Origin: Lepidodermella squamata
Lineage: Eukaryota; Animalia; Gastrotricha
Assembly: GCA_047495785.1 (NCBI GenBank)
Contig: JBLDXI010000011.1
Location: 1,884,905-1,948,904 of the forward strand
Length of the DNA: 64,000 bases
Direction of reading: 5' to 3'
Below the pieces are notes generated by a model. It searched no databases, had not been told where the DNA came from, and saw nothing but the letters and a program-made list of their open reading frames with translations. A program made the translations under genes and the position numbers. Below, one piece after another: positions 1 to 64,000 of the stretch (position 1 is the stretch's first letter; each line of letters begins with the position of its first letter).

Positions 1-1590
1 TCGAAACAGCGCTTTTAAAATAAGTATCAAGTTTCACAAACTTAATACCCAGCTCTGTCAACGGTATTGCTTCAGTTACCTCGAAATCACCGTTTAGGGT
101 GCGCCAACTTTTTGACTTCGAAAACCCTTAAATCCTCTCTATCGATTCTTCCTAAGAGTTTCGTTATAGCTTGCATGGAAATTCGAACAAAACAGCATAG
201 CCGCCACTCCGAATCAATCTTCCAATCTAAACCCAGCTTAATTTTAGCCTCAGAAAACTGATATCTATGGTTATGTTGGCTCGCTATCTTCAAAGTTGAT
301 ACAATGCGTCCCTTGAGTTGCACCGGAATAAAGTAACTTTTTTCGCAATTTTTCTAATCGATCCCTCAATTTCAGCTTGAGCGTTTTTCTACTCCCACCC
401 CTACCCTAGCCCCTACAAAACCCGAATGGAAGTGGCGTGGTAGTTTCGGTAACTTATTGGTTTTGGCTTCGGAATTACCAACATATTTCAAGACTTGCAT
501 CTTCATGTGAACTGGAACCCCCTCAAATTCCCCTCGGATTCCCCTGAAATCAAGCTTCGCCCCAATTTTTCCAGCTTATCACTTATTTTGATTCCGCTAT
601 TAGACATTAGACAAAATAACCTGGAATTGTTACAGACTACTAGATACAAGACCTATGACTGAATCATGTTTTTCCAATCCACCTTAATCCCTTTTATACA
701 ATGCAACCGAGATCCATTCACAAAGCGGCGTGGGCTATGTATATGGCTAATCCGCCGTTGTTTCCTACACACAAAACACGCGATGAGATGATGAAACGAA
801 AGCAAACACGCAGCGAAACCAAACTTGAATCTACACCTTATCATGCCAAATTTTGTAGTAACCCTATCACTGGGCATACTGATTTATTGCATTAACGCGA
901 CATCAGCCTTGCAATGCTGTAATTGCTACAACTGCGCCGGATCGAATGGTTTGAAATTTTGAAAAAATCTTGAAAAATTCCAAATTTTTTTGAATTAAGA
1001 TCTCCAAGTTTGTCCTTATGGAACAGCTGCGTGTGCTGTATTGAAAACCGAGGATAGAACTGGCTATACTTCAACAATCGTCGACCGCGTCTGCGTTAAT
1101 TCATGCCCGGTAAGATCTAATCTTTTTACCTAATTTCGAATAAATTTAACCCGACCAGCAATCAATAACAACGGATGACGTTCAATGCTGCACGAAAAGT
1201 GGCTGCAACTGCCCGAACTACAAAGGCTCGGCGCCAAGTTTGAACTACTACGTCACGAGTCTAACTCTGCTGTGCTGCTGTCTGCTTTGCGTAGTAAATA
1301 TCATTTTTTAGACCTGTCTTTGTTACCGTTTAAGCGTTGCAATAAAAAAAACGCAAATTTTACTCGCCCCCGCTTGTTTCGGACACCGTATTGTTTGTTT
1401 ACCCGCCGCCGACGTACCGAAACGGCCCCGCGCGTAACTTATCACACCTTACAACCGACGATTTCAGGGTAAACAATGATTTGAACTTTCAGTATTTGCC
1501 CACCTCTAACTCACGCAGTTTTCTCACTCGCGTTTCTGTTACCTTGTAGATTTTTTTAAACCGAAATTTTACTGCGAAACTTCGATTCGA

Positions 1591-1941
1591 ATGGCGAACC
1601 TAACAATCTTCTGCGCCGTTTTGGCCGTTGCCATATTCGCGGCTTCCGTCGACGCGTTGCGATGCTGCCAGTGCGATACGTGCCAGAACAGTGTTAACGA
1701 CGTTACTTATTGCCCTTACAATCACGGATACTGCGTTACAAACACAACTACAGACGCTTCTGGCCAGCAGAAAGCAGCAATTGTTCGAGGCTGTTCGCCG
1801 ACCTGTCCAACCTCTGTCACCAAGGGCGATATTTCTTGTTGTCAGAGCGAGATGTGCAACTGCCCAAGCTCGTCGGGAGCTGAATCTTTACTAGGCAGTT
1901 TCGCCGTCATATCAATCGCTGCTTTGGCTAAGCTTTTGTAG
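1591..1941 (+). CDS. Ly6/uPAR (three-finger) GPI-anchored protein 1, 116 aa, 12 Cys in the mature domain
   Basis: Signal peptide, LRCCQCDTC...YCP...YCV...RGC...CP...CCQSEMCNCP, then small residues and a hydrophobic C-tail (GPI signal). Probable 5'UTR intron 1469-1549; AATAAA at 2121. Confidence 0.9.
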   Translation: MANLTIFCAVLAVAIFAASVDALRCCQCDTCQNSVNDVTYCPYNHGYCVTNTTTDASGQQKAAIVRGCSPTCPTSVTKGDISCCQSEMCNCPSSSGAESLLGSFAVISIAALAKLL

Positions 1942-3187
1942 AACAACTGGAAGTTTTGACGATAAAATTTATACGTTGTTATGAGTGTTTGTAAATAGGC
2001 TTCCCTATTCTCCAATCTCAAGAGTCACACCGTTGATTTTGGTTCAGCTGCTATGCTACATCTTTTGCGTGTCTACAATCATTTTCACATTTCGCTAGTT
2101 GTTGCAAAAGATTTATAGAGAATAAACATCTCGTTATACATTTTAAAGTGTTGTGACGCGTATTTTTGTTACTATACTGCAAAAAAACAACAATATTTTA
2201 ATCCTAAATATTGTGAGAAAATTGTTATGCTATTGCGAGGCTTCGCATTAAGGATCCTAACCTCAACCCAAATAGAAAAGATCCTGACATCCAATATCCC
2301 CTTAGAAGAAATGAGATTGGACATTTCAGTCACGAGCAGTATCAGCTAGTAGCTAAAGTCTCCTACTTTGATCCAAAACCAAAATCCCTGCCGTTAACTT
2401 GGAGATTCGAAGATGTATTTAGCTCGTTCCCTGTTATAAATTTCAAATGGGCAACATTTCTCAAAATTGTCAATAAAATTATTACGTAATTCTCTTCATT
2501 ATTTCCGAAACTCAGGCGATCCTGGTTTATAAGTTGGAGTCTACACCGAGACACAAGGCCTCAAGTGAAATATTAGGCTGACCTAGTTTTCTCACATTTT
2601 ATGAACGGTTAAGTTTGTGAGTGGGCGTTATATTACCAATTCTCAGCTTTCGCTACGTTATCCAGATTTCAATAGGTATTCGTTTTAGCGGAACCAAACT
2701 TAGGAATTTTCAGTGGACCTGATATCTCTTTTCGAAACATTCATAGCTGTCAGGATTGATCGGAGTAATTTTGAATTAATCATGTTTAAATTCAGCGTAA
2801 AATTCTGTGCATTGCCTTAATTTCGTAGAAATTTTTGAAAAGCGACCTTCGGCTTACCTAAAATTAGGTTCCGCAACATACAGACTTGGTTCTGCTCAAA
2901 GATATTCTGAATTTCAAATCAAAAGAGCTTTATTACGCTCAAACTGTGGCTTCACGTCGATTAAGCTGAACGTTCAAACAAGTCCGTAGCGAACCATCAA
3001 ACAGGCTTCTATACAGGAAAAGGTTCAGTGGCAATCAGTACAGCGATCCCGATTGCCTCATTTTGTCCTAATTTGATTATTTTGATCTACCTGGCTAATC
3101 TTGATAGTGAACCCGAATGCCCAAGTTCTAAGAATCTTTGGCGAACCCCAATAACATCTGCTTGGCTTGTTTTTTCCGCATAGGAGC

Positions 3188-3592
3188 ATGCTCCTTCTAG
3201 TTCTTACGTTTCTTTGGTCACCACAAGTCGTCGAAGGCCTAACGTGCTGTTTCTGCAAGAACTGTACAATCGGTAGCGAATACTCAAGCGGCAGCAGGTA
3301 CCTGCTAGAAAACTGCCCCGAAGACTCGGAATACTGCACGAGTTACATCATAGCAATTCCACGCAAATTCCCGCGCGAAAACGAACCGCAGTACGAAACC
3401 CGCGTGTGGAGCCAGTGCTCGCGGTACTGTTTAGACGGCGGCGGGCTTAATCTAGGCATTTGCTGCTCCGACAACAACTGCAATTGCCCGAAGGCGTCAA
3501 ATAGCATCCGACTAACATCCTACTCGATTGTTTGCACCTATTTGTCATTAATCTTAGCTGTTTTCAATAAAACAAACTACAATCTTGCCTAA
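3188..3592 (+). CDS. Ly6/uPAR GPI-anchored protein 2, 134 aa
   Basis: ATG at 3188 follows the acceptor ttttttccgcatag (ends 3183). LTCCFCKNC...CP...YC...QC...YC...CCSDNNCNCP; hydrophobic tail. Confidence 0.85.
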   Translation: MLLLVLTFLWSPQVVEGLTCCFCKNCTIGSEYSSGSRYLLENCPEDSEYCTSYIIAIPRKFPRENEPQYETRVWSQCSRYCLDGGGLNLGICCSDNNCNCPKASNSIRLTSYSIVCTYLSLILAVFNKTNYNLA

Positions 3593-3677
3593 TGCGCCTC
3601 TTTAATGCTATAGGTGAAAAATCCCAGCAACGTCAGCATTCGTACGTTTACATACTGTTTACGTTTTCAGTTCAAAA

Positions 3678-4061
3678 ATGCACGTTTCAAACTACGCCTT
3701 AATCTTTGTGATTGTTTCGAGTTTTCTCGATGGAATTTACGCGATTTCTTGCTGCTCCTGCGTCGACTGCAAAGGTAAATCAACCCAGGTTGCTGATGTC
3801 CAGCTGTGCCCAATCGATTTCAACGTTTGCTATTCTTACGTGAGGAACAACTCCCTGGGCGAGGTTTACATTCAGCGAGGATGTGGCAGTCAGTGCCCGT
3901 TGAAGATCGACACGACTAATGCAATGGTTTGCTGTATTGGCGATGGCTGTAACTGCCCGAATTACAACGGCGGCCTGTCACAAACAGCGCAGTTTATCAA
4001 TTACATGCTGTTATCTTTGCTAGCATTCGTAGCTTGCATCGGTTCAAGCCGTTTACTATAA
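3678..4061 (+). CDS. Ly6/uPAR GPI-anchored protein 3, 127 aa
   Basis: Signal peptide, ISCCSCVDC...QRGC...CP...CCIGDGCNCP, hydrophobic tail. TTTTCAG acceptor ends at 3670; AATAAA near 4084. Confidence 0.9.
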   Translation: MHVSNYALIFVIVSSFLDGIYAISCCSCVDCKGKSTQVADVQLCPIDFNVCYSYVRNNSLGEVYIQRGCGSQCPLKIDTTNAMVCCIGDGCNCPNYNGGLSQTAQFINYMLLSLLAFVACIGSSRLL

Positions 4062-4214
4062 TCAACGATTGGCGAATTTATAAATAAACCCCCAAGTTAT
4101 TTAACCTAGCAAAACAATTATATTGGGATTTTCAGTTGTTTTCAAGAGTCAAATTTTTGTTTCGCCACTGAAATGAAAGCTTTATGGTGTGCCTCAGGCC
4201 TCAGGTCATAAAAT

Positions 4215-4492
4215 AGCTGACCGAGTCGCTCTACGACAGCATTATATTAGCCTTCAATCAGCCAGTTTACCGGGTGTTGGTTTCCTGATTCCCGTTTTCG
4301 AAGATTTCGGAGCCGGTGTATCAAGTTGTTGTGCCTGCTGCCTACTTTGCAGCTACTGCTTATAATTGCGTCTATAGCATTTTAAGCGGATTAACAATGA
4401 AAAACTCGATGTTTTTTCCATGCGCATGTTCAAGTACGTGTGCGTGTAGATAAGTGACGCCGACGGTGGTTATAATGCTTGCTCATCAATCG
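4215..4492 (+). repeat. Dispersed non-coding repeat, copy A (copy B at about 7695-8018)
   Basis: Shared blocks tcaatcagccagtttaccgggt, tttaagcggatta, tgacgccgacggtggttataatgct in the same order. Confidence 0.75.
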
Positions 4493-4852
4493 AGTACTGG
4501 CTCCTAATTTAAGTATAAGTACTTACTGTAGTTTCCGGGGTTGTTTTTCTGATTTGCCGACAATTTAGTGACAAGTCATTGATGACCATAGACGAACCTC
4601 ATTGTCTGTCTGTGATTATACGTTTATTTCTTATCACGATGCTTGTCCCTAGCGAATTAGCCTACTGATTTAGCTGATGTGGCTACTTCGCCCAGGATCG
4701 ACGTGGTCTGAAGTAGACTGTAAGAATGAAAGGAAAATAGTACTTGAAAATTAGCCGGAAAAGTTTTTCTGTAGATGAAATGATTGTTTCATAATATCAG
4801 ATAATTTTGTTCATCGTAGAGAACAGCAATGTTAACTAATCCACTGCACACA

Positions 4853-5894
4853 TCAATCAGCCCCACAATACTCAAAACCCGTAACGCCATAAGCGCTGCC
4901 CCTGGAGCCATAATACTGGAAATAATTCGGCCCGAGAAGACCGCAGCACTCAGCGTAACTGTCAGAGCTGTAAGTATTTGGCGGCCTGGAGGGCTTAAAG
5001 CGAAAAGAGAAGATAGCAATGAGCAAACATATCAGTCAAAATATTACTAGGGTGGAGGTGACGGCAACATAAGAGTCGTAGATTGCGGTATAAGGGAAGC
5101 GAAAACAAAACGCTGAATCCCTTCCATCAGATGTAGATGCTGCTACTTTGTATGCATTGTCAGGGTCGACTTTGCCAATACAAGCCAATACAGGTGGAGT
5201 GCCAGGAACTATCTCGTATTTCAGGGAAAATCTACTATTCGCAGCGTTACAACAATCAGCAAAAGAGCTGAAAGTATTTGGATTAGCAGAAGATGCCTGT
5301 AATTCATCCAGCTGTTAAATCACATCCAAGTACATAAGTTAATTATTACGGTTGTTCCTGTTTTCAGAACCGAGTCGCATGCGCCAGCATTAGCGGTGCA
5401 GAATGGGATATTAGGTTTTGAGATCGACCAATCACCCTGCGTCCTCGTTATTACACACAACTTGTAGGTGGGCTATGAAAATTCAAAAACTTTGCAGGTT
5501 TTCGGAATGAAATTGACTATAAACTCTCGCTTACAGGGCTCGCGCAAGTTTGTCCTTCCGGGCACTGAATTGCTGACTTTGCAATGCAATTCTTAGAAGT
5601 CGGGTCGCAAACACTAGTTGATAGCGCGCAGGTTTGGTCGCTCGGACACGAAAGTATAGATGATGAACCAGTTTTTGCGACGCAACTGTTCGTTGTTGTA
5701 TCGCAAACGTTAGTTGAAGCAACACAGGAAGATCCAGGGCTACACTGATCGGTTGTCTTATAACAGGCGTAGCCATTTGGGCAAGCTGCAGGGGAATCTG
5801 CTGCCGACTTGAGGGATGAAGTTATAGATGATGCAGGGCAAGCTGTGACAACGGCGCAAACAGCGGCCAGGAGGGCGAACAGTAGCATTTCCAT
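4853..5894 (-). CDS. Secreted Cys/Ser/Thr-rich protein family, member A, 290 aa; exons 5894-5535, 5472-5350, 5296-5048, 4993-4853
   Basis: Manual splice keeps the frame open (three phase-0 GT-AG introns). Signal peptide, CPxGQxC repeats, and the motifs FSSFADCC, KYEIVPGTPP, FCFRFP, YGVT..C shared with three paralogues. Confidence 0.8.
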
Positions 5895-7068
5895 GTTTTG
5901 AAATAATTATGTAGAAATGATGTCGAAAACAGCCACCGCCTCATCTCTTAAATTTTTTTCCTTCCGTGAAGGGCAGACAAGGGCGCCCTCAGGCTCGTGT
6001 TCAGCCACACGCCATTTATCAGTGTTGCGACAAAATTGTCAACACTGGGTTTCCGCAATTCTCGTGGCTATAGCTAAACTTCGCTATAACCAGGAAAGCG
6101 GAAAGCAACAAAGTTTCGACTATTGTAGAAGAGGTTAGAAGATCTTATTCCAATGAATGCTCGCTCTATACGCTCATAAAATACACGCGTTGTGGCATCT
6201 CTTCAAAGGAAATAAACTGATCAACTAGTGCCAAACAACACGTATGAGAGTTACTTAAGGCTACTACTACTACTGCTACTGGGATTGATATACTGGAGGA
6301 AACTGTTAAAATGTTAACGCCTTTCACCTGATACCGACGTCCCTGGCGCGGAACCAATCAGTCAGCTGGCTTTTTACCACCAGTCATAGGCTGGCGTTGC
6401 GGTGCTGCTGACGCTACGTTCAAGTTTTATCATAGTAGCTTCGCAGAGGATGAAGTTGCAGAACCTCAGCAGAAGATCCTTTTCCGTCGACCTCGTGCGA
6501 AGACAGATTATGGCCTTACTGTGTAAACACTCCCAACCCTGCTCTTACATTGAGATTGAGATTTTTCAAGTTTTCGAAAAATAAGGGACTAGAATAATTG
6601 CTACTTCCTTGATGGAAAATTCCTTTTTGAGTATTAGATCTATTTCCGACCTTGAGACTCGCAAGATCCCGCTTTAAACGTTGGCACAAAGCATCGAGTG
6701 AAACATCGGGATTTGCAATTGTTGCCGATTTTCAAGTATTCGACGATTCATTGTGTTTGAGCTAAATAGTAGAAATTCTGGGCGCGCCCTGATTGGTCAA
6801 TCGATCGTTGCTATGACTCCCGGATGAAACATGCTGGTCGTGCGATCCATGAAATTTTTAGCAACAAGAGGCTTCATTTTGATGATATTATCATCCTCGC
6901 CAATCTTATACAAGTGAAGTTGGATCCCTACGTTCGGAGAATCTTTGCCATACCCCAGCCAGTTTTTCCATGCCAAATCAAATGAAATCATCTTGGCTAA
7001 TGTTTTTTTTTGCATAAGAGTGTGATTCATTATTTTTTTTGCTCTCCTTCACATCATATCAAGCCATA

Positions 7069-7305
7069 CCCAGTCGAAAAAAAGTAGACCATGGCTCGGT
7101 CTAAATTTGACACTGGGGTAGATCGTAAGGGTTCGACCCTACGTAGATCGAATGGTAAAATTAGGACCTACACAGGATCGATGCCCGTAGATCCAGTTTA
7201 ATAGATCGACAATAGGTCGGAAAAACAACAATTTTGGACGGATATTTTGCCTTTTGGATCTACGTACGATCTACTGAGCTCTCGGTCTACTGATTTTCGT
7301 CTGGG
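7069..7305. mobile_element. MITE with CCCAG...CTGGG termini (CMC/EnSpm-like)
   Basis: About 22 bp imperfect TIR CCCAGwCGAAAAnnAGTAGACC, TA on both flanks, internal GTAGATC/GATCTAC repeats. Confidence 0.7.
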
Positions 7306-7694
7306 TACCAGTCAATTCATAAGCAAAGAATTCGGAGTAACAGGATCCTCTCTTCATGACTGGCAGCATAATTCATGAGAGTAAAAAACAAGAAATTTCT
7401 GAAATGATGAAAATCCGGCGTTGATTAGCGAGGATGACTTGCCAGCAAATAAGATCTAAGATAATTTGAATTCTTCCAAAAATACACCCAACTTAATTTC
7501 CGCGATGCGGGAGCCATGATTTACGGATGTTCAAGTTTCGAATGAAAGGTGGAAGGAGTCGTTCGAGAACTATATTTGGAAGACGATCGCTCTACTTTAA
7601 TTACGATAAAGAGTCCAATTTTTGGTTTCACACTTGATTGATGTGACTGTTAACTGTTACTGGGCCATGATATCTGGCATGGCTGATGAAAATT

Positions 7695-8018
7695 GACGAG
7701 TTGCTGTATACGCAAGCATTAAAACCGCTATCAATCAGCCAGTTTACCGGGTCCTGGTTTTCCGATTTCGTTGATTTCGGAGCCGATTTATCACGTTATT
7801 GTGCTATAAGTTTGTTGATCTGCTGTCTACTTAGCAGCCACTGCTAATAATTGCGAAAATTGCCACAACAAAAGCATGGCTAAATACTCGTCTTATAGCA
7901 ATTTAAGCGGATTATCAATGAAAAAACTCGATGTTTTTTCCACATATACGCATGTTCAACAATATGTGTATGTTGATAAATGACGCCGACGGTGGTTATA
8001 ATGCTCACTCATCAATCG
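7695..8018 (+). repeat. Dispersed non-coding repeat, copy B
   Basis: Colinear similarity to 4215-4492. Confidence 0.75.
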
Positions 8019-8238
8019 TGGTAATGTTCAATGAGCTATGGCAAATATATGCCAGCTTAAAGAGCGCGTGGCCATCACGTTGGCCAAGTGCAATTTGTCT
8101 CACGTCGAACGCGACTCCAATTAATGCGCCGCTACTCTCACGACAGCACATCTCAAGTGTTTTCCACACTTTGCTTATAATTCGCGATTATTCTATTAGG
8201 CTGTAATCATTTAACACCGACAAATTCTCAGCTGAAAG

Positions 8239-8640
8239 ATGAAAGCTACCTTAATTTGCGCAGGGATAGTTATTCTGGGCCTTCTCGGACAATCCGATGC
8301 CCTGTCTTGCTGCACGGGGACGTCATCGAATGTTCGCGATGTCAACACGTGCGGAGCTGGTCAAAATTACTGCTCGGTAATTCGAACTGTTAACGGCGGC
8401 TCAGGATCCGTTTCATACTATCGCGGTTGTGAGTCGACATGCCCACAGCCTGCGACTTACAGCGAACAAATCACTTGCTGGTAGGTTCTTTCGATTTAAT
8501 ATCGCGAATTTAGCTAATTTTCCCTTTTAATACCCAGCCAAACATCTGCCTGCAACTGCCCGATTAGCTCAGGATATGTTGTAAAATCTGCAACTGGACT
8601 CATTTTAGCCGCGATCTTCTCCAAGTTGCTCCTTTTATAG
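8239..8640 (+). CDS. Ly6/uPAR GPI-anchored protein 4, 114 aa; exons 8239-8480, 8538-8640
   Basis: A 57 bp GT-AG intron splits the CC; splicing restores CCQTSACNCP and a hydrophobic tail. 10 Cys; acceptor ttctcag ends 8231; AATAAA near 8685. Confidence 0.88.
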
Positions 8641-8860
8641 TGGAAAAAATGAAATGTTGACATGAGCTGATTAGATTTTTGTTAAATAAACAATTTCTTG
8701 AATTTAATCTGCACTTGAATGTTATATAATATGGCAGGTGCCGCCTTAACAACGCTTTTTAAGGTGTTTGCACCGGGGTGTGAGACGGAAAGCCGCTAAT
8801 CTGCGCGCGCGATGCCTCACGCCTTCCTCATACTCATTAAATTTTCATTATTCAAAAAAA

Positions 8861-9259
8861 ATGCTAGCCGCTTTTATTTTCCTGGTCTGCGTTTTACTGC
8901 CGAAGCCTTCAATTCAGGGAGATGATGGCTTGACTTGTTGCATTTCAACAGAAACAGACCAATCAAAGGCCCCGCCGCGAGATTTGGACTACTGCCCGCG
9001 AGATGCCAACTTCTGCGTCGCTACGAAAACTACAAGTCCCGGCAATTTGAACACCGAACCGGTGAAGAGTTATGTTCGACAACGCTACTGCGCTGCGACG
9101 TGCCCGCAACCGATTGAGAATTCGTTCCTGCTCGAGGCTTGCTGCCCCAAAAGCGGATGCAACTGTCCAGCGGCGACTGCAGGTTCTGCAAATGTCAAAC
9201 TCCACTCGAGATTGGCAATTCTCGTCATCTCATTAGCTATCGGAATTTTAAGGAACTAA
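8861..9259 (+). CDS. Ly6/uPAR GPI-anchored protein 5, 132 aa
   Basis: ATG at 8861 begins the signal peptide. LTCC...YCP...FCV...RYC...CP...CCPKSGCNCP; hydrophobic tail; 10 Cys. Confidence 0.85.
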   Translation: MLAAFIFLVCVLLPKPSIQGDDGLTCCISTETDQSKAPPRDLDYCPRDANFCVATKTTSPGNLNTEPVKSYVRQRYCAATCPQPIENSFLLEACCPKSGCNCPAATAGSANVKLHSRLAILVISLAIGILRN

Positions 9260-9980
9260 TGATAAAATTATAGAAAAGCTCTATCATGATTCATCCTATG
9301 CTTCCATCAAATGATTTCAAGTATATCCTCATTTCGAACTTGAATAAAACATTTCCAATGAGTAAATATCGAGAAATGCCATTTTAGATGCCTATACAGT
9401 CCTCAAAACGACGTTTTAAAAAAAAATTAAATTAAGATTTTCAATATGAAAATCTGATTTTTTTCACTTACGCCCACTGAGCCATGGTGCTTAAAGTGTG
9501 TACTGTCAACAAATTTGCAGATTACATCAATCATCATTCATCCTGCGTTGTACATTTATTGTTGTGGCTAGAATCTCCATAGCCTCATATATGCCTCGTA
9601 AGCAAAAATGACAGTTGACTGCGTTATTCATGCGAAAACCGCAAAAAATAGCTGCCATAACACGAATTAGTTATATAACGTATAGTATTTTTGCGCTCTC
9701 CAATGTTAAACGAGCGCAAACGTGATAACGTGTCTTTATGCTCGCAGCTTTGCCATGTTTGTAAAGCAAAAAAAATGAATTGACACTAGACACTAGATGT
9801 GGTAGATGGAGCTTCCGGAAATTAAACAAAAAACAATAAGAAGGGAAACATTGCTTCCTGCTCCGGTTCTAAAAAAATCGAAGAAAACGCGAAAAAACGT
9901 AACGAATACTGAACCGAGTTCTTTCTTTTACTTGTTTTGCAGGAATAATTACATTCGTAAAATGGAGCTAGATTTGAAAG

Positions 9981-10970
9981 CTAAGTTTTCTTCTCCTCTT
10001 CTCTCGCTTTTTCATAGTCTTTCAAAATGTAAACGATCCTTTGCTCCCAAGGCCAGCCGCAGTAACCTGAGAAAAAAACGGGGCGAAATTACGAAAAATC
10101 ACGAAAAATCAACAAAATGAGCTAACCTTTTTCTCCGCAATAGTACGAAGGAGTGAGGACGATTTGAGGTGGCATAACTTTAATGAGGTAGTGATTCAAA
10201 TTGCTTTCGTCATGCCACACCGGTATAATATCCTTCGCCATATCGTGCTTGGTACACTCCGACATTTGCTGCCACATGCTCATAACATTCTGAAATTTCC
10301 CGCCATAAACCGCCCCGCTGTAATAGATCGTACCCTCATTGCTTGGTACGTAAGTGCAAGAGTTGTTATTCGTTTCGAGCGGCAATTTCTCCCGTTGGTC
10401 GTTAACGTGGTACCAATGCCAGACCGCAACTAGGTCACCGAAAATTTCGGCACCAACGTAGCCGTTGAAGTAGATATCAGCGTCTATATTGAAGATGTAG
10501 TCGAGATTCGAACTTTCCAACAAGTCCGTTGCATTGAGGTACATTTCCGGTCTTTGCATCGAATCGCCAGGCCATCCTAGGCGTTCCTGGTAGATCAGCT
10601 TAACGTCATCTCCTTTCGGCCCGTCTTTCAGCCGGTTCGTGAAAATGAAGTAGGTGACTTTGTAACTTTCGGGATCTGGGACATTCGTGAGTAGGAATTT
10701 CCGCCCGGATCTTACGAGTTTATGCGTGAAAGTCACGTAATTTCCAAGCCCGACTACGACAATGCCAAGGTGGACGATTTTTGCGCCGGCTGTTGAGACA
10801 TGGCCCGTTTTTGCCTGGGCGACTCGTTTGTTCTTCGTTAGCTCAAGAAGCTGCTCGAGGTATAATCGCTGTTGCGATAAGCTGAACAAAATGTTGTAGA
10901 CAAGATAGGCGAAACACGAAAAAAGCAGCAGGCCAAGGATGATGAGAAAGGCGCGATTATTAAGCAACAT
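9981..10970 (-). CDS. GT6 family (ABO/alpha-1,3-Gal(NAc)-transferase-like) glycosyltransferase, 309 aa; exons 10970-10127, 10066-9981
   Basis: Type II TM anchor; motifs YFIFT, WPGDSMQR, NIDAD (DxD), YYSGAVYGG, WHDESNLNHY, VLTPSY. A 60 bp intron adds ...RIVYILKDYEKAR, which aligns with the ABO C-terminal K-x5-R. Confidence 0.92.
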
Positions 10971-12613
10971 GATGCTCGTAAGGCTTGTAGATGTAGCGAG
11001 ATGTACGCAGGGCTTTATGCCGTGGAGCTTTTTTATTGAGATGAATGCGAGAAGGTTTTTACGTTTTGTTTTTGAGCACCCGGCCATTACGCGTGCTCGT
11101 GAGCGAGGTGAGCTGGCAGGGCACCCACTACGAGCGTGTGCAGGTACCTACTATAGCTAGTCTCGCTCACACGCACGCGCATTAGAGCATGAATAACGGC
11201 GTTTATATTTCCATGTCGCAGGGTATCATCAGCACGCCCGGGTGGCATACAGGATTGAATGCTGAAATGACACCCTTCCGCTTTTAGTTGAGATTTTAAT
11301 TTGTATTTTATGACCTGGAAATGAATTTTATGGCTTTAAATCTTATTTCACCGGAATGTATAAGATGCTAGGTAAGTGGTCAAATTCAAATCGGATTTCT
11401 ACTATTATATAAGCGGATGGAGTTCAGTGTTCAAGGAAAACCCACAAATGCCCCAAAATTCCGAATTCCTAGATGCATAGACAACACTGTAACAGATAGG
11501 AAGCAAACGATTGCGAAAAGCGCGGCACGCGACCACTTTTTGTATCACCCAACGCCCTATCCGCCCATTATGAAATTAATTAGTATTAAAGACAAGTGGA
11601 CCAAATATTCATCTTTCACATTTTTTTAAATTCGTCAGAAAATTACTAGATTTCGGTCTATCGAAAGAGCCCAGGTAGACTATGCAGGCTCGCATAGTTA
11701 TTTTTCTAGCATTTGTTGAAAACAGCTGTTTTCGAGATTTTCGGCAAAACTGTCATTCTTCTGCCGCGGATGGGCCATCCGGAAATTGTTGAAAATTCTA
11801 AGAAAAATTGTTTGTCCATGTTGACCATTTTCTCTATCCAACGATATAAAACTTGTCCCGTAACTATTTCATTTTGATTTTCGGGCTCGATAAATTATTT
11901 TTGCTGAATATATTTGGGAAGAGGCAACGCGGCGAGAGAATTCACGGGTTCAGGACTTTAAAATACCTTCTTATTCGAAGTATTGTTTGTCATGAAAGTT
12001 GGGCACGACAGTTTTGGTTGAATCAGTCAAAAGCTTGACCATAGACCTAATGTGGCTTCGTTCCCACCCCAAAACGTTTGTTCCCGTCCTTGTCCAATGC
12101 ATAACAAAATGTCACGCCGGCCCATGCGTCTGTTTTTGTGGAATACCGCTTCCTGCTTACTACAGGTATTGATTCTTCATAGAATCGCCTCTAAAAGGAT
12201 GGGAGATAATTGGAATTTATATTCATTGGATCAAAAACTCAAAAACTGATTTTATTAAAAAAGTTATCTTTGTATAATCCGGACAACTATCGTGCACCTT
12301 AATCTTAATCACCCTAATCAAAGCCCGAGCTATACAAAGAACATTACAAATAACACTGTACATAATCAAGCAATTATGTCCTGTACTGTAAAGAGACTAA
12401 AAAGACTTGAAAGATCGCAACAATTTGAATACAAATGCATAAATCCAGTGGTTCGAGATGGATTATTCGTAAAAAGGTTGGATATTCTTCATTGATCTCG
12501 AGATAGTGAAGCACTATTTGGCCCAGTATGACTTTTCACGAATTTCACCGTGTATAATTCCACAATCATATGAGAGTTCAAGCAAGAAATGTCCGCGCAA
12601 CGGTTTGAAACCT

Positions 12614-14628
12614 CTATATCACCGTGACGAACAAGAGGCATAGCACTGCGAACAAAATTCCAGCCGCATAATTTCGATTGGCACCACTGGTTGAGTCGCT
12701 GGCAGATTTACCGGAAGAAGCAGTAACGAGTTTAGGCTGGCCATTAGGCCCATCTCTATTGCAGTCAAGTCCAACAGCAGCAGTTGGTGGAGATCGACAA
12801 GCTTCGGTTATTTGCCTCATTTCCTTCGCCGTCAAGGGGGAATCGTAGATCGTAACACAGGCCATATTGTCATTTTCCATCAAACCGTACTTTGTATTGT
12901 TCTCGCGATCTAACGCTCCTCCGATTACAATCGATGGCACCCATTGAATGGCTGAGTCTGATGCGTAAAACAGCTTCCGATCGACAGTGGTTGAATTCGA
13001 GTACATTGTATTCATATCGAATTTAATTTTCGAGTAGTCTAAAATAATCAGCGTGCTGGTTTTATAAAATTGGTAAACCGTCAACTTCTGATCGCTTGAA
13101 TTGTAAGTCACGCCATAAAACTTCCACGCATAGCACAATTCCGGGATAGCTAGAGACGCTGCAACCCTGCTGGTTCTTTTATCGAAAACTTTGACATGAA
13201 GCGTGTAGTCTGTTGCGCAATGAAGCGTGAGAAATGAGTTCGCCAGCTCCATCTCAAACAGTCCGCTGGGCCGGCCATCACGCCAAGCTGGATTTCCACT
13301 ACCTCCGCCGCCCACACTTGTGAAGAACGAGACAGAGAATCCGGCTGGTTTCAGCGGTATCATAGTCTTATAAGCAGCCAAGGTTGTATTTTCGCCAGGA
13401 GACATGTCACTGCAGCAGTAACCGACTGCAAAGCTGAAGTAGGCGGAATCTTCTCCATAAGGCGAACTAGTCTCCAGTGATGCACCGTACGATCTGCTAT
13501 CCGGCTTGATTCCACAAATTGTGTCGTTCAGTTGCGATGTTTTGTCCAGATAAGGAGCAAATACAAGAGATTTAGGTTGCGGCCATGCTACGCCGAGTTG
13601 AACTGAAACGATTAAGATATTTAATTTTAGCTACCATAATTTTTTTAAATATTTGGATCTGATATCAAACGACTTGGATTTTTCACCACGCGTTATTTCA
13701 GTTTCAGCTCCAGAATGAATTAATTATAGAAATATCTCTAGTTTCCAATCTGCCATTGAACATACCGTTTCCGTCACGCTTGCAGTCAACTGTCGAGGAT
13801 ATCTTTGGAGCTTCGCGGCAAGATTCCAGCAATTGCCCGATTTCACTCGAATTCAGGGCTGCGGTGAACATCGAGAAGCAGAACAAGTTGTGTCCGGGTC
13901 GGAATCCCCATTCTCGGTAAGCATCCCTATCCAAAGCATCAGCCAGCATCAACTGACTCCAATCTCCGCCGATCTGCAGAGGTTTAGGCATTTTGCCGGA
14001 GACCGACTTTGATAAATTGGCCTTAGGATCAATGACATAAGCCGTCAGTTGGCCCGCGGAGCTATCGTGGGATATCGCGAAAAACCGCCAACTATCCACC
14101 CCACATACACTTGAGACGTTGAGCCTGATTGTCATATTTATATCGTCCTTGTCAAAAACTTTGACGATAAGGTCTTTCGAAAAGCAGACAGCTGTTAAGA
14201 AGGACTTGTCGGTTTCAAGTTCCAGTAAACCAGCAGCAGTGTCGGACAATGATTTCAGGTAAAACGATAGCGTGAAGCTAGGCTTTATCGGAACAGGGCG
14301 ATAGATCGTTAAGTAGTCCCAATTTCTTCCAATGTCTGTACTCAACGAGTACGAACCAGTTAGATCCCCGAACGGGTTGTTTCCTGGGACAAATGCGGCA
14401 AAAGAGCTCGTGTTTACTGGAGCTAGGTTGCAAATTCTGTCGTTCAAATCGTTGTTTCTGTCCATCTGGGCATGGAATACTAAAGCATCGAGTTTTGGCC
14501 ACCAAGCAGTGGCGGCTGAAGAACATTCATACCGCGAAAACAGTTAACATTTCAAATTTTGAAATAAATTCGTGCATGAACTTACCTGGCGCTAAACAGC
14601 AGGCGATCGTTAACACTAAAAGGTTCAT
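12614..14628 (-). CDS. Two-domain LamG-like (ConA lectin/glucanase fold) GPI-anchored protein, copy 1, intact, 593 aa; exons 14628-14586, 14515-13766, 13602-12614
   Basis: Spliced length 1782 nt, open. Signal exon plus two phase-1 domain exons, each with LamG_3-like motifs (SFTLSF, WxFxAxxxD, LTxY, IGG, ALxxxEI); Ser-rich linker and hydrophobic tail. Confidence 0.85.
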
Positions 14629-14744
14629 CCTGAAGTATTTAATAGATAATTACCACGAATCAATTTAGCTTGTTGTTGAGCTAAACCGTGAGAAAAAAAT
14701 TCAGCACAGTAGCCTTCTAAATAAAGCAGAACGATACATAAGTA

Positions 14745-14900
14745 AAAGCTATTGACACAGCTTTCTTGTGTTCTACAAGGCCTAAAGCCTATATTTATAC
14801 TTGCTGATGACGTTTAAACGAATTCACGGCACGATGTCGTATAAGAAAAGGTGTGATTCAATATGCCCACAGGTATAATGCCAGCGGTGGTGCCAGAAAA
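14745..14900 (-). promoter_or_regulatory. Conserved upstream region of the LamG family
   Basis: TATAAATA on the minus strand near 14790-14800. ATTGACACAGC also occurs at about 29888 and inverted at about 51131. The block ATAATGCCAGCGGTGGTG is shared, inverted, with 51007-51025. Confidence 0.5.
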
Positions 14901-15129
14901 TATATAGCGGTTATTTTTTTGTATCGTGGGAGGGCTTTCACTTTAATTCAGAGCACACAACAAGTTTCCAATTTTTTCTATATACAGCTTAACTACTACG
15001 TAACTACTTCGGTAAAAGAAAAAAGTAGAATTAATCACGAAAAAATATCCTGAAATCCTGAATTATCCGAAAAATGACACATACAGCGGTTAACAATTAA
15101 CCAGCCTTGTATCTTATATTCGAAGCCTA

Positions 15130-17188
15130 CACGCCGAAAAAAAGCACGCCTGTAGCCGCGGAGAATTTCTAACAGTTTATAAATCCGAGAGGCATCTCGC
15201 CTGCTGATGAGCCCACCGGAAAAATTTTAAATCGTTTTAGTCCTTCCATAAGTCGACTTCACATAGACGCGTGCACCTCAATCGTGATTTGCGTGGCCCT
15301 TGAATCAGGGTGATTAAAGGGCTCAGTTACCACCACCATCATGTGCAGACTTTTCGGATTTCAAACACCAAAACTGATTGCTGAATTACAAGCATTGAAT
15401 TAAATTTGGTGACCGTGAATTTTTTTTTACTCATTTTGTTTCGATTCAATTTTTTGACGGACGAGAACTGTTGACGCGGTTGCACGTTAAAATTCAGTTA
15501 ACGGGAAAATTGGTGCTGCATCAAAATTTCGAAATTACCCACGCACAAGAGCACGTTTTCGAATTCAGTTGCATCACCAACGGATGAGCACGCCGAGTTG
15601 GCATACAAGACACAAGCTGTCACTTTAATGTAACAATGCTCGTTTACTTGTCAAAAAACGAGTTCAAAAAATGTCGAACAGAGAATGTCGGTCAGTGTTG
15701 ATTTTTTTATTGGGTTTGAACATCGTTTTTAAACATGGAAACCGACACTTCAATCGACGGCGCCGGTTTCAGGCGAGGTCGTTGCAAGGAGCCAAATTGT
15801 GATTGTACATTTGTACGCTCAGAAGCGAACAAGTTTAGCTGCGCCGCTTGTGGGTGCCTATCCGGTCGCCATGCCAAGCAGTACGAAACAGGTAAATTTT
15901 CCCAACATTTAAATCGTATATTTGTATCTACAACATGAAAGTTTTCGAATTTTTTATTTTTAAATTCTATTCGAAATTCTATTCCGCTATAAAATCTGTC
16001 TGATAGAAAACATATTAAATTTCCCAATTCTATTTCAGACCGTGCCATTTCGCGGGACTAACCGCGGGCGAGTGGAAACAGCTTTATAACCTGTTTTTTA
16101 AAGAGCTTTTTAGAGCTTTTCCTAATGCCAACATTTGGCTACAGCCACGAAATGGGACTGCGGTCCTTACGGATCATGCACGTAGGGTTGGTTTTTCCGT
16201 ATCCACCTTAATAAAACTATTTATTTTTCCATGTCATTTCAGGCTCCCTTCCAGTCTGTCTGCACGGCGCTTGTCCGATCTAGGCGGCAAACCAGCCGCA
16301 AGCGAAACGCTACAACCGCTTCAGCCTACGCCGGCAACGGAAACAATCGAAACAATCGAAAGGGCCGGCCGACTTCCATGACCCTACTGGCCGCCATTGC
16401 TGCTGGCACTTCCGCGTCGAGTTCGCAATCGTCGAAAACAGCCCTGGACGGCAAAATCTCTGCGTGTTGTTTTCTTCGCATAAGTCTTAGTGAGACCGCC
16501 AGCATGGTACTCTGCACAAATTGCTCCCAGCCGTGTCATCGCGCTCAAAGTTGTCAAACGAAGCATGACGTCTTCTGCGCCTATCTACCGCACCTATCTG
16601 TCCTGGGCCAGTGACAGCTCACGTCAGCTCAATTATGTCATTAACTAACAATTAACACCAACTGTACTAACAGATACCTAAATGGCTTACTGATTTTACC
16701 TAACTTTTTTTAATCACCTACTTAATTTTGCATATCCGATATAACACCTACATACCTTAATACCCCCGAGCTAATAAATAGCTCACTGATTTTACCTGGC
16801 TGATTAATTTTGGACATTAATAAGGCGCTTTTCAATAAAATCACGTTTTGCTAAAATGCGACTGTTTTGACAAGCTTTTTGATACTGGAACCGTAATATT
16901 GCCCTGAAAATCCGGCTGCTCGTGGTGTATCCGAATAATTTCAATAACGCTTACACGCGTACAGCAGTAAAATCAGTTGGGCCTGCTGATGCACTAGCAT
17001 AAATGAAACTAAGGCTACAGCTGTGTTGCCATTTGAATGAATATAGTGCTGTACGCGTATTGCCTAATTCGAATTCAGCAACAGAATCAACGCGTACAGA
17101 AGCTCTTGCCAGCAAGGCTAGGCGTGAGAAAACTTTCTTCGCACACGGCTAGAGTTACATAGCTGTAGCCGCGCTTTATTTCGGCGTG
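15130..17188 (+). mobile_element. Non-autonomous DNA transposon, CAC...GTG termini, 2 bp TA TSD (CMC/EnSpm-like), carrying a degenerate spliced Zn-finger ORF (15735-16614)
   Basis: TIR CACGCCGAAAwAAAGCrCG (19 bp, 2 mismatches). Cys/His clusters CKEPNCDC...CAACGC...H and CTNC...CH...C...C; exon frames do not join cleanly. Confidence 0.75.
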
Positions 17189-17572
17189 TATAATAGTTTT
17201 CGCTGTAACGTAATGCTTCGCGTAATGTTTCGAATGAATGAGTTAACTAACTTCCTCCTGCAACTCAGGCATCAGATCAGGACACAGCCACTTCAGCAAT
17301 TTTCTAGGCAATAACACGTGGTTTTTTAGTTTCAATTAAAATATTGCGCAAAAAACTTCATTGCGAAGAAAGGACAAAACAAAAAGCTTTTCGTTTTCGT
17401 TCTCATGGATAGAGAAAAAATCGATCAAAAATTGTTATACGAAGGAAATACGCGATACAGCGCGTTTTTTCAGGCTAATGTGAGTCCGGAAATATGCAAG
17501 GCAAGGTAGGATGGGCTTAATCACATCAGATGAGAGTTCAAGCATGAGATGTAAACGCAACGGTTTGAAAGT

Positions 17573-19490
17573 CTATATCACCGTGACGAACAAGAGGCAT
17601 AGCACTGCGAACAAAATTCCAGCCGCATAATTTCGATTGGCACCACTGGTGGATCCGCTAGCAGATTTACTGGAGGAAGTAACGAGTTTAGGCTTTCCAT
17701 TCGGCCCATCTCTGTTGCAGTCGAGCCCAACAGCAGCAGTTGGTGGAGATCGGCAAGCTTCGGTTACTTGCCGCATTTCCTTCGCCGACAGGGGTGAATC
17801 ATAGACTGAGACACAGGCTATGTTGTCGTTCGCAATCATACCATACTGGATATTGGTCACGCGATCTAAAACTCCTCCGACAACAATTGATGGCACCCAT
17901 TGAATGGCCGAGTCTGATGCGTAGAACAGCTTACGATCGACAGATGTCGAATTCGAGCCCAAGCTATTCATATCATATCCAAGTTTCGAGTAGTCGAAAA
18001 CAAAAAGAGTGCTCGATTTATGAAATTGGAAAATCGTCAATTTCTGATCGCTTGAATTATAAGTAAGTCCAATGAAATTCCACTCCCAGCAGAGATTTGG
18101 GACAGCCAGAGATGCCGCGGCACTACTGTTCCTTTTGTCGTAAACTTTGACATTAAGCATGAAGTCCTCTGAGCAATGAAGCGTGAGAAACGAGTTTCCT
18201 AGCTCCATTTCAAACAGTCCGATAAGCCTACCACCGCGCCGAGATGAAGGGCTTCCAAAACCATCGCGGTTCGAATTCGCGAAGAAAGAGACAGAAAATC
18301 CGGATGGTTTCAACGGCACCATCGATTTGTAGTAGGCCAAGGTTCTATTTTTAGTACTAGCCATTGCACTGCAGCACTGTCCAGTCATGAAGCTGTAATA
18401 GCCTGAAAATTGTCCGTAGGGCGAATACTCATCTAGAGAGGCACTTTGCGATCGGCTATACGGCGCGACCCCGCAAATTGTGTCGTTCAATCGCGAAATA
18501 TCGCCAAGGTACGGGGCAAATACTAGAGAATTAGGGTTTGGCCAAGGAACGCCGAGTTGAACTACAAGAAACAAATTATTCGTGTATTTCATTCAGTTAT
18601 CGAATGTCTTACCATTCCCCTCGCGCTTGCAATCAGTTCCGGATGATCCCCGAGGAGCTTCGCGGCAGGCTTCCGGCAACTGGCTGATTTCGTTCTCATT
18701 TAAGGCGGCGTTGAACATCGAGAAACAAAATAAGTTCTGGCCAGTTCCGAAACCCCATTCCTTATATAAATCCCTATCCAAAGCATCGCCGAGCGTTAGT
18801 TGACTCCATTCTCCACCGATCTGGAAGGGTTTGCTTGTATTACTAGATGCGGATTTCTTTGATTTTCCATTAAGATCGATGACATAAGCCGTCATTTGGT
18901 TTGCTGTGCCATCGTGGGATATCGCGAAATACCGCCAAATATTATCACCACAAGTGCTTGAGACGTTGAGCTTGACAGTGGCATTAATGTCATCCTTGTC
19001 GAAAACTTTGACAATTAGGTCATTTGACAGGCATGTAGCTGTTAGAAATGACTTGTCGGTTTCAAATTCAAGTATTCCAGCGCCAGAACTAACTAAAGAT
19101 AGGTAAAACGATATTGTGAAGCTTTGTTTTATCGGAACAGGACGATAGATCGTCAGATAGTTCCATTTCTTCCCAATGCTTGGACTTTGAGAGTACGAAC
19201 CAGCTTGAGAGCCAAACGGGTTTTTGCTAGCGTCGAATGCGGCGAAAGCACTTGTGTTTACTGGAGCCAGGTTGCAAATTCTGTCGTTCAAATCTTTGTC
19301 TCTATCCATGTGGGCATGGACTCGAGGCTAAGGACTCGAGTTTCGGCCAAGCTGTGGCTGCTGTCGAACCTTCAATTAAAAAGACGGGTTTAGTTAAAAT
19401 CTTAATTACATTTGATATTCACGCTTGAATGATTTTACCTGATACCAAATACCCGATTGTTAATACTAGAAGGTTAGACGGTTTCAGCAT
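17573..19490 (-). pseudogene. LamG-like family copy 2, frameshifted at the start of exon 2; exons 19490-19439, ~19369-18613, 18561-17573
   Basis: Homologous to copy 1 throughout. Duplicated CTCGAGTCC (19318-19340) gives a net +4 nt and a stop (...KLESLASSPCPHG*). Both domain exons are otherwise open. Confidence 0.72.
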
Positions 19491-20654
19491 GATACAATTG
19501 AGCGAGTTGATTTAAAAAATCGATGAAACGTCGCTAGCCAGGTAAAATAAAGCGTTGTAGCCCTATAAATCACATACAATTATATTATAACTGATATCAA
19601 CGCAGATTTTGATGGCTTTATAGGCATAGAGCATAGAGAATCTATTACGTGCCACTGCGTTGTAGAGGTAAAAGAAATTAGCATTTTGCTTTAAATTCTT
19701 GACATTTTTTATAACATTATACAACTCGTGGCCAATATTGCCTGATAGATAATGTCAATATCTCCACTATTTTCTTGTAAAAAATGGCGTTGTAACCTGT
19801 GAGCGTGCCGTGCCTTATGACACAGTCATATGTGACAGACTTTCAATCGCACACACATTGCATTACACATTACTATAAAGCAATTTTCTTCATCTCTTCA
19901 TAGCAATAACACGTATTTGCTTAAGGCTGCCTGTAAAGAAAATTCCCGCCACATTATGATGAGTGCTCGGCATGATAACTGGCCGATTTTAACCATGCTA
20001 AAATGTATAATGCCACTGGTGACATTAGAAATTTCTTTTAGTGGAAGATATTATTTTTTATTCCATGGTGGTTTTTGATGAAACATTCCCTACACGCGCT
20101 GATGTAAGGGCTAAGCTTCAGTTAAATATTTTTATAAAAACCCAAGTGACAGGTATTTTATAAGGAATGAATAAACAGACATAATTATAATAATAATATT
20201 AATAATAATACTATTTTGAGTTTTGGAAATTCTAAAATCCCTGTTGCAGAAGCAAATTTTAGATAACTAAGACCCATTATCTGCAATTATTGGTCATTTA
20301 TTTTAGCCTGCTGTTACCTATTTCGATATTTTCGTTCGATGGATTTGGATAAAATTGAACAATAAACAATTCATCACCATGAAACTATATGAAACTATAT
20401 GATGAAACTGTAGGTATCATCGATTTCTGTTCGGAGCGAAAGCTGCTGTTTCAGATAATCAAAAGCTAGCTTTAATGATTCAACGTTAAACGTTCAACAG
20501 TTGCATGCTTATGAGTAATCTCCCTGGAGATATCGCATAACTCAGCGAATCAAGAAATTTCAAGAAATGCAAGAAAAACGCAAGAAAATGGAAGCTAGCA
20601 TTTCTAATACTTATATATCCATGTTAATTTATAATAACTCATATTTTCTCGTTT

Positions 20655-22330
20655 AACAAGCAGCAGCGTGGATTTGTAAACAGCCCTGGGACTTACATCA
20701 ATTCAACAATTGTTAACGGTGTTCTCAAAAAAGCAAAAACAGACAAGTCGGATTGTGTTGTCGTATTTTTAGATCTCGCGAAAGCTTTCGATAATATAGG
20801 CTTTGAACACATTAGGAAAAAGCTATATTCGCTACCAATCCCGACGCTTTTACGGCGATCCATCTTTTCCCTCTTATTCAGCAATTCGACACAGGTAGAA
20901 TCCAATGGCTCAAAATCCAAATCTATCTGCTTCAATCGCGGTGTCATGCAAGGATCGCCGATATCCCAATCCGTGTTCAACTTATGCATCGATTTTGTCA
21001 TTAGAGAATTGGCTGACAAGAAAAATAAGTGATATGTATGTGTCGTATGTAAAGTTGATAATCATGTAATGTTGATAATACATAGCAAGATTTCATGTAA
21101 TGTTGATAATACATATGTATTCTTGATAAAACATGTCAAATGGCTATCTAATGTGGATAATACATGAAAAGTCTCATTTATTCTTGATAAAACATAAAAA
21201 ATCAGTAACAATACGCCATGTAAAGTAGGTAACAGGTGCTGTAGTGGTCGCGTGTTTGATCTGGACGCGTGTCAGTGGTCTCATGGAGATGGAATGAGAT
21301 CATTTTCACATTTGAACATTTCAACCCTTGAAAACATGGCTTCTAGCTCAAATGAAAATGAAGAAGATGTCGCCATCTCAGTCAAGTCTGTTTTGGGGAC
21401 TGTTGTTTTAAAAGTCTGCTTCATTGAGCATTTTACGGAGAAAGGGGCTACGCAAAATAGCAAGGCCCACTCCGAAGAAAGCCTAGCTGAGCTGGCTGCT
21501 CAAGTCAAAGTGGCAGCGGAGAAATCCTCAAGAAAACCGCGTGATTACAGGTAATTTCCCTTCGAAACCTTTTACCTAAAAATTTTACTCAATTGTTCAA
21601 TTCAGGTTGGTAAAGAAGTACGAGGTGATAACTCTAGGAGGACGCGAACGGCTCATTTTGAAACGGCAGGATTCAACTTCCAAGAAGGTGTTCGTTGGAA
21701 GTTTGGGAGAAGTTTTCGACGCGATTCACGCCACTCACATCGACCTGGGTCACTGTGGAAGAATGAGCTTATCTGCAACAGCAGGTGCCACCCCGGAAAG
21801 AGTTGTGACAATCTTAACTGTGAATAATACAATTATCCACTTTCCATGGTCATTAGATGCTGATTTGATATTTTTTATCAATAATAAATGACAATGATCA
21901 TGTAGTTCGCATAATAAATGGCCATTTGACATGTTTTATCAAGAATACATATGTATTATCAACATTACATGAAATCTTGCTATGTATTATCAACACTAAA
22001 TGATTATCAACTTTACATACGACATATGGATTTCGAATTGCAGAGGACATGGACTCCGTTTCAGTTCTTGGCTTCGCCGATGATACTACTCCAATTGCTA
22101 ATAGCCGCGAATCTGCATGCATTCTAGTCAGAATGTTTTCTGAAATCGATTTGGACGTTAATGTTCGCAAATGCAAAGCCATCGTCGTTGAAAATAGCGA
22201 ATTGTCGACGGATCCATTGATAATAGACGAAGATCAAACAATTCCTGTTCTGCACCCTACGGAGACTATCAAATATCTTGGAGTGACATTTACTGAGTAG
22301 TTGACGTTTGATCTTTTGAAGTTCTTTATT
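20655..22330 (+). mobile_element. Non-LTR retrotransposon RT remnant (R2/NeSL/Utopia-like), split by a Ginger2 insertion
   Basis: QRGF...VFLDLAKAFD...RGVMQGSPIS..FNL before 21040; YGF...VLGFADD...IKYLG after 22025. Confidence 0.85.
21041..22024 (+). mobile_element. Internally deleted Ginger2 (KRBA2/SCAND3-like integrase) DNA transposon
   Basis: TGT...ACA ends, about 100 bp TIRs, 4 bp TSD TATG (21037-21040, 22025-22028). Spliced ORF (intron 21551-21605) reads LVKKYEV...LI...EVFDAIHATHIDLGHCGR; the DDE core is absent. Confidence 0.85.
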
Positions 22331-22488
22331 TTCAACCGAGAAATATTTCGGTAACCTTATCATTCATGTCAATATTCAGACTCGTGATATTTTTTTCTGC
22401 TGTACTGCTTTGCGAGACTTTCAGAAAAGCCGCAGAGTTGCTGGAAGAAATCGATGAATAAATCGAAAAATTCAGTTTCATACACAAA

Positions 22489-22667
22489 TAATGGTCATAT
22501 TATACTACTGTCTTTAGGAGATAATCAAATCGAGCTCCGATTATCCGAGGCCGCAGGCCGAGGATGATCGGAGCGAGTTTGCAGGGACACAAAAGGGTCC
22601 GAGGCCGAAGACCGAGGACTTTTTGTGTCCCGATTAGCTCCTAAAGACAGTTGTAAAATGTTCATTA
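22489..22667. mobile_element. Short palindromic MITE-like element
   Basis: About 38 bp imperfect terminal IR containing ctgtctttaggag; internal CCGAGGCCGmAGrCCGAGG occurs twice. Confidence 0.6.
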
Positions 22668-23059
22668 TGCTCCGATGTCACTTTTTCGGCAGGACAAATT
22701 ACGCAACACGTTTTGATGGGAAGACAAAATTGTTTCTTGTGCATTTTGTTTTTTTCGTGCGTCGCTTTTTTATTCAATTATTCATGCTATGATTTTGCTG
22801 CTGTGAGCATAATTGCCTGTTAAAATTTCGCGATTGAACCTATGGAGCAGGTGAAAAACTCGAATTCGAGATTTCGATTCGTTGTGGCAATGACATTTTG
22901 GTCACAGGTATCACAACCTTTTTACATACCTTCATTGCTTATTCTAATAAGGTAGAGATCTATAGAATTGGTTTCTTTCGGTTTTCGCCAAAATTCAGGG
23001 GCGCAACCTTTTAATTTTTGTATGCCGCTTTTGCTTGATTTTCTCATTTTTTTCTGATG

Positions 23060-23385
23060 CTTCTCCTGTTAGCAGAACCAAATTTACGGTGAGCGGAACC
23101 AAATATGCTGTAGCGGAACCGAATTTGCTGTTAACGGAACCAAATCGAGGCCTGAAATCGATTTTCGGATATTTATTGCGGGTCAAGATTGGCCACAATA
23201 ATTCTGCGGAACCAATGAATTTAGCGCATCATTATCCATAAGACGGAGTGTTCGGTTCAAAATTCATGCTTAGCCTAAAATCCGTAGAAATATTCAAAAA
23301 ATGACTCCTTATTTCGACTTTGGTTCCGCAATAAGGAAAGTAGGTTCCGCCCACAGTAAATTTGCTACCGCTTAAAGATATTCCG
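23060..23385. repeat. GCGGAACC/GGTTCCGC-motif repeat; related copy at about 2680-2905
   Basis: Clustered direct then inverted GCGGAACC(A)AA motifs at both sites. Confidence 0.55.
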
Positions 23386-23532
23386 TTTCATCTATTGCTG
23401 CTGCCCAAAAGGAGCAGTAAACAATACGCAGAAAACTTGGGTCTTTGAACAACATCGCTAGTGAAATGCAATTTATAACAAAATGAAAATTCAAAAGAAA
23501 AAAGCTTTCAAAAAATTGGTTGAATTTTTCTA

Positions 23533-24193
23533 CAGCGTGACCAAAAAATTCCGCAGAGCGCGAATTCGATGCGCATCAATTTAATGAGGAGTTTCAAGAA
23601 ATTGAGGAGTTCCATTGGCCAGAGGTGGAAACAGGTCGGAAAAACTCAACCCAACCCGATCGGCGACCCAACCGGCACCCAGGTCACCCACCGGCAACCC
23701 AAACCGGTAGAAAGCCGGTTTACCGGCTATGTACCGGCTTTTGACCGGTTTCAAGAGCACGTTTCCCAAACAAAAACAGCGTGAATCATGCAACCGCTCT
23801 CTTTATAATTCAAAATGCCCTTCAACCACTATGAATCACCAAAATTCTAAAAATCAATTAGCGCAGGCCACTGATTGTTGATAAAAGCTTCCTTTCTACG
23901 CCTGTCACGAAGAATTTTTCGCGGAAGTCTCACGACCGGTTCTATTCGCTAAATTTATGGCTTTCATGCCGAAAATTCCAATTTACCGGTCAACCGGCTG
24001 GAATTTAGTCAACCCATACCCAACCGGCGACCTGGCCCAACCGGCAACCGGGAGACTTACCGGCCGGTCAACCCGACCTGTTTCCACCTCTGCCATTGGC
24101 AAAAGAATGCTTGAAATTCTTCAACTTCTTAAAACTCCTGATTAAATTGATGCGCACCGAATTCCCGCTCTGCGGAATTTTTTGGCCACCCTG
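23533..24193. mobile_element. Tc1/mariner-type MITE hosting a nested hAT MITE
   Basis: About 75 bp TIRs CAGsGTGrCCAAAAAATTCCGCAGAGC..., TA on both flanks. Confidence 0.8.
23620..24092. mobile_element. hAT-type MITE
   Basis: Perfect 20 bp TIR CAGAGGTGGAAACAGGTCGG; perfect 8 bp TSD CCATTGGC (23612-23619, 24093-24100); many ACCGG subterminal motifs. Confidence 0.9.
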
Positions 24194-25806
24194 TAATTAG
24201 GTCTTAGGTCATAGATTGTCTTGTTTGTCTTGTTTGTCTTGTTGTCTCTTTTAGTGCCTCCGCTTATCGGCCGATAAGCGGAGGGACTGAAAGAGACAAC
24301 ATGAAATAAGCGGAGTGTCCCTCCGCTTATTAGTGATGATGAAACAATGGTAAAAAAGGGACATCGGAGTATAATGACTGAAAACCACAAGTGACGGAAA
24401 ATGATGGAAAACGCGTGTCGTAGGCTATTTTAGGCTCCTCCAATGCCTAAGCCTATCTGAGGCCAACTTCGATCTGCAAAATGCTGAATTCGTCAAATGT
24501 TTGAAAAAATGAGCAAAGCTTAAATAAGGCCAAATTCGAGGTTGCTATTTTTTTCATTTTCGGCCGAATCTCAGAATGCATATCGAAGCCTAACTTGGAG
24601 GTTGGCCATTTTGCCTCGAGGCCAAGCAAAAAATGGCCAAGTTGGCCAAGTTGGCGTTGAAAAAGAGGAATCCGTGTATTTTATTAATGCGTCCGGAGAA
24701 AAAAAGCTGTGTATCCCATGAAACGCGTCAAACAAGTAAGTACATGCCATTCTAATAAAACTTGATTCAGGTCATATACTATAGGCACATTTACGGATCC
24801 GCGGTGGTTTCCTCCGGCCACTAAAAAGCCGTGAAATGCTAGTTTTCTCTAACAATTATTTGCTCGCACGCTATTGGTCGATTCAAAAATGAACGCGGGA
24901 GTCGCATTAATGCCGCTGCGAAACAAAATAACCGTCGACTTCACAGATTCATGGCTTATAATTCAGACCGGCCCGAATAAAAGAGCTTCATTTTCAGATG
25001 GTTTTAAGAAGGTTTTCTGTGAAAATGATTGGAACAATTTTCCGAAAAAATCCCAAATCCATTGAAATCAATAATTGAAAAAAATTAGCAAAGGCTGTGA
25101 ATTTCATCCCAATTTCAACATTTTTGACGCATTAAAATCACCAAAATATATCGCCGAAAATTCAAGAGAAAATTGTCAATAAAAAGCATGGAAAAATTAG
25201 ACGCAAAATTCAGCTTAACTTGATAATGAAAACAAAAGAGGGGTTATTATCACCATCTTCGATCCTGAACACAGCTTTTTTCAGGTGGAATTTGAAATTG
25301 GAATATCAATAAATTTTAGATAAAACCGAGATGAATGTCAGCCTTCAACGAAACGTCAAGAACTCGGCTGTTATATTTTTATTTCTCTTATTTTCGTGTT
25401 ACTCCGTCTGCTATTTCAACTCAGCAAAAAAGTCGGCACAACGTGGCCTATGAAGAGCTATAATAATAATAATAAAAAGGAGGAAAATAGCTGCAAATTC
25501 ATTTTATTGAATGAAGAGAAAAAACAAGCTCGATTTTATCAAATGTTATCATCAGGTTTGGCAGCAAGAGATTTACCAGAAATCTATGAATGAAATTGAT
25601 TATTAGTAATTATTAAGTATAGTAGAGGTCACTAGTGTTAACTACTAACAGCTGCGTGCAAAAAACAAGGCTTTATTGCAAGCACTAATGTGACATCGCA
25701 ATACACCAAGGACCAAGGGTAAGAAATGACGTGTTGTAAGCATTGAGTGAGAAGAAGAGTTGAAGAGAGAGAAGAGTTCAACCAATTCCAAATAAGTCGA
25801 AAATAA

Positions 25807-26597
25807 TCATTTTTTGGCACTTTTCGATCCATATTTTGACTTAATCATTTGCATCAAACTGTGATGGCGCTTTTGGTAGTTAATGGGCCTGACCGATCCA
25901 CTCGCCGGGCGACCTCGCTGCTGGGCTGCTGAGGAGCCAACTTTGTAGAAGGTGCGCCGCCCAATCGCAGTCGACTGCACGTGAATTTTAGACCCAAACC
26001 TTCGATTTCGGCTGGTCGCCAAAGATCGAGCCAAAAATGACTGAACAGCCGAATTGCCGTCATCCACAGCTTTGCTTGTTCGAAGAGCAAATTTATTCAG
26101 CAAAAAGAGGAGTGCGGGATCGCTGGCTGATTTTTCGGCCAAATTTAGCACTTTTTCGCCTAGAACAGCGAGATTAGCTCTGACATCTTCAACCTTGGGA
26201 CCTGAAGAGGGCAATAAAGTTTCATCAAGCTCAGGTTCATCGGCCCCGGGTTGCGGGAATTCGACCAAGGCCGTGTCATCAAAATTGTCATCACCATGTC
26301 CCGTTATAACTGGCTCGTTCTCCGGGCGTGGTAGGTCAGCTAAACCGAGAAACAGGTTGGTCGGGTAGTTTTTCCCGGTAGCTAAAAAAGCAATGAGCTG
26401 TTTCACTTCAGGCGTATCAATTACAAGTTTGCTGGTCGGCAAGGCAATGTTCAGCTTTTCCGCAGTGTATACCTGGGAACAATAAAACAAGTTTCCAAAT
26501 TTTCCAATTTTCGTTGCGAAAAAGGCAATAGTCCGCATCTCACCAGGTGTTTGCAGAATCTGCCTGTTCGACCCTTGGGGCAGGAACACGATAGCAC
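25807..26597 (-). mobile_element. Probable MULE/Mutator-like transposase C-terminal exon (orphan remnant)
   Basis: 260 aa open frame following an acceptor. The C-terminal KIHVQSTAIGRR...GRP...KRHHSL pattern is one I recall from invertebrate MULE-related ORFs; no catalytic core is visible. Confidence 0.45.
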
Positions 26598-26877
26598 CTA
26601 ATCCTGCTGTAAGCTTACAGTTTATTTAGTTTTTTTACTGTAATTTTTTGAAAATATGAAAAAGCAAGTCGGATGATTTTAGTCACATTTTTGCTTGTCG
26701 GATGATGAAGGAAGACATTGGTCGGATGAAAAACGTTTTCCCCCGTTTCATGTATCACGTGGGGTGTCAAACAGATCAGAACGCGCAAGGCATTGTAACA
26801 CAACTAATGAATCATTTCGAAAATTAACACAGTCTTCAGGTTAGATAAATTTATCAATATTGATGGATTCCATTACA

Positions 26878-29782
26878 CTACATCAACGAAGCTAACAATA
26901 TGCAGATTAACGACATCGCAGTTTCAAGAGCATAATTTCGATGGGCGCCGCTGGTAACGTCAGAAGCAGTAACGAGTTTAGGCTTTCCATTAGGCCCATC
27001 TCTATTGCAGTCAAGTCCAACAGCAGCAGTTGGTGGGGATCGACAAGCTTCGGTTACTTGCCTCATTTCCTTCGCCGACAGGGGTGAATCGTAGACTGAG
27101 ATACAGGCCATATTGTCACCTTCCATCAAGCCGTACTTCGTATTGGTTTCGCGATCTAAAGCCCCTCCGACTACAATCGACGGCACCCACTGAATGGCCG
27201 AGTCTGATGCGTAGAACAGCCTCCGATCGACATTTGTTGAATTCGAGTACATGGTATTCGTTTCATATCCAAGGTTCAAGTAGTAGGAAACAATAAGAGT
27301 AATCGATTTATGGAATTGGTAAATCGTCAATTGCTGATCACTCGAATTATAAGTAAGTCCAATGAAATTCCAGGCCCAGCAGAGATCTGGTAAAGCTAGA
27401 GACGCTGCGACACTGCTGTTCCTTTTGTTGTAAACTTTGATATTGAGCATGTAGTCCTTTGTGCAATGAAGGGTTAGAAACGAGTTCTCCAGTTCCATCT
27501 CAAAAAGTCCACTAGGCCGGCCATCGCCTCGATCTGGCTTTCCACTACCTCGGTAGCTCACACTTTCGAAGAAAGCAACTGAAAATCCTGTTGGTTTCAG
27601 TGGTACCATTGTCTTGTACACAGCCAGAGTTTTATTTTCCCTCGTGTCCATATCACTGCAGCAGAAACCAGCAGCAAAGCTGAGGTAGCCGGAAAATTCT
27701 CCGTAGGGCGAACTACTATCCAAAGCAGCACTATACGATTTGCTATCTGGTTTTATCCCGCAAATTGCGTCGTTCAGTTGCGTGCTTTTGTCCAGATATG
27801 GCGCAAATACAAGAGATTTAGGATTCGGCCATGGAACACCACGTTGTACTGAAAGAAATAACTATTGGTTAGATGCACATTGAAAAAGACAGGTTGCTGT
27901 AACCTTCTTATTACAACATCATGAACAGGTGGCAAAGATGTTATGTAATAGGTACTTGATATATATTAGCTGGCGAAATTGAAATTATGATTATCATGTG
28001 ACGTACTAGGACGTCGGGGCTCCTATCTCCACATACAAAATTCTCGTCACGTGCCGGAATAATGCAAATGATTCACGTAACCGCGGACTAAACATAGTTA
28101 TTTAATGGCAAATTGAAAATTATTTATTTTAATTATTTTTGGTTATTTATTTTGGTTATTTTGGTTAATCGGAATTAAAAAAAAATTCCAGATTTGTAAA
28201 GATTGCTTAAAGATTCGTTTTTCATACGCAGAAAAAATGGCTTGAGATTATTGCTAAAACGCTCAAGTCGGGGCCCATATTAGTTCCGTTCGGCCCCCAA
28301 GCGTCAGTTGCGCAATTGGATGGTGAAAGTGGGCTCAACGCAAAACACCAAGTCGAAATTTTGAATGGAATTTCGGCCTAAAAGGTCTATTTTCGAGGCG
28401 TTGGCCCAAGCACGGCGGAGAACTATGGGAACCAGTGCTATTGTTGGGCACTCGCCGTTCGGGCCGGGACTTGATACAGTTATCGGGTCGGGCGTTGGTT
28501 GTAGGATGATCCAAGCCCGGCGGCCCGAGTAAAGCGCTGGTTTCTATTGTTGTCCGCCGTGCCAACATCTTGGGCGGCGGCCGGCCCGTGTGCGGTGGAG
28601 CGTGATTCTTTCGAATTTGTTAAATTTACAGTGAACGTCGCATACGGGCATGTTTTAAAGCGGCCCGAGCTCGGAGCTGCAAATCATTCTTACCCGTCCG
28701 CACACGACCAGAATTCGGGCTGGGGCCTCATTCTCGCGCGGAAAATTAAAATAAATCAGTTTTACACCACCTTTTTGCGCGCAAGTCATTCACAGGAAAA
28801 GAGCCGCTTTTTCCATATCACCTCGCGCCTCAAAAGGGATTTAAACAAGCCTAAATACGAGTTATTCAACGACGCTAACGATATCGCATACCATATGCAG
28901 TGTTGTCAACGAATGCAGCCATCTTACTTACCGTTTCCGTCACGCTTGCAGTCAACTGTCGGGGATTTCTTAGGAGCCTCACGACATGATTCCGGCAATA
29001 GCCCGATTTCTTTCGAATTCAATGCGGCATTGAACATCGAGAAACAGAACAAGTTCTGTCCGGGCCGGAATCCCCATTCTCGGTAAACATCCCTATCCAA
29101 AGCATTACCGAGCGTTACTTGACTCCATTCTCCGCCGATTTGCACGGGCTTGGACATATTGCCAGAAGCCGACTTTGTTGAATTGGTCTTAGGATCGATG
29201 ACAAAGGCCGTTAGTTGGCTCGCTGAACTATCGTGGGATATCGCAAAAAATCGCCAATTATCAACCCCACAAGCGCTTGAGACGTTGAGCTTGATTGTCA
29301 TATTTATATCGTCCTTATCAAAAATTTTGACGATCAGGTCATCTGACAAGCAGACAACTGTTAGAAATGACTTGTCGGTTTCAAGTTCCAGCAAACCAGC
29401 ATCAGTGTTAGGCAATGATCTCAGGTAAAACGATAGTGTGAAGCTAGGCTTTATCGGAATGGGACGATAGATTGTTAGATAGTCCCAATTTCTTCCAATG
29501 TCTGTACTCAAAGAGTACGAACCAGATTGATTGTTAAATGGGTCGTTTCTCGGTATAAATGCGGCATAAGAGCTCGTGTTTACTGGAGCTAAGTTGCAGA
29601 TTCTATCATTTAAATCGTTGTTTCTGTCCATCTGGGCATGAAATACTAAAGCGTCGAGTCTCGGCCAGGCAATGGCTGCTGTCGAAATTGATGTACAGTT
29701 AGCATTCAAAATTGTATTAGTGCATGATCATACCTGGAGCTAAAGACCCGAATGATAACAATACAAGATAAACCGGCTTCAT
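26878..29782 (-). CDS. LamG-like family copy 3, intact, 588 aa; exons 29782-29734, 29678-28932, 27848-26878
   Basis: Spliced length 1767 nt, open; same intron positions and phases as copy 1; intron 2 expanded to 1083 bp. Confidence 0.85.
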
Positions 29783-30553
29783 CACGACGCAGCTGGGCAA
29801 GTTAAATCAATAAGATTTTAAACTGATCCACACTTTCAATAACTTCAAGGCCGACGCCGTGTCAAGCATGCATGTGATGTAAATGCCATTGACACAGCAG
29901 CTTTTCATGTTAATAATGTTGAGTCAATAGTATTAATACCTTTAATACGGATGAAATATTACGGAGCATGTCGTCGTGAATGTGATTCAATATGTCAAAT
30001 GTACCTAGATTATCATTTGCGGCTTTGTCGCCAAGAGAACGCGGCATTCAAGAGCAAATATTAGAAAGTTGGCTTTTTACGCGAAAATTGCTATGCTACG
30101 ATCTTGGATGCCGGAGCTGCCATGGAAGCAAAATTTTTTTGTTGATGTATTTGTGAAAGTTACTCATATTACTCAAAATGCTCAACATGTGCTCAGAAAC
30201 ACAACGTGTGCCCAACCTTAACCGCGGTCCACCCAAGTCACTGGTGCCATAGAGAACAGAAGTACAAGAGAGAAAATCGCGCTGGAAACTTGAAACATTA
30301 ATTCGAAGCGGTTTTCTTCGAGCGGGATCTTTTGTGGATAGAAATGGTCAGCAGACCACTTATACTTCGACCCTACTACAATTTATGTTGAAGGAATCGC
30401 GTTCGTCATTAGATCATTTGATAGTCATTAGATTTTTCTGAATCACTCATTTATTACATTAATAGGAATCTGTCAATCGCCAAAATGTCCAACATTCACA
30501 ATTCTATTAAGAAAAAATTATGAAAAGGAACAGAAGTAGCATATTTATATGAA

Positions 30554-31921
30554 CGGTAAAATAAAATCTGCCGCCCCAAAAGGTAATAGTCCGCCCTCGT
30601 TTAGAGGTGCGCCCTAAAGTAAACAAAGTCGCCTTGACTGGTTAAACCACCGCCCATTTTCATTTATCCAACTTGGGCAGCAAATTGTTTATTTAAATCA
30701 GTGCTTCGCAAACTCGGATTTTTTCCGGCCACGTGTGGCCGGCTGGGCAGATCATGGCGGCCCATTGGCTGGCGGTACGATTTTCTCAAAGGATTGCTGG
30801 AATGCGGCCGGATGCCTTGTTTCGCACGATCATAACCCGAAAATCAGCCCGTTATGCACTATTTTCAGCTAAAATTGTGGCTGGAGCTTAGGCTTTCCGG
30901 CCGCCAAAAATGCCGATGGTGAAAACAGTTTGCGGAGCACTGATATAAGCTGTTCGAATAAGACCTTCGGATGAGGATAGCAGCCCGATGGGCGATACAT
31001 AGCACGGTCTACCAAATAAAACTACACGTTATAGGTTAGCGCTACCGTTGATCTAATAGCGATGGCTGTTCGCAATAGGTCTTAGCTCTTTAATAGCCAT
31101 ATCGCAAATTTTTTGACAACAAAACTGAACAGCAAAGTTAGTTCCTATTTATTACAGGTAGTAACTGTAGTGACCATTTTAGTGACCGGACATCGAATCC
31201 TTCACACATAGCTTATCCGGCGCGTAAACATTCGAACGCAGATAATCCCTTGATCCCCGGCAAGTCGCTTTAACGCGGCGAGCTTGCAACACCTTCGACA
31301 GGCATGCGAGGGGCGCAGCGGGTGTGTGAACTTTCAGTAGTAGTAAAATGCTTGAAGAGAGATGCAACCAACGTCGTAATTTGTTCGGCCTGTAATAAGC
31401 ATGCCTTGAACATAAATCCGCCCTAAAACCTCTTGGAGTAATGACTCATTATTCTTCCTAGCAAAACCTGGCCGGTGGACGATTGGTAAGTGTCTTATGT
31501 CCTAATATGTCCCTGCTCAAGGATTAGTGGCTATTGCTTTTACGACTATTGCTTTACTGCTCAGATCCCAAAAAATCGTCCGCGCGATATTCCTATCGCT
31601 ATCGTCCGCGGTAATCATATCCCATGTAGTAGTTATTTTGGTTCATATACCGGTTCAGCCGATGTAATATTGATACCAAATAAAGGAATAGAGATGCGGT
31701 TAATAGGCATCATCATCACATTTGTGTTTTTCTTATTCTAACGGGGCGACGTTTTATATTTCAAGGCGTCTGATTATCAGTCAGGTGCGGCTTTTCGCCT
31801 TGAGGGGCGGATTAAGGTGGATTAGTGCGGCGATCACGCAATGAGGGCGACTTTATTTATTTTTGGGCGACAGAAATGGGGCGAACTTTTACCTTTTTGG
31901 GCGACAGATTTTACCTCACCC
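30554..31921. mobile_element. Non-autonomous MULE-like element
   Basis: About 85 bp imperfect TIRs; 10 bp TSD TTTATAwGAA (30544-30553, 31922-31931). Confidence 0.65.
30699..30942. mobile_element. Nested hAT-like MITE
   Basis: TIR CAGTGCTyCGCAAACT; degenerate 8 bp flanks (5/8 match). Confidence 0.55.
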
Positions 31922-32484
31922 TTTATAAGAACCATCAGGATGAGCAACATCGAAACCTCAGGTTATAGAAGATTCATAATTATATTATTTATCAGGCTGG
32001 TATTAATTGATCCATTTATTATTTTTAAAACATGACAAAAGTCTATTTACAGGCGTCGGATTTCTAATGACTGAATGTTTAGTATCTTTAGGTTTGCTTC
32101 GTAATTAGGTCGATTAGGATCAAGATCGGAGTAGCCCTGAGGCATACGTGTCGTGTAAAACATTTCTGGACACTTTCGATCAAACGGGGATCACCAATTA
32201 GGGTTGGCGACCACACACTAATCGCATGTTCTAAAAGAGGACGCACATAGACACAATAAGCCCGTCACGGGACCTTGGCCTTTAACCCTCTAAGGCCGGG
32301 AGCGTGTATACTCAAACTACGACTTTTCACCTTGAATTCTCATACTTCCGGATTTTTGCCGGCCAAATGGTTTGGCATACTTTTAGATGACCATCTAAAT
32401 ACCCCGATTCCGAAACCCGCAGACTCGCCGCGTTGATGACGTAACACAGGTGAACGCGCAAATCACCTGTAGAGCTAGTTTTAA

Positions 32485-33441
32485 GATAGAGTTCCTACTC
32501 CTGACCAAGCCTGTGAACGCCATGGGCGCCAGATGTTGTGATGAATCAGCATCGAGTGGTTGGAAAAGTAAACAAATCGGGTGATTTTTCGATTCCCGAT
32601 ATCTCATTAACGGAAATTTCCTTGATGGAGAATTTGGTGGTATCCGATACCGCTTGAAATGCTGATCTCATCACTATTATTTTTTCGAAATTTTCGGAGC
32701 AATGTAAAGCAGTGAAATCAAGAAAAATGATTTTTTGATTTCAAATAAATCAACATTAACTAATAAGTAAATCGAAGTTGAAGCATATTTATAATATGGT
32801 GGGTAGTTCTAATCAAGCTCTACATTTTGATGCTTGGAGCGAGCTTGGAGGATTTTTTCCTGATTTTCCATAATTTTACAAATTATTCTGCTTGGTTTTT
32901 TACATTATAAAGATCGAGACTGCTCGCTGGATTCCATCCAGAACCTTTGTTGACAGCACGTGCGCCACGTGCACACGTCGTGTGGCTGGATCGAGCTCAG
33001 AGCTGGAACGGAGTTCCAATATAGTGAAAAACCCTTCATGCAAGAAATAAAAAATTCCAGAAAATCGGAAAAAAATCTTCCAAGCTCGCTCCAAGCATCA
33101 AAATGTAGAGCTTGATCAGAATTACCTGGTCCATTAAAAATACCCTTTAATTTCGCTGCCTTACTGGCAGTTGTCAGGTTTTATTGATTGATCAATTTTG
33201 TTTTGATGCGATTTTCCCCATTTCAAATATCATTAAAATTTCGGAAAAAAATCAGTGTGTTCGTCTTTGCAAGAGCTATCTCGAACCGCCGGAGATGATT
33301 GATTTTGATTAATCGTTCACGAATAATGAGCGATCGAAAAATCACCCGATTTGTTTACTTTTCCAACCACTCGATGCTGATTCATCACAACATCTGGCGC
33401 CCATGGCGTTTACAGGCTTTGTCAGGAGTAGGAACTCTACC
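32485..33441. mobile_element. Foldback MITE with TTAA flanks (Kolobok-like)
   Basis: About 110 bp near-perfect TIRs GrTAGAGTTCCTACTCC...; second internal IR pair at about 32810-32870 and 33060-33120. Confidence 0.75.
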
Positions 33442-34499
33442 TTAAAACTAGCTACTAGCTCTATGGATCTACTGTATTTATTTATCTATGCTCGATCTTT
33501 ACAGGTCAACTTTTTCGCGTGCCTGATGGCTGGAAAAAAAATTGAACGCCAGTTTTTTCTGCGCATCAAATGCATTACGCCATTTGTTTCTATTTCCGGC
33601 ACACTGTTCTGGCGCGAAAGGCGCGATATAGGGCTTGGTTTTTTAGATATATGGCCAATCACTAAAAACCACGTCTCCCTAGCAACTAAGAAAAAAACGC
33701 AGCTGCGCACTTATGATTCTTCGCTAGCTCTTTAACAGCCCTCGTTAGCTGCATCCCTAGATAAGTGCACGACCCACAGCCCCGACCCCGTGCACTAATC
33801 GAGGGAGCACTGTAGTTGCCAGAAGCCAGCGCCTTCCTGTTTGCGTTCGCAGCAAGGCCGGTTCGAAGTGAATCCGCCGATTCCTTGCACAACATCTCTG
33901 CGTACTCGGCCCGTTCTTCCGGCCCCAACCCCCGAGCCATCCGCTACGTATTGTTTCCGAATGGCGCACACTTTTTTTACATGGCACGTGGGTCCGCTCA
34001 CGTTTGGTCCGCCGACTTGAAAAATAACGCACATTTTTTAATTCAGCGAACCACGACCCAGCGGGACCGATACTATGGGAGCATGTAGGTCAAAATTATT
34101 TCAATTCATATTTTTTTAATGGCGCAAAAAATAATTAGGTGGCACATACGCCTCCTCAAACATATCCCTGGTCTGCTAAGAATTGGTTCGCTGGCCGCAA
34201 TGTCGTCTGAAAAATGATGAAAAAAATTTTCCTCGTCTGGAAAGCAGAAATTCAGAATTTCGAAATTTTTGAACTATTTTTGAAAGTACTCAGTTCTCTG
34301 ATGGGCAAATTTGTTTTTGTTGCTACGATTGCGGATATAGCAGTCTCAGTTCAATTCTTGTTCTAATGGGCCTAAAGAATGTGAATACTGATGAAATATT
34401 ACGGCGCATGTCATCGTGAATGTAATCCAATGTGCTCAAAGGTATAGTGTACCTGGAAAATTATCTTTGAAAATTACAAAAAATGGGTCACATGCAATT

Positions 34500-34980
34500 G
34501 ACACAGCAGCAAATAGGCAATATGCCCAAAGAAAGTGATAATAGACCGGAGTGTCCTCTCCTGGAAAGTTTGAAACTCTCGGATCAAAAGGATCAATTTG
34601 AAATCTATGAACTGGATGAACTACTAGAAAATCCAACAGACCAAATGTCAACAAATGGTGGTTGGAAACTAAAAGGCTAGGAGGCAAAATAATGACAAAT
34701 AAGGGTGATCGGTGGCCCTTTCTTTCCGCACAAGGAGATTCACAAGCTCATGTAACGGTCAAACGACAAGAAGACGCTAAACCAGATCGATCACATCACG
34801 GTCATCCGCCGCTGGCGAAGTTCTCTTCAGGATGTTAAAGGCCATCGCGGGGCCAACATGAGCAAAGACCACATGCTAGTTGTAGGCTCTGTATACGCCT
34901 AAACCTGGCGCCACCGAAGGGAAGGGTGGCGCTCTGAGGGATCCTGAAGTAAGGTCAAAGTTTTCGCGAAGTCTGACTGA
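34500..34980 (+). mobile_element. RTE-clade LINE endonuclease remnant
   Basis: FPHKEIHK...NQIDHI...RRWRSSLQDVKGHRGANMSKDHMLVV, interrupted by stops. Confidence 0.8.
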
Positions 34981-35342
34981 CTCAGTCAATTCGTGAAATC
35001 TCGTCCCCACTCGCCTAAAGGCTCGCTCCGACTCTTTTCCCCCGTTTCATTCGTATTAGTCGATCTATATTACGTGCTACTCAAAAATATAGATTTGATG
35101 CTACTGATTCGTGTATCTTTGTAGGCAACATCCGAAAGCTATTAGGATGGACAAATTCGTTAAATTGATGGAACTGTGAATTAGCAAAGTCGAAATCCCG
35201 AAATCGTTGAGTAAATCTGACTTTAATTAACGACGTTCAGCGATTGTTACATCTTCTGTTATTTGTTGAGTAAGACAAACGTTTTCTTGAGATACGAAAT
35301 ATTTCACAATATTAAAACAGCATAAACACGGCATGAATGTCC

Positions 35343-37535
35343 CTAAATCAAGTCGTTTAAACCTCCGTGAGACAAATCTCCAAATAGATATCTTCCGCTG
35401 TAGTTGTCGAATGAGCATACTAATGGTTCCGTTTTAGGCACGAATCTCCGAGTTGGAGCTAGCGAAAAGTGCGAAGCTGATTCCCCAAAGCCGCTGCGGC
35501 TGATGACCAAAGCATCCATCTCAATCAATATCAGCCAGTCCAGCCACGATTTCGCAGCCTGAAGCCATATAAAATCGTCCATTAGATCCGTCTCAGGCAA
35601 CATATCGATATGCTGAACAGTTAGGTTTTGCATTCCATCAGTTGAGAATATTTTTATCCGGCTGGAATTTACGATGCCTGGGCCAAGTAAATTCAGAATT
35701 TCGCTGTAAGTTATCGCCCAATCTGTTGTCATGAAAAGCGTGACATTATTCCCACGAAAGTCGGGAGAATCTAGCACGCGAAGAACTTCGTTCGCGTAGC
35801 ATTTCAGCTCTGGAAGCCTTGACATGTCATGAAGGTTGTCAATATCTGAAATGATCGGATAGCATGAGACATTTGAAACTACTGCTAAACCAGTAACAGT
35901 TGAAAAGTGGATCTTGACCATTGTGTACCATTTTTGAAATTGCTGGAATGTGAGGTAAGGACAAACCGTGGAGTGCTTCGGGTTCATTAGGGGTATTGTT
36001 CGTATATAGCCAACCGAAAACCACTTACATACTTACATAAAATTACGTGAATTTTGCAGGGATCCGACTAGGTCCAGCTCTGAGGGGGGTAAATCGAGCA
36101 TTTTGAGCCCCAAATTTTACAAATAAACAGAGGGCAAATCAACCCTTACGTTTTTCAGAAATGTTCGAACGCCAGGGGCTTTTACTGCCTCAATTTTATG
36201 TCAAAAGATTCCCCGTGTTGCAATGTAGTATTTCGCCAAGTTGCCTCCAAGAATCTAGTCAAAAATGAATGCAAAGTAGCATTTCGAAAATTTGGCTACC
36301 ATGGCTAATAAGCCAGGTTTGACTAGGCCTGATAAGGATTTGACATATTTTTCCGATTCCGGAAAACAATTTGCGAAAATAACCAGTCCACCAGTCGTTT
36401 TTACGTTTCTCAGAGCTCAACTATTGTAATTGAAAATAACGAGAAGGAACTAGAACTTGAAAATATGCTTTGTTCCAAAACAAAGAATATTCCAGCTCAA
36501 AAATGTGAAAATTGCGTAAAAATTCCATGATTCAATTGTTACCAGTCATTCGGTGGAACACACTTGTTTTTCCTACTTACACAAAGTCCGAATTTGAAGA
36601 CCAAGTTTGATAGAATTATCCCAAAACTCGCGACCAACTGTATTGGATATCACGCTGTTGAATAGCTCTTTCAACTTGGCGTTAGGTCGGCCGAACATGA
36701 GGCGGATCGCGGCTGAAATCGCGACGTTCAAGTCATCGCTGTAGCTCAACAATCCAGGTGCTGATTTATTAAAGTTGGCTTGAAAAGCCTTATTCCGCAA
36801 AATCGTATCTAGACCAGCATGCCGGTTACTCTTAATCTTCAGATCGCTATACTGCTCATGCTCTTCTATAAATTTCTCGTTGGAAAAAAGTTCCATATAC
36901 GGTTCGTCGGGTAAGTCTCCTTGATGCAACAGCCATTTAATATTTTCTGAGCGTTTCGCGGTGACTTTTTGAAACGTCTCAGCATCCACGTCGTAGAAAT
37001 GCTCGTTCATTTCAAAATAATCAGCTGCATCCGACGGTCGTTGCCACTCCATGTTGAAAACGCGACCAGTGCCTATTGCGAGGTAAAAGGCAATGACAGC
37101 GCCTCGAAGTCGATCTCCGAGACCGTGGCATTCAGGCCGTTTTATTTTGCACTTGGCCGAAGGATCACGACCACTCAGAGATGGGAACATAAAGTCGTAA
37201 CACGTGTCGTTGCCAAGCTTTGGGAATCTGCAGGTAGTCGTTAGTAACTTGAGCGATTCACCTCGCCTCATTTTCTGTGCCATCACTTTGAAATAGTGCT
37301 CAGTAATGGATTTGGCCAGATCGATAGCTTTCCCTGGTTTCGGCGAGATTTCGATAGGTTGATCATATTCATCCATAGAAACCTGCTGGTCATATTCACG
37401 CGATTTAGAGATAGGTCCAGAGATAGCGACATGTGAACTGGGAATTTGCTGGCGAGAGAGTAATGCGATTACAAGCAAAGCTACAACAGCTGCAACTGAG
37501 GCTACTAAAAATTTGTGTGCATCATTCTGAGCCAT
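35343..37535 (-). CDS. GT-B fucosyltransferase-like protein (alpha-1,2/1,6 superfamily; GT11/GT23/GT37/NodZ-like), 485 aa; exons 37535-36581, 35845-35343
   Basis: Type II TM anchor; GLGDRLRG...LAIGTGR; motif I GLQIRT, motif II FMTTD, motif III DWLIL.EMDALVISRSGFG. A phase-1 splice gives an open 1458 nt frame. Confidence 0.82.
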
Positions 37536-37884
37536 CGGTCAAGGAGAACGCTAACAGGAATTCGTGTTCACAACTTACATTGAGAAGGATTAACTAGGAG
37601 GATTGGTTATATTTACTCGTGATGTGAGGCAAGTCAAAACGGATAGATCAAACAGTCAGCCATTCGCGATGTTACGCTCACACTTCTTGCGCGCGAGCCA
37701 GAGCCCGACCGCGCTTATTGATTGAGTTGAGTGGCCGAACGATAGACATCGATAGACAAATCGGAAAGTAGCGATCTTCCTATAGTAAATAAATTCACAC
37801 CAAAACGTGAAAAAGTGGGTACGCGACCTTCAGTTTTATTCACTCATATCCGCACATTGTACTTTTTTAGTTTTTTTTATTAAT

Positions 37885-38233
37885 TTCCAAAATTCCTAGA
37901 GAAAAACTGTTATTTCCCAAAAATTCCGAAACAATTTTATGGGACGGTTTTTTGTTTTTTTAACTTTTTTAAATTGTCTCAAAGTTGGTGAAAACACTCT
38001 TCTAAAACACATAGTATTTTTCTTCGAATTTTTCGGCGTAAAATAAAAAAGTTTACCGCGCCCTGAAAGATTCTTAAAATGGCAATTTTTCGTATAAGTG
38101 ACTTGAGACAATATAAAAAAGTTAAAAAAAACCGCCTCATGACACGGGCATTCGATAGAGGAGCGCTTGTGGTATTCCGGAATTTTTTTAGAATTTTCGG
38201 GAAATGAAAGTTTTTCTCTGGGAATTTTAGAAA
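37885..38233. mobile_element. AT-rich MITE-like palindrome
   Basis: About 50 bp imperfect terminal IR (aaaattcctagagaaaaact / agtttttctctgggaatttt). Confidence 0.5.
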
Positions 38234-38479
38234 TCAGGCCTTCAGGCCAATGTTATTAGATTTCTGAAAGTATTCGTAGCATATATGCATTTTATTTGCA
38301 AGAAGATAACAGGGAGATCACATTTTTCTATAATCACATTTCATGTAATATATCGATGAAAGATCACAGAAAAACCTCACGGTAAAGGATGTTTTTGGTA
38401 TAAAATATATTCCTTTCTTAACAATGTCGTGTACATAAGAGCAATTTAAATTGCGGGTGTCGGTCACGCGCGAAAGGGC

Positions 38480-38712
38480 GACATTGAGCTGACAGGGCGC
38501 TGCTTAAGAGACCGGCCAACAAAATGGAAGGTTTGACCCTGGCTTTTGGTGATTGAGCAGCTGAAGGCTAATCGGACGGGAAACTGCCTTCGACGAATGG
38601 CAACAAGTGCACCATCCTGATCGGCAATGAGAGGAATGCGTTGAATCTGAGCACCAAAGCTCCCAGTAAGAATCTCGCCTTCGATGACAACGTTATGTCG
38701 CGATCGCTGAAC
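38480..38712 (-). mobile_element. Helitron PIF1-type helicase fragment
   Basis: VIEGEILTG...RIPLI...RRRQFPVRLAFSCSITKSQGQTF..VG. Confidence 0.85.
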
Positions 38713-38734
38713 AGATGGTCTAGTTCCATTGCAT

Positions 38735-39005
38735 CTTTCCATTTGGCCCATCTCTATTACAGTCGAGTCCTATGGCAGCAGTCGGTGGAGATCGGCAAGC
38801 TTCACTCACTTGCCTCATTTTGTTCGCTGACAGGGGTGAATCGTAGGCAGTAACACGCGCCATATTGTCATTTTTCCATCAAGCCGTACTTCGTATTGGT
38901 CTCTCGACCGAAAGCTCCTCCGGCTGCAATCGATGGCACCCATTGAATGGCCGAGTCTGATTCGTAGAACAGCTTCCGATCGACAACTGTCGAATTTGAG
39001 TACAT
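38735..39005 (-). pseudogene. LamG-like family exon-3 fragment (copy 5)
   Basis: Degenerate match to the MYSNST...SAIQWVPSI...KYGLME...NRDGPNGK region, with an indel. Confidence 0.85.
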
Positions 39006-39035
39006 TTTACCCATTAATCATCAACGTATTGAAAC

Positions 39036-39221
39036 GGGTTGAAGCAGTTTCGATTTCAACAGGGGCGCAGGTGTTCTCAAGGAGGTGCTTGGCGCAGACT
39101 CACGGCGAGTCAAAGCGAGTTCGATTCGTTCACCGGGAACGTTGATAAATTCTGATCAATGCCAACGATTAGTCTACATGGAACACCTGCGCCCCTTTTG
39201 AAATCGAAACCGCTTCAACCC
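39036..39221. mobile_element. MITE-like palindrome
   Basis: About 41 bp TIR GGGTTGAAGCrGTTTCGATTTCAA..GGGGCGCAGGTGTTC. Confidence 0.7.
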
Positions 39222-40041
39222 ATTGTGAATCCACAACTTCCCGTTACCGCTCGCCCTTGAGCCGGAAGTTCTCACTTGTCTGCAGATCCAATCCAGTCCA
39301 GATCCAGCTTTAGAAGCGCTCAATTCCGGGCCCAACTTAGTTTCGTGCGCCCCCCTCCCTCTTCAACATTAATATAGTTGAATAAAGTGGAAAGAACACT
39401 TAGTTTTCAATATTCAAGAAAAGGAAGTGATGATACAGTACAGCTAACATGCCTATCGAAAATGAGTGCGCTAGGTGTCGTTTTTTTTTGTTTTGATAGT
39501 GTCGACACGAAATAACACCGTCTATGCTGGCTCACTGTCAATGTAATTAGGCTGAAAAATTAACAAAATGTTTGATATAACGCCGCTTTTTGAGCAGTGG
39601 CAATGATACATAACAAAAAGCAATTAGCGTGAGTCATTGAGAACGTGGTGGCCGCGCACGCGCCGGTTTGCCGCTAGCTGCATACTAGCCAGTGACGTAA
39701 TGGATGGGTTGTTATTGAGTTTTGGCAAGTTGCCAATAACTCTCAGCTTGAATTGCTATAGCCGAAAATCATTGAATTTTTGAAGACACGACGTATTTCA
39801 ACAGGAAAAGTAAATGAAACTGAAAGATCAGTTTACTTGGACGCTGCAAGAAGCAGTGAGCGAAGTAGGATCCTCAAGTTAGGTCGTATTTTCCGGCTTA
39901 AGCTTTATCACCCTGTTGTTTTTTCAGGGGTTTCCACCTTGCCCTTGGGAACTAGGGGGTCCCATTCCGCCGGATACTTCAGGTACTGCCAAGAAGTATT
40001 AAGGCTTAATTTCGGACTAGAATTCAGAGGCGAAAGTCCTT

Positions 40042-40179
40042 AGCGAAGTACCGCTAACGGTATTAGGGATCATCCCTACCCGTTCCTTAGGTCCGTACGG
40101 TGAGCTCATTCAAAGACCGAAGGAGAGGCTCTTATGTCGATTTCTGTAATCCCTACCAGTTCCACGGACCTACTTCGCT
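40042..40179. mobile_element. Short MITE with AGCGAAGTA TIR (second copy 58661-58802)
   Basis: Terminal IR and colinear internal similarity between the two copies. Confidence 0.7.
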
Positions 40180-40312
40180 TTATGGTTCTCATTCATCGGA
40201 AATAAAATATTGTTTGAAAAAGCCGTGTTCTGAATCTCCAACAAATTTATTTATCGTAAATCACGCGATTAAGAAAAATATTTTGTTGAAAATCAGCCGA
40301 TTAATCGTGGTT

Positions 40313-41295
40313 TTAGTTCGAACCAACGCATATATCCATGGTAACGCCATATATCGTAGCTGTGGTAGCGCCTGTTCTGCTGGTCGTACCGCCGAGGGCA
40401 AAGCAGCAACCCTGGAATGTAGCGTGTTCATATGCACGCGTGGGGTTGGTGACCTATATCAATTATTAAATCAATTATAATTGGAAATTAGAAACAAAAC
40501 GTAAGCTCACCAATGTGCTAGATACAAGAACGCTATTAGCAGAGCTACCCGAGTAGGGGAATCGAACACAAGCGCCGGAGGGTGATGAAGCCACCGTAGA
40601 TGTTACTTTGTACGGAATATCGTCAGTTGCTCCAATGCAGGTCAAGATGCCAGCCGTATTTCTCGGCTGCGCGATGATTTCGTATTTGATCAAGAAATAG
40701 TTAGCAGGTGTCTGTGTGGCCGCGCAGCACGCAGCAAATGTGCTGAAGCTGTTAGGCGTAGCTGTAGAAGCCTAGCCACATAAATCCGGAATGAACTACC
40801 GTGACAGGGCGGGGAAGGGAAATAATTACCACAGCAGCAGGTGTCATAGTCAGGTAAGCAGTACAAGAAGATCCTGCGACGTTGTGGCAGAATTTGACAG
40901 TTTCAGCCAATCCAGGACCAGTCCCTAGTGTTGTCATTGAGCACATCTGGTAGGTAGCCTTAGGTAGAAACGGAGGAAATATAGAATTTAGTGACGAAAA
41001 CAATTGGAGATAATACCGCGGCTTGGCAAGTCTGGCCAGCTGTTGGGCACTGGCTGTTGGTTTTAAGGACGCAATTGCTGGCTGTTGAGTCACAGGTGTT
41101 AGCCGTTGTTTGGCAGGTCGAGCCGGTGGTGCATGCGCTGGATGATGAAGATGAAGAGCTCATGCAACTTTGACCAGTTGGGCAAGTGGCAGTGGCAGTG
41201 GAAGTCGTTGGGCACGGAGTCGTAGTTGTCGACGAAGGGCAAGCTGTTACAGCGGCACAGGCAGCAGCGAGAATCACAAGAGTAAGGTAAGCCAT
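40313..41295 (-). CDS. Secreted Cys/Thr-rich family member B, 269 aa; exons 41295-41017, 40958-40830, 40771-40511, 40453-40313
   Basis: Open after three phase-0 introns; FSTFAACC, KYEI, CVRFP, TFQGCC, YGVTMDIC. Confidence 0.85.
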
Positions 41296-42022
41296 TGTAA
41301 TATCGTTGAACGAATTTGAAGAAAAAGATGAAAAGAAACGATGCTCCTAGCTCCGTTTTGCTAGGAACTTTAAAGCTGCACTGCATTAGGTCAGACCCGT
41401 TTAGCTTAACAGGCCGTATGACTAGGTTTCCCGAAGGTTTTCAAGGCAATAATCGAAACACCGGGCATCATGGCTGCTCGAAAACTGATATGATGACTTG
41501 AATGTTAGTCGCCGATTATCTGTATCGAACTTCAATAATATGCAATCGATACAAGCCTGCCCGCGAATTTATTCGAGTGAATACGAAACAAGAAAGAATT
41601 TAGTGATGACATTTGCGAATTCTGAAGCATAAAAAACTAATATTTGGCATGAAAAAACGCCACGTATTTGTTACGGAAAAATAGCGTAGTTTTAGTTCTA
41701 ATTTACGTGTAATAAATTCCAAAATTTAATTGCTTTTAGCGTAAAGATTCGGCTAATGAGTGCACATTTTTTGTTCAATCGACATTTTTTCATTTTGAGG
41801 TGTATTTACATCTTTAAACTTGAATTGACGGCAGCTTGATGTCTAAGTTAGGGTGGAAATAATCTTCAATTTTTTTCAATTTTCATTTAGATCGAGCTAT
41901 TCTCATCTGTCAAACACAACTTTAAAATTGTGAATATTCCACCAGCATGAAACAGGATATTAAAGCCACAGCTTCCGAGATTACCCAGCAACGAAACATT
42001 TATTCGGGACATAAAGAAACAA

Positions 42023-42402
42023 TGACCAGAGTGGGCACTCATGCTAATATTTCAGAATCTTCATTTTTATTCAAATTGAATTTCTCAGAACGGATGTCTC
42101 CGTTTTTCACCAAATTTTGCATGCATAGAGAACGCTAGCTGCTCTTTCGCGTGGTATAAGATTTGAGGTGGGCACCCCAACCGTTGTTACGATACAAAAA
42201 CTCTTTTTGGCCATCGTTTCATTTATTTTGATGAGATCAAGACTGAGCAGCAATTACCCACCTCAAATCTTATACCACGCGAAAGAGCAGCTCGCGTTCT
42301 CTATGCATGCAAAATTTGGTGAACAACGGAGATATCCGTTCTGAGAAGCCCTCGATTTTATAATGCATATCAAAATTTTAGCTTGAGTGCTTACTCTGGT
42401 CA
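42023..42402. mobile_element. Palindromic MITE
   Basis: About 90 bp near-perfect inverted arms (42082-42172 / 42256-42347) plus a weaker outer IR. Confidence 0.7.
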
Positions 42403-43559
42403 CTTTTTTCTCTAATATGGTTCGGAAATAATATCCTCAAAGGCAGAAATAAAATGAAAAAAATGAAAAAAATTTCGTAAACTCGTGAGCTCCATTCACT
42501 TTTCTGGTATGCAATGTGTCAATAATGAAAGATGAAGGATGAGAAATATAACTTTTCATGAAATCAGCCTAGCTACGTAACCATGGAAATTAGCCGAAAA
42601 CATGGCATTACAGAAATCGGAATGACAAACTCAGAAATCAGCTCGCTTCGTGCCCGAATCTTCACAGCAATCTGTTTGGAGAAATTGCAATCATCACGCA
42701 TCCGTTATCGGAAATACTTATTTCTTATGTATTTTTTGTTTTGTTTCCTGTCAATTTTTGGTAACACTTTAAGAAAATTATCATAAGTGGATAATAATAT
42801 TAACTTTTTGTTACCACACCAAATTACAGCATTACTATTACATATAGTATTATTATTTAGTTCGTTTGCATTCATTTTTTTGTATTTCTATACAAACTAA
42901 AAACGCTACCACGATTATAATGAATGAATGAATAAATGATTTACTAGAATAGTTGGCCGGTTGACAAAATGACGTTTATTATGAAATATCTGATGCCAGC
43001 TCGCACTAGTTAGCAGAGACTTTAGCTATGTGCCCAGATCGTGGCAAAATTCGTAGTCAGCAGAACCCACTGCATTTTTTTACTTCGTTTTCAACGATCA
43101 AATAACTTGACGCTTGACGCCCATACCTCGCATACCTCGGCGCGGTAAAATAAGTGTGAGGGGTTACAGTTATTCTTGAATAAAAACTATAGAAGATAGA
43201 AGTAGAACAGACAATATATTTATAATGTTTTTATTTGTCCTCTTCGGGACTCAACGTCGCAAACCGTTTCCGGTTTTGAAGAGAGCGAAGGCAGGCGAAG
43301 AATGATCCCCACCCACCCCCACAGTCGAGGATTCTGCTTTTTGTATAGAATTCATAATTTTCAATCGAGTTGACAACCATGCGCCATTCATCTTTTACGA
43401 AAGAAATCGATTTCGCTAGTTGGACATCGGGAATAACTTTGATCCCAAAATTCTTTTCGCCGGGATTTTTCCTATTTTCTCGTTTCTTAGTGGTTTTATT
43501 TTTCTTATCCTCGCCCTTATTTTTATTATTGGCCTTCTTTTTCCGGCGAATTTCCTTAC

Positions 43560-44100
43560 TGAGACCTACTGTAAATAGGCTTATATGCACTACGTTGATC
43601 CATCTGGTTCGAGGTCTACCCCTGGGTGCAAACCACCCAAACGAAGGCGTCCAAGTATATTTTTCGTGTATATTAGTCCTTCTGCGTCATGTAGATCTAA
43701 TTATGTGACCTAGATACCTTAGCCTTTGTTTTTCAACAATGCGGCTCACTTCCGCAGACCTTCGCATAACGCAAGTCTAATGTCTATATTAGGAATATAG
43801 TCCATATTAGGTGGACACCTACTATTGATCGAAGCCATCGATATTCTACAGTTTTTAGTCTATTTTCTTGGGATATCGATATGTTCCACGATTAGCAGGC
43901 GTAAATGATGGTAGGCATTATAACACATGTCAGTACCTTGAGTTTTGTAGCTATGGAAACCTGATTTTTGTTGCACATGAATTTATTCATGGCTCCGAAA
44001 ACACTGCCTGCCTTAAAAATTCTGTAGTTTAATTCCTCATCGATTTTGCCGTTACTAGTAGTAATACTACCTAAGAAGTAGGAACAGACCATCTTCGGCA
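43560..44100 (-). mobile_element. RTE-clade LINE 3' remnant
   Basis: LGS..TSNGKIDEELNYRI.KA...F...TKLKV....MPTIIYAC, then PRGRPRTRW. Confidence 0.75.
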
Positions 44101-44528
44101 CTGAATTTACCTTAACCTAACTTGTCAAATGACCGTTCAAGTGAAAAATGGGTTGTGGCAATTTTTTCTGTATCTTTCATCGATCATTTTCAAATGAAGT
44201 CCAATTTCTCCGCAATATACTGATGGCTATCAACATGTTTTTAATATCGTTCGACTCCTCGTGGCATGATCTTGAAAGAGTCAGCAAATTCTCCCGAAGT
44301 CAAAAATGTCGCCAAACTCCACTAACCGTCAAATAGCATCAATAGGCCGAGTCATCGAGCTCATAGCTTTTTCAGCTCAGTTCAGGATTGATTTTCCACA
44401 TCCCTCTTCTTCTGCAAAACTTGAAAGATGAACAATTGAATAGTCGCTAATCCATTGTTTTTACGATGGTCCTTTGACTAAACAATTTGGACTGCACAGA
44501 AACTTTTGAAGACGGCTAACCAACCAGT

Positions 44529-44776
44529 CAGGGTGCGATCTTCGATCCCCGAGCTCCCGGGGATGGAACATTTTTTTTTGCTGTTTTCGCCAAAATGACG
44601 AGTCATTTCGGCTTATAATCGAGCGAAGCGAGAAAATTTTGGAGATTTTCCACTAAATCACGCCCCAGAACCTTCCAAAATTAACAAAACAGTGGGATAC
44701 ATTTTCATTTTGTTGTCTGGCCCGGCCGAGCTGGGGGGGATGATCCCCCCCACCCCCCCCTGAAAGTCGCACACTG
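44529..44776. mobile_element. hAT-type MITE
   Basis: TIR CAGkGTGCGA; perfect 8 bp TSD CAACCAGT (44521-44528, 44777-44784). Confidence 0.85.
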
Positions 44777-45164
44777 CAACCAGTTAATTTGATGATAACT
44801 TTCTCGAAGTGTGAACAACAACAAAATGATGAAAATTACACAAAAAAATTCTGCCGGCCAGGTCGAACAATTTTTAACGGGAAGGAGCAAACTCGCTTAA
44901 TGACAAAGCTGCTGTTGATCGCCCGAGTGTATGTTTCGTGGCTGGGTACCATTAGAAGCTTAGCTTGAATCTAAAATACCGTATTTTTCTTATTCAGAAA
45001 TTTTGAAAATTTTTGTGCTCGAACCGAGTTGACCCCTCAACTGGGCTAATATTGGAAAAACTACGGTATCTAGTTTCATGCTGGTGGAATATGGAAGTGA
45101 AATTCGAAACTATTTTTTCGTTAACCGTTGAAGGCACCTTGGCAGTTTTGCAGAATATGCCCGT

Positions 45165-45635
45165 TTGTAACATCTTGAACTTCGTCGAGAACCACTTTCT
45201 CTTCCACTACCACTTGCCCAACCGGTCAACGTTGCATGAGCTCTTCTTACATTACTGGCACTACCTGCCAAACAACCACAAACACCAGTGACTGCACTGC
45301 CAGAAATTGCATTCCTAAAACCAATAGCCAGTGCGCAACAACTGGCCAAACTTGCCAAGCCGCGGTATTAGCTTCGATTTTCACTAAATTCAATATTGCC
45401 TCCGTTTCTACCTAAGGCTACCTACCTGTGCTCAATGACAACACTAGGGACTGGTGCTGGGTTGGCTGAAACTGCCAAATTTTGCCACAATGTCGTCGCA
45501 GCTTCTTAGTGCTTACCTGAAAGTAACATCTGCTACTGTGGTAATTATTTCCTTCCCTCGCCATATCATGATTTTTCATTCCGGATTCATGTGGCCAGGC
45601 TTCTACTGATACACCCACCAGCTGCAGCACATTTG
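45165..45635 (+). pseudogene. Truncated pseudogene of the secreted Cys/Thr-rich family (inverted relative of member B)
   Basis: Retains exon 1, intron 1, exon 2 and the start of exon 3; in-frame TAG at 45507; no signal peptide or ATG. Confidence 0.85.
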
Positions 45636-45944
45636 GGACGGAGTTTGAGACTCACTAATGGGATAAAACAGCCTAAATCCCCCAAGGTATTCACCGGCGT
45701 TAACGATTTTTCGTATTTTAATCAGGCTGATAGCTAGAGATCCAATTAGCAAATCTTACCTAATATAGAATATTTCTGGGCCCACATTAGTTTCAGCAGT
45801 ATCGCGTATTTCCTAGATCAATATAATTTTTGTATTTATTTACTACGGAGATAATTGGACTTAATTAAAATAGCAATAAATTAAAAAACACGTGTTTTCG
45901 CCGATACCTGCTCTTTTTGGAGGAAATTCTTAATTGTTCAATTC

Positions 45945-48900
45945 CACTGAGACGCAAAATGCGCGTATCATTTGAAAAGATGCGCGAATTCGTAGTGATA
46001 AAATAATGCGCGTGTTTTCTGACAAAGATGCGCGTCAGTTTTATCGCGCTCTAAAATGCGCGTATTATTTGGTCAGGAAAGAGGCGCGTAATTTCACTCA
46101 ATTTATACGCGCATTATTCGAGTTGATGTGACGCATATTTTTCACCGTTTCATTCGCGTATTTTCTGTTGATCAGGTAGCGCGCTTTGCGCCACTGTTAA
46201 ATACGCATATTTTATATCCATTTTCCTATTGGTCGATCTGCGCACCGGTTCACGGTCTGTTGCGCAACATTACACCGTCATTTTAACATTTTTTTCGAAT
46301 CGTATCCAGGCCCTTTTTCATCATCGTCGTCGTTTTCATATTCACCACATTTATTTTATTATTTATTTCAGGGCTGCAAAACCTCCCGTAAATTTCCCGC
46401 TAATTTTGAGCAATTTATTGTAATTTTTCAAAAACTTTCGCGGCCGAATTTCCCGCGCACCAGGTGCGACATTTTCGCATTTTTCGCACCCCTGATTTAT
46501 TTTTCCGATGATTGTCAAAAATTTGTAATTTCAAAATGTTGTCTTCGCCACATTTTTCGCGCGGCGGGCAGCCGATTTGTTTTTTTTATATAAGAATTAT
46601 TTATCATTTTTATTGCTAATTAACTCGCGCACGAAATTTTAATTTTTCATTTTGCAGATTTTTCGCGCATATTGGATTTTGCCTGCGTGACAACAACAAT
46701 TAGCTATTTTCACGCTATTAAAAGAACTCTAACGTCTAATTTTATGAAATATTTATAAACATATTTTCGATCGCAATGTTTAATGTTCGATCGCAATAAA
46801 GAATTTCATTTTCGTATAATCGCGCACACTGAACTCGCGTGTGCAAAAAATAGGTGTGTGAAGTTTTGCATTGTTATTAACACCCATTGCGCGACTTATT
46901 TCTGCGCGACTTATTACTGCGCGACTAACACCCATATATCAATTATGCGTGCGTGTTAAATACGCTGTTACGCGGTGTACAGAACTTGACTGACAGTGTG
47001 CAGATGAAGGAAAAAGATTTTTTAAAAGTGAAGTTATTTTCAAGTTTTCAATGGTTAATCGCACTTTAGAACAAACCTTTAGCAGCTGGAAAAACGTATA
47101 AATGATTTATTTATCGAATAACGAATATTTGATGGAAATTCGACGGAAATGACGTGAAAAGATGTAAAAGGGGAAAAGTGTAAAGCGTAGAAATGGCAGA
47201 TGGCTGGGGCACCGCCCGGCCAAATAACCTACCTGATTACTAACTTCATGAGATAAAAATCCGCATCCTGAAATTAAATGATGAAAAGCAATGATTTCGT
47301 GTAAAAAGTGTGAAGATACATGAAAAAAACAGTGTAAAGTATTCAAACTTGGCCTGCACTCTTTGAAGCCTGAAATTTTTAAAAGTGCGAGCAGATAACC
47401 GGCGCGCCGTTGACTGCGCGGCGCCTTTGAGTGTGACCGCGCGGCGGCTCGCCTTTGTGATGCAACCAGCGCCAAAGCTGTCAACGCAGTGTAGTCTCTG
47501 CGTGCCCTTATTACCGCCTTAATTTTTTACATCGTTTTTGCTATTTTCATTTCATCATTTTATTTACATGATAGATTATTGACGGCGTTGATCCTTGACG
47601 ATTAATCATGGTGGTGTTAAATTGTCCACAGATGTAGCCAACGGGTTAGATAATGACTAATAAATGACGTTGTCATGATACTTGAACTGAGTGTATTTAA
47701 TAAAATATAATCGCCGCCGTCTTATTCAGCTGGTGCTAGTAATTGGCACCTGGATTGAAAGAAGTGAAGTGTTCGGGTATCCCGTGGCGCGGTCGCGACA
47801 CGTGTGCGAGTGAAGTTGCGGTGCGAGGACACGTTCGAAATAGCCGAGGTGTAAAATCACGGACCGTGAAAAAGTGCGTCTGTTGGCCCGCCCACTTCGA
47901 CCGCGCCGTCGTTCTGTTATCGAGCGAAAAATCTAGGCGCGAAATTTAAATTTTGGCGCCCAAAAAGTAGGCGGAGCTTGATTGGCCGTCGCAGCCAACA
48001 CCTCAATATTGTTGTCTCCGGCGGCAGCGGCGACTTTTTATTACACGCAATAATTTCCACTTTCGTATTATTTGACCCTATACCACTCGCCGGCCTCGCG
48101 CGATGTGTCCGTATTATTTTTCTTCATTTTCAAAAGTCTCCCGACCAGCCTTGATTTTACTCCTTATTTTATGTCAATAATTTCATTCTTTGTAGGTAGT
48201 TTCTCACTACAGCAAATTATTTTTCAAACTTTCCAGTTCCCCGTGTTGAATGTCATTATTCATGAATCGCCGTTCTTTTCATTTTTAGATTGCAGCGTCC
48301 TAGGCATAATTGCTCATGTTTCCATTTTTTAAGCTGGCAGGTTTATCAACATGTTGAATTGCGGCATTTTTTCATAGCTTCATTCCCGAAATGTTATGCT
48401 AATATGTTCATGCAGGCTCAATTCGCCGGCAGCGCCTAGTTTTCACGTTCAAAAGTTTAGGACATTTATTTTAATGGTGTAAATAATTTCAGATTATTTT
48501 TTTCGCATTGTTTTTTAGCGTTAAGTTTTGTGTTTTATTTTTATACGTTATTAGGTGTAGTGCTCGAAGTTATTTCAGCTGCAGCATTTTATGCTTGCTA
48601 AATTGTTTTATCAATAAAATTAATTTTATAAAATTGATAAAAAAAATTATTCTTGACCTTTCACCTTATTCCGCCGGAAAACTTATTCCCGTAAAACCCC
48701 GATGGTAACTTGTTCGGTTACTTCCGGTATTTTACCCAGTTAGACCAAATTTCACCACACTTTTTAATCCCATTACTTGATTATTATTCCCGTCATTTTT
48801 TTCTAATTTTCTGGCTATGGCATGTGACTACGTCTCTCATTTTAGAGTTTCTTAACCCTTTTCCGTGAATTTTCTTTGTTTGCGTTACTTATGGGACACG

Positions 48901-50056
48901 CTGTAATTATATTAACGCAGCCCTTGTCGTTTGATTATTTTTTTCGAATTGTTTTTTAGCGTTAAGTTGTTTTATATTGATTTATTTTTATACGTTATTA
49001 GGTGTAGTGCTCTGCCCTTTTTCGAATGTCAAATTTGCGAATATACATAAAACTAGCATGAGTCAAATTTAAAAACTTAATTTAAATTCTAAATTTTTTT
49101 AGAAATTTAACTAGCATGAGTCAAGCTAAGAAGAGAAGGCGGCCTGATCCTGATGTCTTATTTCGTTGTCCAGTTAGCGGCTGTGGTTTTTTCTCGTCCG
49201 TAATGAATGATTTCGAGGAGCATTTTAAAACCCTGCATCACGAAATTTTGAAATCGCGCCAGCCGCAGACGTTTTTATGCCCGAGGGACTGTCATCATGG
49301 GCCAATTTTGCATATGAAACATTTCAAAGAACATGTCGCTTCATGTAGCGCGCCGATAAGATCGTCGCATGTTTCGAATGTTTCGGAGCCGGAAATTCCG
49401 ATTTTCGTTACTCAACCGCCTATTCCGCAGAAGAAAGCTCGCGTCGAACATGCCGACCGATCTATTCGTTACCAGGAAGTTCGTCTCACTGAACAGGCCA
49501 GTCGCGACGAGGCGAATTTTAACGATGTATTGAAGGATTGTTTGAAGATGCGCATGCGAGGCCAACAAATTCGCGATATTGATGAATATGTTGCTGGCCG
49601 TGTAAATCAATTCCGTATATACGGACAAATGGATTCAGCTCGAGTTCTGACGCCATTGGCTACTGAGCGCAGCCGAAATCGTTACTTCGAGGCGACTGGC
49701 CAGCGCATTAAACCGCAAGAAGTTGACTTCGGTTATGGTCGAAAGGGTTATTATATGCCCTTCCTTCCAACCTTGACTGCTGTGCTTAAAGTCCCATCAG
49801 TTCAAACTCAAATATTCGAGCCACCTGTGGCGCCTGGCGACGGTATTCTAACCGATTTTATTCATGCGGATTTCGCCAAGGAGCTGAGAGAATCATCGGG
49901 CTTCGAACACGTCATTTTTATTCTATTCCATCTCGACGATCTCGGTCTCACCAATGCACAAGGTAAAAATTGTTTAATATTCCAAAAAATTTAGAAAATC
50001 TAAAAATATTCAACAATATTCCAAAAATTCAAAAAAATTATTAAATTTAAACAAAC
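45945..50056 (+). mobile_element. CACTA/EnSpm (CMC) transposon, 5' part, truncated
   Basis: CACTG terminus, followed by at least five direct ATGCGCG and several inverted subterminal motifs (45955-46210), then a transposase exon. No right end found. Confidence 0.65.
49116..49962 (+). CDS. EnSpm-type transposase N-terminal exon (truncated)
   Basis: NLS KKRRR, two C2H2-like fingers, YMPFLPTL..VL, DGILTDFI, and ILFHLDDLGLTNAQG (resembles LYxDDFExxNPLG). Donor gtaaaa at 49963. Confidence 0.72.
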
Positions 50057-50781
50057 AAACAGTCCACTAGGCCGGCCATCGTCGAAAGCTGGATCTCCAC
50101 TACCTTGGCCGCTCACACTTGCGAAGAACGAGACAGAGAATCCGGCTGGTTTCAGCGGTACCATCGTTTTGTAGGCAGCCAGGGTTTTATTATCACTCAT
50201 TTTCATATTGATACAGCAGTAACCAACTGCGAAGCTGAAGTAGCCGGAATCTTCTCCGTATGGCGAACTAGCCTCCAACGAAACACTACTCGATCTGCTA
50301 TCGGGCTTGATTCCGCAGATTGTGTCGTTCAGTTGCGAGTTTCTGTCCAGATAAGGGGCGAATACAAGAGATTTAGGTTGCGGCCATGGAACGCCGAGTT
50401 GCACTGAATAAAGATCAATAAGTTTTTTGTAAAAGGATAGCCAAAACTGTAACTTAGAAACATTAAGCCATGAATAAATCGCTTTTTAACCGAATTACGG
50501 AATTTAGAATCAAAGGAATCTTCTTGACCTACAGCCGTAACATGTCAATTCCTCTCTATGTCTCTATGGTGCAAGAAGCCGAATCGAGAGTACGATTTCT
50601 ACAGGTTAGAAATTTAGCATGTTATCTCGGGTCTTTTGATGTGATGGAAAAGAGCGATTCAAGCGAACTAATTATTGAAAAATTACTTTAAATCCACGCG
50701 GCACATGATTCACAAATCTACAGTAATATTATGACATGAATTTCATAAGTTGAGAATTTTGAAATTTGAAGATGGCTGCGA
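49866..50781. repeat. Left arm of a 916 bp inverted duplication (right arm 52242-53157)
   Basis: Reverse-complement identity; three identical ORF pairs in the track; both boundaries read directly from the sequence. Confidence 0.95.
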
Positions 50782-51244
50782 AAAATATTAATTTAATTAT
50801 AAGATATTAGGCTTATTTATTGTTAACGAATGTTGCCTCAATTTTCGCCCATTTAAAACTATTTTCCCAGTAATAACTTTCTTCTGTCCCTGGAAGTGTC
50901 CACACCTGTGTACATAGGTAAATATGCTTTTAATGTAATTATTTGTGTGCTATGCATTGAAGAGAGAGATGCTGAAGGACAAAAGCACTTTTCGCGCATT
51001 TTCCAGCACCACCGCTGGCATTATACCTATGGGCATATCTTGAATCACAACTATTTTTTACGAGGCCACGTGCCGTAGATTTGTTTAAGCGTAGCCAGTA
51101 TACAGGCATAGGCTTTGGTCTTTCACAAAAAGCTGTGTCAATAGCATTACTCTACGTTGTGCGTGATATACAAGGCTGCAGTGCTGAAACAATTTCAGTG
51201 TAGCTCAAATTATCGATTATTCATAATTATCTTTAAACTACTTC

Positions 51245-53655
51245 ATGATGAAGCCGACTGACCTTTTGTTACTATCAATCGCGTGTTTAGCATCAGGTAT
51301 GCTTATGCAGGAATAGAAATGCAAACTGTACTCTGCGCTGTTATAAGGTACTGCAGCAGCCACTGCCTGGCCAAGACTCGACGCTTTAGTATTCCATGCC
51401 CAGATGGACAGAAATAACGATTTGAACGATAGAATTTGCAACCTTGCTCCATTAAACAGGAGCTCTTATGCCGCATTTGTCCCAAGAAACAACCCCTTCG
51501 GCGATCTAACTGGTTCGTACTCGTTGAGTACAGACATTGGAAGAAATTGGGACTACTTAACGATCTATCGCCCTGTTCCGATAAAGCCTAGCTTCACACT
51601 ATCGTTTTACCTGAAGTCATTGCCGGACACTGCTGCTGGTTTGCTCGAACTTGAAACTGACAAGTCATTTCTAACAGCTGTCTGCCTGTCAAATGACCTT
51701 ATCGTCAAAGTTTTCGACAAGGACGATATAAATAGGACAATTAGGCTCAACGTCTCAAGCGCTTGCGGGATCGATAGGTGGCGATATTTCGCGATATCCC
51801 ACGACAGTTCAGCGAGCCAACTGACGGCTTATGTCATCGATCCCAAGACTAATTTAACAAAGTCGGCTTCTGGCAATATGTCCAAACCCCTGCTGATCGG
51901 CGGAGACTGGAGTCAGTTAACGCTCGGTGATGCTTTGGATAGGGATGCTTACCGAGAATGGGGATTCCGAACTGGCCAAAACTTGTTCTGCTTCTCGATG
52001 TTCAACGCCGCTCTAAATTCGAGTGAAATCCGCCTATTACCAGAATCGTGCCGCGAAGCTCCTCAGAAATCTCCGACAGTTGACTGCAAGCGTGATGGAA
52101 ACCGTAAGTTCGATGGCTTCCTTCTTAGATTCTGTGATGAAATAATTCGAATTGAATAAGAAATGTCACCTTTTAGTTTCATTTTTAGTGAGCTGCAAAA
52201 ACCAATTTATCCATTGGAAATCTGATAGTTTTCGAAAATTGTCGCAGCCATCTTCAAATTTCAAAATTCTCAACTTATGAAATTCATGTCATAATATTAC
52301 TGTAGATTTGTGAATCATGTGCCGCGTGGATTTAAAGTAATTTTTCAATAATTAGTTCGCTTGAATCGCTCTTTTCCATCACATCAAAAGACCCGAGATA
52401 ACATGCTAAATTTCTAACCTGTAGAAATCGTACTCTCGATTCGGCTTCTTGCACCATAGAGACATAGAGAGGAATTGACATGTTACGGCTGTAGGTCAAG
52501 AAGATTCCTTTGATTCTAAATTCCGTAATTCGGTTAAAAAGCGATTTATTCATGGCTTAATGTTTCTAAGTTACAGTTTTGGCTATCCTTTTACAAAAAA
52601 CTTATTGATCTTTATTCAGTGCAACTCGGCGTTCCATGGCCGCAACCTAAATCTCTTGTATTCGCCCCTTATCTGGACAGAAACTCGCAACTGAACGACA
52701 CAATCTGCGGAATCAAGCCCGATAGCAGATCGAGTAGTGTTTCGTTGGAGGCTAGTTCGCCATACGGAGAAGATTCCGGCTACTTCAGCTTCGCAGTTGG
52801 TTACTGCTGTATCAATATGAAAATGAGTGATAATAAAACCCTGGCTGCCTACAAAACGATGGTACCGCTGAAACCAGCCGGATTCTCTGTCTCGTTCTTC
52901 GCAAGTGTGAGCGGCCAAGGTAGTGGAGATCCAGCTTTCGACGATGGCCGGCCTAGTGGACTGTTTGTTTGTTTAAATTTAATAATTTTTTTGAATTTTT
53001 GGAATATTGTTGAATATTTTTAGATTTTCTAAATTTTTTGGAATATTAAACAATTTTTACCTTGTGCATTGGTGAGACCGAGATCGTCGAGATGGAATAG
53101 AATAAAAATGACGTGTTCGAAGCCCGATGATTCTCTCAGCTCCTTGGCGAAATCCGCGAAATGACTTACAATTCAAGCGATCAGAAGTTGACGGTTTACC
53201 AATTCTATAAAACTAGCACATTGCTTATTTTGGATTACTCGAAAATCACGTTTGATATGAATACAATGTACTCGAATTCGACAATTGTCGATCAGAAGCT
53301 GTTCTACGAATCAGACTCGGCCATTCAATGGGTGCCATCGATTGTAGTTGGAGGGGCTCTAGATCGCGAGAACAATACAAAGTACGGATTGATGGAGAAT
53401 GACAATATGGCCTGTGTTACGATCTACGATTCCCCCTTGTCAGCGAAGGAAATGAGGCAAGTAACCGAAGCTTGCCGATCTCCACCTACTGCTGCTGTTG
53501 GACTTGACTGTAATAGAGATGGCCCTAATGGCCAGCCTAAACTCGTTACAGCTTCTGGTAAATCTAGTTACGGATCTATTAGTGGAGCTAATCGAAGTTA
53601 TGATTCTGAATCTTTACTGGCGTTTTTATGCATCTTGTTAGCTACGGTGATGTAG
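51245..53655 (+). pseudogene. LamG-like family copy 4, exon 3 disrupted; exons 51245-51296, ~51348-52103, 52620-52966 // 53164-53655
   Basis: 49 codons present in the paralogues (EMELANSF...WKFYGV) are replaced by about 197 bp of mostly inverted transposase sequence; the rest is open. Confidence 0.8.
52242..53157. repeat. Right arm of the 916 bp inverted duplication
   Basis: Reverse complement of 49866-50781. Confidence 0.95.
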
Positions 53656-54424
53656 CGTTTTCGAGAGTTTATAGCTTTGGCTATTCATCGTGCTTATACC
53701 GGTAATTTGAGTCTTTAATTCTGGCTGGAAGCCTGTTCATTATTGATATGATTCAGTATCTGATTCAGTATGAAAGTGGCCCGTGCAGTGTTGCGTCACA
53801 ATTATTCGGTGCCCTAGACGTTTACTCGAACTGACTTTCTTCGACTTTCTTAAAGCCAGTCTCATTTGAATATCTCATGTGCGTATTTAAAAAGTTTTAC
53901 GTCTCATGGGATACAAACCTATTCACCTCTATGGGCATCAATAAATGGTTTTTGCTGAGTTATCACATTTTCAATATACGTTTGCAGGATAGAGATGGAG
54001 TGGGCAAAGTGAACTATGACGAGTGTTAAGCTTATAATTTGATTTCGGGCGTTGATGGAGATTCGCATCTTTGAAGATCCCGAAATTCGTTCCGATATAT
54101 TTATTGCAAAGCAGTGAGATACATGGCCAACTTGTGCTACCTAAATTTGTCTTGCCATCATGTATAATTGAAATGGGAATCTTCTGAAATGCTGGAAAGT
54201 TTCAAGTTGCGTTGCATGACTTCAGCAGTTTTGGATGCCACGGTTTACAGAAACACTTCCCTGAATGATTGAATCGAGGTTCCATCCATAACAGTTTTCA
54301 AGGAAGTTTATCAAGTGCAACGAATAGAAATTCCAGATCGCAAACGGAAAAACTTCTGGGCGTTTTTCCTACTAAGAAAAGCCTCTTTGCTAATACAGCT
54401 GCAACCTTTCAAGAGAACAATTAT

Positions 54425-54924
54425 CACTTTAACTGCAAAAATAGACTGCGAGGTCCGATATTTGGGTCTTAATCTTGGGCCTGTTAAAAAGTCCTTTTTT
54501 CGGGTCAACCATGCGTCGTAGAGTAGAATGCCTGACAGCAAAATGTAGGCCATGATTCGGCGGTTCTTTTGACACCGAATTCGGAGCCAAAGACTTTCAG
54601 GAACGCACAGAAATCAAACTTGAAAAACACTGAAATTTCGATTGTTGCGCCATAATCTGGGTTTAATAATTAGGTCCAATTCTTTGGTCTGATTTTTGGC
54701 TCGAGTCCAAAATTTCGACGTTATTTCAATGTCATTATCTATGACCTGCTCAGACCTTGTGGCCCCAAATTCGGTGTCAAAAGAACCGCCGAATCATGGC
54801 CTACATTTTGCTGTCAGGCATTCTACTCTACGACGCATGGTTGACCCGAAAAAAGGACTTTTTAACAGGCCCAAGATTAAGACCCAAATATCGGACCTCG
54901 CAGTCTATTTTTGCAGTTAAAGTG
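54425..54924. mobile_element. MITE with CAC...GTG ends and 4 bp TTAT TSD (Chapaev- or piggyBac-like)
   Basis: About 157 bp essentially perfect TIRs; TTAT at 54421-54424 and 54925-54928. Confidence 0.85.
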
Positions 54925-55889
54925 TTATCCTCAAGTATCAAGTATTACAGATGATGCCATTACGGAAGCTATGAAAATGTCATTTTTGGTCAGGAACGTT
55001 GTCGCTATTGCATCATCCGTAAACCTGACATCCGACATCACGGTTGCTGTTAGAGGTTTCAAGATATCCTCGTAAAAGTGTAGTTTTGTACTGGCTTAAA
55101 GCTTGAAACCTGGGTGAAACAAAATCTTTTTAAACTTTCGATTAATTTTGATCCCACTTAGCTCTGCTGGACGTGTTATAGGTGATGGCAAAAAATGTTA
55201 TCGTCAAATTCAAAACAGCAAACCGACAAATAAGAATGCTTCATGCTTGCATTTTCTTCAATATCAAATGTCTTCAAAAGAGCAAACGCGAATAGAAGAT
55301 AGGCCGATTTCGCTATATATTTAAAATCAACAGTTGATGCTCACACCTTAGTTTGCTCATCTTCTTACTACATGTGTAGTAAACTGAGTAGTATATGATC
55401 ACTATAGGCATCGGGCTGTGTTTTATGGCTGCATTTGTGGAGTTAGCGATGCCTTTGTTTCGCCGCTTGGCTTTTGTCATTAGCGGCATATACTCTGACG
55501 TGTGAATATCATTTATTGCACTGGCATCTCTTTGCCGCAGGGCATAGGATTGATAGCCACGAAAGTGGAATGAATGGATTATTTTGAATTTTTACTGCTT
55601 GTTTACCAGCATGACTAGTTATTTGACCTGGCTCCGTCTCCGAATTTGCTCATCTCCGAATCAATCTCCAGTAACAACGAAGAATCTCGAAAGTCAAGGG
55701 AAAAAATGTATCGAAAAATGTGGGAAAAGGCAAAACTTCAAAGTGTGCGTGATAATATCGCAAACATTTCGAAAATTCGCATAACTAGAACATGCATCCA
55801 AGAAATTTTCAATTATTTTCGTCAATATTAATTTCCAGATATCCGGATTTTCTTGCTATTCCAAATGATGCTTTAAATCGAAATAATAA

Positions 55890-56494
55890 TATCTCTCCGT
55901 TGAGCATTTTTGCTCAATTGCACAACTTGTGCTTAATTGAGTGCTCAATCCGTGCTCAATCCGTGCACAATCTGTGCTTAAAGGTTGCTCAACGAGATTC
56001 CAACTGCTCAACGTCCTGCACAACATTATGTCTGACCAGCATAAAGCACCCAAACATTTAAAAAAACTGCGGCAACATTTAATTTTAATTTGTCATAAAA
56101 ACTCTAATTTGAAAATAAAGTTTGATCTTTATTAAAATGCATTTTTATTCCGAATTTTGAGTGAGAAGCCAAGCTAAAAATTTAGACGCTGTGGATAGGG
56201 TAAAAAAATCAAATTTTCGATGAGCTGAAAACAACTTCCAGTTTGTAAATTATCATTGGGTGCTCAATGGGGTGCTCAACAGGTGCTTAACGAGTGCTTT
56301 ACGAGTGCCCAACGAGTGCTTGATGGCTGCTTGAAGAAGCTCAATGTGCTCAATGAGAATGCTCAATTCGCGCTCAACGTGCTCAACGTTGCTGAATGAG
56401 GTGCTTAATCGCGCTCAACGAAATGCTTAAGAATGCTCAACGGAATCAAGCATTCCACCAAACCGGTGCTTAATGCGTGCTCAACAGAGAGATA
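55890..56494. mobile_element. MITE with TGCTyAA subterminal arrays
   Basis: TIR TATCTCTCyGTTGAGCA; many TGCTCAA/TGCTTAA copies near both ends. Confidence 0.7.
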
Positions 56495-57281
56495 AATTGA
56501 AAGTCAGCATTTGAAATTTGAAGTAATCGATTATTGGCTCCATCATCCAAGTTTTATTCCTGCGAATTCATATAACAGCTCGATAACAGATAGCGTAATT
56601 ATCAATTTTGCTATTCGCCGAGATGTGAAATCCCAAAGTCTTGTTGCTAGTTGCTAATCAGAAATTCTGGATTTTATGCTGGATGAATTGCAGGATTGGT
56701 GATAAGAAAACCGAGTTTTCAAAAGTGAGAGGAAAATTCGGTGTCTGACAGACACTTTTCGATGTTTTTTTACAAGAAAAAGATGAACAACGGCAATAAA
56801 CTCAATAGCATGATAATAGCCTCCAGTCCATTGACCATTCTTATTTGCGTTACAACCTCGCCTTTTATTGCTGTTCATTTCGACCATTGCTCCATCAGAT
56901 GAAACACCCCTTTTCAACTTTTTACAGCTGAAGAAATATTATTCAGTAACCCAACTCACAGGCTTCCACAAAATTGATGGCTGAAGATACGTTTACTATC
57001 AGGACGGTATTTTCAGTGGCCCCAGAAGGATTTTCCTCTCAGAGGTTGCAAGATTTTAGCAGAAAAAACTCCCAATCTTTCGTCCATAATTTCAGAATTT
57101 CCAGAATCCAAAAACGATTATTTGCCCTTATCCCAATTTATGGAGATTGTTGAAATTTAATTTGCTGGAATTGGTTTGATTGGTCCATCGACCTCTTTGC
57201 TTTCGGTTACTTGCTTTTTGTATTACTCTATCGTTTTTGACCTAGTCTCTCCAGTATTTTCACCCTTGTAACCTACATCCT

Positions 57282-58184
57282 ATGGACTTATCAACTCTAC
57301 TTATTCTCGTTGCGGCTGTATCGGTTGTGAGAGCTTGCCCGCCAACGTCTACTACTACAACCCCTTGCCCAACAACTCCGACCACGAGTTATCCTGGAAC
57401 TTGCCCAACCGGGCAGAGTTGTTTGACAACTACGAACTATTGTGATCTGTCGACAAGCAACTGCAACCTGAAGACAGCCAATCTATGCCCATCGGGGCAG
57501 TCATGCGCCGCCCCTTCTAGTCCGCCAGCATCGGTAATGTTTAATTTTCATACTTGGCGAATAACCATTCAGTATCATTATCAAGCCCGTCTTCAATCTG
57601 TGCAAAGTTGTCACGCAAGGCGGCCCTGGAGTAAGCGGAAATGACTTACAATTCTGCACAGCTAATGCTGCAGCATGTAATGCAGTATTGACAACTGGAT
57701 CTGCTGTAAGAACAATCTTGGAATAGCTTCAAGCTACGATTTTTTGGTTATGGTCCAATTTCATAGGTTGGCTCTTCCACCTATTCGACCTTTGCTCTAT
57801 GTTGCGGGGCCCTTACACCAAATGCCAATGTGAAATACGAAATCGTCCCAGGCACCCCGCCAATTTTAGCGTGTGCAGCCGGCGCGAGTTCAACTCCCTA
57901 TATATTATCTTCTAGCACAGCCCCCGATACGACGGCTGTATTCTGCTTTCGCTTCCCCAATACAGCGCCGAGCGGCTTCGCCCAGAATAGCGGCGCGGTA
58001 AGATAACGGTAATATTCCTGAAAGCTATTCATGACCTTTCTCTTTCAAGACAGTAAAAGGTGGAGGGCCCAAGGCGGCCGCGACCTTCCAACAATGCTGC
58101 GATCTGATATCAGCGGGTACCTTAACCTTTGGCAATGCGGGTAGCGCCTATGGCGTCACAACCTTTGAAACATGCAAAAACTGA
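57282..58184 (+). CDS. Secreted Cys/Thr-rich family member C; exons approximately 57282-57533, 57586-57705, 57768-57997, 58049-58184
   Basis: Open after three phase-0 introns; YSTFALCC, KYEIVPGTPP, FCFRFP, TFQQCC, AYGVTTFETC. Confidence 0.8.
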
Positions 58185-58660
58185 AAACTGAATAATTTCC
58201 GAAGCTACGCACGAAATCGGCGAAATTTACGGGAATGACTGCTGTTATTCTATTTACCTTTCAAACAATTCTCCTTTTTATAACCTCTTCTGATTTCATT
58301 TACCTGTGCGTATCAATACTCAGCTTGTATTATATTTCTATTGTTGACTTCAAAACTGTAATTTTCTTATTCTTCTTCAATTTGTAAAGATACTGCATTG
58401 CCCGGTAAACTTCAGCTAATAAAAGTTCATCTAATAAAAGCGCAGCTATTTTTACTTTTACGTCGAATTAATTGAGCATAGTGACCCCGGGATTCTTCAA
58501 TAGATTATAGCACTTGGAACTAGAGCCAACTTCAACCTGCCTTGTCAAAAGGTTCATGGTTTTAATAATTTCCAGGTTTCCAAATCATTCGTGACTTGGT
58601 TAATCACTCATTGTTAAATCCAGTATGCGTATAATTCGTATACAAACAAGTCGTACAAGC

Positions 58661-58802
58661 AGAGCGAAGTATCGCTAGGGATGGTAGGGATCATCCCTAT
58701 CAGTTCCACCGATCCGTATGGTGAGCTCGTTCAAAGACCAAAGGGGGGACCCTTATGTCGATTTTGGTGATCCCTACCAGATCCGCGGTCCTACTTCGCT
58801 CT
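58661..58802. mobile_element. Short MITE, same family as 40042-40179
   Basis: TIR AGAGCGAAGTA...TACTTCGCTCT. Confidence 0.7.
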
Positions 58803-59662
58803 ATGCGTACAAGTACTTTTTTAATTTACGAAACGTGGCTGGCCTAAAATATCAACCAGCCAAAGACAATATATTACTCAACTATGCGAGGGAAGCGAGC
58901 TTTAGTGAGCGGTATTTCTCAGCAATTCGAGCTGAAAATAGTTTAAAAATGATTTTCAGTGGCAGGCCATAAATTTCCTAGAAAGGTTTTACTTATTTCC
59001 AGCGACTTTTAAACTTCTGCGCCCCTATTCCAAGCCATCCGCGATTCCACAAATTTTAGCGACCCCACTTCCAATAAATTTCAAGCTGTAACATATTCTC
59101 ATCAAATTATAGGAAGATTCTTTTAGGAATCAGCCACTCTCGAGCGGAGCGAGCTGCCTCATAATTAACGTATTTTACGAATTATTAGTCGGGACCGAAA
59201 TATAGGGCAGACGGCAGACCCTCTAGTTTCATTTGTTGGCGATTCTTCCGGATGGTGTGGCCTGGGCGGAGCCTTCAACGTGGAACCGCTCAACTTCAAC
59301 GTTTTCGTGGTTAACATTATCAAAAAGACTGCTATAAAACTAGCCTTGGCGGAAACTCCCATCAGCAGAAATTCTTCACGCTGGAAAAGTCAATGAGTCG
59401 AAAGTGATAAATGTGGCGGATGCGAACATCAGCTGCAATTTTACTTGAGGAAAAATTGTAGCGAAAATGTAAAAGCGAAAAGTTGAGAAATCACCCGGCT
59501 AGTTATTAAAATTGTTTATTTATTGCAGAAAAGCCGATTTAGGCAAACAGCTTTCACTGTAATTCAGCCGTTCATTTGTAATCGATTTGCCAATACAGTA
59601 ATGTACAGTTATAACGCACGCGATTGTATGAGCAAATCGATTAATTCATGCTGATATTGTGC

Positions 59663-60550
59663 TTATGCATTGGAGCCTTGGCATTTTTCCATTGTTACGC
59701 CGTATACGGTATCCGTGGTGGGCCGAGGTTTTGGGCTGATGGGTGTAGTGCCGAGATAAAAGCAGCAAGCCGCGAAAGTAGTATGGGTATATTGAGATGG
59801 TGGGCTGGTGGTCTGTAATATACATAAATTGTTACAAAACTTCATGCAGATCCAAAACAAAACGCAAATTTACCAATCCACTAGTTATCATCACAGAGCT
59901 TGTAGGGAAAGCTGTATTGGGGAAACGAAAGCAATAGCCCTGAGTTGCACCAGCAATGACACCTGTCACTTTGTAAGGCGATGCATCAGCTGCTCCGATG
60001 CAGGTCGGAATGCCCGTAGTACTGCCCACCGGCGTGATGATTTCGTATGTGATCCAGGCAGCGTTAGCAGGTGTCTGTGTGGCGGCGCAGCACGCAGCGA
60101 ATGTGCTGAAGCTATTCGGCGAGTCAGTAGAAGCCTATAGCCCCGTAAATGCGAAATGAACCATCGCGATTTAACGAGCAAATGAAATCATTACCACAGC
60201 AGCAGGTGTTACGGTGAGATAAGCTGTACATGAAGCTCCGGCGACGGCGTGGCAAAATTTGACACTTTGACCAACCCCAGCACCAGTCCCAAAGGTTGTC
60301 ATTGAGCACAACTGGTAGGTAGGCTGAGAGCGGAAAAGGGAAGATTATTTTGAACGACGAAGAAGGTTTCATCTCAAACCGTGGCCTGGCAACTCTGGCC
60401 ATTGGTAGTGCACGGATTGGCCGTGTTCAGGCAGCTTTGACTCGATGTGCAGGTCGCGCTCGTTGGGCACGGAGTTGTAGTCGTCGAAGCAGGGCAGGCT
60501 GTGACAGCAGCACAGGCGGCAGCGAGAATTGCCAGCGTAAGGTAGGCCAT
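59663..60550 (-). CDS. Secreted Cys/Thr-rich family member D, 236 aa; exons 60550-60380, 60323-60195, 60134-59874, 59812-59663
   Basis: ATG at 60550 (MAYLTLAILAAACAAVTACP, missed by the ORF track). Exon 2 and 3 lengths (129, 261 nt) are identical to member B. Confidence 0.85.
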
Positions 60551-62285
60551 TGTAAAATATTAGAAGACTTATGCTTCAGGTGCCTTTCTATCAGGATTTT
60601 ATAGCTACGCCGCGTTATGTCAGACTTGATCTGCGTAAACCACCATTGGTAGTTGATTGCTAAAATTCGTGAAGTTTTAAATGCTAGAATAGAGTGAGCT
60701 ATAATCATGGCTGTTAGAAGGCTGTCGCTTTTTCCGAAATGTCCCTCGAAAGATGGCAGTCAATGCAAATAGCAAGGAATCGGTTCAAGCTTGCGCGAGC
60801 AATTATTCGAATGAATACGAAAGATGAAGATTCGTTGACTTGAAGGGCAAAAACCGAATTTCGTCGCATGTAAACAACACCAACTAGTTCTGACTGACAT
60901 TGAGCTCAGTTTAATTTTCATTTGATCATATTTATTACCACAGGATAATTAATTGTCACGTAACAATTCCAATGTAGCGCAATTCTTGTTTCAGTTAAGT
61001 ACATCTCAAAATCGAGAATTTCCGCAACGAAATTTATATAGGTATATAAGATTGCGCTGTGTTGTTTCACTGATGGTATTGGGCCCATATTGCGCCAGTT
61101 ACTTTCAAGCATTCAACCCATTAAGGGCGAAAGATTTAACCCATTCCTCAATCTCTTGTGAGCCGAATTAATTTTTCTGATCTTGAATCAAATCAATATC
61201 GAGTTCCTCACCTGAAATGATGATGGTTTTAACAATGTTTTTCCAAAAACCGGTAAACAGTTCCCAATTAGGGAAATATTCTCTGCTATCTGCTTGTCAG
61301 TTTTCTCCTACTTTGAGCGATCGTTTTGCTGCTCCAAAGGTCGACGAGGAACTAAAAATTCTTCATTTCTAATCGCTTCTCCATTTTTTGTTTATATTTA
61401 TTATTTATTTAGTTTCATACCAGCTAACACGCTGCTCTGATATAAATGAAAGGCTATCTGTAATAGTTTGCCGGTTGAGAGATTGCCCTAATTTTGTTTA
61501 CAATTTAAATCTCTATTGTATTATATTATTCTATTGCTAATTACCTAAATTTTTATTATTCAGTTCTCTACATACTAACAACGCTGCCATATAAATGCAT
61601 GGCTAATGATCTGAAATAGTCGACCGGTTGATATTATAGCGTGAAAAGTCAATTTGACGCCGTTACTAATCGTCGCAAGCTAGCCGACCTGCCAGTCGTG
61701 CCGGCCGGTTCGTTATATGCCGCAGTACATTATCTGTACCCACTGCAGTACTTACATGTTTGATTTTTTTGTTAGCGATCAACCTAGTCATTAGCGCCAC
61801 AGCACAGCGCGCGCTCGTCATGCATCGGCGCGACTAAATAAATTTTCGAACTTGAAAAAGCGAGAAGTAGAACAGACAAATGGCGTGACAGCAAAGCGCT
61901 TTCTTTCATTATGAAAATTTATAAAATAATATAATTAAATTCTCGCAAGCCAGTATTAAACCTAGTATCGTGATAGCGAGGGAAACCTGCGCTTTTCGCA
62001 GTTTTAAGAAAATGCTGTGAAGTTGGGTTCACAAACCCCAAACACCTCGCGTAGCTCCATCGTCACTTTTGAGATCGCGAAAACGCAGCGTCAAAGACCT
62101 GATGTGCAACAAAACTACTGCCTTACACTACTGATTGATTGCCGAGCTGGAAAAGTGTAAAACCTTCCAGTCCCAACAATGGATGATTGGTTCATGCCCT
62201 GTTAGCGATATTGGATGCCCTCAGTCTCCCAAGCTATCTAATACATGGGCAAAAAGCCTCTTGCTTCGCTTGCTTCGCTTGCTTC

Positions 62286-62735
62286 GGGGGAGCGAGTAGT
62301 CGAGTGGTCACAGCGTCTCACTGGCTGCGAAGAGGCACGGGTTCAATCCCCAGAACCGCACATCGTCAATCATGCTTCTACGCACAACGTCTGCTTTCTT
62401 CTGCGGTTCTGGGACCGTAAATCAAGCTGCTATGAGGAGTCATGCGGCCAACTGGAACCAATGATTCAATCCTCGAGTGTGAAAGCTGATGGTAATTCCC
62501 GCCAATCAGTTCCTCCGAGACCGCGGCTCCCTTCCTCCCGGTGTAGGACGCCATTCACCGGCAATCAAGAGATGGCTACTCGGTGCGAAAGCCTGGGGAC
62601 CATGAATCGATCAACAATAATCGGCTCATGTATAGATGACTCTTAGGCCTCGTATATGTGATGTGATCCAAGCGCTAAATGTCGAACGGCGAATTGCGAA
62701 ATAAAGTATAAGTATGAGTATGAGTATGAGTATGA
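62286..62735 (+). mobile_element. tRNA-derived SINE
   Basis: Pol III A box TAGTCGAGTGG, B box GGTTCAATCCC, about 350 bp body, AATAAA and an (AGTATG)n tail. Confidence 0.72.
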
Positions 62736-63169
62736 TCTACCTTCCATCTTTTCCAAGCCTTTTGGCTGAGTCTATCTCCTAAGCGGGGATATTTTTCGTG
62801 ATAATTCTACATACGTCATGAAACCAGCCACTTAAGTCGTGGATGGGTAGTCTAGAAAGTATGCTAAGCACCGGCGCAGCGACTCACTGTCGAAATAAGC
62901 ACCCGGGTTGGGTGGATATTTCGATTTTATTCTCAATTTAACAAGTTACACGTTTCGGAACTTCCTCGTTCCACAGATTACAACAGAGACAAATTACGAA
63001 AAAAGCACAAAAAAGTAAATAAAAACAAAATTAAAATAGCTTCAATCTAATAGAGTCCTTCAGCTTTGTCTTCTTGATCAGTAGACTTTCACGCAATACG
63101 CACTCCCACCTGCTGCGGCACTCACGCAAGATGGTGAAACAGCTGTGTAGATTGAATGATTCTGGGAGC

Positions 63170-63600
63170 TCATGTGTACACTCTCCACTCGAGCACTGCC
63201 GTCATCGGAGGAGCAGCGCTTCAACTTCAATCATGCAAACTGGGCTAAGTTTAGCAAGCGCCTAAGCCTTTGCCTTCGTGAACTCGCCGAGCCCATGATT
63301 CCGAAGCCAGGCGAACTATCCACAGCAATTGACCTTTACCTAGAAGCGATCGTGGAAGCGATAAAACGCCCATCTGTAAAGCCAGCGGGATGGAAACTGA
63401 CGAAACCGATTGCTACAGCGCCGCAAAAAAATAAACCAACTCCAGCAGCTTCATTCACACGCAGAAAGTGCCTACGTCAAAACCGCCCTGAATGCTGTCA
63501 CAAAGAAAATTTCGAATCTGGTCGGTGAAGAAAACCGCAAAGACTGCTAGCGCTGTCTCCGAGCGATGGCTGAATACCTTAACAACAACAACCCCAGAGC
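63170..63600 (+). mobile_element. Degenerate LINE ORF2 linker fragment
   Basis: RFNFNHANWAKFSKRL matches the post-endonuclease ANWxxF motif. Confidence 0.5.
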
Positions 63601-64000
63601 AGCGTGATCCCCAGTTATGCCTCGGCGCAAAAACATAAACTGGTTGATATTTGACGATCGACCGACATTGTCAGAAACCTCTGCCCTACACTTTTGCACC
63701 TCAACTTTGCGTTTAGAGCCTTAGGCCTTGAGCCAGCCCTGTATATTTCTTAATGATTGGTATCGTTGATCGATAGAATCGATAGAATGCCTTAAAGCGG
63801 TACTATAAACTGTTAAAACTATACTCCTTTTTGTTTGTTCTTTTATTTGTCCTTGCATGGCTCAGTTGTGTGGTCGAATCACAAATTAGTTGTTTTAACA
63901 TCCGCTTTGGCGAAAAAGCGAAACAGATAAAGCTAACGGCTTCCATGCCATGGCCCCAATCGGCCACCAGCTGTATCAATCGATTGAGAAAATCAGTTAC

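Follow-up and report, generated by a model that had tools for sequence, protein, structure and literature searches.

A GT6 glycosyltransferase and a probable fucosyltransferase-like enzyme amid LamG-fold and Ly6 surface-protein arrays in the gastrotrich Lepidodermella squamata

When two glycosyltransferase genes occur amongst arrays of genes for surface proteins, do they belong to one module that writes and reads a glycan, or are they neighbours in a region where surface-protein genes multiply and decay? The question is raised by 64 kb of the Lepidodermella squamata genome (contig JBLDXI010000011.1, positions 1,884,905 to 1,948,904; the whole stretch is called the window), which is gene-sparse, repeat-bearing, non-vertebrate animal DNA. 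In it, a GT6 glycosyltransferase and a probable fucosyltransferase-like (FUT-like) enzyme are present amid arrays of LamG-fold and Ly6 surface proteins. We favour the second answer, at a probability of roughly 0.6: the clustering is best explained by tandem birth and death of surface-protein genes, and not by a demonstrated write-and-read module. Local duplication would have multiplied lineage-restricted families of secreted or GPI-anchored proteins (Ly6, two-LamG_3 and small Cys/Ser/Thr-rich), some copies of which would later have decayed, with two single-copy type II membrane glycosyltransferases located amongst them.

The genes in the window are real. Contigs assembled from a single RNA run show transcription of GT6, LamG copy 1 and one Ly6 gene, and positions 8700-14650 are covered without a depth gap in an independent DNA run. 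The GT6 gene (309 aa; 9981-10970, minus strand) was identified by alignments and by the match of ORF 10122-11087 (minus strand) to Pfam Glyco_transf_6 (E 5.8e-33) and to the ABO and BoGT6a structures in PDB (E ~1e-24). It consists of exon 1 (10123-10970), a 60-nt intron and exon 2 (9981-10062), which brings back the conserved C-terminal Lys and Arg; the RNA contigs contain the corresponding joint (10062>10123, GT..AG ends on the minus strand). The protein has a type II membrane anchor, a DXD motif (Asp-Ala-Asp) and the catalytic HDES. Variants in the gene are synonymous in 19 cases and non-synonymous in four, all four located in the stem. The gene is thus intact, spliced, under purifying selection and working and, by homology, its product is a secretory-pathway alpha-1,3-Gal/GalNAc transferase of the retaining, metal-dependent kind.

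An earlier note on this DNA had called the gene an ABO-like GT6. The family assignment holds but “ABO-like” is loose: the gene product is most closely related to the metal-dependent (DXD) GT6 of Chlamydiota and Dependentiae, with 37-41% identity over the catalytic domain and 130-160 bits, as against 91 bits for human ABO and 65 bits for GGTA1. The vertebrate enzymes (ABO A/B, GGTA1, Forssman and iGb3 synthases) have the Golgi-type type II topology, the GT-A fold family, DXD and HDES in common with the window GT6, but are far less similar to it. Parachlamydia PaGT6 and the prokaryotic and phage DXD clade share the Asp-X-Asp metal site, HDES and the C-terminal Lys...Arg; the window GT6 differs from them by its type II anchor, its stem of ~70 residues, its spliceosomal intron and its very long branch. 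It also carries His-Trp-Tyr-His where these relatives have His-Pro-Gly-Tyr/Phe, and Ser-Gly-Ala instead of Ala-Gly-Gly at the donor-selecting position.

Such affinities suggest, tentatively, that GT6 is foreign, acquired horizontally from a Chlamydiota/Dependentiae-like intracellular bacterium, or else from a virus carrying a gene of this kind, and domesticated in a repeat-rich region by gaining an intron, a membrane anchor and a composition like that of the host; this would be compatible with birth and death as well as with either functional reading considered below. The gene lies inside the Chlamydiota/Dependentiae group of our tree, the contigs of its bacterial relatives are dense, intron-free glycan clusters, and invertebrates were reported to be without GT6 as of 2014 (PMC3961637). 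However, the tree took in neither vertebrate nor other eukaryotic GT6, is unrooted and places the window gene on a very long branch (1.8) with an SH-aLRT of only 88, and either direction of transfer fits. The GC and GC3 contents of the gene are like those of neighbouring genes, implying that any transfer would be old.

The bacterial character of the nearest relatives, together with a perfect 919-nt inverted repeat near LamG copy 4 that could be an assembly foldback, might also point to contamination or an artefact in which bacterial glycosyltransferase contigs were mis-joined to animal DNA. We consider this extremely improbable, given that the spliceosomal GT..AG intron is removed in the RNA contigs, that the membrane anchor and stem are of eukaryote type, that the composition is host-like and that the independent DNA run crosses the region without a gap.

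What would GT6 act upon? Vertebrate GT6 paralogues vary in acceptor, so that family membership alone cannot imply a fucosylated one. PaGT6 and BoGT6a both require a Fuc-alpha1,2-Gal acceptor (PMC3516806, PMC3961637), and PaGT6, a metal-dependent enzyme of the nearest DXD clade, uses H trisaccharide and 2'-fucosyllactose but is inactive on LacNAc (PMC3516806). By analogy with these nearest characterised relatives, Fuc-alpha1,2-Gal would most likely be the acceptor of the window GT6 too. At the position of ABO residues 266-268, the window GT6 has Ser-Gly-Ala, which confers dual A/B activity in the human enzyme scaffold (PMC5377540).

The other enzyme is encoded on the minus strand (35343-37535) by a 485-aa gene model consisting of exon 1 (36581-37535), which specifies a type II anchor, a 735-nt GT..AG intron and exon 2 (35343-35845), with a predicted splice; neither expression nor splice was observed in the RNA contigs of the one run. 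No significant match was found in family HMM profiles, Pfam or PDB fucosyltransferases, nor any homologue by word search or metagenome scan, and membership of GT11 was rejected for want of similarity to the GT11 profile. The protein-language-model neighbours of both halves are headed by XG_FTase (GT37) and include GT11, O-FucT and FUT8; the characterised plant XG_FTase (GT37) members make alpha1,2-fucosides. The sole tie in sequence is a weak alignment with a NodZ-like protein from a bacterial locus (L037:4793-5812), in which motifs match in order and spacing: N-terminal Gly-x-Gly, the Arg-containing motif I (Leu-Gly-Leu-Gln-Ile-Arg), a Thr-Thr-Asp strand and a C-terminal Asp..Leu-Val-Ile-Ser..Ser motif. 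The type II anchor is in keeping with the GT-B fucosyltransferase superfamily (NodZ/FUT8 GT23, XG_FTase GT37, GT11, O-FucT GT65/68), although the protein has no significant profile or structure-sequence match to any of these families. The earlier label of fucosyltransferase-like therefore draws on the language-model neighbours and the NodZ-like alignment, with nothing added by HMM, PDB or word searches; the gene product is probably, on this weak resemblance, a member of that superfamily.

Fucosyltransferase genes often adjoin GT6 genes in bacteria: of 142 genes lying nearest to a bacterial GT6, 11 encode GT11 fucosyltransferases and one a NodZ-like protein. Bacterial loci (the E. coli O86 type, as well as L037, L066, L070 and others) resemble the window in that GT6 and a gene of the fucosyltransferase superfamily share a neighbourhood, which fits consecutive steps of A/B-antigen synthesis. 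Those loci are dense clusters in which GT6 adjoins its partner, usually GT11, whereas in the window, a eukaryotic one, GT6 and the FUT-like gene are 24 kb apart, with repeats, damaged gene copies and other genes intervening, and the partner is not GT11. The pairing is plausible on chemical grounds, since Fuc-alpha1,2-Gal is the acceptor that the nearest characterised GT6 requires. It is possible, if doubtful, that the two enzymes are linked by shared function, the FUT-like enzyme making Fuc-alpha1,2-Gal and GT6 capping it with alpha1,3-Gal or GalNAc to yield a blood-group-like invertebrate epitope, with the surface-protein arrays as bystanders. The acceptor use of PaGT6, the Ser-Gly-Ala triplet, the bacterial neighbours and the lead of XG_FTase in the language-model ranking argue for this; the distance, the silent RNA contigs, the dissimilarity to the GT11 profile and to any Pfam or PDB fucosyltransferase, and the affinity to NodZ, a family of alpha1,6 enzymes, argue against it. 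The FUT-like enzyme may or may not supply the fucosylated acceptor of GT6.

Signs of birth and death are seen in the LamG family, represented in the window by four copies, of which two are intact and two damaged, along with two fragments. Each gene specifies a signal peptide, two LamG_3 domains with six conserved Cys each, a Ser-rich stalk and a GPI-like tail. Copy 1 (12239-14628, minus strand) is intact, as judged from its ORFs, fold and RNA: the signal exon (14586-14628), the domain A exon (13766-14515) and the stretch for domain B, stalk and tail (12614-13602) are connected by RNA joints 14515>14586 and 13602>13766, and a poly(A) loose end marks a site near 12239. In copy 2 (17573-19490, minus strand), the ORFs of both domains are open, yet 4 nt inserted near 19330 put the signal exon out of frame with domain A, while copy 3 (26878-29782, minus strand) has open frames throughout and an enlarged intron of ~1.07 kb between domains A and B. 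A frameshifted C-terminal piece of domain B (38735-39014, minus strand; tblastn, 83% identity over 46 aa) is one of the fragments. Copy 4 (51248-53655, plus strand) retains its signal exon and domain A, but its domain B is disrupted, with a loss of ~48 residues, where the right arm of the inverted repeat ends inside it (52967-53160). The arms of this repeat (left 49866-50784, right 52239-53157) are 100% complementary over 919 nt, and within the left one the first half of domain B is present again, in inverted form (50057-50404). The note had described three tandem copies bracketed by the two enzymes; three copies do occur in that interval, and the fourth copy and both fragments lie beyond the FUT-like gene.

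The products of the LamG genes are beta-sandwich ectodomains tethered to the surface. Their description as a LamG/lectin-fold family was confirmed by transitive profile matches and a confident fold model, although Pfam does not directly recognise the domain: nine of the ten best profile matches scanned carry Laminin_G_3, and the AlphaFold model (pLDDT 85) reaches Z 18 to LamG/ConA-like domains, with structural neighbours at Z 14-18 over 150-190 residues and a TM of ~0.7 to Laminin_G_3 clusters. The predicted fold is that of Laminin_G_3/ConA-like jelly rolls such as AbnA domain 4, the HCN subdomain of clostridial neurotoxins and NTNH, pentraxins, laminin LG and CBM40. Word search found no relatives, and HMMER, run in full over 1.84 billion representatives, yielded only 22 weak matches (best E 2.9e-9) and no close relative; by sequence, the family is lineage-restricted. 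The pairwise dN/dS of the paralogues, 0.16-0.32, does not support the earlier view of a “diversifying” family: selection is purifying, not diversifying gene-wide.

The second array consists of five or six Ly6 three-finger genes, all on the plus strand, the presence of which had been claimed before and was borne out by a family profile that matches three-finger toxins, SLURP-1 and LYPD6 (E 2e-9 to 1e-4). Gene 1 (1591-1938; profile E 2e-9) encodes a signal peptide, a Cys pattern ending in CC..CNC and a hydrophobic C-terminal tail. Genes 2 (3188-3592) and 4 (8861-9259) were identified by alignment and profile, the latter lying under RNA contigs of low depth (8700-9296); gene 3 (3678-4061) has a Pfam Toxin_cobra-type match (E 2.2e-5) of 25.0 bits, near the cut-off of 25.3. 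A partial gene (8239-8481; alignment and translation) comprises the signal peptide and the first two-thirds of the domain, its ORF stopping before CC..CN, and two short pieces at 891-1263 match the gene 3 ORF (tblastn, E 2.8e-6). As in SLURP-1, LYPD6 and snake three-finger toxins, the Cys framework ends in CC....CN and a signal peptide is present, and the hydrophobic tail is that of GPI-anchored Ly6 proteins. Unlike known Ly6/uPAR proteins, those of the window begin with a Cys-Cys doublet, their Pfam match is borderline or absent, and the paralogues are divergent (23-31% identity).

Four Cys/Ser/Thr-rich secreted genes, also anticipated, complete the set, with Ser+Thr contents of 28-40%. They are gene 1 (5517-5894, minus strand; 125 aa, 14 Cys, 29% Ser+Thr), gene 2 (40601-41295, minus strand; first exon 40960-41295, 40% Ser+Thr, additional conserved sequence downstream), gene 3 (57282-57644, plus strand; ORF, tblastn and composition) and gene 4 (59964-60550, minus strand; first exon 60374-60550), a paralogue of gene 2 with which it shares direct repeats D5/D6.

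With all parts described, the model of the earlier note can be weighed: enzymes as writers, Ser/Thr-rich proteins as carriers and variable LamG receptors forming one co-adapted locus for surface identity or symbiont recognition. Every part is present and secretory, the small proteins are Ser/Thr-rich, three genes are transcribed in one RNA set, and many of the closest structural matches to the LamG domain are carbohydrate binders (AbnA domain 4, CBM40, pentraxins, laminin LG). Fold likeness is no proof of sugar binding, however, and proteins or heparin are the ligands of other close matches. Two of the four LamG copies are damaged, the copies evolve under constraint, and the distantly related LamG_3 genes of other animal contigs lie next to annexin, CUB and EMC1 genes, with no glycosyltransferase amongst their neighbours. 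We regard this model as improbable.

Counted against birth and death are that the only two enzymes are exactly both classes behind A/B-type epitopes in a wholly secretory gene set, the acceptor requirement of the nearest characterised GT6 (PMC3516806) and the bacterial adjacency. Its signs are the four LamG copies and two fragments, the frameshift, the interrupted copy and the perfect inverted repeat. Tandemly duplicated surface-receptor clusters with damaged copies are also found in the allorecognition complexes Alr of Hydractinia and fuhc of Botryllus, the receptors of which are Ig-like, extremely polymorphic and protein-recognising. In the window, by comparison, neither excess polymorphism nor positive selection was seen, and a glycan ligand is conjectural.

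The remaining DNA holds an ORF of 260-272 aa without a match in family searches (25807-26625, minus strand) and another of 292-302 aa with Cys/His pairs and no family (49086-49994, plus strand), which may be of mobile-element origin and has its 3' end inside the left repeat arm. Each recognisable gene of the window encodes an entrant to the secretory pathway, as claimed at the outset for all non-transposon genes (surface or secreted proteins, or Golgi enzymes). Reverse transcriptase is the only Pfam family amongst 95 further ORFs of at least 75 aa, occurring as a LINE-type remnant at 20628-21029 (plus strand; RVT_1, E 3.3e-15).

We read this locus, with a probability of roughly 0.6, as a cluster of surface-protein genes that would evolve by birth and death and that includes a working glycosyltransferase gene (GT6; 9981–10970, minus strand) together with a probable fucosyltransferase gene (FUT-like; 35343–37535, minus strand). 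The G+C content is 42% over the whole window, in which long open frames are only scattered. Introns of 60, 70 and 163 nt occur in it, and the removal of all three was seen in the RNA contigs of sequencing run X2. When the remaining stop-to-stop frames of at least 75 aa (n = 95) were searched against Pfam, the sole family found was RVT_1, in two frames (one at 20628–21029). The ORFs at 25807–26625 and 49086–49994 received no family assignment, and Rfam and tRNA scans across the window found nothing. At the resolution of this 95-frame family scan, the claim of the earlier note holds: all recognisable genes other than transposons belong to the secretory pathway.

Five Ly6-like ORFs have profile matches to a long neurotoxin (E = 2.2e-9), SLURP-1 (1e-4) and LYPD6 (8e-3). 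Their alignment reveals the Cys framework with the C-terminal CC....CN, which, with the profile similarity, identifies a Ly6/uPAR three-finger domain; their Pfam match is borderline. Four further genes specify small secreted proteins with a signal peptide, 7–14 Cys and a Ser+Thr content of 28–40%, and two of these four are paralogues that have their downstream sequence in common. The shared segments (40601–40963 and 59964–60328), of about 365 nt and located 3′ of the two first exons, are 78–79% identical and encode a further Cys-rich stretch with Cys-Cys-Cys-Gly-Asn. Both genes probably have extra exons beyond those described in the earlier note.

The GT6 ORF at 10122–11087 (minus strand) matches Pfam Glyco_transf_6 (PF03414) with 114.5 bits (cut-off 25; E = 5.8e-33) and, in PDB, ABO and Bacteroides BoGT6a at about E = 1e-24. 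It ends some 28 profile positions early; the sequence continues with a GT donor and, after a short intron, a second exon of 26 codons. In an X2 contig, positions 10062 and 10123 are joined, and the intron so removed has GT..AG ends when read on the minus strand. The comparison of sequencing runs as assembled contigs was confined to 8700–14650 (5951 letters). There, the X2 contigs lie over the exons of GT6 and of the first LamG gene, skip the spacer at 10889–12082 and show a loose poly(A) end at position 12239, hence X2 behaves as RNA, while run X1, with cover everywhere, behaves as DNA. Spliced GT6 is an open frame of 309 aa with an N-terminal membrane anchor. Its Asp-Ala-Asp (DXD site) and Trp-His-Asp-Glu-Ser (HDES) align with all relatives, and exon 2, joined by the RNA-supported splice, supplies the Lys and Arg conserved near the C-terminus. 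What these residues do in GT6 enzymes has been described: a metal-binding Asp-X-Asp, the catalytic Glu of HDES and UDP-diphosphate-binding Lys/Arg (PMC3961637). The 23 variants listed in the runs comprise 19 synonymous and four non-synonymous changes; all four of the latter are in the stem, none in the catalytic domain. Given the open frame, the spliced RNA-like contig and the 19:4 synonymous bias, the GT6 gene is functional and constrained. Contamination was considered as a source of the gene and rejected on the intron, the splice in RNA and the unbroken DNA cover.

The earlier note had called this gene ABO-like. It is of bacterial type instead, and its closest relatives are not the vertebrate ABO enzymes: human ABO scores 91 bits against it, below the 130–160 bits (36–41% identity) of the best among the 74 relatives found by word search, which are of the DXD type found in Chlamydiota and Dependentiae. 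These best relatives are about 250 aa long and lack the stem, and two of them are named as Dependentiae; the relatives lie in contigs with dense, intron-free clusters of glycosyltransferase, methyltransferase and sulfotransferase genes. Among prokaryotes, scanned with one genome for each species, 164 relatives were found, headed by Chlamydiota (Parachlamydiaceae, Simkaniaceae and Rhabdochlamydiaceae) and Dependentiae/Babeliaceae. The Asp-Ala-Asp is common to the window GT6 and these top relatives, whereas the Bacteroides-type clade has Asn-x-Asn instead; a DXD clade of prokaryote and phage GT6 had already been defined (PMC3516806). In a quick maximum likelihood tree, which took in no vertebrate sequences, the window GT6 falls within the Chlamydiota/Dependentiae group beside Dependentiae, on a very long branch (1.8) and with an SH-aLRT of only 88.

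With its nearest relatives in intracellular bacteria, the GT6 gene (9981–10970), which today has an intron, codes for a membrane anchor and is host-like in GC3, is a candidate for an old horizontal transfer; its G+C and GC3 are like those of the neighbouring genes, so that a transfer, if any, would be old. ABO, α-Gal and Forssman antigens are products of GT6 enzymes. An invertebrate GT6 gene that is intact, spliced and constrained, and has its nearest kin in intracellular bacteria, bears on the origin and spread of such blood-group-type glycans. In 2014, the group that studied the Parachlamydia enzyme (PaGT6) reported that GT6 was not found in invertebrates (PMC3961637).

PaGT6 is metal-dependent and transfers GalNAc onto the H trisaccharide or 2′-fucosyllactose but does not act on LacNAc (PMC3516806), and fucosylated acceptors are required by both PaGT6 and BoGT6a (PMC3516806, PMC3961637). 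By analogy with these enzymes, the window GT6 may act on a Fuc-α1,2-Gal acceptor with UDP-GalNAc or UDP-Gal as the donor. Its donor-selecting position reads Ser-Gly-Ala, a combination that gave both A and B activity in a human enzyme scaffold (PMC5377540).

Exon 1 of the FUT-like gene (ORF 36573–37535, minus strand; 320 aa) starts with a type II anchor and runs to base 36581, where a GTAAGT donor follows; a downstream ORF of 214 aa can continue it in phase from base 35845, next to a CAG acceptor. The gene model thus predicts a protein of 485 aa encoded across a 735-nt intron. Neither half finds a Pfam family, even at E = 10, and the protein has no match among PDB sequences by phmmer or with a two-sequence profile. 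Word-index protein search with exon 1 and a JGI metagenome scan with exon 2 returned no homologue, and no significant profile or structure match to fucosyltransferases (GT11/23/37/65/68) was obtained. An hhalign comparison of both halves with a seven-sequence alignment of GT11 from bacterial GT6 neighbours gave a probability below 1%, with a profile shallow enough for a distant kinship to be possible; the GT11 signature sought includes the motif His-x-Arg-Arg-Gly-Asp-Tyr. In language-model features, each half independently adjoins the XG_FTase/GT37, GT11, O-FucT and FUT8 clusters (0.92–0.93), a fucosyltransferase lead short of proof.

A BLAST search with exon 2 gave a match over motif III to a bacterial gene, L037:4793–5812 (E = 0.019 in a 0.58-Mb set of GT6 loci; 3e-5 pairwise), whose product is related to NodZ (Pfam NodZ, E = 1.2e-9; solved NodZ, E = 5e-4). 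In the pairwise alignment, the motif order is kept with similar spacing, from an N-terminal Gly-x-Gly through an Arg-containing motif I and a hydrophobic strand ending in Asp to a C-terminal Asp...Ser. Such motifs define the α1,2/α1,6/O-fucosyltransferase superfamily (PMC8439653), for which the GDP-fucose-binding Arg of motif I is among the membership criteria. The language-model neighbours and the ordered motifs shared with the NodZ-like protein make membership of the FUT-like protein in this superfamily probable, as judged from sequence. The fucosyltransferase likeness proposed in the earlier note is retained as a weak call, with ordered motifs and language-model neighbours on its side and the missing Pfam, PDB and GT11 matches against it. 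Apart from L037:4793–5812, no sequence resembling the window FUT-like protein was found. L037:4793–5812 lies in a bacterial chromosome of about 1.09 Mb (MAG MFD00082.bin.c.6), 1.2 kb from a GT6 gene at 3001–3615.

Could the two enzymes act in sequence, the FUT-like enzyme before GT6? The nearest characterised GT6 enzymes require a Fuc-α1,2-Gal acceptor, and the GT6 and fucosyltransferase classes are the only two enzymes within 64 kb. Around 72 bacterial GT6 genes (loci L008–L087), the 142 nearest-neighbour ORFs include 54 of GT2, 11 of GT11 and one NodZ-like, which also speaks for the pair. The window partner, however, shows no match to GT11, and 24 kb separate the two genes, with three LamG genes, a LINE remnant and an unassigned ORF in between. 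We regard sequential action as possible but rather unlikely. If the FUT-like enzyme did supply the acceptor, the pathway would have been assembled in this animal independently of vertebrates. Eight of the GT11 neighbours were located by motif, all in more distant GT6 loci (Bacteroidota, Planctomycetota, Bacillota and others) and none in the named Chlamydiota/Dependentiae loci.

The LamG family described in the earlier note was recovered, with four genes in place of the three tandem copies it had counted: copies 1 (12239–14628), 2 (17573–19490) and 3 (26878–29782) on the minus strand and copy 4 (51248–53655) on the plus strand. Tblastn and frame analysis identified these four, of which copies 2 and 4 are damaged, and two fragments. 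The genes have three exons each: a signal exon of 14–17 codons, one for domain A after a short intron, and one for domain B after a second intron; in copy 1, both introns are spliced out of the X2 contigs. The two domains are paralogous (about 30% identity, six conserved Cys). Beyond domain B lies a Ser-rich stretch, and the protein ends with small residues ahead of a hydrophobic C-terminus, a GPI-like signal. Since a signal peptide and a GPI-like C-terminal pattern are visible in the LamG copies and the Ly6 genes alike, both are putatively GPI-anchored.

Copies 1 and 3 have no interruption in their frames. In copy 2, a 4-nt insertion just after the signal exon (19320–19345), in which a CTCGAGTCC-like motif is locally duplicated, shifts the frame, with both domain ORFs still open; a pseudogene of recent origin, an error in the sequence or the use of a different start could each account for this. 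In copy 4, about 48 residues are missing from domain B at the end of the right arm of a perfect inverted repeat. The two arms (49866–50784 and 52239–53157; 919 nt, 100% complementary) flank the signal exon and domain A of this copy, and each contains the first half of domain B and the end of the unassigned ORF 49086–49994. Either an inversion-duplication associated with a mobile element took place very recently, or the repeat is a foldback of the assembly. A frameshifted fragment of domain B at 38735–39014, 1.2 kb upstream of the FUT-like gene, shows that the family was once duplicated into that position.

Pfam Laminin_G_3 matched none of the seven LamG domains, the only related match being Toxin_R_bind_N in one domain (E = 0.075), and a word-index protein search with domain B found no relative. 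A profile of the seven domains, run against 1.84 billion representatives, gave only 22 matches (best E = 2.9e-9); nine of the 10 best matches scanned carry Laminin_G_3 over the matched part. AlphaFold with the seven window domains alone as the alignment gave a pLDDT of 41 and was discarded, and with 18 remote matches added it reached a pLDDT of 85.4 and a pTM of 0.87. This model finds structures by Foldseek at about E = 1e-7, by VIA-align with Z up to 18 and, in the ESM Atlas, Laminin_G_3 clusters at TM of about 0.7. It resembles jelly-rolls, viz. the HCN subdomains of clostridial neurotoxins and NTNH, thrombospondin-N and AbnA domain 4, and likewise pentraxins, PAPP-A, laminin LG and CBM40. 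The domains were in this way found homologous to Laminin_G_3 through intermediates and jelly-roll in fold, and in the model the LamG/ConA-like fold of the family is settled. The fold neighbours span sugar-, heparin- and protein-binding domains, and the LamG proteins are accordingly putative lectins. Both the FUT-like protein and the two-LamG family with its GPI-like tails are orphans at the sequence level; because their folds or motifs can be recognised, they are useful targets for glycobiology.

The remote relatives are encoded on animal-like metagenome contigs beside annexin, PDZ, CUB and EMC1 genes, and share no synteny among those contigs. Two of them, in loci L004 and L006 (ENA ERZ23486787 and ERZ27333047), are single-domain proteins of 282 aa; the contigs that encode them are compact, look animal and also hold annexin, PDZ, Cys-loop channel, CUB, EMC1 and MOLO1 genes. 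A small-genome animal is present in these metagenomes. In the window, pairwise dN/dS between LamG copies (NG86) is 0.16–0.20 for domain A and 0.27–0.32 for domain B, at dS of 0.4–1.1, which is the mark of old duplicates under purifying selection. The family had been described as diversifying; for the gene as a whole, the values of 0.16–0.32 lie below those, near or above 1, of a positively selected family, and this description was rejected.

The earlier note had gone further and proposed a complete module that writes, carries and reads a blood-group-like glycan for self or symbiont recognition. In such a module, two enzymes would make Fuc-α1,2(Gal/GalNAc-α1,3)Gal epitopes, namely a GT6 descended from the DXD-type enzymes of intracellular bacteria and a plant- or NodZ-like fucosyltransferase that has diverged greatly; the Ser/Thr-rich proteins would carry them and the GPI-anchored two-LamG proteins would read them. 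For the reader half, the LamG/ConA-like fold is the sole point in favour, against which the remote relatives adjoin the genes listed above and not glycosyltransferases; we consider the whole module very improbable. What the earlier note had observed was largely right once the GT6 is taken as bacterial-type, the fucosyltransferase as weak and the LamG genes as four and not diversifying gene-wide. Should proximity be all that the parts have in common, the locus would be a surface-protein gene cluster of the ordinary birth-and-death kind.

Two further features were seen in the run comparison. In-frame 3-nt deletions at 12719–12720, within the Ser-rich stalk encoded by LamG copy 1, occur in the DNA run X1 and in another run, X3, as a length polymorphism or through paralogous reads. 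Between GT6 and LamG copy 1, at 11287–11883, the depth of X1 reaches 5–25 times that of the surroundings and loose ends are numerous, indicating a high-copy repeat at 11.3–11.9 kb.
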